From Reclinomonas americana ATCC 50394 (Eukaryota): 64,000 bases of DNA. Position 1 is the first letter of the stretch. Each line of letters begins with the position of its first letter. The stretch is from the NCBI GenBank assembly GCA_048213135.1, contig PS015097.1, positions 72,679 to 136,678 of the forward strand, given 5' to 3'. Below the pieces are notes generated by a model, which was not told where the DNA came from, ran no database searches, and saw nothing but the letters and a program-made list of their open reading frames with translations. Positions 1 through 64,000 of the stretch are shown here, one piece after another. The position numbers and the translations under genes are program-made.

Positions 1-66
1 TGTGTGTGTGTGCGTGGTTCTTCATTCACCACGCTTCATCATGCTGACATGTTTGTGTGATCGTAG

Positions 67-1937
67 GATGCGTGGTTGATTTCAGAGTTGATTGTGGTGG
101 ACGGCACGCAGCGACTGACGGCGGCCGAGTCGCTGTGCCATCCGTTCTTCACGCATGCGTCGGTGGATCGCCTGCGACACAATGGTCTGTTGTTGGACCC
201 TGAGCATAAGGTTATTGCGCTCAGGCGGCACCTGGCCGTGGTGCGCGAGCGCAATGCGCCGATCTTTGGCATTGAGAGGTACACACATTTTCGTGTGCCA
301 GTGTTTGTCATCGATTCCTCCGCCCTCTCATTTCTCACCCTGTGTAATCAGTGTGTCGCTGCACATCAACATTGACGCGGTGGTGGATTCGGTGTTCCAG
401 TGGTTGGGTGAGCTGTTGGAGGATGGCTGGCGCATGCCGCTGGAGTTGCACATGTCGGGCGGCAGCGACTATGTCAACAATCTGTTCCGTGTGTACAATT
501 CGGTGCGTTGCAGGCGTCGTTCTCGCCGGCGGTGCATGTTCCCCTTATTCCTTGTGCTGCAGTTCTTCCATCGCATCGGCTCCCACCGTCTTTTCGAGAG
601 CCGCACCGCCTCCAAGGACATGTGTCTGCCGGCTGCTGACGGTGGTGGTGGGAACTTGTCAAGGTACGAGCTTCTCGGCAAGATCATCATCAAGTGCTTG
701 CTCGACGGCCGCCTGCTGCCGGTGCGCACCTTTGCGCCCTCGTTGTACAAGTACATTGCGGGCATGCCGGTGCGTTTGCGTGCACATGTGCATATGTGTG
801 CGTTCTCTGCAGTGTCTCACGTTGGCGTGAACAGGTCACCTTCCACGATCTGGAGCTCTTTGACCCACCGCTTGCCGGTCGCCTCAAGCAACTGTTGGCG
901 AACCCGGAACCGGAGTCCGAGAACATGACGTTTGCCATGTGTGGTGCGTGTGCATGATTATCATCAACACTTTGTGTGTGTTGTGTGTGCGCGTGCTAAA
1001 ACCGGCTGCCGTATCGACGCAGGTGGAGACGCCAGCACGCGCGTGACGAATGAGAACAAGGGTGTGTTTGTGGAGCGTGTTGTGCAGCACACACTCGTAG
1101 ACTCGCGCAAGCAGGCGCTGGAGGCGTTGAAGCGAGGTCTGTTCGTCGTCGTCTTTGTTGAGTGTGGCGGCACCGCGCACATCGCTCACTGGTTGGCACG
1201 TGCGTTGCAGGCATGGTGTGGTGTGGCAATCTGATTGAGATCGGCGACAACTTGAGTCTGCTTGGCTGTCGCGACCTCATGCAGTTCTGCTGCGGCCACT
1301 TGGAGCTGACCACTGATCGTATCATCAGCGCTTTCAACATGCAGATGGTGGAGGACACTTCCTTTGTAGGTCTGTCAAGCGGCGTCGTGTCATGTCATGC
1401 AGCCTCTTTCCTTTGCTCACTCTCTCTGCAATCACACGTCCACAGAGCGACTCCGCGAGACGCTGGAGCAGTGGGAGCGTGAGCACCCGCAGCGTCTGTC
1501 GGCGTTCATGGAGTATGCCACTGGCTTGCCATGTTGCGTGTGTTTGAGCTTTACTTGCAGCATGGTGACGTTTCGTTGCTGACTCCTCCGCACACAGCTG
1601 TGCCATTCGAGGGCATGTACAATGTCAACTCACCAAATCTCGAGCCCGATTCCGCACTGGTGCGTCTCGACGACGAGGTGTCGGTCGACTTGGCACCCCG
1701 GTGGAGCACGCACGAGTTGGTGCTGTCACCAACGAGCCAGCTGCTCTCGTGCGACACCACCGCCGCGTTTGGTGAGCGCCTGTTCCAGTTGATGGCCGAG
1801 CAGGGGCAGCGGCCGGCAGACGATGGCGGTGAGTGATGTTTGTACACGGGAAGTGTGGTGCGGTGATCATTGTGTGCTCACACGGTTGTTTGCGTGCAGC
1901 TGACGGCGGTGACCAGCTGTTCGAGGAGGATTATTAG
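67..1937 (+). CDS. 3' part of a protein kinase-HECT-like fusion protein (5' truncated by window edge, multi-exon)
   Basis: First exon LISELIVVDGTQRLTAAESLCHPFF resembles kinase subdomain XI. Later exons give HECT motifs (YELLGKIIIKCLLDGRLLP, SLYKYIAG|VTFHDLELFDP, VTNENKGVFV, RLSAFMEYATG). Stop TAG at 1935-1937. Confidence 0.75.
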
Positions 1938-2009
1938 AGCCTTCTGCATTGTAGTAAATTATACCCGCACGGGCTTCGTATGATTGCTTTTAGTTCATTT
2001 TGCTACGCA

Positions 2010-5000
2010 TTACAGCACACCAGTCTGATGCAAGACGCTGCGGATTAGGAATAGGCGATTCTTTTGCTCTTCCAGCAGCCGACCACTGCACGCACGCACG
2101 TAGACGCATACGTTGAGCGACACGCAACAAAACATACACACACGAGTGAGAGAGACACAGAGAGACGCAACGTCTGATTGGACACGTCGAGTACGTCCCT
2201 TACCAACGACGGATACATGTCGTATCTCTGCGCAGCGGGCTTTGCAGGTAGCCTGCCGCAGCTCTCCTCCAACTGCGCCACCGTCTCGGCCATCTCGTCC
2301 ACCTCCGTGAGCTTCAAGCGGAGAAACTCGGCCAGCTCCTCCTCCGCCTCACTCAGCGATGGCGACATGTTCAACAGCACCTGTCACAGACGAAAAGGAT
2401 GAGACGATGATGCTCTCGTGTGTTGCGTTGTTTCGCGCACCGTCACCAGACTCTTGAGACGACCCTCCAAGTGTCTCTGGCGTTCCACAATGGCCATTTG
2501 TCGCGCACGCAGTTCGCCGACCTTGAATTCTTCCGCCGCAGCGGCCTCCTGCAGCTCGGCCACCACTTGTCGAATGCGATCTCGGCGTCCGTGTACACGG
2601 TCGTTGCTATTCACCAGACTGTGAGCGGATGCTTGCACACGTCGAGCGAGATACACGCGCGTTCTCACTCACAATCGCTCAATCACGTGCTCCACCTTGG
2701 CCACGGCCGCCACAACGCGCTCCACCGACGAGCACGCCTCGGTGAATTGCGTCAGCCGACGGACTTCTCGCACATCAGACGACGCATCCGCCTGCGCGCA
2801 CAGTCACCACTCAGCTGCAGTACACGCACACACAAATACACCATCATGTATACACACACCGCTGCTGCCGATGTGAAACTCGTGGCCACCCCTCGCAACG
2901 TCATCAGCTGCTTGGTGACCTCGTCCAGCGACGCATGCAGCACAGGGTCGATATCGCCACCTGTGTACAACCAAAAAAAGAAGAGACTCAGCGCTTCGCT
3001 CACCGAAAACACAAAATACAATGCCTTTGGTCGCACCTGCCGCGTCGGCGGCACCTCCCACTGGTATCTCGCGCACAGGTGGCGCTTTGACACGATCCAG
3101 TGATGCGCACCACACAGCCGCCGAGTCGAGCACCAGCAGCATAAAGTACCCGAGGAAAGGGTCACTGAGTGCGGCACTCTGGAGGACGCCGGGTACTCGT
3201 TCACCAGCAGCCGACGTGTTGACGGGTGGTGGCCTGATGTACTCGACAGCGGTCTCCACCGCCGACGGTGCCAGGTCGCCGCCCTGAGAAACGGATGAGT
3301 CCATGACAATCGGAGAACGCGCACGATAGAGCATAGCGCAACTTGATCGGCTGCAATCTGCTGCACCCACTGCAAGCGATACTGCGTTACAAGGCCCTGC
3401 ACACTCGTGTACACGATCTCGCGGAACAGCGGGTCCAACAGGAGCGACACGGAATTGGCCTGCGGAGTGCACACTAAGCAGCAATCTATAATACACGAAA
3501 ATGCGCAACAACGAACCGGTGGTAATGTGGCCAATCGTCGACCAAGAGTCTCCACGCGCACTAATTCCGACGTCTGCACGTACACACACCGTCAACAATG
3601 GCAGTTACTCACACACTCTCTATGATGTACACACGCGCACCGGTTCTGACGTGAACCACCACGGTTGGACGCCACCGAACAGCCAAAACGCATCCGCCGA
3701 TCCGTCAGCAAACGCCTGAACAATCGCCAAATCTTGCGACTTGCCCGTAGCAATCACACGCAAATCGACAACGGCACGTCCTTCTGCAATCGTGGTCGGG
3801 TCCACTGGTTTTGCGGTCCCATCGCGTTCATCCTCCGGCTACGTCGCCATCAGCACCAGGAGAGGGGGGAGGGGGAAGGAGACAAAAGAGACACGCACCA
3901 CCGGGAATGGACCGATACAGCGCAGTCGATGCGGACTGAACACGTCTGACGTGGGCAGCCGCGTCACGAAAACGTCCTCCGCATCGGGTGCAGACGCCGA
4001 GCTATCCAGCCTGCGAGCGACGTGCGATCAAATGAGTCGGACGGCACGCCACAAAAGCAGCTGCATCTGCTGAGGATGAAGAACAAGGCACGAAACAGAA
4101 ATGATGGTGAGACACCAATGTCCTGCAGGAACCGCCTGATCTCTGCTGCATCCGCCGAGAACTCGCGAAGCATCTCCCTCACGCCATTCAACGGAAGCTC
4201 TCTGCGGGCGCGTGTGAGGGTGTGACGGGCGAGGCGAGGCGACGATATGAGTGCACAGCACGCACACTCCCAGCGGAACCACCGGACACAGAGCGTACAG
4301 ACTGCCGCTCCGAGTGCTGTAGAAGATGGTGAATGCGTCCCACGAGAACGCCTCTGCAGCGAGGAAGGGTGGGTGAGTGAGTAGGCGCACGTCAGTGAAC
4401 GTGTGGTGCAGAGCAGAGGACGCACCCGAGTCGGCCGACCAGTCCACCACGGCGAACCGCACCACGGGATCGAGGGGATCGGGAAAGTACAAGTGCAGCG
4501 AGTACTCGGGTGCTTCGGGGTTGTTGACATTCACAACGCTGCAGACACACACAATTAGCACCATTGGTTGCGAGGCAAAGTTGGGCGACGACGACGACGA
4601 CGCAACTGCAGCATGTTGTCCGACAAGAACACAATCACGTGCTCCTCCGACGCCGGATGCCACTCGACTTGCACCAGTTTTAGCCTCTCGTCGCGCAAGA
4701 ACATGTTCTCCAGCAGCAGACCACTCGAACTGCACGACGAGTCAGCGAGAGAGATCACGATCATCTTTTTCCATTGGCGTGCATTCCTCTCACCTCACAC
4801 TCAGCGTGGACCCTGCACTGCGTCGCTGATCGACGTGAATAAGCTCACACTGCACATCGTCGGCGGCCAGCAGCCACGTGGCGGCGGCGTTGAAGAGTAG
4901 GCGCGACGGCGCAAAACCACCCACAGTTTCCACCGATGTCTTGACTCGCCCTCTGCTCGACGACGAGGGCGCAGAGGCCGCCACCTGCAGCTGCCGCATG

Positions 5001-5388
5001 TCACACACAGTGATCATAGTCGTCGTTGATGTTGTTGTCGTGGTCGCCGACTTGTCTGCGCGTGATCGCAGCGGTGACGAGTGACGACGATGGCGATGTG
5101 GAGTGCCTGGTCCTCCATCATCATCATCATCAACACCAGCACCAGAGCGACGCCGCTCTTCCGTGAAGGCAATCAGTGAGCGAGGAGCGCCGACGGCAAA
5201 GCGGAATCGCGAGGCGGCGTCTTGGCCTCCTGCGTGTGCGTGAGTGAGTGTGTGAGTGAGAGAGGAGAGGACATGTGCGTGTGTGCGCGCGCGAAACACT
5301 CGCTCACGATGCCGCTGCCACGAGATGCACACTCACCTGCGACAAGCGCCTGCTGGAGCAGATCGACGACATGACCGCGGCCTTCCAT
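2010..5388 (-). CDS. NUP88: Nucleoporin Nup88/Nup82-like (beta-propeller plus C-terminal coiled coil), multi-exon
   Basis: Spliced motifs VQVEWHPASEEHVIVFLSDNML and WDAFTIFYSTRSGSLYALCPVVP match the Nup82/88 propeller. The C-terminus is coiled-coil-like. ATG at 5388, TAA at 2010-2012. Confidence 0.75.
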
Positions 5389-5459
5389 TGGCGCGCCTTC
5401 ACCAGATTAGAGGGACGTTGGACATTGAGGACAACTTGCATGTCTCTACGTAAGGCGTT

Positions 5460-7179
5460 TCATTTTTTGACACTACTGCTGCTGTTGTGCTCCTTGTGCT
5501 GTGCGGCTAGGCCGAGAACGATGGCGTGGCGGAAGCCCGTGGATACATCGTCGATCAGCGACATGTCAAAGTCGGCGGCGACGTCGCGCGGTTGCTCAAA
5601 GCCACCGCCGAGCATGATCCACCGACCGCTCTCGGTGCGAACGGTGGTGGTCAGGTGACCGCAGCGAATGTAATTCACGCGTTCGCCGCCCCACAGCTGC
5701 TCCGCTGGCAACAGCACCGGGTCGACAAAATCGGCGTCGACGCCGGCGGTGGCCTGGCCGAGCTGCAGATGCCGGTTCAGGCCCCAGCCGTAGACGCGGC
5801 CAGTGTCTGGTGATGCGAGCGACGGTCAGCACACACCCCACAGCAGCAGCAGCAGCAGCATCGCTCCACCAACGCACCTGTCAGCGCCACGCAGTGGTAC
5901 ATGCCCGAGGAGACGGCGACGAAGCGGATGTTGCTCTGTGCGACCCCGTCTGCTTTCTCGCGCGGCTCGAGTTGCCGAGGCGACAACTGGTCACGCCACT
6001 GTTTTGACGATGGATCCCTGGTGTTGCTCTGTCGCTTGCCCCACACGAACAGGTCGCCATCGGCTAGCCGCTCATCGCCGTGAGCATGACTTTTTTCGCG
6101 TCTCCAACTTCGACAGAGGGCAGCGTAACGCAACTGGAGAGGGCCACCGTGTGACCAAAGCCGCAGTGCACATCGGCGGCCTCCACGCGCTGACTTCCCG
6201 CGGCGGAGGGATTGCGAACCACACCGCCGGCCAGCGGCTGCGCCCCGCCTGCCACTGGCGGTGTCGACTGCCTCTGCGCCACCAGATGCACCTCCTGCGG
6301 TGCACTGGCAAACAGCGAGTCGAACGTGCCCACACCCAGCTGACCGCGCGATCCTCGACCCCACGAAAACACACGCCCGTCAGCGCACACACACGCCACG
6401 TGCGTGAAGCCGAGCGAGACGGTCTTGACCGGCGCCGGCAACGATGAGACCTTGTGGAACGTGTCGGGCAGTGGATTCGAGTCGCCCGTGGCACACTGCG
6501 CGACGGGTGAGCGAGCAGGAAACAGCAAGAGGGGAGGAGCAAAGCAGCGCCGACCTGTCCCATGTAATTCTCGCCGCACATGTACAACGAGTTGTCTTCG
6601 CTCACGGCCGCCGTAAGCGCACACCCGGTCGTCACCGATCGGAACTTGACCTCAGCAGGGAACATGCGCACCGGCACCATCGACTCGATGCCTCTACGCA
6701 GCAGGAAAGCAATGAGAAGGCCATGGAGTGCGATCGAGACAGCGCATCCATTGCCATCGCAACTTTGAGGCTCCCAGCCAGTTAAAGAGGCGCATGAGGA
6801 ACGGGTACTTGTCGGCCATGGTCACCACTGTCACTGTGCGTCGCAGATCGGTCAGGCGGCCCCAGGCCAGCACCATACCATCGCCAGTCAGCACTGCCGA
6901 GTGTGCCCTGCGGAAATGATGCATTCAGCGTCGAGACAAGCAAGGCAGAGAGAGTGTGAGAGTGTGGGAGAGTGAGAGAGGACCATCCTGCAGACACAGC
7001 ACGCACTGGCGTGTGTGCCAGCGACTTGACGAGCGCAGGCGTTGCGTGGTGAGCAAGATCGCCGTGCCCAAGTGCTCCCAGTGAGCTGCACGTATACAGT
7101 GAGCGCAGAAGCAAGAGGGAAGAGGAGGAGGCAACACACGCAACCCCACGCCCAGTGTGTACACGCGCGACAGAAGCAT
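5460..7179 (-). CDS. RCC1-repeat protein
   Basis: Repeated RCC1 blades: GALGHGD...VSAGWAHSAVLTGDGMVLAWG, LGFTHVACVCADGRVFSWGRGSRGQLG, HCGFGHTVAL, CGHLTT, STGFRHAIVL. Confidence 0.85.
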
Positions 7180-7259
7180 GCCAGAATGTCCTGCAAATCT
7201 TCTCTGTCACTCACTCTTATCTCTCACGCTCGTCACTCTCCGACGCAGCAGCTGTGCGG

Positions 7260-10200
7260 ATGAAGTGGTCAGTGCCTGCGTCAACAGCCGCTGGAGGGCC
7301 CTCTGAGCGACAGGCGTCACGCGGTTGTGTGGTTGCGTAAGAGACAATCCCTTGTTGTGCACACTTGCACACTTGCACACACACACTCTCTCTCGCACAC
7401 ACACGGAGCGCGCAGTAGCATACATCCTCGAGAAACACTCACTTTTCACGTTTTGCAGCAACAAAACACGCTGTATGTGCACGGTGGCAACAATGGATCT
7501 GTGTGGTTCGGCGATGTGTACGCACTGGATGGAGGTGCGTGCGCGAGTGATCGTCCTTCTCTCTCTGCGTGTCCTCTCTCATGCGCGTGCATGCATACTG
7601 TGTTCCGCGGATGTATTTTTCTCTCTTGCAACAGAGTCGCTGACTTGGTCGCGAGTGGTCGACGCCGACGGTTCCACTCCGCCTCCGCCACGTGCGTGGC
7701 ACACGTTGACGGCGTGCCCCGATGGCCGCCGCCTCTTCATGTTTGGTGGACGCGACGAGTCGAGCTGGTTCAACGACATGTTCTACTTTGATGTCGGTTC
7801 GGTGGTGGCCGATCGCGTTCCTCCAGTGTGGTCGTTGCTTACACTCGCTGCTGCAGTCACCAAGACGTGGATTCAGAGTGGCTGGTTCGGTCCGTTGCCT
7901 TCGGCACGAGGCTGGCACACGTGCTCGTTGATGGTCAGCGAGACGCCTGGTGTGGCGCCGCGCATGATTGTGTTTGGTGGCTTCAGTGCCGGCTTCTCGA
8001 ACGAGGTGTTTGTGCTGGATCTCGTCACGTCGACGTGGACGGTGCCGGTCACCAGCGGAACGCCACCGGAGCCGCGCGGCAATCATGCGGCTGCTGTGTG
8101 TGGCTCGTGTCTGTACATTATCGGCGGTACCAATGGCGATCAGGACTTTATGGATGTGTTTTGTTTGGATACCGGTGCGTGATGGTGATGATAAGAAGGA
8201 GAGCGAGCACGGTCTCTCACTGTGTGGGTGCAGCTACGTGGGCGTGGACGCAGATTGAGGTCTCCGGCAACGCTCCCGAGCCTCGTCACTCGCACTCGGT
8301 GACGTGCATCTCCAAATGGGAGTGCATTCTGTTCGGTGGCCAGTCTGGTGGCGACACTTGCTTTGCCGATACGCACCTGTTCAACTTTCGTTGCGCGATG
8401 AAGAGATGTGGAGAATGGTGTGTCAGTGCGTGCTCGTCTGCTCACACGACGAAATGCGTGACGTGCAGGCACTCGCGCCTGGACGCCCATCACGCTCACT
8501 GGTACGCCACCCGATGCCAGACACTCGCACGTGGCTGGTTTCCTTGAGCCCTGGCATCGGCACGTGGTGACGTGCGGTTGCGGTGATCACGACTTCCTTC
8601 GCGATACGTTTACGTTGAAAACTCGTTGCGTGCACGCACGGAGAACGGTTGATGACGTGCGCTCGTGGCACTCATTGTGTGATTGTGTACGTCTTGTAGT
8701 GATCGATGCTGCCTCACCACCGCCACCGATTTCGGTCAAGAGACGGTGCGTCGGGTGAACAGTGTGCTTCCCTTCTTGTGTCTCACCCACACACGCACCT
8801 CGTTCACAGCGGATCGGACGGAGCGAGCGCCGCGGCCAGTCCCATTCAGCAGCAGCTGAAAGAGAAGCTGCTGGAGCGCGCTGTCGAGGCACGCGAGAAG
8901 GCCGAGAGCGAGCTGGAGCGAGAGCATTTGCGACGCCTGGAGGCCGAAGGTGTGAACATGACAGTGCTCGACTCGTTTCGACTCGCTGAATTGACTTGCG
9001 CGCATTACAGTGGAAAAGGAGCGCATCGAAAGTGAATTGATGAGGCTGCGCAAGCAGGTGGAGAAACAGGGACCACTGTCGCCGGTTGGCGAAGGTCTGT
9101 CGATTCTCCCCGCACGTTGCTGTTGACCGTTTCCTCTACACGCACACTGATACTTCTCCTCCGTCACAGATCCTGCTCGTCGAGTGCGTTTCCAGCTGGA
9201 GGGCGGTGCTGAGGAATCACCACGGCGACGCACTGCCGAGCTGGAGCGCTTGTTGGAGACCGTGAGTGCAGAGAAGGCGCGACTGGAGGCGTCGTCGGCT
9301 CAGCGCACACAGGAGCTCGAATCGCAGGGTACGAATCCGGTGCCACGCTTGCGTTTTTTCCCCCTGCGTAAGCGTTGCTGAATTGGCACGGTGTGTGCAG
9401 TGCGATTGCTGCAGGACAGTCTGCGACAGCGAGACGCCACTGTTGGCGATCTCGAGGGCCAACTGAAGCAGCGGGATGCGGCAGCTGCACAGGCGCAGAC
9501 ACTGCTGAAGCAACGCGACGGGCGTGTGAAGCAGCTGGAGACGCGAGTTGAGGAATTGGAGGTGGCATCCAAGGCAGCCGCAGCAGCAACTCCAGCTCCG
9601 GCGGCAGCGGTCAGTGCGCCTGCACTCACTGCAGCGCAGAATGGTCGCATGGAGGCCGAAATGCAAGAGCTCCGTGAACACATTGAGAATCTGGAGCACA
9701 TGCTGGCAGACTATGGTGAATTGCAGACGCTGATTGCATCGCTGGAGGCCGAGAAGGCACAATTGGAGAAGCGTGAAGCGGCACTGAAGACGGTGTGTTC
9801 GCCATGTTTTGCCCTCTTGTGAGACATCACCACATGCTGTTGTTCCTTACTGCTTTTTACAATCTCTTCAGCGCATTTCTACTCTGGAGAATGCAAATGT
9901 TGCGACGCTGTCGTGCTGCTTGCGCTGCGTAGCATCCATCTCATTCATATTGACCACGCAATGCAGAAGGACCAGAACTCATCGGCACGCGAGCTTGAGC
10001 GCCTGCGCTCGGAACTCGAGTACGCCGAGACGGAGGCCGCACAGCTGCGGGAGGACTTGCGTGAGGCACAACAGAACGCCCATTCGGGCGACGAAGACGA
10101 GATGGAGCGGATGCAGATGAATGTGATGGAGATGCGGCGCGAGCTGGAAGAGATTACGCAGGACCTCCACGATCGCACCGAGCAGCTGGAAGCGGTGACT

Positions 10201-13200
10201 GCCGAGCGCAATGCACTGGCGCAGAGTGTTGCGTCGGCCGTCGTTCACCCATTTTGCACTGCTCTTGCTTCTCATCCACGCACACAGAAATCCAACTGGG
10301 AGAATCACGACTCGATTGTCGCGCAATTGACGTCGAAACTGCAGGATGTTACGTATTCCTTCCTGCTTGCTGCACTTGTGTCGCACACATCCTTACCGTC
10401 ATATGTATGTATGCCAGGCGGAGAACGACAAGCTGCTGCTGCAGGGCCAGATTCACGTGTTGGACGGTCGCATTGCACAGCTGCGCGAGGCAGCCACCGT
10501 GAATCCACAACATTTGGTTCGTGCCACACACGTGAGCAATCTCCAAATTCTGTGCGAATCGTTCTCTCACGCGACAGATGCACAGGCCTCACCGGCGCCA
10601 TCCTCGTCTTCGGTACTTGGCCGTTCGCCGGCCACACCACTGTCACCAATGTCCACTATCTCGGATCGTGGTGCCGAATCGGCCCAACGAGAACAGCAAC
10701 GGCTGCGCGAGGCACTGGACGTGTCGCAGACGCAGCTGGATGACGCGTTGCACGAGGCGCAAGTGCAGACTGCTGCGGTACGTTGTTGCTTGATCGGCTG
10801 CTGTGTTGGCGATGAAGATGCTTACCTCCACGAACAGCGCGCTCTCTCGGAGAAGCAGACCGCCGACCTGCAGGTGCAACTGGCGGCACAAACAGAGCGC
10901 GCCACACAAGCGGCTCAATCGGTTCGTGACCCAAGTTCAATCAATCATTTGGGTTGTTGTTGTTGTTGACATGCTCTTGTCCTCTGCCAACACAGGAGGC
11001 GCAAGCAAAGCACACGGCAACTCTTGCGCAGCGTGAGGTGAGGCGTTTGATTCATGCACATGATTCCCTCTCCTCTCGCTGTTCACACCGTGTGTGTGTG
11101 CGTGTCAGCTGGAGAGCGTACAGCGACTGTTGCAGGTGGAACAACAAAAGCTGCTGCAATTGGAGGAGCGCAACAGTCGGCTTGTGCATGACTTGCGTGC
11201 CGAGCAAGACCACGCAAGCGAGCTGGAGATTGAGCTGCAGGTATGTGTTTTTAAGTTGCGAGGAGAGTGGTTTCCGTCGCACTCACGGCGTTGGTGCAGC
11301 GGCATTCCACGGGCGCCGGCGATTCAGCGGCAGCGGCGGCGGCGGCTGAGGCGACAGACGAGGGTGACAGTTCACCGTTGGCGGTGCTCTCCAAAGAGAA
11401 CGCCGCGCTTCGCAAGCGAGCCGCACAGCTGCAAGACGATCTGCAAGAGGTGCACCCGTGTTGCTGTTGCTGTTGTCTGGCAAGTGGGGGGGTTTCACTG
11501 ATGAATAAGTGTGGCACAGGCCAATCACTTGCTAAATGACATGGAGCTGGCGCTGCATGCCTCACAAACAGAATTGCGCGACGCGCGTCATGCACTGGTG
11601 GAGCAGCAAGAGGCCTCGGCTGGGTGAGTATCGTAGCACCTCTGCGAGATCATGGGCATGCCGTCACTCACAACGTCGGAACAGGGCCGGCGATGTGGCG
11701 AAGCTGCAAGTGCAGCTGGAGGCAGAGAGACTTCGTGTTCGCACGGTGTGTTCTGTGGTCATGTTTCTTCGATGACTGGCGTGTGTGCGTGCTCATGTTT
11801 GCTCCAGTTGTTGCAAGCACAAGAGGGCAGCACCGTGTCGGCCATCAACGACCTCAATGCGAATCTCTCGCGTGCCACCCGCCGCTGCACGCAGCTGGAG
11901 ACCGAGATCAAGCTCGCCCGGTTCGTAGATTGAGTGGTAGCGAGGCGTCACTGTGAGGCTTCTGACACGCGCTCGCGTACAGTGACACGATTTCGGAGCT
12001 GCGACAAGAGTTGCGCACCACATCGCTAGACAAGGAGCATTGCGCGCAGCAGTTGCGATCGGTGAGCACAACTCTCGAGGAGGAGCGATCTACTTGGCGC
12101 GAGCAGCAGGAGCGATTGCAGAAACGATTGCGCGACGAGCAGAAAACTGTGTCGGAGGCGCGGAGCGAAGTGTCGGTGAGTGCGCCTTTCCGGTGCCCTC
12201 AACCAAGGGGGGTGTTGACGAGCGGTTGAAAACGTCGCAGAACCTGAAGCTCAAAGTCATGTCGCTGGAGGGCCAGATGCGGCACACGACGTCGTCTGCT
12301 CGCGAAATAGACTCTCGTGTGGCCACACTCGAAGAGGCCAACACTGACCTGAACGAGAGACTTCGAATGGAGCACGAAGTTGTGTGCTTGTTGACAGGGT
12401 TTTTTTTGGCGGTGTGGCGCGAGTTTCTGATGATTCCATCTCCCGCAGGAGCTGCAGCACACGCAGTTCAAGTTGCAAACCGAATCGGAAAAGGTGACCC
12501 TCTTGCAGCAGCAGCTGTCGGAGGAGCGCGAGCAGCGTAGCACCGCGCAGTCGGTACTATTCCTTGAACGTCTGAATGCTGATCAGGCGCTGCAGGTGCG
12601 TTCGCACTCGGCGGTGGTCGAAGAGGGTCTTCACCCATGTGCTCATCGTCTCGTTTGCGTGTGCAGGCCAAGGAGGCAGAGAAGGCGCAGGTGGCAAATC
12701 AATTCCGCGAGGAGCTGGGCCTGGAGATACGCGAACGCACCCGCATTGAGAGCGAACTGAATGCGACGCGCGACGAACTGGTTGCTGTCCAGCAGCGACT
12801 GGAGGAGCGTACGCGTGCCGAGTTGCGTGTCTCCCCAGATATGTGAAGAATGTGCTGTGTGGCTCTGCCTCACGTGGCCGCCGTTGCAGGGAGGAGCTGC
12901 GAACGCGTGTCAAGGACTTGAATGAGCGCAAATCCTCCGACGAAGGTCGAGACTCCGACGCTCAGATACGCTATCTGCGTGCACAGTTGGAGCTGCGAGA
13001 CGACGAGAGGCAGAAGCTGGTCGACAAACTCACCATGCTGACCAAGGTATGCTTGATTTGCATGTGTATGCTTGCGTGGCCTCGATGTCTCTGCTCACGA
13101 GCACACACATTCACACAGGACTCTGGGCTGAGTGCCGACGCTGCTTCGGTGATCGTCGAGCAGCTGGAGGCCGAGAACGCAAAACTGCGGTGAGTGCGGC

Positions 13201-15095
13201 CATTCTGCGACATTGCAATGTGCGTTCTGCTTCTCACCACAATGTTGTCACCACTGCAGCGCTCAAATCCGTGACCTCGCCGCCACAACTCCAACACGAT
13301 CGACCGGCCGAGTGACGCCAACTACGGAGGGCGATGCGCGCATGTCGGTACGTTGTCTCGCCCCCTTGCTATGGCTTTGTTGGGGTGCTGACGCTGACGA
13401 TTTCCGGGAAGCTGCTGGAGTTGCAGTTGCAGGACACGTTCCTCACGCGTCTGCGAGTTTTGCAGCGTGCACTGGAGACGGAAAAGACCGAGCGCGACAA
13501 GACAGCAATGGTGTGTATTGATTGTGTGAGCAGCTGTTTCACTCAACAAGCCCCGCATGCTCATTTCTGTTCGACATGCAGCAATTGACAGTGGAGGTAC
13601 AAGCGCGAGTGGCGCTGGAGAAGCAACTGCGAGAGGCGCAAGTACAACATCAGGATGAAGTGAACGAAATGGTGCGTTACCGGCCGTGCGAAGATGCCGT
13701 GTCGGTGACTCATTTTTCGATGGTGGGTGTGGGCAGACGGACCGCATTCGGGAACTGCGCCAGCGGCTGCGTGAACTGGAGCGCAACGTCGACGGCGTCG
13801 AGGACACGAATGGATCACCACCACGTACACCCTTGTCGCGATCATTACCACCGCTGCAGGCAGATTCGAGCAGTCGAGCGGCGCCGGAGAGTCCTTCGGC
13901 GGTCATGCTGACACACGATCTGCAGACTGCGGTGAGAACTGGCGTCATGCATGTGTGTGCGCGGGCTGGTGGAGTCTGACATTCGATCTCCTTGCCGCAA
14001 CAGCACTCCGAGTTGTTGCAGGAGAGGCTGCGGGCGCACAAGCTCGAGCAGGAGATTGCACGGCTGGACAGCGACTATCGCTTGCTGAAACAGCGTGCCG
14101 CACTGATGGAGGACACGCTGGCTGCACTGCGGGAGCAGGGCGTGAATGTGAAGGTACTGTGCTGTCCACCGAGGGTTGCTTGTGGGCTTTGGTTATTTAC
14201 GTGTTTGTGGTTGTTTTTGTTGGATGTCGACAGCCAATGGCGGTCACTCGGCTTCCCAACAAGGCCTCGGCCGACGCGGTGAGCAGCGAGTTCGGCCAGC
14301 GCGCTGCGCAGCGTGCCGAATCGGAGGAGTTGCAACGCGAGAACGAGCGTCTGAGACGGCAAGTCGACCAGGTCTGTGTGCATCGTACTGCTGGCTTAGT
14401 GGGTGCCAAACAGACTGACCTCTTGCAACGTCTCGCAGCTGCGAACGGATCTGCGCGCACAGGCGACTCCCATTGGCGTATTGGTGCGTACGGGTGCGAG
14501 ATGCAGTGCACGCAGGGTCTCCTCATCTCACCACGCGGTTCCCTCGCGCAGAGCCCCGGGAGTATGACGGCCGAGCTGAAGCGACAGCTCGACATTGAGA
14601 AGCAGTACGCGGAAAAGCTGGGTCAGGAACTCGTGCAAGAGGTACGCGAGGTGACAGTGTTGCCTGCACTGCATCACATGACTGCTCAAGTGACCCTTGC
14701 GCAGTTCATCAATCGGGAACAATTGGAGCAGAACCTGCGCAGCCGCGAGGAGGCCGTGAACGCACTCGAGGCCGAGCGAGCCGAACTGCTGCGAGCTCTG
14801 GAGCAAGGCCACAACATGACGCGGCAGCTGGAGGAGTCGCTTCGCGAGCTGCACTCGGCACACGAACACGTTGCGTAAGGCAGAGGTGAAGCTGCTCCTC
14901 TGTGGGCGACTGGGTGCTGACCCTGGGCGCGTGACACAGTTGCAGCAAGAGACCAATGCCGCGCGCCTGTCGGAGCTGGAAGAGGAGCTGAAGAATGTGC
15001 GCGCCGAAAAAGACGAAGCGCTGCGCAAAGTCGAGCTATCTCGCATCTTTACTGTCAACTTTGTGGATCGTCTCATCGAGTCGTCGTCGCTGTGA
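7260..15095 (+). CDS. N-terminal kelch-repeat propeller followed by a very long coiled coil (about 35 exons)
   Basis: Kelch blades (PPPRAWHTL...LFMFGG, PSARGWHT...IVFGG, PEPRGNHAA...LYIIGG, PEPRHSHS...LFGG), then E/Q/R/L-rich heptad exons to TGA at 15093-15095. Confidence 0.85.
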
Positions 15096-15202
15096 CGAAG
15101 AAGAACACGGACGATACAGCCTGTAGCTGACAACAAAAAAGTGAAACGGCTTTTGTAAATCACCGCACACCAAATTTAGTCTTCATTCTGCGAGAGTCTG
15201 CA

Positions 15203-17557
15203 ATGCGTCTGCGTTTCCCGAGTGCCTCTGTGGGTGTGGAAGATGGTCCACTGGTGCCTCTCCATGTCGACATTGCGGTGGTGAAGCCAGGCGGTGTCAT
15301 TACTCGTCGTCGCGTGCATGTGAGTGTGCACAACACACACACTTGCACACACACTCGTTTGCACACGCAGACACACACATAGAGTGAGCAAGAGAGCAAA
15401 AAGTAAGAGTGAGTGAGAAGAGTGCATTTGCACGCGTGCATGCATGCATGCTGGGCAATCAATCACAAATGCGTGCAATTTTTTCGTCAGTGTCTCACTC
15501 GTGCTCAGGTGGACTGCTCGTCGACGCACAACCTCTTCCGCCTGCGCAACTTTGTCAGTGCGCGTGCACTGCTGCAGCCGCCGGCGATGAGCTGGGTGTG
15601 GACACTGGGCGACGCAGAGCCTGTGCACATGACGTTTTCGCAGAGTGGCAAAGTCGGCTCGTCTTTCGCCGACTTGCGTTTGGCGCGTGACAGCGTTGTC
15701 TATGCCATTGGTGTGTTCTGTTCTCTGTGCTCTCTCTCTCTCTCTCTTCTTGTGTCGGCGTTGGTTGCTGACTGCATGCATTATTGCAAAAAAAAGGATC
15801 GCGCGTGGAGCTCTCGGCTGCCGAGGTCGCCGATGTCATTGAGCGCTGCAGTTGCGCGTGTCTCCGTCTCCTTCGTGTGTGTGTGTGTGTGTATGTGTGT
15901 TGTCTCACCTGCAGCGGGGTGTGCGCAGAGAGCGATTCGGTGGAGGAGTACGACGAGGCGGCTGATGCGGCTGCGGTGGCTCGTGTCGGCGAGACGAATG
16001 TGGGCGGCGGCGGTGCGCTGGCGGCACGCGTGGTGTTGTATGCCGATGGTCACCCGGTGCATGCCTACCGGGTACGTCGTCGCTCATGCACGTGAGGGGA
16101 ACAGAAAGAGTGTTGGTGCTCACTTCTTCTCTCTCTTTCCCTCTCTCGGTAGCTGTCGCTGCCGGCTGGTGCCACTGTGGGCGATGCGTACGAGGCGCTG
16201 CGTGGAGCTGGCGATGCGCACACTGCTGCGCTGGGCGAAGTCCGCTCAGTCACTTGCTGGTCGCAAGGCAGCAAGATCGCCTCCAGTACGCCGCTGTCGG
16301 ATGCGTCTGTCGATGCGTCGCACGTGGAGATCTTTTGTTGCGTCGCTTGGAAGCATGCATGCTCTGCTGTCGTCCGTGCCCTCACGTACACTGGCCGCAG
16401 CCTACACCACCACCTCGACGGGCTCGAAGAGTGGCAAAGTGTCGCGTCGCTCGCACGGCGAGTCGAGCTCGAGGGCAGCGGGCGAGAAGGGCGGTGCATC
16501 GGCATCGGCTGCCGCTGGCGAGTCGAGTGCCGCTGGTGGCCGTGGACGCCAAGGCCGCAAGAGGGCCGAGGATGACTCCTCGCCACCGCCGCGGCGCCCG
16601 CGCAAGCCGTCCTCCTCCGCTGCCGCCGCGTCGGCAGACGACTCGGCGGATGGCAGCGACGCAACACCCACTGGCAAGATCCTCTCCGACAGCGAGGCCG
16701 TGGCTGCCATCGAGGCTGCTGTGGCGCACGCCGACGAGGGACTGTCGCAGAGCGACCTGCTGAAGGCGTTGCGCAAGGTGTGCGCGCGCGTGCGCATGAG
16801 TGTCATTGTTCGTTGTTTCTCACGTGTCTCCTCCGCAGGTCGGCTTTGAGTGGCGCCAGTACCAGCAGGCCAACCATGAGAGACGATCGCTGCGCCAGTT
16901 CATTGAGGACGAGGTCGACGTGTTTGTGCACACCAACGTCTCGGACTCCAGGTATCTGCGATACTACCCGCGGTGCGTACTGTGCTGAAACACGTTGGCC
17001 GTATTTTCTCTTTTTCGTTGTGCCTCACCCGCTACGGTGCAGCAAGCGCAACGCCACCGTGTTTGTGTCGTCCTCGTACCAGTGGGTCGAGAAGGACTAC
17101 GCCGCCGTATTCAGCGGCGTGGGCTCGGGGGCCGGCGTGCAGCAGGTGCAGGTGCTGTTGCAGGGCGGCGCGCTTGTGCGCTTCCGTTCGTGGGAGGACG
17201 CCGAGTACGCCATGGACCACTTCAACGGCTACCGTGTCGGCGACTTTACATTGTCGGTGCGTCCGGCGAAGACCAGCCTCGGCCGTGGTCGCTCGCGTGG
17301 CAGCGGCGGTGGCAGCGGCAGCGGCGGCGGCAGCCGTCGCGGCAAGCGTGGTGAGTGCGCACTGTCGTCATTGATCTCTTCTTTGTGTGTCGCTGACACG
17401 GATGTGTGCATTGGCAGGCGCGGGCGCACGATCGGCACGTGCGGCCTCGGCCGATGAGGAGGACGACCAGGAGGCCTCTGGTAGCGGCAGTGGCTCCGCG
17501 TCGGCAACGACGACCACGACCACGACCACGACGACCACCGCCACCGGTGACGAATAA
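15203..17557 (+). CDS. RNA-binding protein: uncharacterised N-terminus, putative LOTUS/OST-HTH-like helix bundle, RRM, RGG-like tail
   Basis: RRM: ATVFVSSS...GALVRFRSWEDAEYAMDHFNGYRVGDFTLSVRPAK. It is preceded by EGLSQSDLLKALRK|VGFEWRQY...SLRQFIEDEVDVF and followed by GRGRSRGSGGG. TAA at 17555-17557. Confidence 0.65.
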
Positions 17558-17785
17558 GCCGTGCCCGACGTCACCGTCGTCGTCGTTTCCCTTTTCACCC
17601 ATCGTTAGACTAGCTTCTGCCGTGCGGCGGGTCGATTCGATCCGCCGCTTGCGTTCCCTTTCCCACCTGCCCCTATGACTCCCTCTCTGCCTCCTTTCTT
17701 CTTAGTGAAGCGCGATTCGTTGCATGATTGCATGACAAGAAAAAAACGACGGTCCCCGTCCGCTCTCCTTTATCTCCTCGTAACG

Positions 17786-20700
17786 ATGAGCGCCTCGTTC
17801 CGTGGTCGTCGTCTCAGCGCACTGCCGCCTGCACACGAGCTGGTGTGCACGCGCGTGACGAGTGATGACGCACATGCACCAATCTTCTTCAATCTCATTT
17901 CTTGCGTGTGCGTGTGTGCAGTCGGCAGCCACCGTGTCACTGGATGTGTCGCAGAATGCACTGCGTGTGTTGCGCACCGCAGCACCGCTCTCACGCTCCT
18001 TGGCCGACGTGTGTCCGCAATTGTCGCACCTGGATGTATCATGCAATCAACTCAGTTCCTCTATCTCATCCTCATGCCCTCATTGCCGCACTGCCTGTTC
18101 ATATGTGTACCACGTTGCCCCTGCCTGGCCTCTCCTTTCCTCCTTCTCTTCCCACACACAGCGCAACTCGACGGTCTGCCGACCTCGTTGGAGCAGCTGT
18201 TTGCGGCGCGAAATCGGCTCGGCGATCACTTGCAGTTGTCTCGATTGCCGCGTCTGGAGGAGGCCGACTTGTCGCACAACCCGGCTCTGCGTGCAGTCAG
18301 CGTGCTCCCCTCGTGCGAGTCGCTGCGTTTGCTGCGCCTGGCCTACTGCAGCATCAGTGATATTCGAGGACTTGCCAGCCTGAAGACGCTGGAGAGTCTG
18401 GACTTGGAGGGTGCGTGGAGGTCGTCGTGCACGTGTCCAGTTCGCTTGGCTTTGTTGCACTCATGCGCTGTGATGCACCCAGGCAATCAGCTGGGCCCGG
18501 GCCTCGACGACATTCGCGTGCTCAGCGCTCTGCCGCGCCTGCGAACACTGCGACTGGCCGGCAATCCGCTCGCCGCCGACCCCGCGTACCGCGTGACGGT
18601 TCGCAAGCTGCTCCCGAATCTGGTGCGACTGGACGGCGAACGTGCGTATGCGGTGCGCTCTTTTCGTTTCCTCCACCTTGTCTGTCGCTCATGCACTGGA
18701 AAACGGGCAGGTCTCGAGGCGGATCAGAGCCCGACACGATCCCGCTCTCCCACTGCAGTCGGCGGCCTCAATCGGCCTCGCCCCGAACCGCTGGTAGTGG
18801 ACGATCTGCTGCGTCGCTCGCGAGAGCTCATCAGCAGTGTCACACACGCCGAGGAGTCTCGCGATCGGCGAACGGCAGATGTCACCACTCCCCCCGGGCG
18901 ACATGGCAAGACTCGCGCTCGGTCATCGCCTCCACCCTCCACTGCATCACTGAATCTGTCGCCGTCTAGTGGCACCAGTCACCGTCGGCCAGGCAGCAAC
19001 AATGGCGCGAGTCGCTACGCCCCATCGTCGCCAACAGCTCCACCGCCACAGGAACCAGTTCCGCGACCACTGTCGCCGGCAAGTCGCCGTATGCCCGCTC
19101 CCCTCAGCCCTCCCCTGTCTCCTGCGCGCTACTCGCCACCATCGTCGCCATCCGCACCCGCACCACTTCGCTCATCGTCTGGCTCGTTGAGTACGCCGCT
19201 GTCGGTGACCACCCAGTCGACGCTGCAGCAACTGGTGGCGCAGAACCGACACTTGCTGGACGAGCTCGATCGTGTGCATCAGGATCGCTCCCAACTGAAG
19301 CGCACACTCGAAGGCACACGGCGGCAGGCACAGGCTGACAAGGAGAAGGCAAATGATGAGATGTGGAGGCTCGAGCACCGTGCGTCGACTGCCGAAGACC
19401 ACGCACAGCGGCTACGCAAGTCGGTGCGTATGTAGATTAAGTTTCGTTCTGTCTCCTGTTTGCTACTCTTGTTCTTCACACGTATTCTCCCGCCGCACAG
19501 GTAAATGAGGTCGAGGCTGAGCTGGTGTGCGCGCGCGCCGCGCTCGCCGATGTCTTGCACGGAGTGGCGTATGAACAGAGCGACTGGCTGCAGGAGTACC
19601 GTCGTCGGTATGCCGCTGGCCAGCCGAGCGAGCCAGTTGTCGCTACACTGCAGCACCAGAATCGCTCATTGGCGCAGCATATTCGCGCCTTGCACGACGA
19701 TCTGGAGGAAGCTGGTTGCGTAGAGCATGGTGCTGTACACAGAGGGAGAGAGAGAGAGAGATTGCACTCTGACTGCGCCTTGTTGAACACTTGACAGAGG
19801 AACTGCACCAAAGCGCTGCGTCGCCACCGAAACCGCCACTCGTGTTGCCGTCGGCACCGAGTGAGGTTGTGGAGGAGGAAATCACTCGTGAAACTTGCGA
19901 GGCGCTCGGTACGTGATGCGTCTGTCACGCAGTCAGTCAGTATTCTGTGCCGACGCACATCCGCCGCTGGCAGAATACTCGTCGCAGTTGAAGCGGTGGC
20001 TGATCGGCGAACTCAATCGGAGTCACGTGGCGGCCAAGCTGTCGGCATCGCAGTCGCCGCCGCGGCAGTCGGTGTCGGCACCGCGCAGTGCACGCCAGTC
20101 TGCCGAGCGTCCAAGTTACCATCAGCAGGTGCGTGACGACTGGTGAGCGTGACACAAGGATCGTTTTTCTTGCTCACTGGTGGTGAGTGAGGCAGGCTAC
20201 AAGCGCACGTGGACCGAGCGGAGGTACACCAGGAGACATGGCGGCAGCGCTGTGGTCGCGCGGTGCCGAGCCCGCGGCCGATCGTCAATTCATGCATGCC
20301 GAGTCGCATCCATCGCCTGCCCCAGGTCCGTTGCCACCATCGTCGCCAGGTGGTTCTGCTTCGCGAGGTGACAAGGGTAAGCGCACTTCCCACGTGTTGT
20401 TGCGCAGAAGATGAATTGATGTCTGTCACCAGGGACATCGCTCCGGAGATTGTCGTTCAGTGGGTCGCAGCAGTCGATGCCAGGTACGCTGGATGTGCCG
20501 GCGAGGTCCATGTTTGGCGTGGCGTGCACGGATTGACCCATGGATGCGTGCTGCAGATCCTGAGCCGCTGGTGCCCGCCGCAGGCGATGAGGCCGCTGCC
20601 CTGTTGCAGGCCGTGCGCAGTGTGCCACCGCAGCATGCGCGCAACCTGTACGAGGAGCTCAGCAGCCTTCGATTGCGGTCGAGTGGCGACCGAGCTCCCG

Positions 20701-20958
20701 CTGCGTCGCTTCGTTCCAGCCACACCACGGACTCGCTGCTGTGCGTGTTGTTGTTGTCGATGCGTGTTCACCTATTCAATCCAATCGCTTACCGCCGTGC
20801 ACGCAGGTCGAGTGACCGCGAGCGACAGTTCAGAGAGGCGCATGTGAGTCGTGAGCGGAAGTCTTGTTCACATGAACATTGCTGTACTCAAAAACTTCTT
20901 TTCACTTGGGCAGTGGAGGAAGCTCAAGGCCGAGCGCCAGAGTGCTGGCCTGGAATGA
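17786..20958 (+). CDS. SDS22-type leucine-rich repeat protein with LRR cap, Pro/Ser linker and coiled coil (centriolar/ciliary LRR-CC type)
   Basis: LRRs LEEADLSHN, LRLLRLAYC, LESLDLEG|NQL, and cap LRTLRLAGNPLAADPAYRVTVRKLLPNLVRLDG. A coiled coil follows. TGA at 20956-20958. Confidence 0.75.
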
Positions 20959-21003
20959 GTTGGACGATGAACAGAAATTAACAATCTATATGGTCGCCCC
21001 ACT

Positions 21004-24000
21004 TTACTTGAAGTACTGCGAGAGATCCTCGCCCGACAGTTCTTCGATCACATTCACCAGCGTCTGCGCATGCGCCTCCACCTCAGCCGAGTCGTCGTCC
21101 ATGAGTTCGGCCAGCGTCGAAATGCTGTCAGGCAGCAGCACGAGGAACTCGGGGCCCACGCGCTGGTACAAGGCACGCAGAGCCGAAACGCAAGCGTAGC
21201 GCACTTGCGGGCTGCGATGGCGCCCGGCCTCCAACACCGAGTGGTGGAGCGGACGCCACAGCGACTGGGCATCGGCCACACACAGCGCCAACTGAGCAAT
21301 GGTCGGCACCACTTCGCTCTCCATACGGCGGCGGAAAGCGTCGGGGCCACCAAACGGTTGCTGCAGCTGCCCCGCCAGCGGATCGCAGATGAGCGCGAAA
21401 CGATCCCGATCGACAAATCTGTAAGCGACGCGTCAACAGCTGCAGCGTACACAGTGGCGGATACACCGAGTACGGAAACGAACCCGCGGACATCGTAGGT
21501 GAAGCAGCGGCGGAGAGCAGCCACCACCGCCATCATCAGCTCGTGTCGCACACGCAGCGGGGAGATCACTGCGAACAGAGATTGCGCACGGTGTGTGAGT
21601 GCATGCTTTTGTACGAGACAAATGCAGGCTACACACCATCGGAAGACATGTCCAGGCGCTCCGCATCGACGACATTGTACTGCAGCGTGCAGGAGGCCGA
21701 CTGCGCAGCACCGTCATGCAGCAACGCCACAATGTGCTCCCACACTTCGGCAAAGTGCGGCACAAGAATCGACTGTGTGTGTAAGTGCGCGGTTGCGTCA
21801 GAAGAATGCTCGCCGCGCACGGGATACCACATAGCGCAGCAAAAAAAAAAAAAACCTTGAGGGTGTCGCCCAGCGTGGCCATCAAACGGTAGAATGACAA
21901 GACACGTTCGGCACGGAGTGGACGCTGCACACAGCGTCGTTCTTGTCAGCTCACCTGCGACACGTGACACACGCACACACTTACACATGCCTTTTGACGA
22001 GCACCACTGTGCTTCTCATCATCGTCATCGTCCTCATCTTCGTCGTCCTCCTCATCCTCACTCTCCTCGTGATCGCCATCTTCCTCATCCTCGTTGCCGG
22101 TCACTCGGCGATGTGCCCACGAGAACAGGCGCCGATAGATGGGCTGGAAGCGCTTCTCATTCAGTCGCAGCAACAGCTGCACAAAGGCCGCGTGCAACGC
22201 ATCCTCCACCGCATTCACGCCAGAGACCTGCGGTCGAAGAGTGAGTACGCCACCCACACACACACCAACGACAGTTGCCGGCCGGCCACGCACCTGCAGC
22301 TCGATGGCAGCCGGAGACGATCGGAGCGACAGACCACGAATGAACAACTCGGTGACCTCCGACAAGTGCAAGCGAAGGACGTCGATCTTGGACGAGGCCA
22401 GAATGCGACCGAGGAAGCCGAAGCACTCGCGCAGACCGTCGGCACTGGTGGACAGTGCGCGGAAGGCGGTCTCCAGAGCCGGCAGTAGGTGCTCCATTGA
22501 AACCTGCGTGGCGAGGATGTCGAACACCTCGCCGCTCTTCTCCTTCAGCTTGTCGTTGGTGTCGGCCAGAACGGACGGGTGCAACAGAGCCGCAAGAATG
22601 CTGCCAATGTACGGGGTGCAGAAGGCAGCCAGACGCCGCATCACCAGCTCCATGGCGTTGACGGCGGCGGCGCGCACTGTGCTGGCCAACGCGACATCTT
22701 GCACGCCAGCACTCAGGGGTACCAGCTCCACAATGCGCGGGAAGAACACGGGGAACTGTTCGAGCACGCGCGCACCCAGCTTGGACCTACACCATGCGCA
22801 CGGTGAGTGCTGCTGCAAGGATGGAGCTGATAATTGCGAGCGAGCGATGGAAAACGCAACGTAATGGAGCCAATGCACAAGCATGCCGATGCGACCACAC
22901 TGGCCGGGGGACCGGAAACCGCTGTGGCCATGAGAATGTCGACCACTCGCGGAATAATGTCCACGAACGGCGTGACGTGCGAGCTGGCAAAGTTGCGCGC
23001 AAGGATCTCCACCGCCCACAGCGCCACTTGGCGGTTGACGTGGAACTGTGCGCCAGACACACAAAGTCAAGTCAGGATGATTGTCGCCCATTGAGAGAGT
23101 TGTGGGGGAATCGGTGCGCAACATCAGCCACATCATCGGCGTCCTCCTCATCAGCCGACAAGAGCGACATTTCAATCTCCGACACAATGCTGACAACGAG
23201 AGTGATGTCGGCCGGCGACATGCTGTCGCGAGTGGCCGTAATGCGCTCGTTCAGCAACTGCAGTGCCTTGCGCTTAATCTGCGGCGGCATACAATGAATG
23301 ATTAGCAGCAGCCTACTTGGACGGGAGAGAAAATAAGCATGCTCACTGCACCTTCGGGTCCTCCTGGTGCAGCAACTCGGTGATGGCAGCCAGGAACGAC
23401 GGCACATCGAGCAGCAGGTTCACGTGGTCGAGGCACTTGCTCAACAACTCCGACGCGCCTGCGTTTCAAAATACGGTCCGTCGTCAGATGACACATACAA
23501 GTCCAACGAGAAGCACGCATGCACACACTCACCATTCCAGAACGCCGTCTCAATGGCCGGCACGTCTTCCGCCTGCACAACACATGAGTGCGACCGAAAG
23601 GAGGCAGTGTACGCACGAGCAAAAAAACGCACCTGCAACACTTCACCCGAGAGGCGCATGAGGACCACGACACTCTCGAACAGCTGCAAGAGCGTCGGCT
23701 GCATGTTGCCCAGCGATGCCGCAGCCATATCTGCACACGCATCTCCATGAGCATCAGACGGTGCAGGAAGGGACAAACCATCAATGCGCAACTCTCAGCA
23801 CGGAGGCGGCGATTCATGAACTCGAGCTCCAGCAGGAACAGACGGAAGACACGCTTGAGCTCCGGCAGCGATTTCCTGCAGTAAATCACAACAGCCGCGT
23901 GTCAGCAGTCTCGCCTGATCACAGACGGACACCGACAGGCACACGCAACGGTTTCTTGGTCTCCGACACACTGCCGCCCCACTTGGCAACCATGGACTGC

Positions 24001-27000
24001 AGCCGCTGGGCCAAACTGCGTCACATCGACAAGTCAGTTTGTCGATCTTCTTTGAGTGCAGCGACACAAACAGCCACTCAACTTGGTGCGTCGCTCCTGC
24101 TCACGCTCGGTCCAGAACGCAATCGCATGCTGCAGCATAAAGCGCATCACCGTGAGCTGCTGGCGCACAGGGAAGTCCTCAGCCAGGCGGTAGGTGAGCT
24201 CCAGCACTTCTGCTGATTCGGCGCTCCTCACACCGGCCTCCATCTACACTCACGCTTTTCAGCACACATGGATCACAACGAGACACGTGTGTGCGCCATT
24301 CACCTCCACACACTCCTCCATCAGCATCTGCAACAGTGGGTACAGCGCACGGTCGGGTGTCAGCACCGATACCAAGGTGTGCAACAACGGCAGCCGACGG
24401 TGCGGCGGCACAGCCGCGACACTGGTTGCAAACGTGCGCAGAATCGCCAGTGGATCCATGGACGGCGAGCCATTCGGCCCGTTGCTGAGGAGTGCAGGCA
24501 CGAGGGTCTCCAGAGTCTGTGGACGGACAACAAAGTAGCGTTTAGTGAGATCGAATGGCTGACAAATAAACGGGACTCTGCTGCCGTTACCTTGCGAATC
24601 ACAGTGTGCGTGTAATTGTCGTCTTGCGCCACGGCAGTGGTTCCCATGACAGTAAACACTGGCATCACCGAGGTGATAATGCCTTGCGGGCAAGCGGCGG
24701 CGAACTCGCCAAGCAAGAGGAGAGCATGACTGAGCGTTTGCGGATTGCGATCCTCTGCGACGACGGTGAGTACATGGCAGAGAGGGAACCGCCGCTGCCC
24801 CATTTGATTCTTCTTCGCCCCACAAACCTCGAATCAGTGTAACCAGCGCGTCCACATCGACGGCGTCCACCAACTCCTTGGTTCGCCCGGCCCCACCAGC
24901 CGCTCCCCGCTGCACAATACGCAGGGCATTGGACAAGGCCATTTGCTTGGTGTATGCCGACTCAAAATCTGCAACTGCAGTGTCAGCAGGGCATGGTGCG
25001 AGCGACTGAGGACGAGTGGGAGAGGTGACAACAACACCTTCAGTGATGACGCGCTCCAGGTTCGACAGAGTCGCAATCAGCTGGAAGATCGGCTGCAACA
25101 ACGCATGGTCGTTCTGCAAATCCGTCGCGTACACGAGCTCCAAGGCCGTGGTAACCGCCGGCAGTTTCTGGTCGACCTGTGCACGCAGTTGCTCGCGCGA
25201 CGACTCGTTTGACGGTGCCACCACCGCGCTGCCAGCAGCCTGCTTCGCGCCACCCTTCTTGGCGCGCTTGTTCTTGCCGGCAGACGCCTCCGGTCGGTCA
25301 AAGAATGCATCGAACTCCGCAGAGAAGGCCACCAAAGCCCTGGCGACCACACTGGCATCTGCGTGAGGGTGGAGGGTGAGAGTACTTGCCACGCACACAC
25401 ACTTGTTGTGCAGCGTCGTACCAATGTTAAGCTGCTGCAGCGTGTGCTCGAGAAGCGCAGCCACGTGCTTGGTGGTGTGCGCCATGAGGCGCAGCTTGCA
25501 CAGCGCCGTGAAAATGTTACCGTGCGAATCAGCCGGCAGAGCTACACATCAAGTGTGCAAAAACATGAGCGCGCCGTGCCTGTCAACCACTTGCAAGCAT
25601 GACGTGATGCGTACCTTGGAAGAGTTCAGGAGTCAGCTGCGTAAGCGCCGCCGTGGCCACCGTCTGCAACGCCGCATTGGCGTGCGCATCTGTGTAGAAT
25701 GAGAACAGAGAATAAGTGAGTCTTGCCGGCAAAACAACACAACGGTGTATACACGAAAGCAACAGAACTTGGACGACTGGAGAGCTCCAGGCACTGCGTA
25801 AGCAGCGAAGCAGCAGCAGTGGCCGATGCTACACCAGTGGCGACAGTTGCTGGCGTGACCGCAGTAAGAATGGCGGCCACGCATTCGGCATGCAACAGCA
25901 GATCCGACTCCTATCACGCGGGGTCTTCGTGAGACAGCGTGCACATGCACACTTTCCTCGCACACAACACACACACACACACACATACCGCTGTCGGAGC
26001 AGAGAACGCTTCAATAGACAGGCGGGCAATCGGCAGCGACGCCGTCAGACGCGCAGACGAGTGCACCAAGGACATGGCGCGCAGGCACTGCAAGCGGACG
26101 TGCGGCAGCTGATCGCACTCGCCGGTGGCCATGCACAGACCACTGATGCAACGCGCACTGCATGCACTCAACATGGTAAGACGGCCCGACTCACATAATG
26201 GTAGAGCCAGCTATGTGCACTCACCGCTCGCCCGCCGCCATCACACTCCCAGCACCGTCGGTGTCGCTGAGCAACGAACCCAAGAGGCGCGATACAACAC
26301 GCGCATCGCCGTGGATCTCATCACCGCTGTCCACCAGCGCCGCCATCAACTTGACGAGGTCCTGCTCCTTCTTGTGCTGCAGAGCGGTGAGACTCGTGCG
26401 CGTTTTTTTGTGGTACTCTTCTCCACCCACAAACCTTGGTCTTGGACGCGGCCGGCACATGCAACGCAGCAAATGCCGGGTACTTGCAGGCCTGAACAAA
26501 GCTTTGCGCCACAGCCACCGCACCCGCGCGCACCATCTGCAGCACACAAGCATGTCAGTTCTTGACGACCAACATCTATTCTCCGGTGCACGACTGGGTA
26601 CGTACCGGTTCCGCGGCTTGCAGCGCGGTCAAGATGCAATCAAACAGGAAACACGCCGCCTTGGCAGTTGCATCTGCCGGCGCCTGTGACAGCACCTGCA
26701 ACCATGCCGCACGATCGCCATCCGACGCGACGCAGCGGGTGTACGCTTGCAGAGACGAGTTGGCGACGGCCAAGGCGCGCACGGCGCTCAGTGGAGCTGC
26801 GTGTGTGCCACACACGTCAGCCTCCGAGATTATGAAAAGAATGTGCATCTCGCGCACGCAACTGGACTGTGGCGATGTCCAAGCGGCGGCAAAGGCATGC
26901 AACAGCACGCCACGCAGGTGGCGGCGAGCGAGCACCTGCAACGGTCGCTCGAGAATGGCAAATGCGCTGTCCTGCAACATCCACTCCAGCAGGCGCCACA

Positions 27001-30000
27001 CCAGCTTGCCCTCTGCATCGAACGTACTCTGCAAATCGAGCAATGGTGAGAGAGAGAGAAGAGGGGGATAAGGTGGAACAGGTCAAGGCTGATGGCAACC
27101 AACATACCGGGTTGACAAACACATTGATACGCGTCGTCGGCAGCTGCGACACCAGGGTCGTCAACAGGTGCAGCGAGAGCGGCACAATCGGCTTGAACGA
27201 GTCGCGGACAAAGAGCTCGGACACCATGTCCTCGTCGAGCACCTGTCACAGCAGCAGCAGCAGCAGGGTGGTGAGTCGCCGAGAACACCAACTATTCTGT
27301 TGTCTGTTTCCGCACCGTGTCTCGCATGTCCAACTGCTCGGGCGTGCTCTTGTTGAACACGTTGCGGAACACGTCGCTCACAGTCATGCACAGATCGACA
27401 ACACGCTCCGCCCAGGGCACGAGCTCGTGAGAGAGCGGTGCGCGGTCGCATGCCGACTGCAACACCAACAGAGCCGACATGACCTGCCGCTTGCTGGTGT
27501 TGTATCCGCTGCCAGCGGCAAGTTGGGCAAGTGCGTCCATAAAGGCGAACGATCCTGTGCAATGCACGAGCGCACACACACACACACAGAGTTTCCATCA
27601 GTCCATGCCTCCGCCACACCCAAAGCCAACTTTCACAGGTCACACACGCTCACCTGCTTCCACTTGCTCGCGGAGCACAGCGCCGAGTGCGTGATGCATC
27701 GTGGCGTTGACCTCGCAAATCACTGGCAGCTCCAGATGCAAGCGCAACACGCCATCATCCGAAGGCTTCGCCTCACCCAGCCCGTTGGTCAAGGTGCGCT
27801 CCACCGTGCCACAGGCGCGCCGCAGTGCACCGTACTGGGCTGGAAGCAGCGGTCCCAACAAGTGAACCACCACATATGACAGATAGGCCGTCTGCAGCAC
27901 GTTGGTGAGTTCTTCCGACACGTTTTTACATCCAGCATTCTTTTCGCATTCGCTTACCTTGCTGTACACAAACAGCAGCGGAAGCAAGGCCACAATAATG
28001 TCCACCAGATGCTCCTCATTAACGGCGCTGCGCAAGAGGAGCGACACCGATTCGTTGAGGATGGTTTGCGAGCGGGATTTCTGCAGAGGAAAGCAGTGAG
28101 TCAAGTGGCACTCCGCTGTCATCTGCAAGCATGCAAGTGCGCACACAAACCTGCTTGTAGCGCAGATTGCCGCGGACGAGTCGGCAGCACGTGCGGACCA
28201 GAAACGCATCGTCGTTCAGAACCTCGCGCAGTCCCACGAACCGCAGTGCAGCGAGGAGCACGCGATCGTCGTCGTCTTGAAGCAGCTCACGCAGGCTGGA
28301 GCTTACAAACTCGGCATCCTGATCAGCTCACGTCAGTGCACCACCACCACCATCAACACACTGTACATGCCGGCAGTCATACCATGTCGCCGGCATGCGA
28401 GCGAAGAATCGACATGGCACGGATGCGGATCGAGGGAAGCGGACTGCGCAGTGCCAGCCACAGCGTGGTCGACGTAGAGGACGACTCCAGCTCGCCGGCA
28501 GCAACAGCCTCGGCGACTGCATCCGCGTCCAACTTGATAACCGAGTGGCGACTCGCACCACCAAAAGCCAACTCGGTGAGTGCTTGCACCGAGTCGGCAA
28601 ACTTGGGCTTCTGCAGCAAGTTGTCGAAGCTCGTGTCCAGTGCCTGCGGGGCGCGCGACGAGATTGCTCGCAGCGCGTCGACCAGCACAGCTGCGTGTGC
28701 ACATACAGATAAGCAGACTGCCGCAACATGAGACAAAGCTGGCGGGGGGCGGCACCACATACCACTGGTCTCCTCCGCCGACGATGAACGACGGCTGTCC
28801 GCAATCGCACGCACGAGACCGTCGACATGCGGCGTCAGCACCTCAATGGGCAACTCACGCAGGGCGGTCACCACAAACTCGCCGAGCTTTGGGTGCTTTC
28901 TGTAAAATGCACGCACCAGTTGTGTCAGTTCTACACGGGTTCGGTACAAACTCGGCGACTGCTGGACGACTCACTCGTGGCCGCGCACGGCACTGCAGAG
29001 CAGCACATGCAGCAGGTCGCCGACTTTGTACTGCGACAGCACCTGCGTCAGCGACGCCAGCAGCGCCTGAGTGCCCTCGTGCAGCAGGTACTTGAAGTGT
29101 CGCTTGTAGCGCAGCGTGCCGAGACGGAAGCGGCCGGCCAGCAGCGCCAGGCAGCAGAGTGAATCGACAGGGATGTGGCGAGCGGCCATGCACACCGAGG
29201 TCGCCAAGTGTGCCACAACGTCGGCGGCCAGCGTGCATCGCACGCCCAGTTCGGTGCACACCACAAGGCCAGCCGCACGCAAGTCGGCGACCGACGACTG
29301 CAATGCGTCCGCCGCGAACGGTACGATAGCGCGCAGCATCGACTCGTGTGTCGGCGCGCGTGTGAGTACCTCCGAGCAGCACAAGGCGGCCAGCGAGTAC
29401 AACGCCTTGGCTGGGATGTTGAGTTTGCCATGCGCGACGGCGCCATCCAGCACGAATTGCAGCACTGGCGGCACGGCAATCATGTTGGTGACCAACACGA
29501 TGCGATTCAGCGACGTGCCGGCGTCGACCTGGCGGCCCAGGAACGCCCACATTGTGTCCCTGTCGAGACGGAGATTAGTGAAGCGGGAGGCGAAAGAGGA
29601 CATGAAGAATAGGAGCGCAACTTGACGGCCAGCAGCTGCACCAAACGCGCAAAGACGGGCGTCTCGTGGTACGGCAGCGCGCACGCGAGCAGTGCATCGA
29701 CGTTGTACAGATGTGCCCTGTTTGCCGCGTGCATGTCAGGCGAGGGCATCAGCGATCGACGTCGCGTGGCACACAGAAACGCAACTCGTACTTGCGAATG
29801 AGGTACTCGAGCACCTTGTGTGCCGACTTGAGCAAAAAGTACGGCGACATGAACTGCAGGAGCTGCTGCACGAGCTGATCGGTCGCCGCAGCCGACTGTG
29901 CGATAATGATCAAACGAGCAGCGTCAGCACACAAGCACACACGGAAAAGGAGAGTGATTGGCATCCATCAACGAACCTGCTTGGTCTGCAGATTGCGATC

Positions 30001-30225
30001 AAACGACGACGAGCTAGGTGCGAGGAGAGTGCGGCTGAACTTGTGGAAGCGACTGTCGAGCGAGCTCAGCTCCAACATGCCGGTCTCGGCCAGCTGCCGC
30101 ACGTCCTCGGTGGACAGTGCCGCCGCATCCGTCGGCGTGAACAGCAGCGACGGAAGACGCGGGAGCTGGGCGGCAGTGGCCGGCGCCTGCAGCTTCTGCA
30201 GCTGCGCGAACAGAGCCGTCGACAT
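21004..30225 (-). CDS. UTP10: U3 snoRNA-associated protein 10 / HEATR1 (about 30 exons)
   Basis: N-terminus MSTALFAQLQKL...PSLLF, SPYFLLKSAHKVLEYLIRKYE|AHLYNVDALLACALPYHET. C-terminal BP28CT-like LLRLNEKRFQPIY and EFLVLLPDSISTLAELMDDDSAEVE...GEDLSQYFK*. Confidence 0.95.
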
Positions 30226-30227
30226 TG

Positions 30228-30421
30228 CTGCAGCAGAGAGAAAGAGTTGAGCGGGTGTGCGTGTGTGCGAGTCTGTGCATGTGCATGTGCACGAACAACA
30301 CAGGACACCCTTTCGCCTCTTTCCCTCACGCGCCCCACCGTCTCTCACTCTCTCCGTTCCACAGCCACTCTAGTTGCACATATACACACGCACGGCTGAG
30401 TGAACGCACGATCCCACTCAC
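30228..30421 (-). other. Probable 5'-UTR intron of UTP10
   Basis: Minus-strand AAG|GTGAGT donor at 30421 and a pyrimidine-rich CTGCAG acceptor 2 nt before the ATG. Confidence 0.55.
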
Positions 30422-30597
30422 CTTCTCTCTCTAAGATCCCGATTGACCGATTGCGCAATTGCGATGTGATGACTCAGTATGACAACTTCGTTCGTGGGTG
30501 AACGGCACGCCAGTGTTTCAACAGCCTTCATTACACCGGTCACCGTGGGCTTGATACCTGAACTGGTGAGTTCGGAGGCGTCATACAGGGCCATAGA

Positions 30598-33500
30598 ATG
30601 GACGTTGTGAGCCGGGCGCGATCGCTCACCGGGGACGTCGTGCTCTCTGCGTTGGATCATGTGATCCACGAGTTCACACTGCAGCAGACGCAGCAGCCAC
30701 TGGCACCGGTGCGCGTGACGATGTTTGTGCGCGCGCGTGTCCTCCTCCTCATCGTGATCACAGATGCGTCCGGCCACGCTGCGCAGTGTGTGGATCGCCA
30801 CTGTGGCCGAGGTACGGCGGCTCTCTGAACAGCAGCTGCTGCAGCAAGTGCAGGGAGAGGAGGCAGAGGAGGAAGAGGCAGCAGTCACCGATGCTCGATT
30901 CACGATGACCACCGACGATTGGATGCTGGAGCGACCGCCTCCGCAGCGCCGGCGATCGCGCCCTGCCAGTGCCAGTGTCGCAGTGAATGCTCGCTCCCGA
31001 CCTGCACCACCGCCACAGCAGCAGGGAAATAGCAGTGGTGGTGGTGGTGGTGGTGGAGGAGGAGCGCGAGCTGCACCACCGGTGGTGTATGTGTCATCGT
31101 CGCCCAAGTCGTCGGCGACTCTTCAGCCCGTGGCACCTGCCTTGCATTTGCCTCCACATAGTGCGAGAAGCTACTCGCTGCCTCGTCATTCGGCCACTGC
31201 TCGCTCCTCGCAGGCGTCCGCCGATCGCCTCTCGGAGCGCGATCAAGTGCATATCTCATTTTCGTGTGTGTGTTGTCATGCCCGCCTGTTCATTATTGTT
31301 GCCCTGTGTCGCCCGTCACAGTTCCTGTCGATGCACCACTTGGTGGAGGAGCACGTCCGCCGTTTCAGTGTGGCCATTGAGACGTTGCGGTCGACAGTGT
31401 ATCGCGAGATGGTCATGTGGCGTAATCGCGCGCTGCGCCTGCATCCGACGGCCACCGACGAGGTCGATCAGCAGATCTTCTCCACGCTGCACGAGTTTGT
31501 GGACAACCATCTGGCCACATTGGTCGGTCACGCCACCTCGGTGGAGAGCCAGATCAAGGACTCGGTGCGCGAACAAGTGCAACTGGAGAGCATCGCCTCC
31601 GATCGGTATGACTTGGTTGGTGGTTTCTGCCGCGGTTGCAAGTCGAAGCGCTCACCGCAGCGTGCGTGTTATCTCTTCTGTGTTCACCAAGTGCGCGCTA
31701 CGTGTGCACTCTGCTCGTGCACCGCATCAACCAGGTATGCAACACGCTGTGCCGTCCATACTTGCTTGTCTCATCCGCTCGCCCCCGACAGGTGTGCGAC
31801 ATTTTGGACCGCGAGATGGAGTTGGGAACACAGCTGCCACTGCGACGAGCCAACAAGATTGTGGCGACGGTGCGCGCGGCACTGAATCTGGCGAAGGATC
31901 TGCGACCGGACGAGGAGGTGCCCTTGTCGCAGACGCAGCTGGAGACTCTCATGTCACTCGGCCTTCCATCGGCGACTGAGTCGGGTCGGCAGCTGCGCCT
32001 GGCGGGCCACTGGTCACCGCAAACATCGTCCTCTGCCGCGTCGTCGGCCCGGAATCGTGCCGCCGGAGACGACACTCACAGCGATGTGCATGATGGAATG
32101 ACGAAAGCACAAGGCCGACCGCCAGGCGAGCCCTTTGACGAGCAGCGTGTTGAGCAGGTCGGCAAGTTGTGGTTCTGCATATCACATGTTTCCTGTGTTG
32201 ACGGTGATGCCTCGGTCGCAGTCGGATCGGCGTGTGGACCAGCTGCTGGCTCTCCTGCAAGGCGAGTTCATTGTTGCGGGTTCTCGCTCTGACGGATCAG
32301 TCATTCATTCACGAGTGCACAGAGCTGAGCGATGAGCTGGAGAGTGGCGGCGCCGACGAAGACAATCAGACGCCGTGGGATCGTGTACAGGATCGACTGC
32401 GATATGTCATTGAAGAGGACAAGTTGGCAAATGTTGCGTCTGTGTGTCACACTTCCACCTGTAATTCATGCTGCTTCTCACTCTGGCGCAGCAAGACGTA
32501 ATGTCGGTGATCACAGCGGTCCGTCTGTGCATCAGCGAAGCCAATCGCTGCGTACGATTCGCACTGCAAATGTCGCCTGGTGGCATCACACCTCACGCTC
32601 CACTTGCAGGCGTCTTGTCTCCGCACGCCGACAACGATCCTTCTGTCGGCATGCAAGCCATGTTGCATCGCCTGGCCTCGCTGTCACTCCGTTCAGAGTA
32701 CGCAATTCAACAGTCGCGACTTAACGCAGTTATCAGCGATCGGCAGGTGAGTGACTGGGCGTATGAGTGCGCAGGCTAGTCGTTGCTCACCTGCAGCGTC
32801 GCCAGGAACCAGTGGTCACGGATCCCGTGTGCATCGTAGCGATGCGCGTGTACTCGAGGTTTGGCGATTCCTCTCTAGCCTGTAAGATGACGCGCTCATT
32901 CATGCGACTGCGTGCAGTCAGCCGCTGTGGGAAGAACTCAGCGTCGGCATGCGCGACACCCTGCAAGTGTACCATAATGGTACAGTGTTGCACGCTCCCA
33001 TGCCACAGTATGTCGAAGACTACGCATGCTGACTTCATTCCTGCCGTGTAGTGTGGAATCGTGTGCTGACCGCCAACAGCGGTGAGTTTTCCCTCTGTCA
33101 GTCGCCGCGTCGGCGCTGTCGATTCTCACCACTCTCCCTATTGGCAGGATACGATGTGCGAGTGGATGGCGACGCATGTCTGCTGGTGCGACAAGCCTCC
33201 CTACTAACCTTTTGTTGCCGCTTGTCCCTGACACACATCTGTGTCGGTGCACAGGGATTCGGTCGAATTGCAGATGCGGTCAAGGTGAGCGCCTTTCTTG
33301 CTTGATGCCCAGTTGCAGAATGGCTTCTCATGCTGCATTTCGCACAGTTTGCATGCCAAATGCAGGCGCGTGCTCGACTGCACAGCGCTCGCCATGTCTC
33401 CCACTCAACTCATCAACTTTCATCACAGGATGAACTGAACGCCGCCGAGTGGCCTGAACAGCTGCTGCAGACGTCGGCTGGCGAGACACTGGAGTGGGTA

Positions 33501-36357
33501 CCGGATGGCGGCGACGACGATGACGACCCGATACGCCCGATACTCGTGTTCCGCGGCCTCCGAGTTCAAATGGGTATCACCTACTCGCTGGTCGAGTGGT
33601 GGCGCGATCCGAACACGACCCGGCTCCAGCTGTATGGCGAGGCAGTTGATCGCGCCATCCGCCTTCGTGGTGCGTTGTGCTGTGAGTGTCGGCAGCCTGC
33701 CTCCACCTTGGGGTGACTGACGAGAGAGCATTGAGCAGACATGGCACCGCCCGGATGCCCACTGCTAGATCGGCACGTGGTCGAACCGTTGCGCGAGATG
33801 CTGCAGCGATACTACGCACAGTCCGACGAAGTGCTGCGCTCGGTGACGCTGACCGACTCGCCAATACGCGTAGTTCTCCATGTGCGTATGCATATCTGTC
33901 TCTTCGTCGGTGCAGTCCTTGTGGGCACATTCTCATTAGTTGCACGACAGGCGGTGTCTGGCGAAGCGGAGATTGTCACAACCATGTTGCCGGGTCATTT
34001 GGTCGGTGGCCGTGGTGGCAGTCAACCGTTGCAAGAGTCTGCAGCCGGCGACACGTCGGTACTGAGGACTGCTCCCACCGTGTGTGATTGCATGTGTTGT
34101 GTTGATGACGGCTGGTGTGGCAGGCTGTGGAACCGCTGCTGTTGCAGCTGGCCGAGTCATTTACGGGGGAAGTTCTGGCCACCAAGCGTGAGCTACGGTA
34201 CGTGCCACGTCTCGGTCGTCGCCACCAACAGAACGACCGTTTTCATCTGTCGCATTTGCAGGACGGTAACACGCTTGCTACGCGATGCATTGGACGCCTT
34301 GCTGGTGGCACACGGATCGCTCGAAACCAAGCTGTCACCACCACCCATGCATCAGTGGTAAGTTGTCATGGTGTGTGTCGCACGCACGACGTTGGAGCTC
34401 ACGTAGTTTTGCAGCGACGACGCCGCAATTCAAACCGAGCCAATGGTGGCGCCTGCGGTTCGCTGTCTCGTTCCATCGAGCGAGTTGATTCACGTCGGTA
34501 CGCCGCGAGCTTGCTTGCTTCATGCAGACATTTGACATGTGCGCTCACCAAGCTGATCCACTCTGTTGTGATGGCAGATGACATTGTCGACAGTTGTGTG
34601 TGTGTGTCATGACACTCCATGTGCGTTTGTGCAATACCACTCACATTGTTCGCGACAGATCCTGAGCACGCGTTGCCGATGAGCGACTTGAGGACCCTCG
34701 AGGATCGCGTCAGGTGCTGTGTGGTGAATCCCCACGTGCCGACACTTGCAGTGACTCACAAATGTGTCAGCCAATCTGCTCTCGCCATCAACACCCACAT
34801 GCAAGCGTCCTCCAACGAGGAGGCCACACAGGAGCAGTCGGGTGCGTGCCGTCCCCTGTCACCTTGATGCTCAGCTGTTGACTGACGTTGGCAAGCGAAT
34901 GCAGACGCGGTGGATGGCATCGAGCATCACATGGAACTGCTGGCGCAAGTGTTCAATCGCGTGCGCTGGGACTACTCGTACCTGCAACTCGATCGCTCTG
35001 CATCTCCCGAGCCTGAGGAGGAGCGGTTAGCTCGTTTCTCTGCGCGCTCAGCGGCGACAACCCGCGTCGATGTCGGCGTGCAAGTCGAGTCAGTGGCCAG
35101 GTTCTCACTTCATTCTGCAGTCAGCGATCTCCGTCTCCGCCTGTCCACCGTGCCTCACTGTTTGTGTCGCAGAGTGACGGAGCTTGTGCAGACACCACTG
35201 TTCATTCAGGGTCCAGTTGTTTCCACACAACGCAGTTCACGCGATCAGCGGCTTCAGACGCCGCCACCACCACTCCCGCAACCTCCACCAGTTGTGGTCA
35301 GCAGCGAATCACCACCTATCTCCGCTTCGCGTCATCGCCGCAACAGCGACGACGACCACGTGCCGGTCGACGAAGTGTCCCCGTCGCTGTTGCAGCACCG
35401 GTTGCTGTCGCGTCGCCTCTCGGAGCGACTCGAGCAGCTGAGTGTGCCGCGTCACACGCGACCAAAGCACATGACAGGTGCGTCGCAGAGTGCGATGGAG
35501 TGGTTACATGGCACTGACTGGACAGTTTGTCGATGCAGCGAGTGGTGAACGAGTGTCGACGACAGTTGCGCACGCAACACGCTTGCTGTGCGGATTGCTG
35601 GCGGCTGACTCTCTTCTCATGCACAGACCATGGACATGATGGGATGGCGACGAAGCAGCGAGGAGAATATGCCGTGGCCCACGGCACTGCATCTCGATTC
35701 GGCCACCGACGATCCTCCCTTGCCGTCGACGGCTGGTGCGATGTCCTCGTAGTTTCTTACTGTCGACATCCGATTGACATTGTGTGTGCAGTTGGCGGTC
35801 ATGTTCCGTCCACCATGGAACTGTACCGGCGCTTGGCCGCAGGAAGTGGCGGCAATCCATTTGGTCCCTCGGCCACTGAATCGCAGACACCGACGGCCGC
35901 CGGCAAGCGACAGCAGCGACCGCGGTCAGCATCGGTGGAACGGCGAGAGCCACGAGTGTACGCCTCCCCCATCAGCCCGCCAGCCGCCAGCCGTTCTCGT
36001 CCAGCGTCCGCCAATCGCGTGTCGACGGCTCGAAGTCGCCTGTCGACTTCGGTCGAAAGCGCCACCTTTGTGTCTTCACAGGCTCCGTCCCGACTACTTG
36101 TAACAGCACGCTCGTCGTCCGCCTACGCCCACTGGTCGCTGTATCCGATGCTTCAGCTGGTTCGTTCCACAGTCGATATTGTTGTCGGTCGCATCACTGA
36201 CGACTTTGCTTGGCAGGCCACCTCGCATCACCAGTCTGATATTGACGAAGAAGTTGGTGTCGAGGCTACGGCGACGAAGCGTCGCGTACGGCGGTCGAAC
36301 GATGGCGATGCGGAGGAGCAGCAGCCGGAGGCAGATGACTTCGGAGCACCGTCATGA
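30598..36357 (+). CDS. Large multi-exon protein with a degenerate class III adenylyl cyclase domain (fungal/trypanosome type)
   Basis: Spliced domain at about 32800-33800: PVCIVAMRVYSSQPLWEE...GYDVRVDGDACLLGF...FACQMQDELNAAEWP...VFRGLRVQMGI...RDPNTTRLQLYGEAVDRAIRL. Flanks are low-complexity or helical. A single-gene span is inferred. Confidence 0.65.
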
Positions 36358-36439
36358 ATGAATTGCACAAAAGTCTTGTTTGACGTCCCCGTCCCTCCAT
36401 ATCGTTCACGTTTGTATTGGTGCATTATCGAGCAGCCGC

Positions 36440-39400
36440 CATGGACGTGACGAATGCCAACTTCAAAGAGGGTCTGCACAGGCACACACACACATAGTCG
36501 CACTCACGCACATGGCGCTGACTGCATTTACCCGACAGCGCTGGAGCTCTTCGAATCGCTGCTTCCGCGCGCCTCGTTTGCAGCACTGGACATGGAGGTG
36601 TGTGTGTGTTGCAGATCTTGCGTGCAACATCCACAGAGAGAGAGAAAGAGGTGTCTCTGACAAGAGTGCATTCGCAGATGACGGGTCTCGTTCCGGATGC
36701 GAATGCCAGCAAGTGGGGTCGATCGGATGCACGTTCCAACATTCATTCCATGGACAGCTGGCAAGAGCGCTACGCCAAGCTGCGGTACAGTGCACAGTCG
36801 TTCCTCGCGCAACAGGTGGGCATCTGCCTGTTTGTGGCCGACGGAATCGCCCAAGAGGCCGACGAGGAGGATGAAGACGGCAGCGATGTGCAGCGGGGGT
36901 GGGTGGCGTATCCGTTCAACATTTACGGTGTGTTGCGTGTGCATGCAAAGAGATCTTCTTGGTTCCACCCTTACTTCCCCCACACACGATGCAGTGTTCC
37001 CCGGTCCGCCCGACGGCAACGTGCGTGCGGCATACGATCCGCGGTTCTTGTGTCAAGCGTCCAGGTTTGTTCAATTGCATGCCGCCCTTCTGTATCCCCA
37101 TCTCCAACCTCGATGATGGTCTTGGCAGTATGCGTTTCCTGCGCAGCTGCGGCTACGACTTCAACAAGACGATCAGCGAAGGTACTCACAGGTGCTTGTC
37201 GTCCGGCAATGCATGTGCCTGAAGTTGTTCCCCCCCACGCAGGTGTCTCGTACTATCCCAAAGTGGCCGCCGATCGTGTGTGGCGCGAGTCGGAGGACAC
37301 AATCAGCGTCGACGACGGCCTCATCTCTGTGCAGCGTTGCGTGCTGCTTCGCAATCGGAAGCGGGGGCACGTGATGGTCACTGTTTGAGTTGCACACAGA
37401 GGCGGCGGATGTGGCGTTTGTGGCGCACTTGCGCGAGAAACTCGACATTTTTGTGGCCACTGGCGTCGACGACTTTGCTGCAGTGCGCATGGAGTTGGAC
37501 GCGGAGGAGGCGGCGCGTGCGCAACAGCAACAACCACAGCAGCAACGACAAGGTCGTGGTGGTGGCGCTGGCGGCGGCCGAGGTGGTCGACGAAACTGTG
37601 CGTGTGGTCGTCGTCGAGAGAGTAAGTATTGCACGCGTCGCACTCACTGTCGTGTATGCAGCTGGCCGGCAACCGCAACCCACGGCCGCAGCACCCGAAG
37701 CCGAGGAAGGAGAGGAGCGTGCAGGACCATCGGTGCCGACGCTTTCGCTGCGTGTGAACAGTCCGTTCCGTCGCAAGGTGTGTGGCACTGTGAGACAATC
37801 CGCGCTGTGCTACTCTCTGCTGACACGGTGGTGCGCGGTAGCTGGCCTACAATCTCATCGAGAACTGGTCAGTGTGACGCGAGTCATTATCTGCACTCAG
37901 CCGCACTCACCTCGCATCACACAGCTTCCCGCAACTGGCCGCCGAGACTCAACAGATCGGGTACGATCGCTTCTTGCACATCAAACTCATGAGCCAAGAG
38001 GAGGTGGCCAAATTCAAGGCAAACAAGCGGCAGGAGCGCATGGTTTGTGGGCATACGCCCCTTGCTTTTGGCTTGACCTGGCTGGCTGACCACCACCTGT
38101 GCGATGGCAGGAGGCGCATGAGCGACTCATCGGAGTCACCAAGTTTGTGCAGCTGCTGTCGGAGTCTCGCATGCCGGTGGTGGTGCACAATGGTCTCTCC
38201 GACGCGCCGTCTTTCTGTACGTTGCCTTCACGCGCTGACTCGCCCGCTCTGCAGGTGCTCTCGACATGTTCCACGCGTACAACAAGTTCTGGGACGACCT
38301 GCCAGAGACAGTTGCGCCCAGCACGCGCTTGTACGACGTAGGCTACTGTGTCGCTCATTCGCGTGCGCAGGTGCTGGAGTTCCGTCGTTCGTTCCACGGA
38401 CTGTTTTCGACATTTTTCGACACAAAGCAGCTGGCCAGCTCGCACAACAAACTGCGAGTTGCGTGCATCGATCGCACTTGTTTTCTATGTGTGTCTGCTC
38501 ACGAGTTTGAACAGGATTACTCGCAAGACACGGTACTGGCTGGCCTGCAGGAGTCCCTGGCTGCTGCACACCCGAACTTGCTGCACGTGTCGCTGGCAGA
38601 GGGGTTCGATGCGTACGCAGTCGACTCTGCACACGAGGCGGGCTTCGACGCCTATCTGACCGGCGCCATCTTTGCGCGCTTCCTTGCTTGTTGCGCTGCC
38701 TGTGATTTTTTCCCTGTGGCGTCTTTCTTTTCTCACCACCGACTCTTTCCGATGACAGTGCTGCACCCGGGCGAGCAGACGGTGGTGGCGCGTGATGCGT
38801 TCCTGGCCATGGCGCGCACCAGTCCGCAACTCTCGCAACACGTCTCGCGGCTGTACATGATGCGCATGAAGATGGCCTTCGATTTGTCGGAGGCCACCAG
38901 CCTCTCACAGCCTGAGCCTGATCGCTCGCAGTGCTACACCTACAGCAACTTCCCGCCCGAGACCGTCACCAACGACATTATCGGATTGTTCCGCACACGA
39001 CTGGATTGCTACGTGCGCGTCATCTGGGAGACCGACACGTTGCGTGTGGTGCTTTGCGGAGTTGTTTATATGTGCGTGTCTGTGCACAAACTCATGCACG
39101 CATTGGTGCACTACCGCAGTCAGTGCATTGTGGAGGTCTCGAACCGGCTGCTGAATGCGGCCACGGTGCTGCAGCGCATGGCGGATGTGCTGCCACCGGG
39201 CACCAGCCTGCAGCCTGTCGAAAACGGTGCTGCATCGGCCGCGTCTGCTGCTGCTGCCGCCGCCGCTGCTGCTGCCGCTGCTGCTTCGGCCGCCGCATTT
39301 GGCACTGGGGTCGGCACGTCCCAAGCCTCGCCTCCACCAGCCGCTGCCGCCAAGGTTCTCGGCAAGCGCCCGAGACAGCAAGGTACGTGCACTGCATCAA

Positions 39401-39573
39401 ACTAATTCACGCACACGCCCTCACCTCTGCAAACGCACGCAGGTCTCGGTGCATCGTCAGCGGCTGCAATCGATGTCGATGCGGCTCCACAGCCGGCCAT
39501 GAAGCGTGGCAGGACCGTGCCTGGCACGACCGCCGCCGATCTCGACCGTTCCACGCCGTGTAGCATCATGTAA
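36440..39573 (+). CDS. PARN: Poly(A)-specific ribonuclease PARN family (CAF1/DEDD nuclease, R3H-like insert, RRM-like domain), ending in CSIM
   Basis: MDVTNANFKE...FAALDMEMTGL, QVGICLF, AYPFNIY|VF, CQASS|MRFLRSCGYDFNKTISEG, VVVHNGALD, FFDTK, SAHEAGFDAYLTG. The DEDD acidic residues are present. Confidence 0.92.
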
Positions 39574-39701
39574 GAGACGTCGCGGGCACGTTAGAAGTGC
39601 AACACGGGAAGCGGACTTGTTATCAGTAATGTATTCCACCGTTCCCATTTGCCAGCCTGATCCACGGAAATTGCAGGTTGATTTCGCGACAAGTGAGTGT
39701 C

Positions 39702-41349
39702 ATGGAAGCGTTGCCACTGACGCTTCTTGTCAAGAACTTTCCAGTGGACATTGAAGATGCACAAGTGGGTGTCGTCCTTCAGCGCATTCTCGTTGGCATC
39801 GCATGCCGCATCGAGCCAAAGAAGAAGCGCCTCGGAAGAACGGTGTTGTATGCAATGCACACACGCATGCACTTGCATTCTCTCGCTCACACACACACTT
39901 TGCGTACAGACACGATGGGTGGAGGTGCACGTCACATCGGAGAGTGACCTGATTCGTGCGCGTGCGGCCTTGCAGTTGTCGTCGGCAGTGGTTTCATCGT
40001 TGGTGCTGCGTGGACCTGTCAAGCTGCGAGTGGAACGCAAGGGACAGCCACTGCCACCCGCACCTCCTCCTCCTCCTCCTCCTCCTCCTCCTCCTCCACC
40101 TCCTGCTGCTGCATCATCGCAGTCATCGTCGTTTGTCAGGGCACCAGGCATGGACGCGCTTGCAGCACAACTCGGGTTTGTGTCTTACTCTCTCTCCACC
40201 CCGCCACGTTGTCAAGCTCACAGTTGTCGTCGACTGCAGGTTCACGCAGCCACCGCCACCACTGTTGGAGTACAAGTACCCGCCACCGTGCGAGGTGACA
40301 CTGCGGAACATTGGTCGTGCGCTGGCCGCCGTGCCGCGTTTCTACAATCAGGTGTTGCACCTGATGAACCACATGAACCTGCCGGTGCCGTTCCCTCCGG
40401 CGCAGTTCCCGGGCCACGGCGATGTGAATGTGGAGGTGGAGTACGGGGAGGACGATCGACCGCGACGACAAGTGGCAGGGAAGCGACTGAGGAGTCGAAA
40501 AACTGAGATGGAGGAGGAAGAGGACGTGGCGGAAGAGGTAGAAGAAGAAGAAGAGGAGGAGGAGGAGGAGATTAGCGACGAGGAGGAGCGACAAAAGCTG
40601 CGCTCGTTGCGAGTCCAGGTGGCCGCACGGCGCCGGGAACTCAAGCGGCCGCGCATCGAGTCGACCACCAGTTCCGCAGCGGCAGCTGTGCCGGCGGTCC
40701 CTGGTATTCGCATTGCGCTGGGCGGTAGCAGTAGTGGTGGTGGCGCGCGCAAGTCGGCGGCCGATGAGCGGCAAGCGGCGCTGATTGCGGAGCCAACAGC
40801 GGTGCCGCCGCTGCGTCCTGAACCCGGCTTTGTGTACAACCCGGTGGCGGTGTCGCTGGAGGAGCTGTCGTCGCACCGCGTGGCCACCGAGGTGCTCATG
40901 CAGGACTCACGTTTCGCTGGCTACGCTCCGGGCGAGCCGTCGTGTGTGTTGTACATCAAGAACTTGCATGCCGACGTGGAGGATGCAGATCTGCGCTTCA
41001 TCTTTTCGCGATACTTTGCCTCGCAAGCCGATGCTGATCGGTACGAGAGCGGGGCTGGCAGGCAATGTCTCGAGCAGGGTGGCATCTCATTTTTCGCCCT
41101 CTCCTGCAGCTTGTTGCAAGTCAAGAACATGAAGCAAGGCCGCATGCGTGGTCAGGCCTTTGTCACGTTCCCCGACGAGCGAGCGGCCAGTGTGGCACTG
41201 CGTGAGACGCACGGCTATGTGCTGAAGAAGCAGGCCATGGTAAGCGTGAAGAGAGGTCTGTGGGAAATGTGTATATGTTGAATCGTGTTGTTGTGGTGCA
41301 GGTCATTGCGTTTGGACGCAATCCCAGCAAGACGGCCGCCGACAAGTGA
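39702..41349 (+). CDS. RNPC3: U11/U12 snRNP 65 kDa protein (minor spliceosome)
   Basis: Diagnostic linker LEYKYPPP...NIGRALAAVPRFYNQVLHLMNHMNLPVPF and C-terminal RRM YAPGEPSCVLYIKNL...MKQGRMRGQAFVTFP...HGYVLKKQAM|VIAFGR. The N-terminal RRM is divergent. Confidence 0.92.
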
Positions 41350-41584
41350 TGATGGAGGACACATCTCGCTCCCCTGGCAGTCGACAATCCACGGTCGAAG
41401 TACACGGCTTCGACAACACAACGGGAAACACGCGACCGATCAATGCAGTCGCACACAAGTGATCGGCTCCCAGCAAACCAATCAGCCCCCGGCGGCGACG
41501 AATGAACAACTCGTTTCTTTTTGGTCTTATTTCTTCTCGGGGCGAGCCCTTCCATCACTCCCACAACCGTTCCCAAAGACCAGA

Positions 41585-43043
41585 TTAAATGCGGCCCGAC
41601 AGCTGGCCGGCCAGTTCGGCAATCTGTGCCAGCTTCTTGGCCTTTTCGATTGGGTTGTCGTCCGGAGCGTTCGGGTTCTCGAGTTGTGTCAGCTTGTGGT
41701 GCTGTGGTGGCGGGGGGAGTCGAGAGGTGAGGTGGAGCGGCGAAGGAAGAAGCGCAGCAATGGTGGACATTGAACTCACCTTGCGGACCTTGATCCACAC
41801 AATGATTCCGTGAATCAACAACGACACGTTCTTGGCAAAGTTCAACAGGTACAACACGCCCATGAACGGGTAGCCCCAGATGAAGAACTGGATAGCACCG
41901 ACAATGCCTCTGCACCATGATTGTCGATGAAGCGATGAGTGCGCGCGTGCGTGCGAGCGAGATATCGGTGACACCAATGACGCAACGCGGATCCACTCTG
42001 CGCCACACCGATGCAGATAAACACCATGAAACCGAGCTGAATGCCAAAGCTAATGCCAAAGTAGCCGTACTTCCAGCTGCGCTTCTTTCTGCACGCACGA
42101 GAGACAACACACGGTGAGGCACACGGCACGAGGGAACAGTGGAGCAGGCACGGCCATTGTGCGAACCGGACTGCCGTCTTGTACAGTTGGTGGTAGCAGA
42201 CAAACCACAGCGCCATCGGGTCGAACACGGCGTACGCAAACGACAAGCCAAACTGTCACCACCCGAGGTAAGCATCGCCGACCAAAAAAAGCACAGTCAC
42301 ACAACGACGACGACCAACGAAACTCGCTCGGCGCCGCCCTCCGTGTCGGTCGCCAGCCAGCCAATCAAGATGATCAACACGTCAATCCACAACACGAAAA
42401 ATGTGACTGCGGCATCGTCGATGTCATCATCATCATCATTGTCGTCGCACGCGTGCATACGACAGAACCCATCATCACTCACCAACCCAGTTGATGTAGG
42501 CCCACTTGAGAATGTTCTTCTTGCGATCGGTGGGCACCCACTTTTGAATGTCGTGCACAATGATCGGGCACCATCTGCGCGCGCGCCAATGAGCACCGAA
42601 AGCGAGTCAGCAAAGACGCGCAATTGAGTACGCAACACTGGCCAGTTGGGCTTTGGTGGCGCCAACTTCTCCGCCTTATCGTTGACCACAGCCTCCTTGG
42701 CCGCCAACTCCGCCTCGCGTCTCGCCAGCGCCTCAGCCTGCGCACGCAGCTGCTCAGGAGTCATGTGCGACAGCGATGCCGACGATGCAGCTGTGCACGC
42801 AATGGTGATGAGCAGCGGGCGGAGAGAGGAAGACAACAGACAGAGAGCGTGCGAGTTACCTCCTGTGTTGGAGGGACCAGCGACAGCAGAGGCCATGGGC
42901 AGGGCGATCTCGGCCAGTCGCATGCCTCCACCAATCACATTGATGGCCGTCTGTGCAGAGGGCATCGAACCACGTGCACTCTCTCCACCACCGCCACCGC
43001 CACCACCACCACCAGTGTCTGTGTCGTCAACAAGACGTTGCAT
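41585..43043 (-). CDS. SCAMP: Secretory carrier membrane protein (SCAMP family)
   Basis: LARREAELAAKE coiled coil, PNWPV|WCPIIVHDI, then four hydrophobic segments with FGLS...WFVCYHQLYKTAVR|KKRSWKYGYF. The exact start is uncertain. Confidence 0.88.
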
Positions 43044-43580
43044 GTGCTCTGCGTGTGTAAGTGTGAATGAGAAAAACAAAAAGAAAAACACAAATGCGAT
43101 CATTTTTGTGCGCGAGTGATGCGCACAGAGAGAAAGCGAGACAAGTGCTATTTTTTGCTTTGATGATGCGCGCTCTCTCACACATACAACATTGAGAGAG
43201 AGAGAGACAGAGAGCGCAGCAGAACACACGAGTGCGACATGTCAACAAGAGAAAAGAGCGCGCGAAAGGACAACACACTACTCGCACGGTCTTCTGCGCT
43301 CTCGTTTCTCTCGACGCACACACACCATATATACCACACAGTGAGAGAGAGACAGAGAGAAGCCGATCTTTACCTCTTCGTGCAACGATCGCCGTAACCC
43401 GTAACCCACAAGCCGCGAAAATCCCTCCCGCGTGTTTTTCCGATCCACCGCCTCTCTCTCACTCAACGCGCACACACACACACGCGCGCTCTCGCCCAGC
43501 ACACACACGCACAGTGACACACACACTCTCTCTGTCTCTGTCTCTCCACACACGATTCGGTTGGATCTGATTTGGAGAAG

Positions 43581-46500
43581 ATGGTGCGTGAAAACATGAG
43601 TGTCTGCACTGTCCGGAGTGCGAGATGACGCTCATTATCACACACATACACACACAGAGTTCTCGCATGTCATCGGGCGTGGCTCGTCGACCAGCGACCA
43701 CTGCCACTCCAGCAGCAACAGCAGCAGCAGCAACGACAGTGGCGCGCTCTCCAGCTGCAGCAGCTGCCGCGGCCGCCGCAGCCTCTCGCGCCTCGTCACA
43801 CGCGCGCACAGAGTCCGTCTCGTCCGTGCGCAGCACAGCGTCGTCGACCCACTCAGTCACTCGCTCGCCGCTGTCGTCTCCGCGCGGAGGAGGCACCACC
43901 ACGACGACCACCACCACAACGGCCTCGAAAAAGGTGGTGACGCGACGCAGTGTGCCCGAGGCCGGCAGTCGACTGTCGACGCGATCGACTGGCGCGAAGA
44001 AGGTGGTGTCGCGTGTCGCGGCACCGCCGCCGGCATTGATGGGACCGCCTCCGTCGGTGCCATCGTTGCAGTTGCCGGTGGCGGTGGAGGCGTCTCCTCC
44101 ACCGCCGCCGCCGCCGCCGCCGCCGCCTCCACCAGTCGAGCCTGTGCCTGTGGAGGTGACGTTGGCTGCTGATGAAGGCAGTGCGTCGACCAGCAGCTCG
44201 AAGAAGAAGCTGAAGAAGAAGGTCGTCGTCAAGAAGCTGATGAAGAGGAAGAAGGCGGTGGTGACGACGGGTGCGAGTGCCGTGGTCGAAGGATCGGATC
44301 ACGAGGACGAGGAGCATCGGCAGGCGGATGATGTGGACCAGCAGAGTCACAGTCGGCAGCAGAGCGAGTCGAGCGCGCGTTCGCTGAATCTGTTGCTGCT
44401 GCAGCCGGGCAGTGGTGAGCCGCGCTTGTCGACGCAGCCGTCGGCGTCGTCGCTGTCGGCGTTGTCGATTTCCAGCATGGAGATCTCGGCGCGTACGACG
44501 CCGATTGCGGCGCCGAGCGTCAAGGACGAGGGCAGTGCGGCGGTGCATGGCGAGGAGGAGCACGAGCCGGAGAATGATGCGTCGGCGTACACGGAGGCGG
44601 TGTCGTCGGCGACAGGCACGCGCAAGAAGGTGGTGCGTAAGAAGATTCTCAAGAAGAAGGCCATCAAGAAATCGACGTCGCCCAAGCCGTCGGCCGCCTC
44701 CGATGGCGAGCGTGGTGACGACACCTCGCCGCCCCTCGCCGGTGGCGTGCGTGCGGTCTCCGTGTCACCGACGGTGGCGGTTTCGTCGGGCATCCTGCCC
44801 ACGTCGGCGGCCGCCAGCATCACCAACGAGACGAGTGCCATTAGCAGCCCGTCGTCCTCGGGCGATTCGTCGCGAAGGCAGTCGCCCAAGCGTCGGTGAG
44901 TGGGAGGAGAGATGCGGGGAGAAGGGTTATTTTTTCTGAATCACTCACTGTCATCCACACACAGCTCGGCGAGTCCGGCTCGCCGCAAGCGCGCCAAGAA
45001 GGTGCTGAAGACGGTGCGTCGCACACGCTTGGTTCCGGTGGCTGCCACGGCGGTGGAGGCGGTGCCGGTCATGTCCTCGGCCGAGGCGGCCAGCGTGATG
45101 CCGGCCGACGGCGTCTCGTACATGAAGGACGGCGTGGAGATTGTGTTCCGCGACGGCAAGCGCAAGAAGATTGTGCGCCGTCTGGTGCGCAAAGTCAAGC
45201 CAGCGTCGGAGAAGCCGCCGAAGCGCAAGAAGAAGATGGTGCGCAAGCTGATCACCACACGTGTCGTCACGGTCACGCGCCGTGTGTTGCTGCAGCGACA
45301 GGCGGAGGAGCGCGGCGAGGTGTTTGACGAGGCTGCCGCGAAGGCCGCCGGTATCGACCTCGACGAGCAGGTGACTGTGGCAGCCGACCCGGAGACTGGC
45401 GTGTTGGATCCGGATCAGTCGCCGCGCACCGGCGACGACGACGAGTGGACCGAGGTCAGCTACACGGCCACTGATCAGTCGGAGCACGATGGGGGTGACG
45501 ACGACGACGATGCCGCCAGCCAGTTCAGCGAGCAGTATGTGGCGATTGACATGGAGACGGGCGAGGAGGTTGGCTTGCCGTCGGACATGGTGCACGACGA
45601 CGGCAACTCGGAGCGCCGATGGGAGGTGCGTGGCGCCAATGACTTCCTTTTCCCAACATGGTTGTTAATCCTTGCTTGCAGACGCGCAAGCGATCACCGG
45701 CCGGCGACGACTTTGCCGACATGCAGGGCCAGTTCAGCGAGGACTCGGCCTCTGAGGGCGAAGACGATATGGACGGCCGCCGTCCCAAGCGGCATGCGGT
45801 GGCTGGTACGTGTGTGTGTGTGGTTACATGCGCGGTGATTGTGTTGAACCTCATGCGTTGCACGACAGCCGAGGGCTTGTCGGCAGCGTCGCACAAGATT
45901 CCCCTGGCGATGCACGGAAGCAACCGCGCACCCGCGGAACAGCACAGCCAGCGACACAAGCAGGCGGTGGAGCCGAGCATGTCGCTGCCGCCGCCGACCG
46001 GAAGTGGCGTGTGGTCGATGGATGTGGAGCCGGAGGACGACAGCAACAAGCTGCGGCGGTCGCTGACGGGCTCATTCCGCACCTCGTTGGATTACACTCC
46101 GGACGAGGCTCGCCAAAAACTCGACCGCCACCAGAGGCATCTGGGTCAGGTGTACTCGCTCCACGAGCTGCGACGATGTTGCGTTGCATGAGCTGAACAT
46201 TTTCTCTCTCCCTGTTGCTCACACACACACTTTCACTTCCAGTGCGCCGTGTGGCCGACGGTGGTGAAGCGGAGGACATTGCCATCCCGCTGCATGAGTT
46301 CACGGACGAGATGTTCCGCAAGCTGCGCGAGAATTACTACAAGACCGTTGGTGCGTTTTTTTGTTGCTGGTGTCAGTGGCAAGCGGAGACCTCACTGATG
46401 ATTTCGGGGACGTGCAGCCGTCTCCAAGCGATTCCCGGACTACATGAGCACCTTCAAGCTCAGCCCGCAGTTCAGGGAGCACGTGGACTCGCACCTGAAG

Positions 46501-47452
46501 AAGTTCAGCGTGCACCGCGGACAGATGAACGCTCAGCATGTCGGCATCGATTTTTTGAATCATCACGAAGCGGTGCGTGTGGGAGAGAGAGAGAGAGGGA
46601 GAGGAGGGCAGCCAGTTCGCGTTGCTGATTTTGTGGCGCATTGCAGGACATTCACGCGGTGGCCCGTGAGCTCGGCGGCTTCCTGTGCGACACGCTCGAG
46701 TACATGGACGAGGCGCGCGAATACGAGATCGCCTCGCACTTGCGCTTGTGTGGCAACAAGCATCGAAGTGCGTCGTTTGAGAATGGACAAGTGTGCATGC
46801 CGTGAAACTCGATACTGACCGCCCCACCCGCAGACTACCTTGACGAGGAGAACCGACGCTTGACTGCCGAGTTCCTGCCGCAGATTACGCTCAACTACTT
46901 AGAGTTGATTCTGCGCTCGTCGATGGACCACTTCCTGATGGCCAACAAGCACCACTTGATCGACGGCCTCGAGTACCGGGCCACTCGCTTCTCCGAGAGT
47001 GCCACGAGACAGATTACGGTTCGCTTGATACTTCGCACACACACAGAAAAGCTTGTTTTCTTACTTCGATCTCGGCACAGTTCTTCATCAACCAGGGCAT
47101 TTCGTGGATCGGCAAGGACACCGTCACCTCGATGCACCCGACCTCGCAGCACTTTGACCTCGACGATCTGCCCATGCGAGCGTTCGACCGCCACATTCAC
47201 ACGCCGCAGCCGAAGGTGCCGGACAACCCACAGCACGAGGGACTCGTGTTCCCGGATCCGACTGCCCCGTGGCGCCGCAAGCTGACGTTCCTGGTCGACA
47301 CTCTGCTCTTGCAGTGGATGCGATTCCTCTGCTTGCTGGCCGAGGAGTCGGCCGTGGAGCAACTCGAGCAGCACCGCCTGTTCAACGACCTGAAGCTGGA
47401 CTGGGAGCGCAACTGGGAGAAGAAGACCCGCGTGCAGGCCAAGGCCGCGTGA
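43581..47452 (+). CDS. Uncharacterised protein: long Ser/Pro/Lys-rich disordered N-terminus, acidic middle, helical C-terminal domain
   Basis: Long ORFs with coding-like codon use (43625-44899, 44900-45838, 46444-46818, 46860-47285, 47132-47452) join via GT-AG introns. The first coding exon appears to be the ATG alone. Confidence 0.7.
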
Positions 47453-47635
47453 TAAACTCCCTGGCTTCAATCGCCACCACCACCACCCAAGACAGATGCC
47501 CCCTTCCTCTTTCTTTTTTGCTGCGATTCCTTGTTTGATTTTCCCCTCTCCCCCCTGGTTTTTCTGTCGCTGCTGTTGCGGCGTCGACAAACATAGTGTA
47601 CTGCGTATTCCATCATTACAACAGGATTCAGTGAA

Positions 47636-49959
47636 TTATACATTTTGCTCGCCGTGGCGGTCGGCCGCAGCAGCACTAAAAGCCTTATCGTCGCCGCTCG
47701 GAAGCGGCGGTCTGTGTAATGCGAGGGCGTACGGACTGTACGGTTTCACCAGCGGCGGCGCATCGTCGCCTGCCAACCGGCCTGCACTGCTCTGGCCGCT
47801 GCCACCGAGCAGCAGCTGCGCCGATGGATACGACGTGCTGGTTTCGTCGTCGTCCTCGCCCTCGTCGTCGTCGTCGTCGTCCACAGTAAAAAGTTCCGAA
47901 GCCTACGTACGAACGAGTAATGAGAAGGAGCAAAACATGACGTGTGCGTGTTTGGCAGTGCTGGCAAACCTCGTCGAATCCAATGGCGGCTCGACTCCGC
48001 AGTGCCTTGCGCTTCACACGCGGCCCTGCGGCTGGTTTCTGCACTCGCGGCGCCGTGAGCAGCATCACGATCGTCGAGTCCTCGGTCTCCAGTGCCAGGT
48101 CCATGCACGTTTGTCCCTCTATACACGCACGCACGCACGTGAGTTGGGACCGACGGCAAGCACGACTCTCCAGCACATTCATACACACCCGCATCCACAC
48201 GGTGCAAATCGGCACCGCGTTCGAGCAGCGCCACCACAGTCGAGTAGAGGAGGCGACTGGTGGCCACCATCAACACCGTCTGCTTGGTCACCTGATGCGT
48301 GGCCTCAATGTCGGCACCGTGCTGCACCAGCACCGTCGCCAGCTGCTCGTGTCGTTCGGCGCACGCTAAAAACAGCGGTGAGCCGAGGTCCGGATTCGCG
48401 CCGTGCTGCAGAATGCTCCTGGCCAGCTCCACCAGCGGGTCACTGCGCAGCTGCTGAGTCAGTTCGGAGAAGAGAGGAGAGGAGAAAGAGAGAGAAAGAG
48501 AGAATGAGAGAGAGAGGGCAGTCGCGCAACTGAGCGAGCGGGTCGGCGACGAGATTGGGCGACGTGGCAATCAGAAGCAGTGGGGTGAGGCCGGCAAAGT
48601 TGAAGGCGTCCAAAGAGACGCCGGCTCGCACCAACTCCTCCGCACATGCTACTCGCTGGTGCTTGATGCACCAGTGTAATATGGTGTCGCCCTCGTCGGC
48701 TTCGCCAGCGACATTCGGCCACAGTCCATTCATGTTGGAGTCGGGATGGGCGACGAGAACGGCCACCGAGGCGGGGCAGTCGGCCTCACACGCTAGCGTC
48801 AGTGCCGTCATGCTGCGCTCGGTTTCCACGGCCGCCGGACTGGCAAACTGGTCGAGTAGATAGCGCACCTTGTGCTCGTAGCCGCGCCGTGCCGCGGCAT
48901 GCATCAGCGGCGTGGCACCGCGATTATCCGTCACATTAATCGTGGCACCGTGCTGCAGCAGCGCCTCCACGATATCCACCTCCGGCACCGACGCACACGC
49001 AATGTGCATGGGCGTCACGCCGTCAATGTCGCGCACATGCGGCGAGGCCCCAAACTGCATCAACACACGCGCCGTGGCCGGATCCCCGTACTCGGCGCAC
49101 ACATGCAACGCCGAGCGACCTTCCTCATCGCCGTGATCCAGAATCTGCGCCAACTCAGCCTCACTGAGCAGTCGTATCCTCCGCGTACGCACACGCTGCC
49201 GTTCCTTGGGCACCATGCGCCAGTAGGCCACCAGCAGCGACAACATGTTGCGCAGACACTCCTCCCGCTGTCGTGCACACGCGTAGTGAATCGGTGTGCG
49301 CCCGTGGCGATCCGCGGCCGCCGGATCCGCATAGGCCTCCAGCAGAATACGCACGCACTCTGTGTGTCCGCCGAGGCATGCACAGTGCAGCGCCGTCTCC
49401 CCGTTTCCGTCGGGAGTCATGACAAGCTGAGCTGCCGTCTGAAAGAGAGAGAGAGAGGGAGGGAGGGAGAGAGAGGGTGAGGGTCGGAGCACCGTCGTTA
49501 TCTGATGCCTTCCTCACTCCTAACTCGAACTAACACTCGTTCTCTCTCTTCTCTCGCCCTCTCTCTCTCTCGCTCTCATCTCTCTCGTGTCTCTCTCTCT
49601 CTCTCTCTTCTCCTCCTCTCTCTCTCTCTCTCTCTCTCTCCTCACACACCTCTGGTGGCACCGATCCGAGGAGCGCAATGAGTGCCTGTGAGGCACCCGT
49701 CGACGCTGCTCGTGTCATGGGCGAGCGGTGAGTGGCAGGGTCTTGACACTCGGCAGTGGTGAGCACTTGAGGTGGAGCTTTGGTGGTGATGCGTCGCACA
49801 GAGGCACCATCGTTCAGCCCAACAGCGTGGAAGAGGTCTTCGCGGAAGGCGCTCGCTGTGTGAGAGAGAGAGAAGAGTGAGACACTTACACACACACAAT
49901 GAGGGGGAGAGAGAGTGTGTGTGAGAGTGCGCACGATGAATGGAAGCTCCGCAGCCCAT
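47636..49959 (-). CDS. Ankyrin-repeat protein with N-terminal MGCGAS acylation motif
   Basis: Many ankyrin repeats (GETALHCAC, GRTPIHYAC, GRSALHVCA, GVTPMHIAC, GATPLMHAA, GLTPLLL). Starts MGCGAS. Confidence 0.9.
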
Positions 49960-50015
49960 GTGAGTGAGCGTTGGACGGTGTGTGTGCTTGTGTGAGAGCC
50001 GCGATGATATCGATG

Positions 50016-50059
50016 GGTTACCTGTTGGTTACCTGTCTGTAATTCCCGGCCGGTTACCT
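50016..50059. promoter_or_regulatory. Triple GGTTACCT motif in the ankyrin/RPL24 divergent promoter
   Basis: Three exact copies at 50016, 50027 and 50052 between head-to-head genes. Confidence 0.45.
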
Positions 50060-50081
50060 TACATCGATTCACTCTTGCACA

Positions 50082-50297
50082 GGTGAGCGACAAATTGCGG
50101 CTCACTGTGGCTGTGCTGGTTGTTGTGGTGTGGCGTGTAGTGATGCGTGTGAGAGAGTGGGAGAGCGGCAGAGAGCGCGTGTGTGGCGGCAGAGGCGCAT
50201 GTCATGTGCCATGTGCTTGTCCCTGCTCAGCCCTCCTCCCCCCGTGTGTGATTGTTGACTGACTGTCTTTCCTGTGCTGCGTGTTTGCGTGGTGCAG
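50082..50297 (+). other. Probable 5'-UTR intron of RPL24
   Basis: CAG|GTGAGC donor near 50082-50083 and TGCAG acceptor at 50297, 6 nt upstream of the ATG. Confidence 0.55.
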
Positions 50298-50303
50298 TAA
50301 GGA

Positions 50304-51333
50304 ATGTCGTCGTTCAAGGTCAGTGCGTGTGTTTCTTTGTGTGTGTGTGTTGTGCATGGACATGCCGTTGATCGCTCACTGCGCCTGCGCCGCTTGTCGT
50401 GTTCGTTGCTGTTGCTTTTCCCGATGTAGTCTGAGCTGTGCACATTCAGCGGTGAGTGTGTGTCGAGTTGTGACGATTTCCTTCTGGGTCGGGAGACTGA
50501 TTGAGATTGTGATTGTCTTTGTGTTGTTGATAGGCTTCCGCATCTGGCCGGGCCATGGCATCCGCTATGTGCCTTGCGTCAACATGCAGTCGACCAAGCT
50601 GGTGAGTTGATGCATCTCTGCGCTGTGTGTGTGCGTGTGTGGGCGGGCAGCACGGCATGGCCATGTGCATCTGCACCCTCGGCACGACAGCTCACTCTGT
50701 TGGGGGCTGTGTGCGGATGTGTAGGTGTACCCGTTCATCAACCACAAGTCCAAGTCGCTGTTCCACCAGCGCGTGAACCCGCGCAAGGTGCACTGGACGA
50801 TGTTCTACCGCCGCATGCACAAGAAGGGCTCCGTGGAGGAGTCGAAGAAGCGCCGCTCGAAGCGCGTCACCAAGGTCCGCCGTGAGATCACTGGTCTGAC
50901 CAAGGAGGACCTCAAGAAGAAGCGATCGGTCACCGAGCGCAAGAGCATCCGCGCCGCGACTGAGAAGTTTCGTGTTCTCCAGCGGATTGTAGATTGTCTT
51001 CCCTCTTCTTCTTCTCCTCCTCCCCTCTTCCTCTGTCTCTCTTCTGCTGCTCATTCTTCTCCTCCTTCTCTTCTTCCTCCTCCTCCTTCCGCGCCTTCTC
51101 CACCCTCTTCTTCTTCATTTTCTTCCGTCTTCTTCTTCTTCTCCAATACCGACGCATCTCGTTCCCTTGCTGTACACAGGCGCCAAAAGGACGAGCGCGA
51201 GAAGCGCAAGAAGGCCAAGGTTGCCCGCCCGACGGCAGCTGCGCAGTCTGGTCCTTCACGCTCTCAGACCAAGGCCGCCAACCGTGTTGCAGGCGCTCGC
51301 GCTCGCAACTCTGCTGGCAACGTCGGCCGCTAA
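50304..51333 (+). CDS. RPL24: 60S ribosomal protein L24 (eL24), 5 coding exons
   Basis: Spliced MSSFK|SELCTFSG|FRIWPGHGIRYVPCVNMQSTKL|VYPFINHKSKSLFHQRVNPRKVHWTMFYRRMHKKG... with a basic C-terminal tail. Confidence 0.97.
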
Positions 51334-52124
51334 ACTACACGAGCTTCGTATTACTTGGGGGGAGGACGACCAACCGGACTGGCGGGGTGGCATTGTGTTG
51401 TGGCCAGGAGGATAGAAAACAGCAGTATTTGTGTGTGGCGCGCGCGTGGGTGACAGCAGCAGGAGGAGAGTGCAACTTGTACGCCCCTCCTGTTTGTTTG
51501 TTTTGCTTGCTTGACTGTGGCGTGGTGTTACTGCCACGGCCTCGTGTGTGTGGGTGTGTGTCTTGTATCCGCGTTCGTGTGTATGCATGTATTACTTGTT
51601 GGTCAACTGGTTGCAATGCAGTCGTCGCTCCAAGAGTGCTACATTCTCGTTGTTCACATCCGTCACTTGCTTTCAGTTGCATCCGTTATCGAAACGCCGA
51701 CGCAAGCGTGTAGCGAGTTCTGATGCCGATGATGTTGGACCGATTGGTTGTACACGTAATAGATTGACTCGGAGGCGCGAATTTCGACCGTTGCAGTTTT
51801 TGGTGCATCACACGATCGCAGGTGTGGCGAGAGAGAGCGCCAGTTGATATCTTCATCGTTCGCCAATCGGTGCAGTAGCAGCAGCAGCAGCAGCACCACC
51901 ACCACCACCACAACCACACCGAGAAAGCAGAGGTGTGCCTTCGTTTCCGTCAGGAAGATCTCGTCGCTGTGTGCTTGTGGGTGTGTGTACTTGTCATCCG
52001 CATGTGTGATCACCACTTGATCGCTCTCTCTCCCTCTCTACTCTCCACCATCGTGCCATCATTGCCTGATCGTCGCCACGGCTTTCTTGCTTGCTCGCAC
52101 AGAAACCACGATTGATACCAAACA

Positions 52125-55100
52125 ATGGCGCGCGTGACTTCTCATGTGATCGCCGTGGCGATCATCACCATTGTCGTCGTCCTCGTGGCGACGGCAACGC
52201 TCATCGCCGTGCCAGCGCACGCCGCGATGCAACTGCGTACGCGCTCCTTTGCGCCACGCGCCAACATGATGGGAGCGCTGGCCGATTCGGCCGCCGACTC
52301 GACAGCCACCATCGGTCTGCCGCCGTCGTGCGTGCGCAGCGGAACGTGCCGCGGAATTCTCTTTGAGGCCTCGCGACCGCGTTTGTTTGGTGCGCGCGCC
52401 ATGCACGCCCACGCACAGGACGTCTCCGACACCAGCACTTTCCAGGAGCAAGTCGACTTTTTCGAGAATGGCTTCGTGCCCGAGTGCCAGCATCACGCTG
52501 TGGAGTCGCTGCTGCATGTGGGACCGCATCTGTGTGGCGAGTGGTCGAACACCGAGCTCGCCGACCCCTTCACCGCCGCTTTCCGCCTGTCACTGCGCTT
52601 CTCGGTCGCCGACACGGTGGTCCCGCCCACTGAATTCCGTCTTCGTGTGGCTCCCGCCAGTGGTACCTGGCACGCTGTGCTTATCGACGGTGTCGTGCAA
52701 GTCGTGCGCTTTGTCGACTCGACAGACCCCAGTTGCGTTTTTTTCTTTGCTTGCCAAAGCCACCCCCGTCTCGTCTTGACGCTGATATCGCACAGTTCCG
52801 GTGGGCGCACTGAAGCCCGGCAACCACGTGGTGGAGGTGCTCGGTTTCGGTGCCATGTCACTGGAGTTCAGGATCGTCGAGGGCTACGACAACCCGTGGC
52901 TCGACGCGGGCCAGCTGGCCAGCTCGATCATCGGCACGCGTCCTCTCGCTCCCAAGTCTGTCTCCGCCCTGTCTGTCCCGCTCGGTCTCTCGTCGGCCTT
53001 CCACACGTTGGCCGGCTGCGCCTCGTCGGGTGACTGGTGAGTGATTTGTGTACTCTTGCAAGAGCACCACCACATGTACACCTAACCTTTTGTTCTGCAC
53101 GCAGCAACAATGGTGGTGACTGCATCAACGGCCAGTGCAACTGCTACCCGGGTATCGGTGGTCCGCAGTGCGCCGTTGCGTAGTGTTGTCTGTGTTGATG
53201 TGAGCGCGGCAACTGCGATTCTCACAAGTGTTATGCACAGTGCCGTCCAGTGGAGGTCCGCCCGCGTGCAGTTCGAGTCCCTGTCTCCGTCTTGTTTCAT
53301 CACATCGCCGTTTGTGTTTTTGCAGGTTTGCCGCGGTCGAGGTGTCTGTGGTCGAGTGGCTGGCGACTGCCAGTGCTTCATGCCGTTCTCTGGCTCTAAC
53401 TGCGAGTGCAATACGTGGACCGGAGAGGGCTGCGCACCGGCGGCAACCACCCCGACGACTCCCACTACTCCCACCACTCCTACTACCCCCACTACTCCTA
53501 CTACTCCCACTACTCCCACTACTCCGACGACTCCTACTACTCCAACGACTCCTACCACCCCGACCACTCCTACCACCCCGACAACGCCCGCCACTCCAGG
53601 AAAGTGCACATTCGATGGCACTTGCAACAGTGGTGCGTACCACAGAGTCAGGTCACGGCTGCCGACTTCTGCTTGCGTACTCACTTATGTCTCGCAGGTG
53701 GTGAATGTCAGGCGGACGGTAGCTGCAAGTGTTTCGGTGAGCTGCAACACACGTGCTCATTGTCTCTTCTGTGCATTGTGCTCACCGAATGTTGCGATGC
53801 AGCTGGTCTCGGCGGCCCTACTTGCCAGTGTCGTCCAGGTCAGATGGCGAGATGCATGTTCACGTGCTGAGTGCCAAGTTCTCACCCTTTGTGCTCTCTG
53901 CTTGCGTGATGCACTGCGCGCAACAGTCGAAGTGTGCAACGGGTCAGTTTGTCGCTCGAGCTTGCGTACACAAATGCACTCGTTCTCACTCCTTTTGTTC
54001 GATGGTTGTGCAGTCGTGGCACGTGCGATTCAGTGAGCGGCGCATGGCAAGTGTTTTGTTGGCTCTTCGTTCTTGATCGTTCTCATCGCCAACGCCTATC
54101 TGTGTCATTCCAGCGTCTGCTTCATGCCGTTCACCGGCTCTCGCTGCGAATGCAACTCGCGTTGCGTCATTTAACTGCACCTGCAGCAACGCACACTTGG
54201 TACATTTTTTGATCACAATCTTTGCAGAGAATGGTGTTGGTTGCACCAGCACCACTCCTACCACTCCCACTACGCCCACCACGCCCACCACTCCCACCAC
54301 GCCCACCACACCCACCACACCCACCACACCCACCACACCCACCACTCCGACGACCCCTTCCACACCGACAACTCCCACCACGCCCACCACTCCGACGACT
54401 CCCACCACTCCCACGTGCAACGCGGCGACCACTTGCAACGGTCACGGAACGTGCACGTCTACTGGTTCGTGGAAGCAGAGTCGATGGGGATCAACGGTGG
54501 CAATGCATCTCACCACGCTACTTCACAGGACTCTGCTCATGCTGGGCCAACTGGACTGGTCCGTCTTGCGCCGCCTGCAACACCAACTACTACGGATCGT
54601 CGTGCACGCAGTGCATTGCAGCCACCACATGCAATGGAGTTGCGAGACCAAAATCAACAGCGTGTCTGTGGATTTGAAAACTCACTGGCGATGCCGCCAT
54701 AGCACGGCACATGCGACACCAACACCGGTAGCTGCAAGTGCGATGCTGCGTGGGCCGGCAGCACCGACTGCTCCACGTGCGCCTCGGGATTCCACGGCTC
54801 GTCGTGCTCGCCGTGCCAGTGCGGAGCCAACGGTATCTGCCGCACTGACGGCTCTTGCGCTTGCCTCAACGGCTACACGGGAACGCTGGTGAGTTTTCCC
54901 CTCCAATTGTACTCGACTCACTAAAATCAGGTGTCCACTCATTACCTTGTGTAGTGCGGCACCCCGCCACCGCCAGCCAGTGTGGGAACATGCACATGCG
55001 TCCACGGCTCGTGTGTCAGTGGCCAAGTTGAGTCACTAACTTACTTTATGATCCTATGCTTGCCATGATACTTATCGCTGTTCGCTGTCACCGGCAGTGC

Positions 55101-57325
55101 TACTGCGATCTGGGCTGGTACGGAACCAATTGCGACAAGATGTGCGGCTCCACGTCGTGCACTGGTGGCTGCCCGTCGACCACTCGCGTGGTTCCCACAA
55201 CTGGCAGTGGAACTCGCACTCAGTGGACTCTTCAGCGCTGCGGTACCCCCATGGTCATTCGCGGCGCCGTCGGAACCGATCAACTGGACTTGTTCCGTCG
55301 GTACGTTGCCTCACAGTTGGACAGACTCGCTACCATTTTCTGTACTAACCCGCTGCACAACAGTGCTGGTGGCAACACTATCCGTCTGTACGGTATGTGT
55401 ACAAAGTGTGCTCTTGATTTCACACGCTCCGGTCTCACGCACGACAATACAGATCCTGATCAGCTGGTCAACAATCCCTCTCTGCTCGAGACGTGCCGCA
55501 AACTGGGACTGCAAGGTACACATGTTTGAATCGAGAGTCCTCGCCACTCTTCGTGAATCTCACGTCTTCCTCCTCGCGGGACGCCAGTGATTGTTGGTCT
55601 CAAGGTGCAAGCCGAGAACCAGCAGGAGCGCTGGCCTGGTGAGAATCACCACTGCCTGTGCTTTCCAGTCGACGAATGCGCTCATCATACATGCCGACAA
55701 CTACAGGCTTTGTGTATGGCACCGGCTCCAGCTACGAGCAGGCGCAGTTGGACTTTGCGTTGAACGTTGTGCGCACCTACAAGCTGCATCCGTCCATTCT
55801 CGCCTGGCAGGTCGGCAATGAGGCCGAGTTGAACACGTCGCCCAACGACTACTGGCGCGTCTTCTCCGCCATCAACAAGATGGCGGTTGCCGTGCGCGCT
55901 GAGGACCCGAACCACTTCACCTCGACCTCCATTGCGTCTCTGTTGCGTGCAGCACCGTCTCATGCTGCGCCATGTTGTCCAGCTGGCGCTGACTGTCGTC
56001 GTTCCACGCATACAAAGCAACCCGGCCAGCAAGGCTGCTCTTGTGCAGCAGTTCGCCCCGGCCATTGACGTTCTCGGCGTCAACGCATTCCAGTCGGCCC
56101 CGTACATTCCTGGCGATCTCGATCAGCAAGGTTACAGCAAGGTGCGATACACATTGTGTGCCGACGCAATAATTCAAGCACAAGATTGTTGTTGCTCACT
56201 TTGTTCTCCTCATGCAGGCCTGGATGATTACCGGTACAAATCTCTGTGCATACTGTCCTTCAGGGTCTACAGTGATACTTATTTGTGTGTCGCAGAGTTC
56301 GGAACACTTGGATGGTGGGGTGAGACGTGGACGACCTACTGGGGTCGCCCGACTGAGCCATCATCTCGCTACAAGGCCGAATGGTCTTATTCGACACAGA
56401 CAAAGGTGCGTACGTGGGGGAGCACACGAGGTTTCCTTCAGGTGTCACATGTGATGTACTCACACTGTTGTCGATCGACAGGCACGCGCCGATCCTCGCA
56501 ACAGTGCGTGCAAAATCAATCTCATTGCAGACATCCTCAGCATTCATGCTCACTTTTCTACTGCAGTTGGCACCCACATCTTTGCTTGGAGCACGTACAC
56601 TGGTAAGCACACACTGACTGTCTTTTCTTGCGCAATGCTCTCATTCTCACCACGCTTGCATTGCAGATGCAACTGTGACGTGGTACTCGTGAGTAAGCGT
56701 CTGCTAATCAGGCCGCCTTTCTGGAGTTATCATTACTGACGCTAGTTTACAGACTGTTTGCCGGCAGCGACATCGCGCCTGGCATGCCCAAGACGCAGAC
56801 TGTCGACGCCATGCGCGCCCTGTGGTTCACCGAGGCCGGAATCGACTGGAACATCGAGCCATGGTGCGTCGTCATCGTGCCAACTGCGCCGCACTCTGTC
56901 AGCGTTCTCACCAAGTTCCAACACAGGCGCACGAGCCCGATCATGGCCAACACTCCGGTGATTTCAGCCGCGGCCAACAACCGCGTCGGCGGTTGCGTTC
57001 ACCATTCGCTGCATTTGCTCAGTGCAAGTGAGTCTGCTTACGCAGCGTCGCGCACACAGTCTCGTCGCAGCAGCAAGCGCAGGTCATCGTGGATAGCTTT
57101 GATGCGGCTTGCGGACCTCTGTCGTATGTGTGGGAGATTCGTGCCGATGCATCCAACGGCACGGTCGTGGTCCCGCGCAACCAGTTCACCCAGGTTTCGT
57201 CCGACATGAACCAACAGACGGTGTCGTGGACCGCACCGCAGTGGGGTGGCCAGTGGCGACTCTACGTTTACGTGCTCGACAAGTGCAACGGTGTCGGCAC
57301 GGCCAACGTCATTTTCGTGACGTAA
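52125..57325 (+). CDS. Secreted modular glycoside hydrolase: signal peptide, EGF-like repeats, two Pro-Thr-Thr stalks, clan GH-A TIM barrel (GH158/GH2-TIM-like), Ig-like C-terminal domain
   Basis: Hydrophobic N-terminus and Cys-rich EGF repeats. Catalytic region VIRGAVG...AGGNTIRLY...YKLHPSILAWQVGNE...DPNHFTST...DVLGVN...WMITEFG...WGRPTEPSS. C-terminus YVWEI...TAP...WRLYVYVLD...TANVIF. Confidence 0.8.
53446..53597 (+). repeat. Coding 9-bp degenerate tandem repeat, (Pro-Thr-Thr)n linker 1
   Basis: CCN ACN ACN units with variation only at third codon positions. Confidence 0.9.
54251..54415 (+). repeat. Coding 9-bp degenerate tandem repeat, (Pro-Thr-Thr)n linker 2
   Basis: CCN ACN ACN units in frame with the flanking EGF exons. 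Confidence 0.9.
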
Positions 57326-57407
57326 GGCACACACAGTCGGCCAAAGAGAAAAGATGTGCGCGAGCCATGGCGCCGCGCGTTAGTGAACACAGATCAACAG
57401 ACATTGT

Positions 57408-59506
57408 TCAATTGTTCATCACACCGCAGTGCCATGACTTTTGTGCAAATGTCGACCCCGAAGACGCGTCGGCGCCTGTGTCACTGTCCACAGCGGCCTG
57501 GCCTCCATACCACTTGGCCAGCACTTGCAGTGTCGGCTGCCACATTACACATACAACACGGGTCAGCAGTCAACGACAATCGAGCCAAGCGGGCAACGCA
57601 AAAACCTTGTTTTGTGGCGTAAAGAGGTTGGTGAGGTCCGAAGCCGAGCCAGCCTCTGCGTTTACGTTATGAGAGACGAGACCACAGGAGGGCAAAATGA
57701 ATGGATTGCGATGATTCATGTACCCGGGTCGGTCCACCATGCCCACCTGCAACCCATGTCAGTGTTTCATCGCACCAGACAAAGGTGATATGCATTTCTC
57801 TCACCAATGCACGCCCTTGAACCACGAAGGGAACGGGACCGCCAGAGCCTGGAACAGGGCCTCGTAGTAGCGCACTTGCAGCGGGAAGTTGGTGGGTGCA
57901 CTCATGTCAAACTTGTTCGGCTGGATACCGAGAGGGGGAGTGAGCAACACTGCGCAGTGATGCAAGAAGCTGCAAGTCAACAAAACCTGCTTGTTTGCTC
58001 GATCCTGCGACGGCATGCCCACTGCAGAATACAAATCAGCACATTCTTGAACCTCTTGCACATCAGTGAATACATACCCTCGGTGAAGATGAGAGGCTTG
58101 TTGTACTTGTTGACCAGTGTCTTCATCAACTGTGTGCCACGTGGTCAATTCTCACGCGATCTGCTGCGAGTACAAATATCATGATGGCATTGGTAACTGG
58201 AATGTGTGGAGCCCAGCCGGCAATCATTTGCTCGAGTGTCGGGTCGTCGTATTCGGGAGCAATGGGAAAGTACGCATCGATACCTTTGCACATTCTGGTT
58301 AGCAGAGGGCAAGTAGAACGTAACGACGACGAGTGCTGCAGTACCAATCATGTCCAATCGATCCCACCAAGTAATGTTCAGTGGCGAGTAGTGCACGCCA
58401 AACAGGTTGTCGCCTGTGCCTCACAGGGTGAGTGTTGGAAGTAGAAGAGACGCACACTCCTCCACCAACTTGGATCGCACCCCAGAAGTTTGCTGCGTAC
58501 GTCAGCGTGCCGTGGAAACGCGAGCGCACATCCGCAATGATCGGCAGCCACTTGTCGGCATGCGCACGATCGGCAGCAATCAGTTCTGTGCCGAGCGCAA
58601 ACTGCGCAACACACGGAATCGGTGTAAGCAATCATCATGACGCTCCTGCCTTTTCACCATCCCGACCTGCTCGACATGCAGGCGCTGCGCCAGATCCGCA
58701 AAGTGCGCAATGAACTTGGCGTAGCTGGCAAACCACGCCGTCCACTGCGCCTCGGTAAAGTCCATGCCAATGTCACCACGCCACAGGCCTGCCGCCCACT
58801 CTGCCGGGTCCAGCAAGTCCACGTGCGGCTAGATCGCGCACGCAGTGAGCAAGTCGCCACGACGACAAAAAGGCAGCACATGCGTGTGCGTGCACCTTGA
58901 GCATGACCTTCAGGCCGTGCACCTCACGAGCCTGCCGAATGGCGTACTCCAGCTCCACATCAGTTGCAGTGCGCTTCCCCGTCGGGTCCGGCATGATTAC
59001 GGTCGAGTTGACACTTTGCTGGAACCACGTGACGATGATCGATCTGATGGTGAGACGAAGAAGAAGAAGAAGAGTGAGACTAGACAGGCGGTGTGAGAAC
59101 GGGCGTGACAGAGTGTGACGAAACACGTAGTTGGCGCCCTGTGTGAGAGGAGACAAGTGCAATGAGGGGAGCTATCGAGAGGCGACCACAAGCACAGAGG
59201 ATGGCGCAACAGTCTTGGCATATGCAGAGAAGCTCGCATCAGCTGCTGGCTCGTTGAATCGCACATACGGGCAGTACTGCGTGCGCGTGTGTGTGCAAGT
59301 GAGCCACATACCTCCCTCGCCTCGTCTCATGCACACACCTTGCCATCTGCGTACGACATGCTCTTCTGAAAATCACTTGGCAACAGCAGATGCGGTTGTT
59401 CCGACGAGACAAGCAGGCTGTCTGCGCTCTCGGCGACTGATGCATTCACCAGCAGCAACAGCAGACTGCAGCTGATGCAGATGAACAGCGTGTGAGGGCG
59501 TTGCAT
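57408..59506 (-). CDS. Secreted GH113-like glycoside hydrolase (putative beta-mannanase)
   Basis: Signal peptide MQRPHTLFICISCSLLLLLVNASVA, then GANYVSIIVTWFQ, GLKVMLK|PHVDL, LWRGDIG, WFASYAKFI, FALGTEL, TLTYAANFW, WWDRLDMIG|IDAYFP, QVRYYEALF, WFKGVHWW. Confidence 0.85.
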
Positions 59507-59682
59507 CGCGATCGTCTGTGAGTGTCGGTGATGACAAAGCGCACGGGACGATGGTGATCGAAGTTGTCTGCCGTCGTCTCTTTCTTTTGCTTAGCGGTGC
59601 TGCACATTTATTCACAGAGATTGCCATCATGTTTCTTTTTCTGTTTCCTTATCATGCGCCCCCTTTCCCCTCCACGCCGCCA

Positions 59683-62600
59683 TCAATCAATCTCAAACAT
59701 GACCGTGTTGGTGAGTCGAATGGTTGAGCCGGTGGCTGTGGTTGCGGGCGCTGCCGCCGCTGCGGGCGCTGCTGCTGCTGCTGCTGCTGCCACGTGCGCT
59801 GGTGGTCTGGCGGGCGTAGAGACGCGCGAACCGTGCTCGTCGGAGGCCATTGCATTCGGCGCAAAGTGCACATGTGAAGTGTGCGACGATGGCGAGGAAC
59901 CCGGCGCCGACGGGTGATGCATGGCGGACTGAGCTGGGACCGGCGGCAGTGGCACATGAGTGTGGGTGCCGCTGTGGCTCGCGTGTCCCTCCTCCTCCTC
60001 TTCGTCGTCGTCGTCGGGCGGTGCAGCCGACTCCACAAAGCCACCACGCACCCCCGGAGACAGACTCGCGCCCTCGGCCTCCAGCGGATACGGGTCGAAG
60101 CGGATGTGCGACTGCTCCGGTACTCGCGTCGGCGTGGAGATGCGCTTGCCGTGCTCGTCAGAGGCCACATCCTCCGGGAAGTGCACGTGGTGAGGCGACT
60201 GCTGATGCTGCGCGGCTGGCGGCGAGTGTGATCCGTGTGGAGAACGGCGCAGCATGGCTGCCGCCGACGGCGACGGCACATCCGTGATTGTCACAGAGGC
60301 GACCGCAGCCGCACGCGGGAAAGGCGACGATGACGACGACGACGACGACTCGCCACTGGTCGGTGCATCGAGGGGAGTCGCTTCTGGCTCGCCGTCGGCC
60401 AGCGACAGCGGCGTCATGGCCTCCTCATCGACAACGACCGTGCCGTCGGCAAACTTGACGCGGCGCGGAGAACGCGGTGATCCAGGTGATCGCACGCGCT
60501 TCTCGTGCACCAGCGCCGGCGGACTAGTCGGCGGCAAGGGCCCAGCAGCGGCCACCACGGCCGGCACTGCCGGCGACTCACTCTTCTGATGCTGCTTCTG
60601 TCTTATCTGCTCCTCCTGCTCCTGCTTCGCCCTCCGCTTCTGCTCCGCCTCCTCCTCGTCTTGCTCTGGTGGCTCCTGGAAAGGCACCGGAGTCGGTTTT
60701 GGCGGCGGAATCACCGGCAGCGTCACAGTGAGTACGCGCTTGGCCTTGACGAATTGCGCACGGGCACTGTCCTCGTCCACCGGATGCGGCAAGGCCACTT
60801 CCAGTTTGTAGATGCCCTGCGCGTCATGCAATGACACCGAGCGGTTCTCAATCTCCAAGTCCACGTTCTCCATTGATTCCTATGCGAGCGGCGATTGAGG
60901 GAAAGGGTCAACACACACACGTAGGAGGTCGAGCAAGCGTACCAGCTCCGGCAGTTCCACTCGCAACACCAGTTCCCGTGGGCACGACGGTGGCAACACG
61001 GCACCGGCCGGCAGGTGCACAAAGGAGCCCATATCAAACGAGCCTCGCTCTGTCAATGTGTGCTTGGGGGCGGCGGGGCCCTTGGGCGGTGCCGGGATGT
61101 CGGCCAGCACTTGCACGGCAGGTCGCTTGCCGGCGGGCACTCTGGGTTGTGCGTCCACAGTAAGACGCGCGGGTGTGGAAGAGGAGAGTGCGGGGAACAC
61201 AAGAGAGCGCAACTGATCGGACGAGCCCGGCAAGCGGAGAGTGGATTGCCGCTCGGCGCGCTCCCAGGGTTCCGAAAAGTCTGATGACGAGGACGATGCG
61301 CCGGAGGCGGGGGCAGCGACAGGGGGCTTGGCGGCTGTGAGTGGAGGAGGAGGAGGAGAAGGAGGAGTCGTGAGGGATGGGGAAGGAGAAATCGCAGAGA
61401 AGACTCACGCACCACGCGGAGCTGCCGATGCAGCCGGTGGCGGTGGTGCTGCGCTGGCGGCGGCACGCTTGGGCGCAGCAGAAGCCGCCGACGACGACGA
61501 CGATGATGATGAAGAAGTAGAGGAAGACGAAGACGGACCAGCCGAACCACTCGGCGGCGTATCCTTGCTACGAATGGCCTGTGCTGCGGGCTTGCCCTTG
61601 GATTTCATTTTGGGCAGGCTGAATTCTATAAGTGCGCACCGAGTCAGCAGCAGCAGAAACAGCGTGGACACGAGGCGGCACACGCAACGATTGGCAATCT
61701 TCTCGGTGCACTTGTCACGCAAATGCGCAATGGCAATCTCCACCAGCATGGTCTTGTACGCCTTGCTCACAGCCGCTTGTCGCGTCTGCTCACGCGAAAA
61801 TGAGGACGGGAGTATAGACAGGGACAGCAGGAGACGGCGACACCGCACGCACCGCATCGGGATGGAACACAATGTCGTAGACGGCACACTCGTTGTCCTG
61901 CTTATCGCGCTCCATGCGCAGGGCTCCCAGACTCAGCGGAATGCGCCAGTTGTTGCCACCTGACACACGCCAGTTAGCGGCAGGTGGAGAAAGCACAGAG
62001 CGAGAGAGAGAGCTCCGAAAGAAAAAAACCTGGAGCGGGAATGGCCTCGGGCTTGTCGACCTTGTCACTGGAGCACACATTGACAAAGACCTTGATCGGC
62101 TCGTCGGTGCGCTTTACCTTGAACACGAACTCCTGCGCTCGACAACAAGGGACGTGTGAGAAGAGGGAGGGAGGGAGGGAGGGAGAGAAGAGAGAGACTG
62201 AGAGAGAGACTGAGAGAGAGAGAGAGGAGAAGAGAGAGAGACTGAGAGAGAGAGAGAGTGAGATGAGAGAAGAGAGAGAGAATAGGAGAGACTGGGAGAG
62301 GGAGAAGAGAAGAGAGAGAGACTGAGAGAGACTGAGAGAGAGGGAGAAGAGAAGAGAGAGAGAGAGACTGAGAGAGAGAGGGAGAAGAGAAGAGAGAAAG
62401 ATGAGAGAAGAGAGAGAGAGAATAGGAGAGACAAGTCTGAAATGCACAAGTCAGAGACTGACCGGCGTCGGCAGAATGATTTGCGCAGTCGCCGACTTGC
62501 CCTGCTCAGCCTCCACTTGCCGAATGTACTGCTCATACTCCTGCACACACACACGAACACACACAATGAGCACACACACAGAGAGACAAGAGAGATGCGA

Positions 62601-62828
62601 TGGAGATCATCCACCTCGCGCGCCTCCGGACTCTGCAGCTCCTCCAGGTACTCCTGAAACATCTTGGCAAACTCCGGGTTCTTCATCGCCTCATTGAAAC
62701 GCTGACGCTCCTGCGCTCACACACAAACACACACACAGAGAGACAAAGAGAGAGTGAACATCTCACGCGCGCGCAACACACACTCTCTCTCTCTCTCAAG
62801 CACACACCTCAGGCGTCACATCGCCCAT
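59683..62828 (-). CDS. DNAAF2: Kintoun/PF13 dynein axonemal assembly factor 2 (PIH1 plus CS domains)
   Basis: AMKNPEFAKMFQEYLEEL...EYEQYIRQVEAEQG, KVFVNVCSSDKV, WRIPLSLG...VYDIVFHP, PRELVLRVELP, YKLEVALPHPVDEDSARAQFVKAKRVLTVTLPV. Confidence 0.92.
62155..62432. repeat. Intronic (GA)-rich low-complexity microsatellite in DNAAF2
   Basis: About 280 nt of degenerate GA repeats. Similar shorter CT/GA and CA/GT tracts occur at 49440-49640, 51000-51145 and in many introns. Confidence 0.9.
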
Positions 62829-62970
62829 GGCCTCACTCGTGGGCGGCCCAAACGGTGGCGGTTGCAGAGGATCACTCATTCTCTCACTGACACACTAACA
62901 CAAAGACAAACGCTCGTTGATTGCAGTTTCGTTCCTGCGAATCTGCTCACCTTTTTGCTGCTGTTTACTA

Positions 62971-63276
62971 ATGACGAGTTTCGACGAGGAGAGTGCAGTG
63001 CAACTCATCCGCGAGTTCCTCGGCGCTCAGCACTATGCAGAGACACTGACGCGCTTTGAGGAGGAGCGCAGTGCAAAGCAAGCTGCTGGAGGAGGAGGTG
63101 CTGCGCAACAGCAGCTGCAGCAGGAGCCTCCAAAGGAGCTGTGGACTGCGGATAGTGTGGTGGTGAGTGGGAGGAGAGAGAGAGAGACAGGAGAGAGGAG
63201 AGAGTGAGTGGTGAGACTGGTGACGCACACACTCTTGCACACACACACATAGCAACGGTGATCAACCACTGTGATC

Positions 63277-63309
<33 letters not shown>

Positions 63310-64000
63310 NNNNNNNNNNNNNNNNNNNNCACACACACTGTGTCACGCACAGATCAACGCACTGCGATCAATCCTCATTCTTCAATCCTCACCTGTCTGT
63401 CTCTTCTCCCTGTCGCAGGCCGAGTTGGAATCATCGTTTGTGGCTGGCGAGACATCGGCGTTCTTTGACACGTGGGCGAAGCGCGTTCAGGCGCGTGCAC
63501 GATCCACGGCCGATGGCGTGCGCCTGGAGTTCTTTTGTCGCGTGTACTTTGCGCTGTACAGTCACATGGTGGCGGAGCAGCGACCGGCGTCGGCCACGGT
63601 GGTGGGCACCAGTGGTTTGTCGGCCATTAGTGAGGCCGATAATCGGCGGCGAGTGCAGCACTTTCGGGAGTACCTGGAGACGCACAGCGATGAGTTGGCG
63701 TACTCGAGTGACTATCTGCCGTTCTTTGCGCTGCCGTACGTCTCCAACCCGAAGCGGCATCCCACCTTTGCTCACCTCTTCAAGGTTGGTGGCGATGTAT
63801 TACTTCATTCTTCCTCGTGTGTGCATGCGGTTCACGCAGAAAATGCGCAGTCGGAGTGGAGTGAGAGCCTGATGGTGGACGTGGAGGAGTTTGCGCGTGC
63901 GTGGCTGGTGTCGGCCACACAAAAGCCGCGACTGCTGGAGTTGGTGGCACAGGTAACATGTACATGATCGGTTGATGAAAGACAGTGGCCAGTGCTGACA
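62971..64000 (+). CDS. ARMC9: LisH domain-containing ciliary protein ARMC9 (3' truncated by window edge)
   Basis: LisH LIREFLGAQHYAETLTRFEEE, then LEFFCRVYFALY and FREYLETHSDELAYSSDYLPFFALPYVSNPKRHPTFAHLFK|SEW. Confidence 0.9.
63310..63329. other. Assembly gap (20 N) inside an ARMC9 intron microsatellite
   Basis: Run of N between (CT)n and (CA)n tracts. Confidence 0.99.

Follow-up and report, generated by a model that had tools for sequence, protein, structure and literature searches.

A second, common 5' splice-site layout, N/GTTNNGY, in a 64-kb window of Reclinomonas americana: evidence for the donor class and a possible shifted U1 register

In a 64-kb window of the jakobid Reclinomonas americana ATCC 50394 (contig PS015097.1; the window is the whole stretch of DNA analysed), roughly one short intron in four has a displaced-donor layout that elsewhere is known only as a human rarity. 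In a class-aware gene model, 50 of 215 introns (23%) have not the donor G/GTNNGY (class 1; slash, cut site) but N/GTTNNGY (class 2), with the signal one base deeper in the intron; the original prediction had put GTT-type introns at about 50 of very roughly 200. Its label "genome-wide" goes beyond the scope of one window. Class 2 is very probably a real donor class. The best explanation as a whole, U1 register included, which we hold with slightly better than even confidence, is that the class-2 introns are true GT-AG introns of the major type, in which this jakobid makes common use of a second donor layout, N/GUUNNGY. In the literature searched, no description of such a class was found.

Two tests independent of gene models were performed. 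For the signal test, hexamers on both strands were screened for CTNAY plus the first YAG 50-95 nt downstream. This branch-site-like motif and acceptor followed 44 of 97 GTTGCG occurrences, on a background of 12.7% (binomial P=2.8e-15), and 25 of 36 GTTGCGT occurrences; eight one-mismatch control hexamers gave 7-20%. For the frame test, coding frames were called independently on both flanks of the putative intron. A cut just before the G of GTTGCG kept the frame at 28 of the 34 sites that could be called, the other two classes receiving 0 and 6 (P=5.7e-9). The positive control G/GT[ACG]NG was consistent in 61/82 and the negative control [ACT]/GT[ACG]NG was flat (54/57/54). H/GTTNNGT yielded 24/4/4 and non-G-preceded GT[A/C/G]NNGY no frame signal (1/8/4, 9/15/12, 10/19/19): after a non-G exon base the signal is seen solely for GTTNNGY, T at +3 being obligatory. 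The test fixes the cut modulo 3, and an equal displacement of both boundaries would also pass; at the eL24 junction and two PARN junctions described below, such a displacement would give an identical mRNA. The class-2 cut position is established modulo 3, and exactly at the protein level for a few junctions.

Gene models were made ab initio, the final, class-aware model allowing both donor classes. Among donor hexamers in a model knowing only GT at donors, GTTGCG ranks first (14/115), and it accounts for 40 of the 50 class-2 donors of the class-aware model, in which class-2 and normal donors are interleaved in 17 of 18 gene models. Introns are GT-AG, have a median length of about 68 nt, carry a CTNAY branch motif and end at the first YAG; branch and acceptor signals are the same in both classes and median lengths are equal (68 and 67 nt). 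All 50 hexamers cited in the original prediction were found at their coordinates and strands. Tested singly, 45 have an acceptor, of which 36 are frame-consistent and nine differ in the local frame call, and five lack an acceptor under the strict rule. The class-aware model recovers 44 of the 50 (Table 1), missing 39039 (homology-supported), 19715 (supported in an earlier pass), 55027 (weak), and 7332, 54639 and 59124 on the minus strand (unsupported).

Table 1. Class-2 introns and the two benchmark genes. Entries are class-2 introns unless marked otherwise. Frame-consistent, local frame test on cited sites; class-aware, final gene model; strict rule, acceptor with branch motif; uncited, absent from the original prediction.
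Position	Strand	Donor or gene	Length (nt)	Context and evidence
1533..1597	+	T/GTTGCGT	65	HECT-like gene; frame-consistent, gene models; spliced ...YATGLP^SVPFEGM
2038..2171	-	C/GTTGCGT	134	candidate; class-aware only; no strict-rule acceptor; weak
3284..3342	-	A/GTTGCGC	59	frame-consistent, class-aware
4011..4096	-	T/GTTTCGT	86	uncited; gene models
4539..4606	-	A/GTTGCGT	68	frame-consistent, class-aware
6064..6134	-	A/GTTGCGT	71	RCC1-like gene; uncited; gene models
6694..6763	-	A/GTTGCGA	70	frame-consistent (high margins), class-aware
7086..7144	-	GTTGCGT following exon G	59	frame-consistent, class-aware
8390..8468	+	C/GTTGCGC	79	class-aware; local frame call disagreed; splicing joins two Kelch-like repeats in frame
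8625..8699	+	C/GTTGCGT	75	class-aware; local frame call disagreed
9899..9966	+	T/GTTGCGA	68	class-aware; local frame call disagreed
10228..10287	+	T/GTTGCGT	60	frame-consistent, class-aware
10348..10417	+	T/GTTACGT	70	frame-consistent, class-aware
12379..12448	+	A/GTTGTGT	70	frame-consistent, class-aware
12822..12889	+	A/GTTGCGT	68	frame-consistent, class-aware
14870..14939	+	C/GTTGCGT	70	frame-consistent, class-aware
15851..15928	+	A/GTTGCGC	78	class-aware; acceptor differs from frame-tested one
16337..16400	+	T/GTTGCGT	64	frame-consistent, class-aware
22787..22860	-	C/GTTGCGT	74	HEATR1/UTP10-like gene; frame-consistent, class-aware
23046..23122	-	T/GTTGCGC	77	HEATR1/UTP10-like gene; frame-consistent, class-aware
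23731..23792	-	A/GTTGCGC	62	gene models; no acceptor under strict rule
23876..23949	-	C/GTTGCGT	74	gene models; local frame call low-margin
24016..24082	-	A/GTTGAGT	67	frame-consistent, class-aware
25690..25768	-	A/GTTCTGT	79	frame-consistent, class-aware
26797..26862	-	A/GTTGCGT	66	frame-consistent, class-aware
29560..29621	-	A/GTTGCGC	62	frame-consistent, class-aware
29718..29785	-	A/GTTGCGT	68	frame-consistent, class-aware
32149..32221	+	T/GTTGAGC	73	candidate; uncited; class-aware only
32433..32491	+	T/GTTGCGT	59	frame-consistent, class-aware
34593..34658	+	A/GTTGTGT	66	uncited; gene models
35565..35626	+	A/GTTGCGC	62	frame-consistent, class-aware
36441..39573	+	PARN-like gene (CAF1 family)		benchmark; Pfam CAF1, PDB PARN match
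37336..37399	+	C/GTTGCGT	64	PARN-like; required for 695-codon ORF; alignment-variable region
38311..38370	+	A/GTTGCGC	60	PARN-like; in frame, stop-free; spliced form gap-free
38458..38514	+	A/GTTGCGT	57	PARN-like; in frame, stop-free; gap-free vs P0001
38690..38758	+	T/GTTGCGC	69	PARN-like; in frame, stop-free; gap-free; retention lowers score vs 4/6 homologues
39039..39119	+	C/GTTGCGT	81	PARN-like; frame-consistent; absent from class-aware model
41910..41986	-	C/GTTGCGT	77	frame-consistent, class-aware
42253..42323	-	A/GTTTCGT	71	frame-consistent, class-aware
42575..42636	-	T/GTTGCGT	62	frame-consistent, class-aware
46178..46242	+	T/GTTGCGT	65	uncited; gene models
48443..48530	-	A/GTTGCGC	88	ankyrin-repeat gene; class-aware; acceptor differs from frame-tested one
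50304..51333	+	ribosomal protein eL24 gene		four introns: three G/GT donors, one class 2; Pfam Ribosomal_L24e
50967..51179	+	A/GTTTCGT	213	eL24; CT-rich, in frame, stop-free; junction ...ATEK^RQKD... exactly as P0020
52732..52795	+	A/GTTGCGT	64	frame-consistent, class-aware
53175..53240	+	C/GTTGCGT	66	frame-consistent (low margins), class-aware
54161..54227	+	C/GTTGCGT	67	frame-consistent (low margin), class-aware
55942..56017	+	T/GTTGCGT	76	class-aware; no strict-rule acceptor
56992..57059	+	GTTGCGT following exon G	68	gene models; acceptor differs from frame-tested one
58130..58324	-	C/GTTACGT	195	candidate; uncited; atypical length; gene models only; weak
59139..59210	-	T/GTTGCGC	72	frame-consistent (low margin), class-aware
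61142..61213	-	A/GTTGCGC	72	PIH1-like gene; frame-consistent, class-aware
61626..61688	-	C/GTTGCGT	63	PIH1-like gene; frame-consistent, class-aware

Protein-level support is available for five class-2 junctions, one in the eL24 gene and four in the C-terminal part of the PARN-like gene. Over its 166 aa, the spliced eL24 product runs colinear with P0020, an EST-derived protein labelled R. americana (159/166 identical, no indel), which fits the placement in Discoba assumed in the original prediction. The PARN-like gene has 16 curated introns, of which five are class 2, ten have G at -1 and one is T/GTGCGT; all 16 are needed for the single 695-codon ORF, whose alignment with homologues P0001 and P0011 starts at residue 1. 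Reading through the intron at 38311 (tblastn) opens a gap in both P0001 and P0011 that spans precisely 20 residues, and retention of this intron lowers the score against all six homologues (6/6). Retention of the intron at 38458 does so against 5/6, and the PDB PARN alignment restarts downstream of it. The junction at 39039, WETD^TQCIVEVS, is gap-free versus P0001 and P0011.

The two donor motifs are equivalent position by position, as anticipated by the original prediction of a constant G-[G/T]-T-N-N-G in which the cut moves by one base. Class-2 +7 is T in 61% and C in 25%, class-1 +6 T in 58% and C in 23%; the G preference at class-2 +4 matches that at class-1 +3, the order C>T>A is common to class-2 +5 and class-1 +4, and class-2 -1 is A-rich and G-poor, resembling class-1 -2. 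We are thus somewhat inclined to regard the heptamer G-K-U-N-N-G-Y as the signal read in both classes, its first G being the last exon base in class 1 and the first intron base in class 2. The commonest class-1 donor word in the window is GTGCGTG. At the NN positions class 2 allows far less variety: GC occupies +4/+5 at 25/44 sites and the equivalent class-1 positions at 20/86. This restriction, like the share of GTTGCG, would fit a dedicated RNA just as well.

Class 2 is coupled to exon base -1. Among the 33 GTT donors of the model knowing only GT, G stands at +6 in 18 of the 23 that follow a non-G exon base and in 1 of the 10 that follow an exon G (Fisher P=4e-4), the association that the original prediction had proposed as a check; overall +6 G (19/33) is enriched relative to GTT sites at large, where its rate is 24.5% (P=5e-5), and the absence of such enrichment had been named as a point against it. 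G is found at -1 in 4/44 class-2 sites (2/50 in another count) versus 125/136 GTNNG donors. Compared to a local baseline the depletion is not significant (4/44 vs 52/316, P=0.23), and the accurate wording is that class 2 is without class 1's strong -1 G preference. The idea that class 2 serves exons unable to offer G at -1 holds only in part: phase-2 introns make up a relatively larger share of class 2 (16/12/16 vs 45/27/14, P=0.03), but about 10 of its 16 phase-0 introns follow a codon having a synonymous G-ending alternative.

As to mechanism, the leading reading, at about even odds, is that a single, normal U1 recognises class 2 by pairing in a shifted register, both the role of U1 and the register being inferred. 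The U1 5' end would pair with class-2 donors displaced by one nucleotide: intron G+1 would fill the slot usually held by exon G-1, U+2 would be mismatched opposite the C that usually pairs G+1, U+3 would take the U+2 slot, and G+6 and Y+7 those of G+5 and Y+6. U6, U5 and Prp8 would later set the scissile bond at the sole GU, one base upstream of the class-1 place. A low -1 G is expected in such a scheme, because the -1 slot of U1 would be filled by intron G+1. Modelled against the canonical U1 5' end, the class-2 consensus does form its lowest-energy duplex in the +1-shifted register, but +1 is the main predicted register at only 19 of 44 sites. Predicted duplexes with this end average -1.6 kcal/mol for class 2, which is very weak, versus -6.7 for class 1. 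Stronger binding is predicted for GUGCGU after a non-G (-3.8 vs -1.5 kcal/mol), yet this type is far rarer (39/44/40), so simple U1 thermodynamics does not explain the pattern. The observation behind the original prediction is confirmed; its interpretation as a whole is partly supported.

Several alternatives can be weighed against shifted pairing. A dedicated variant snRNA, a U1 paralogue complementary to GUUGCGU at its 5' end, would bind in the canonical register with no shift and differ at one position from the U1 reading GGUGCGU, giving two U1 species. The dominance of one word in class 2 and the very weak pairing predicted for the canonical U1 end agree with it, as does the C commonest at class-1 +4 and class-2 +5, which that end cannot pair; owing to this C, the lineage may have a changed U1 end in any case. 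snRNA genes were sought across the 64-kb window and none was found. We consider a dedicated snRNA unlikely, given that the preference order is identical in both classes at every flanking position and that both classes adjoin in the same genes, with equal intron length and 3' signals. Distinctly improbable is a bulged register, in which normal U1 would pair G+1 and one U canonically, the other U (+2 or +3) being bulged and G+6/Y+7 pairing as G+5/Y+6. It offers as many base pairs as the shifted register, UU at +2/+3 is its requirement if U+2 bulges, and Table 3 of PMC4856993 predicts 68 bulge +2/+3 sites among 201,541 human donors, the register being validated in human cells. A bulged +3 should, however, tolerate any base, while only T yields a frame signal; the lack of such signal at non-G-preceded GT[A/C/G]NNGY favours a shift over a +3 bulge. 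The bulge would also leave the U1 base for exon G-1 free, so that class 1's strong -1 G preference would be expected to persist, and G is seen there in only 4/44 or 2/50.

Definition of class-2 sites mainly without U1 pairing, with U6, U5 or a protein (U1C, LUC7, Prp8) reading GUU...G directly, would fit the very weak predicted U1 duplexes and the failure of U1 thermodynamics on rare non-G GTNNGT versus common GTTNNGT. It is nonetheless very improbable, as every class-1 preference is kept in the displaced motif, including the Y after the conserved G, which most simply means one reader with two registers. An artefact of gene models built by hand or ab initio, with exon boundaries wrongly placed and the true donors ordinary, could be suspected from the nine cited sites that fail the local frame call, the five without a strict acceptor, and a final model that was ab initio and class-aware. 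But neither the signal test nor the frame test uses gene models, the donor-agnostic model still finds the class, and the five junctions are confirmed by the EST-derived eL24 protein and PARN homologues; this artefact reading is already largely refuted and scarcely credible.

Human genes reportedly contain +1 shifted-register 5' splice sites (Roca and Krainer, 2009), and bulge registers of human 5' splice sites were reportedly described by Roca et al. in 2012. U12-type introns are likewise a second donor class that shares genes with the major one; class 2, in contrast, is without [AG]TATCCTT (0/50 donors), and its branch, acceptor and length are those of class 1. The original prediction's claim that a shifted U1 register exists in humans is borne out by PMC4856993, which describes it as established in human cells. 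Human +1-shifted sites resemble class 2 in that the intron starts with GU, the remaining motif lies one nucleotide further downstream and the cut is kept at the GU; all their U1 base pairs are displaced by one, as proposed for class 2. They are, however, rare and atypical, whereas class 2 makes up about 23% of introns and occurs in nearly every gene; U at +3 is required in class 2, whereas the human model site in Table 2 of that source has C; the displaced core is GCG(U) here and AAGU there; and class 2, unlike the human sites, goes with an absent exon G at -1. Human bulge registers share GUU-type donors with one extra nucleotide between GU and the paired +5/+6-type positions, but the bulge +2/+3 and +3 predictions tabulated there (Tan et al. 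2016) number 68 + 51 of 201,541 donors, compared to about one in four introns here, and our data speak against a free +3 bulge and a retained -1 G preference. Ostreococcus lucimarinus, as described by Irimia and Roy (2008, PMC2483917), also has two donor consensus types per genome, GTGCGTG outside chromosome 2 and GTRNGT on chromosome 2, the former an unusual word that is also the commonest class-1 donor here. Its two intron populations lie on different chromosomes and are distinguished by strength rather than by register, whereas in R. americana both classes alternate inside single genes and what separates them is a shift of one base.

Class 2, the displaced donors N|GTTNNGY in which the usual signal lies one base further into the intron than in ordinary G|GTNNGY donors (class 1), is confirmed within the 64-kb window. 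An EST-derived protein from a near-identical organism established exact exon joining for one class-2 intron, homologue alignment did so at protein level for four more, and reading frame supports it for the remainder. The gene of ribosomal protein eL24 was spliced by eye and verified by script. Its 166-residue product is identical at 159 of 166 positions, colinear and without indel, to P0020, an EST-derived protein labelled Reclinomonas americana in EukProt. The window accordingly comes from this jakobid or from a near relation, in line with the Discoba placement assumed at first reading; Andalucia godoyi, weighed as a possible source, was dismissed because it has few introns (PMC7050145). Three upstream donors read G|GTCAGT, G|GTGAGT and G|GTGAGT; the fourth intron starts A|GTTTCGT, is 213 nt long, CT-rich, in frame and stop-free, and its removal yields ...RAATEK^RQKDEREKRKK..., an exact match to P0020.

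The PARN-like gene served as benchmark. Removal of 16 curated introns (five of class 2, ten with G at -1 and one T|GTGCGT) results in a single 695-codon ORF that aligns from residue 1 to distant homologues, which a full HMMER search had identified. A 60-nt intron coincides with an exact 20-residue gap in two homologues when the read-through ORF is compared by tblastn, and splicing gives a protein whose junctions at 38311, 38458, 38690 and 39039 are free of gaps. When the three in-frame class-2 introns are retained together the bit score falls against all six homologues, and when retained singly it falls against 6, 5 and 4 of the six. A class-2 donor considered at 36932 was rejected, as homology puts the cut at G|GTGTGT, 36928. 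Two introns of the gene, demanded by reading frame and homology, have donors that belong to neither class and have no G at +5/+6. All curated introns of both genes have GT...AG termini; the gene models described below permitted GT-AG introns only, hence for non-curated introns these termini are by construction.

Intron-like 3' ends were sought by a signal test, requiring the branch-site-like motif CTNAY 50-95 nt downstream of a word and YAG as the first subsequent AG. It was passed by 44 of 97 GTTGCG occurrences, versus 12.7% of random positions (binomial P=2.8e-15) and 7-20% for eight one-mismatch control hexamers. Success depended on the seventh base, with 25/36 for GTTGCGT, 14/35 for GTTGCGC and 5/26 for GTTGCG[AG]. 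GTTGCG is therefore a marker of intron 5' ends with T or C preferred at the seventh position. The original prediction had listed 50 GTTNNG donors, all of which carry the hexamer on the named strand; with a looser rule ([CT]TNA[CT], first YAG within 40 nt, 45-130 nt from the donor) 45 of them have an acceptor. Simpler statistics were uninformative: the GTTGCG count is unremarkable against Markov expectation (97 versus 82), plain enrichment of GT hexamers ahead of candidate branch-plus-acceptor pairs was diluted too far to help, and a listing of every frame-consistent donor for each acceptor, with both strands included, gave too much noise. Origin of the class-2 introns as copies of a mobile introner was rejected by eye, since only splice signals are common to them.

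The position of the cut was determined by a frame test, in which the reading frame was called separately on either side of the intron, over the 60-120 nt leading up to the motif and over those following the acceptor, with a codon model that contains no donor information, and intron length was checked against both. A cut before the G of GTTGCG fits 28 of 34 callable sites, the other residue classes having 0 and 6 (W=60; P=5.7e-9), with 27/32 at W=90 and 30/39 at W=120; these counts set the cut modulo 3, a joint shift of both boundaries being opposed by the GT-AG rule alone. The positive control G|GT[ACG]NG fits at 61 of 82 sites and the negative control [ACT]|GT[ACG]NG is flat (54/57/54). Coupling of the donor to its -1 base was examined with the same test, now on all GT sites that have an intron-like 3' end.

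Coupling between the -1 base and the donor word, as sites fitting the frame and sites in the two other residue classes
Donor	Fitting	Other	Other
G|GT[ACG]NG	73	20	12
[ACT]|GT[ACG]NG	79	105	96
G|GTTNG	11	0	3
[ACT]|GTTNG	10	18	11
[ACT]|GTTNNG	40	9	18
G|GTTNNG	4	1	2
non-G, GTTNNGT	24	4	4
non-G, GTTNNGC	10	2	6
non-G, GTTNNGR	6	3	8
non-G, GTANNGY	1	8	4
non-G, GTCNNGY	9	15	12
non-G, GTGNNGY	10	19	19
non-G, GTNNGT	39	44	40
G|GTNNGT	50	9	6

Thus, donors that follow an exon G read GTNNGY and tolerate any base at +3; behind a non-G just GTTNNGY gives a detectable signal, T at +3 being obligatory. A few non-G-preceded GTGCGT or GTGAGT donors exist, such as the T|GTGCGT at 37598, which is demanded by the PARN reading frame.

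The anatomy of both classes was compared on frame-consistent sites (86 of class 1, 44 of class 2). As had been proposed, the motif is constant and the cut moves by one base: the order of preference at class-2 position p+1 is that at class-1 position p throughout, such that class-2 +2 to +7 repeat the canonical +1 to +6 preferences. Class 2 is the stricter of the two at both variable positions.

Base counts at equivalent positions of class-1 (n=86) and class-2 (n=44) donors
Class 1 position	Class 1 counts	Class 2 position	Class 2 counts
-2	A 33, C 29, T 15, G 9	-1	A 18, T 16, C 6, G 4
+3	G 44, A 15, C 14, T 13	+4	G 33, C 6, T 4, A 1
+4	C 39, T 26, A 16, G 5	+5	C 31, T 10, A 3
+6	T 50, C 20, A 8, G 8	+7	T 27, C 11, A 4, G 2

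Median intron length does not differ (67 nt in class 1, 68 nt in class 2). Intron phases do, at 45/27/14 and 16/12/16 respectively (P=0.03), phase 2, where -1 is the second codon position, being relatively enriched for class 2. This excess agrees with the idea that class 2 is used where the exon cannot supply a -1 G. By manual count about 10 of the 16 phase-0 class-2 introns come after a codon with a synonymous G-ending alternative, which speaks against that idea, and class 2 is therefore more than a last resort. G at -1 of class-2 sites (4/44) is not significantly lower than the local baseline (52/316, P=0.23). Class 2 is marked by loss of the strong -1 G preference.

Gene models were built by a Viterbi gene finder with a codon model seeded strand-asymmetrically. 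When the model knew only GT at donors, GTTGCG was nevertheless its top donor hexamer (14/115). In that model G at +6 is tied to a non-G at -1 (18 of 23 GTT donors after non-G versus 1 of 10 after G; Fisher P=4e-4), an association anticipated from sequence inspection, as was its enrichment over background, found at 19 of 33 modelled GTT donors versus 24.5% of all GTT sites. A model self-trained on intron-side hexamers, exon positions excluded, gave 158 introns: 72 G|GTNNG, 37 GTTNNG and 49 others, many of which are near-misses. A class-aware model recovered 14-16 of the 16 curated PARN introns and gave 185-215 introns according to penalty; it is circular on motif preference and was therefore used for counts only. 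At the middle setting its 215 introns comprise 125 G|GTNNG, 23 other G|GT, 11 non-G-preceded GTNNG, 48+2 GTTNNG and 6 others. Class 2 is thus about as frequent as had been estimated by eye, with 23% of the modelled introns and representatives in 17 of the window's 18 gene models. Its donor words are GTTGCG (40), GTTTCG (3), GTTACG, GTTGTG and GTTGAG (2 each) and GTTCTG (1); all 50 start with GTT and the U12-type donor [AG]TATCCTT is absent among them. An exon G precedes 125 of the 136 modelled GTNNG donors, a -1 G requirement much stronger than is known from most eukaryotes.

The class-aware model recovers 44 of the 50 predicted sites. Tested locally, 36 of them agree with the frame, 9 do not, and 5 have no strict acceptor. 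Several of the disagreements are false negatives of the local frame call; the class-2 intron at 8390, for example, joins two Kelch-like repeats in frame. The sites at 7332, 54639 and 59124 (minus strand) were left unsupported and that at 55027 is weak.

Lengths of the 215 modelled introns are flat modulo 3 (69/71/75). Several introns in parts of the PARN-like and eL24 genes are stop-free multiples of three, so that six-frame ORFs run straight through them; four class-2 introns sit inside one 388-codon read-through ORF.

The window is GC-rich (56-63%) and its tightly packed genes are interrupted by many very short introns. Gene identities come from Pfam searches of single exons; among eight exons next to class-2 junctions eL24 was the sole match, and word-index homology searches with one HEATR1-like and one LRR exon found no matches. 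The C-terminal exon of a HECT-like gene reads ...WSTHELVLSP... at the place of the HECT ligase catalytic cysteine motif and has no Pfam match; its HECT domain may therefore be divergent or inactive. An Rfam scan of the window gave nothing at gathering thresholds and, in E-value mode, no snRNA, just sub-threshold miRNA-like hairpin matches. About 150 nt of one region match many unrelated miRNA-precursor models on both strands below threshold, and must hence form an extended hairpin or palindrome; an ankyrin-repeat gene starts immediately downstream of it. Comparable matches on both strands occur in a region that adjoins a run of 20 N, presumably an assembly gap.

Features of the window
Feature	Coordinates	Strand	Basis or remark
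RCC1-repeat gene			Pfam
HEATR1/UTP10-like gene	21004-30225	minus	Pfam U3snoRNP10 and BP28CT domains
PARN-like CAF1 ribonuclease gene	36441-39573	plus	Pfam
RRM protein gene			Pfam
PIH1-like protein gene			Pfam
LRR protein gene			Pfam
Ribosomal protein eL24 gene	50304-51333	plus	Pfam
HECT-like gene, C-terminal exon	1600-1827		
PARN intron of neither class	37182-37242	plus	G|GTACTC
PARN intron of neither class	38193-38254	plus	G|GTCTCT
PARN 60-nt intron	38311-38370	plus	
388-codon read-through ORF	38239-39402		stop-free introns, multiples of three
eL24 gene part	50725-51333		stop-free introns, multiples of three
eL24 fourth intron	50967-51179	plus	
Ankyrin-repeat gene	47636-49420	minus	
Hairpin or palindrome	49437-49613	both	about 150 nt within
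Hairpin-like matches	63170-63319	both	
Run of 20 N	63310-63329		

How might one spliceosome handle both classes? The simplest account, and a plausible one, is that a single reader works in two registers: the heptamer G-K-U-N-N-G-Y would be recognised alike in both classes, U1 pairing with class 2 in a register shifted by +1, and the cut would fall at the heptamer's sole GU, leaving the first G in the exon when K=G and in the intron when K=U. One alternative is a bulge +2/+3 register, in which the extra U of GUU is bulged and the exon G at -1 still pairs. At human sites of this kind G-1 pairs with U1 and is hence favoured; a bulged base at +3 should, moreover, tolerate bases other than U. Here -1 is G in 4 of 44 frame-consistent or 2 of 50 modelled class-2 sites, compared with 125 of 136 GTNNG donors, and non-G-preceded GTA, GTC or GTG followed by NNGY gives no frame signal whereas GTTNNGT does. 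The shift is preferred to a bulged +3 base because T alone is accepted at +3, and to a bulged +2 U because the U1 base that pairs with G-1 would stay free, yet the -1 G preference vanishes. The bulged register is therefore less favoured than the shifted one.

Pairing of the class-2 consensus with a canonical U1 5' end has its energy minimum in the shifted register, though this reaches only -1.5 kcal/mol. Other predictions with this U1 end are real difficulties for the account: class-2 duplexes are very weak, averaging -1.6 kcal/mol versus -6.7 for class 1, the shifted offset is the main predicted register at only 19 of 44 class-2 sites, and the rare non-G-preceded GUGCGU is predicted to bind better than common class 2. 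Possible explanations are an altered U1 5' end in this lineage, a second U1 that serves class 2, or a strong influence of other factors. C, a mismatch to the canonical U1 5' end, is commonest at class-1 +4 (39/86) and class-2 +5 (31/44), which hints at an altered U1 or at strong GC pressure; a U1 end complementary to GGUGCGU would fit all base preferences. A bolder form of the shifted-register account is that recognition register and cleavage are uncoupled as the normal genome-wide mode, one U1 reading G-x-U-N-N-G-Y and the spliceosome cutting at whichever GU is present. We regard this as a tentative proposal that may well prove wrong; under it the U1 5' end would possibly be lineage-specific, complementary to GGUGCGU instead of GGUAAGU. 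If it were true, the exon-side G of the classical consensus would be dispensable as an exon base, and a quarter of intron positions would be released from constraint on the last exon nucleotide.

A free-living protist with about a quarter of its introns on donors displaced by one base would be a natural system for studying how the cleavage site is fixed after U1 leaves, and how much slack the U6/U5 active site tolerates in the stretch from the GU to the paired +5/+6 region. Discoba are a deep eukaryotic branch of which few nuclear genomes have been studied, and class 2 is relevant to the evolution of splice signals there. It is of high interest for splice-site recognition and intron evolution and has practical weight for jakobid genome annotation: gene finders trained on one donor matrix will wrongly place or overlook roughly one in four donors of this genome and, since many class-2 introns are in frame and stop-free, such errors would escape notice.

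A full-text search, subscription journals and supplements being outside its scope, turned up no account of GTT donors as a class, and nothing on Reclinomonas nuclear splice signals or U1. In humans the +1 shifted U1 register is known from atypical donors, and validated non-canonical registers amount to 1.5% of all donors (PMC4856993). Of 201,541 human sites, 68 are predicted to use the GUU-type bulge +2/+3 register and 51 the bulge +3 register (PMC4856993, Table 3), hundredths of a percent. Ostreococcus has two donor consensus types, including GTGCGTG, which are split by chromosome and keep the same register (PMC2483917). Thus the human registers, as reported there, are exceptions at a small fraction of donors, whereas here the displaced donors account for about one quarter of the introns in the window.
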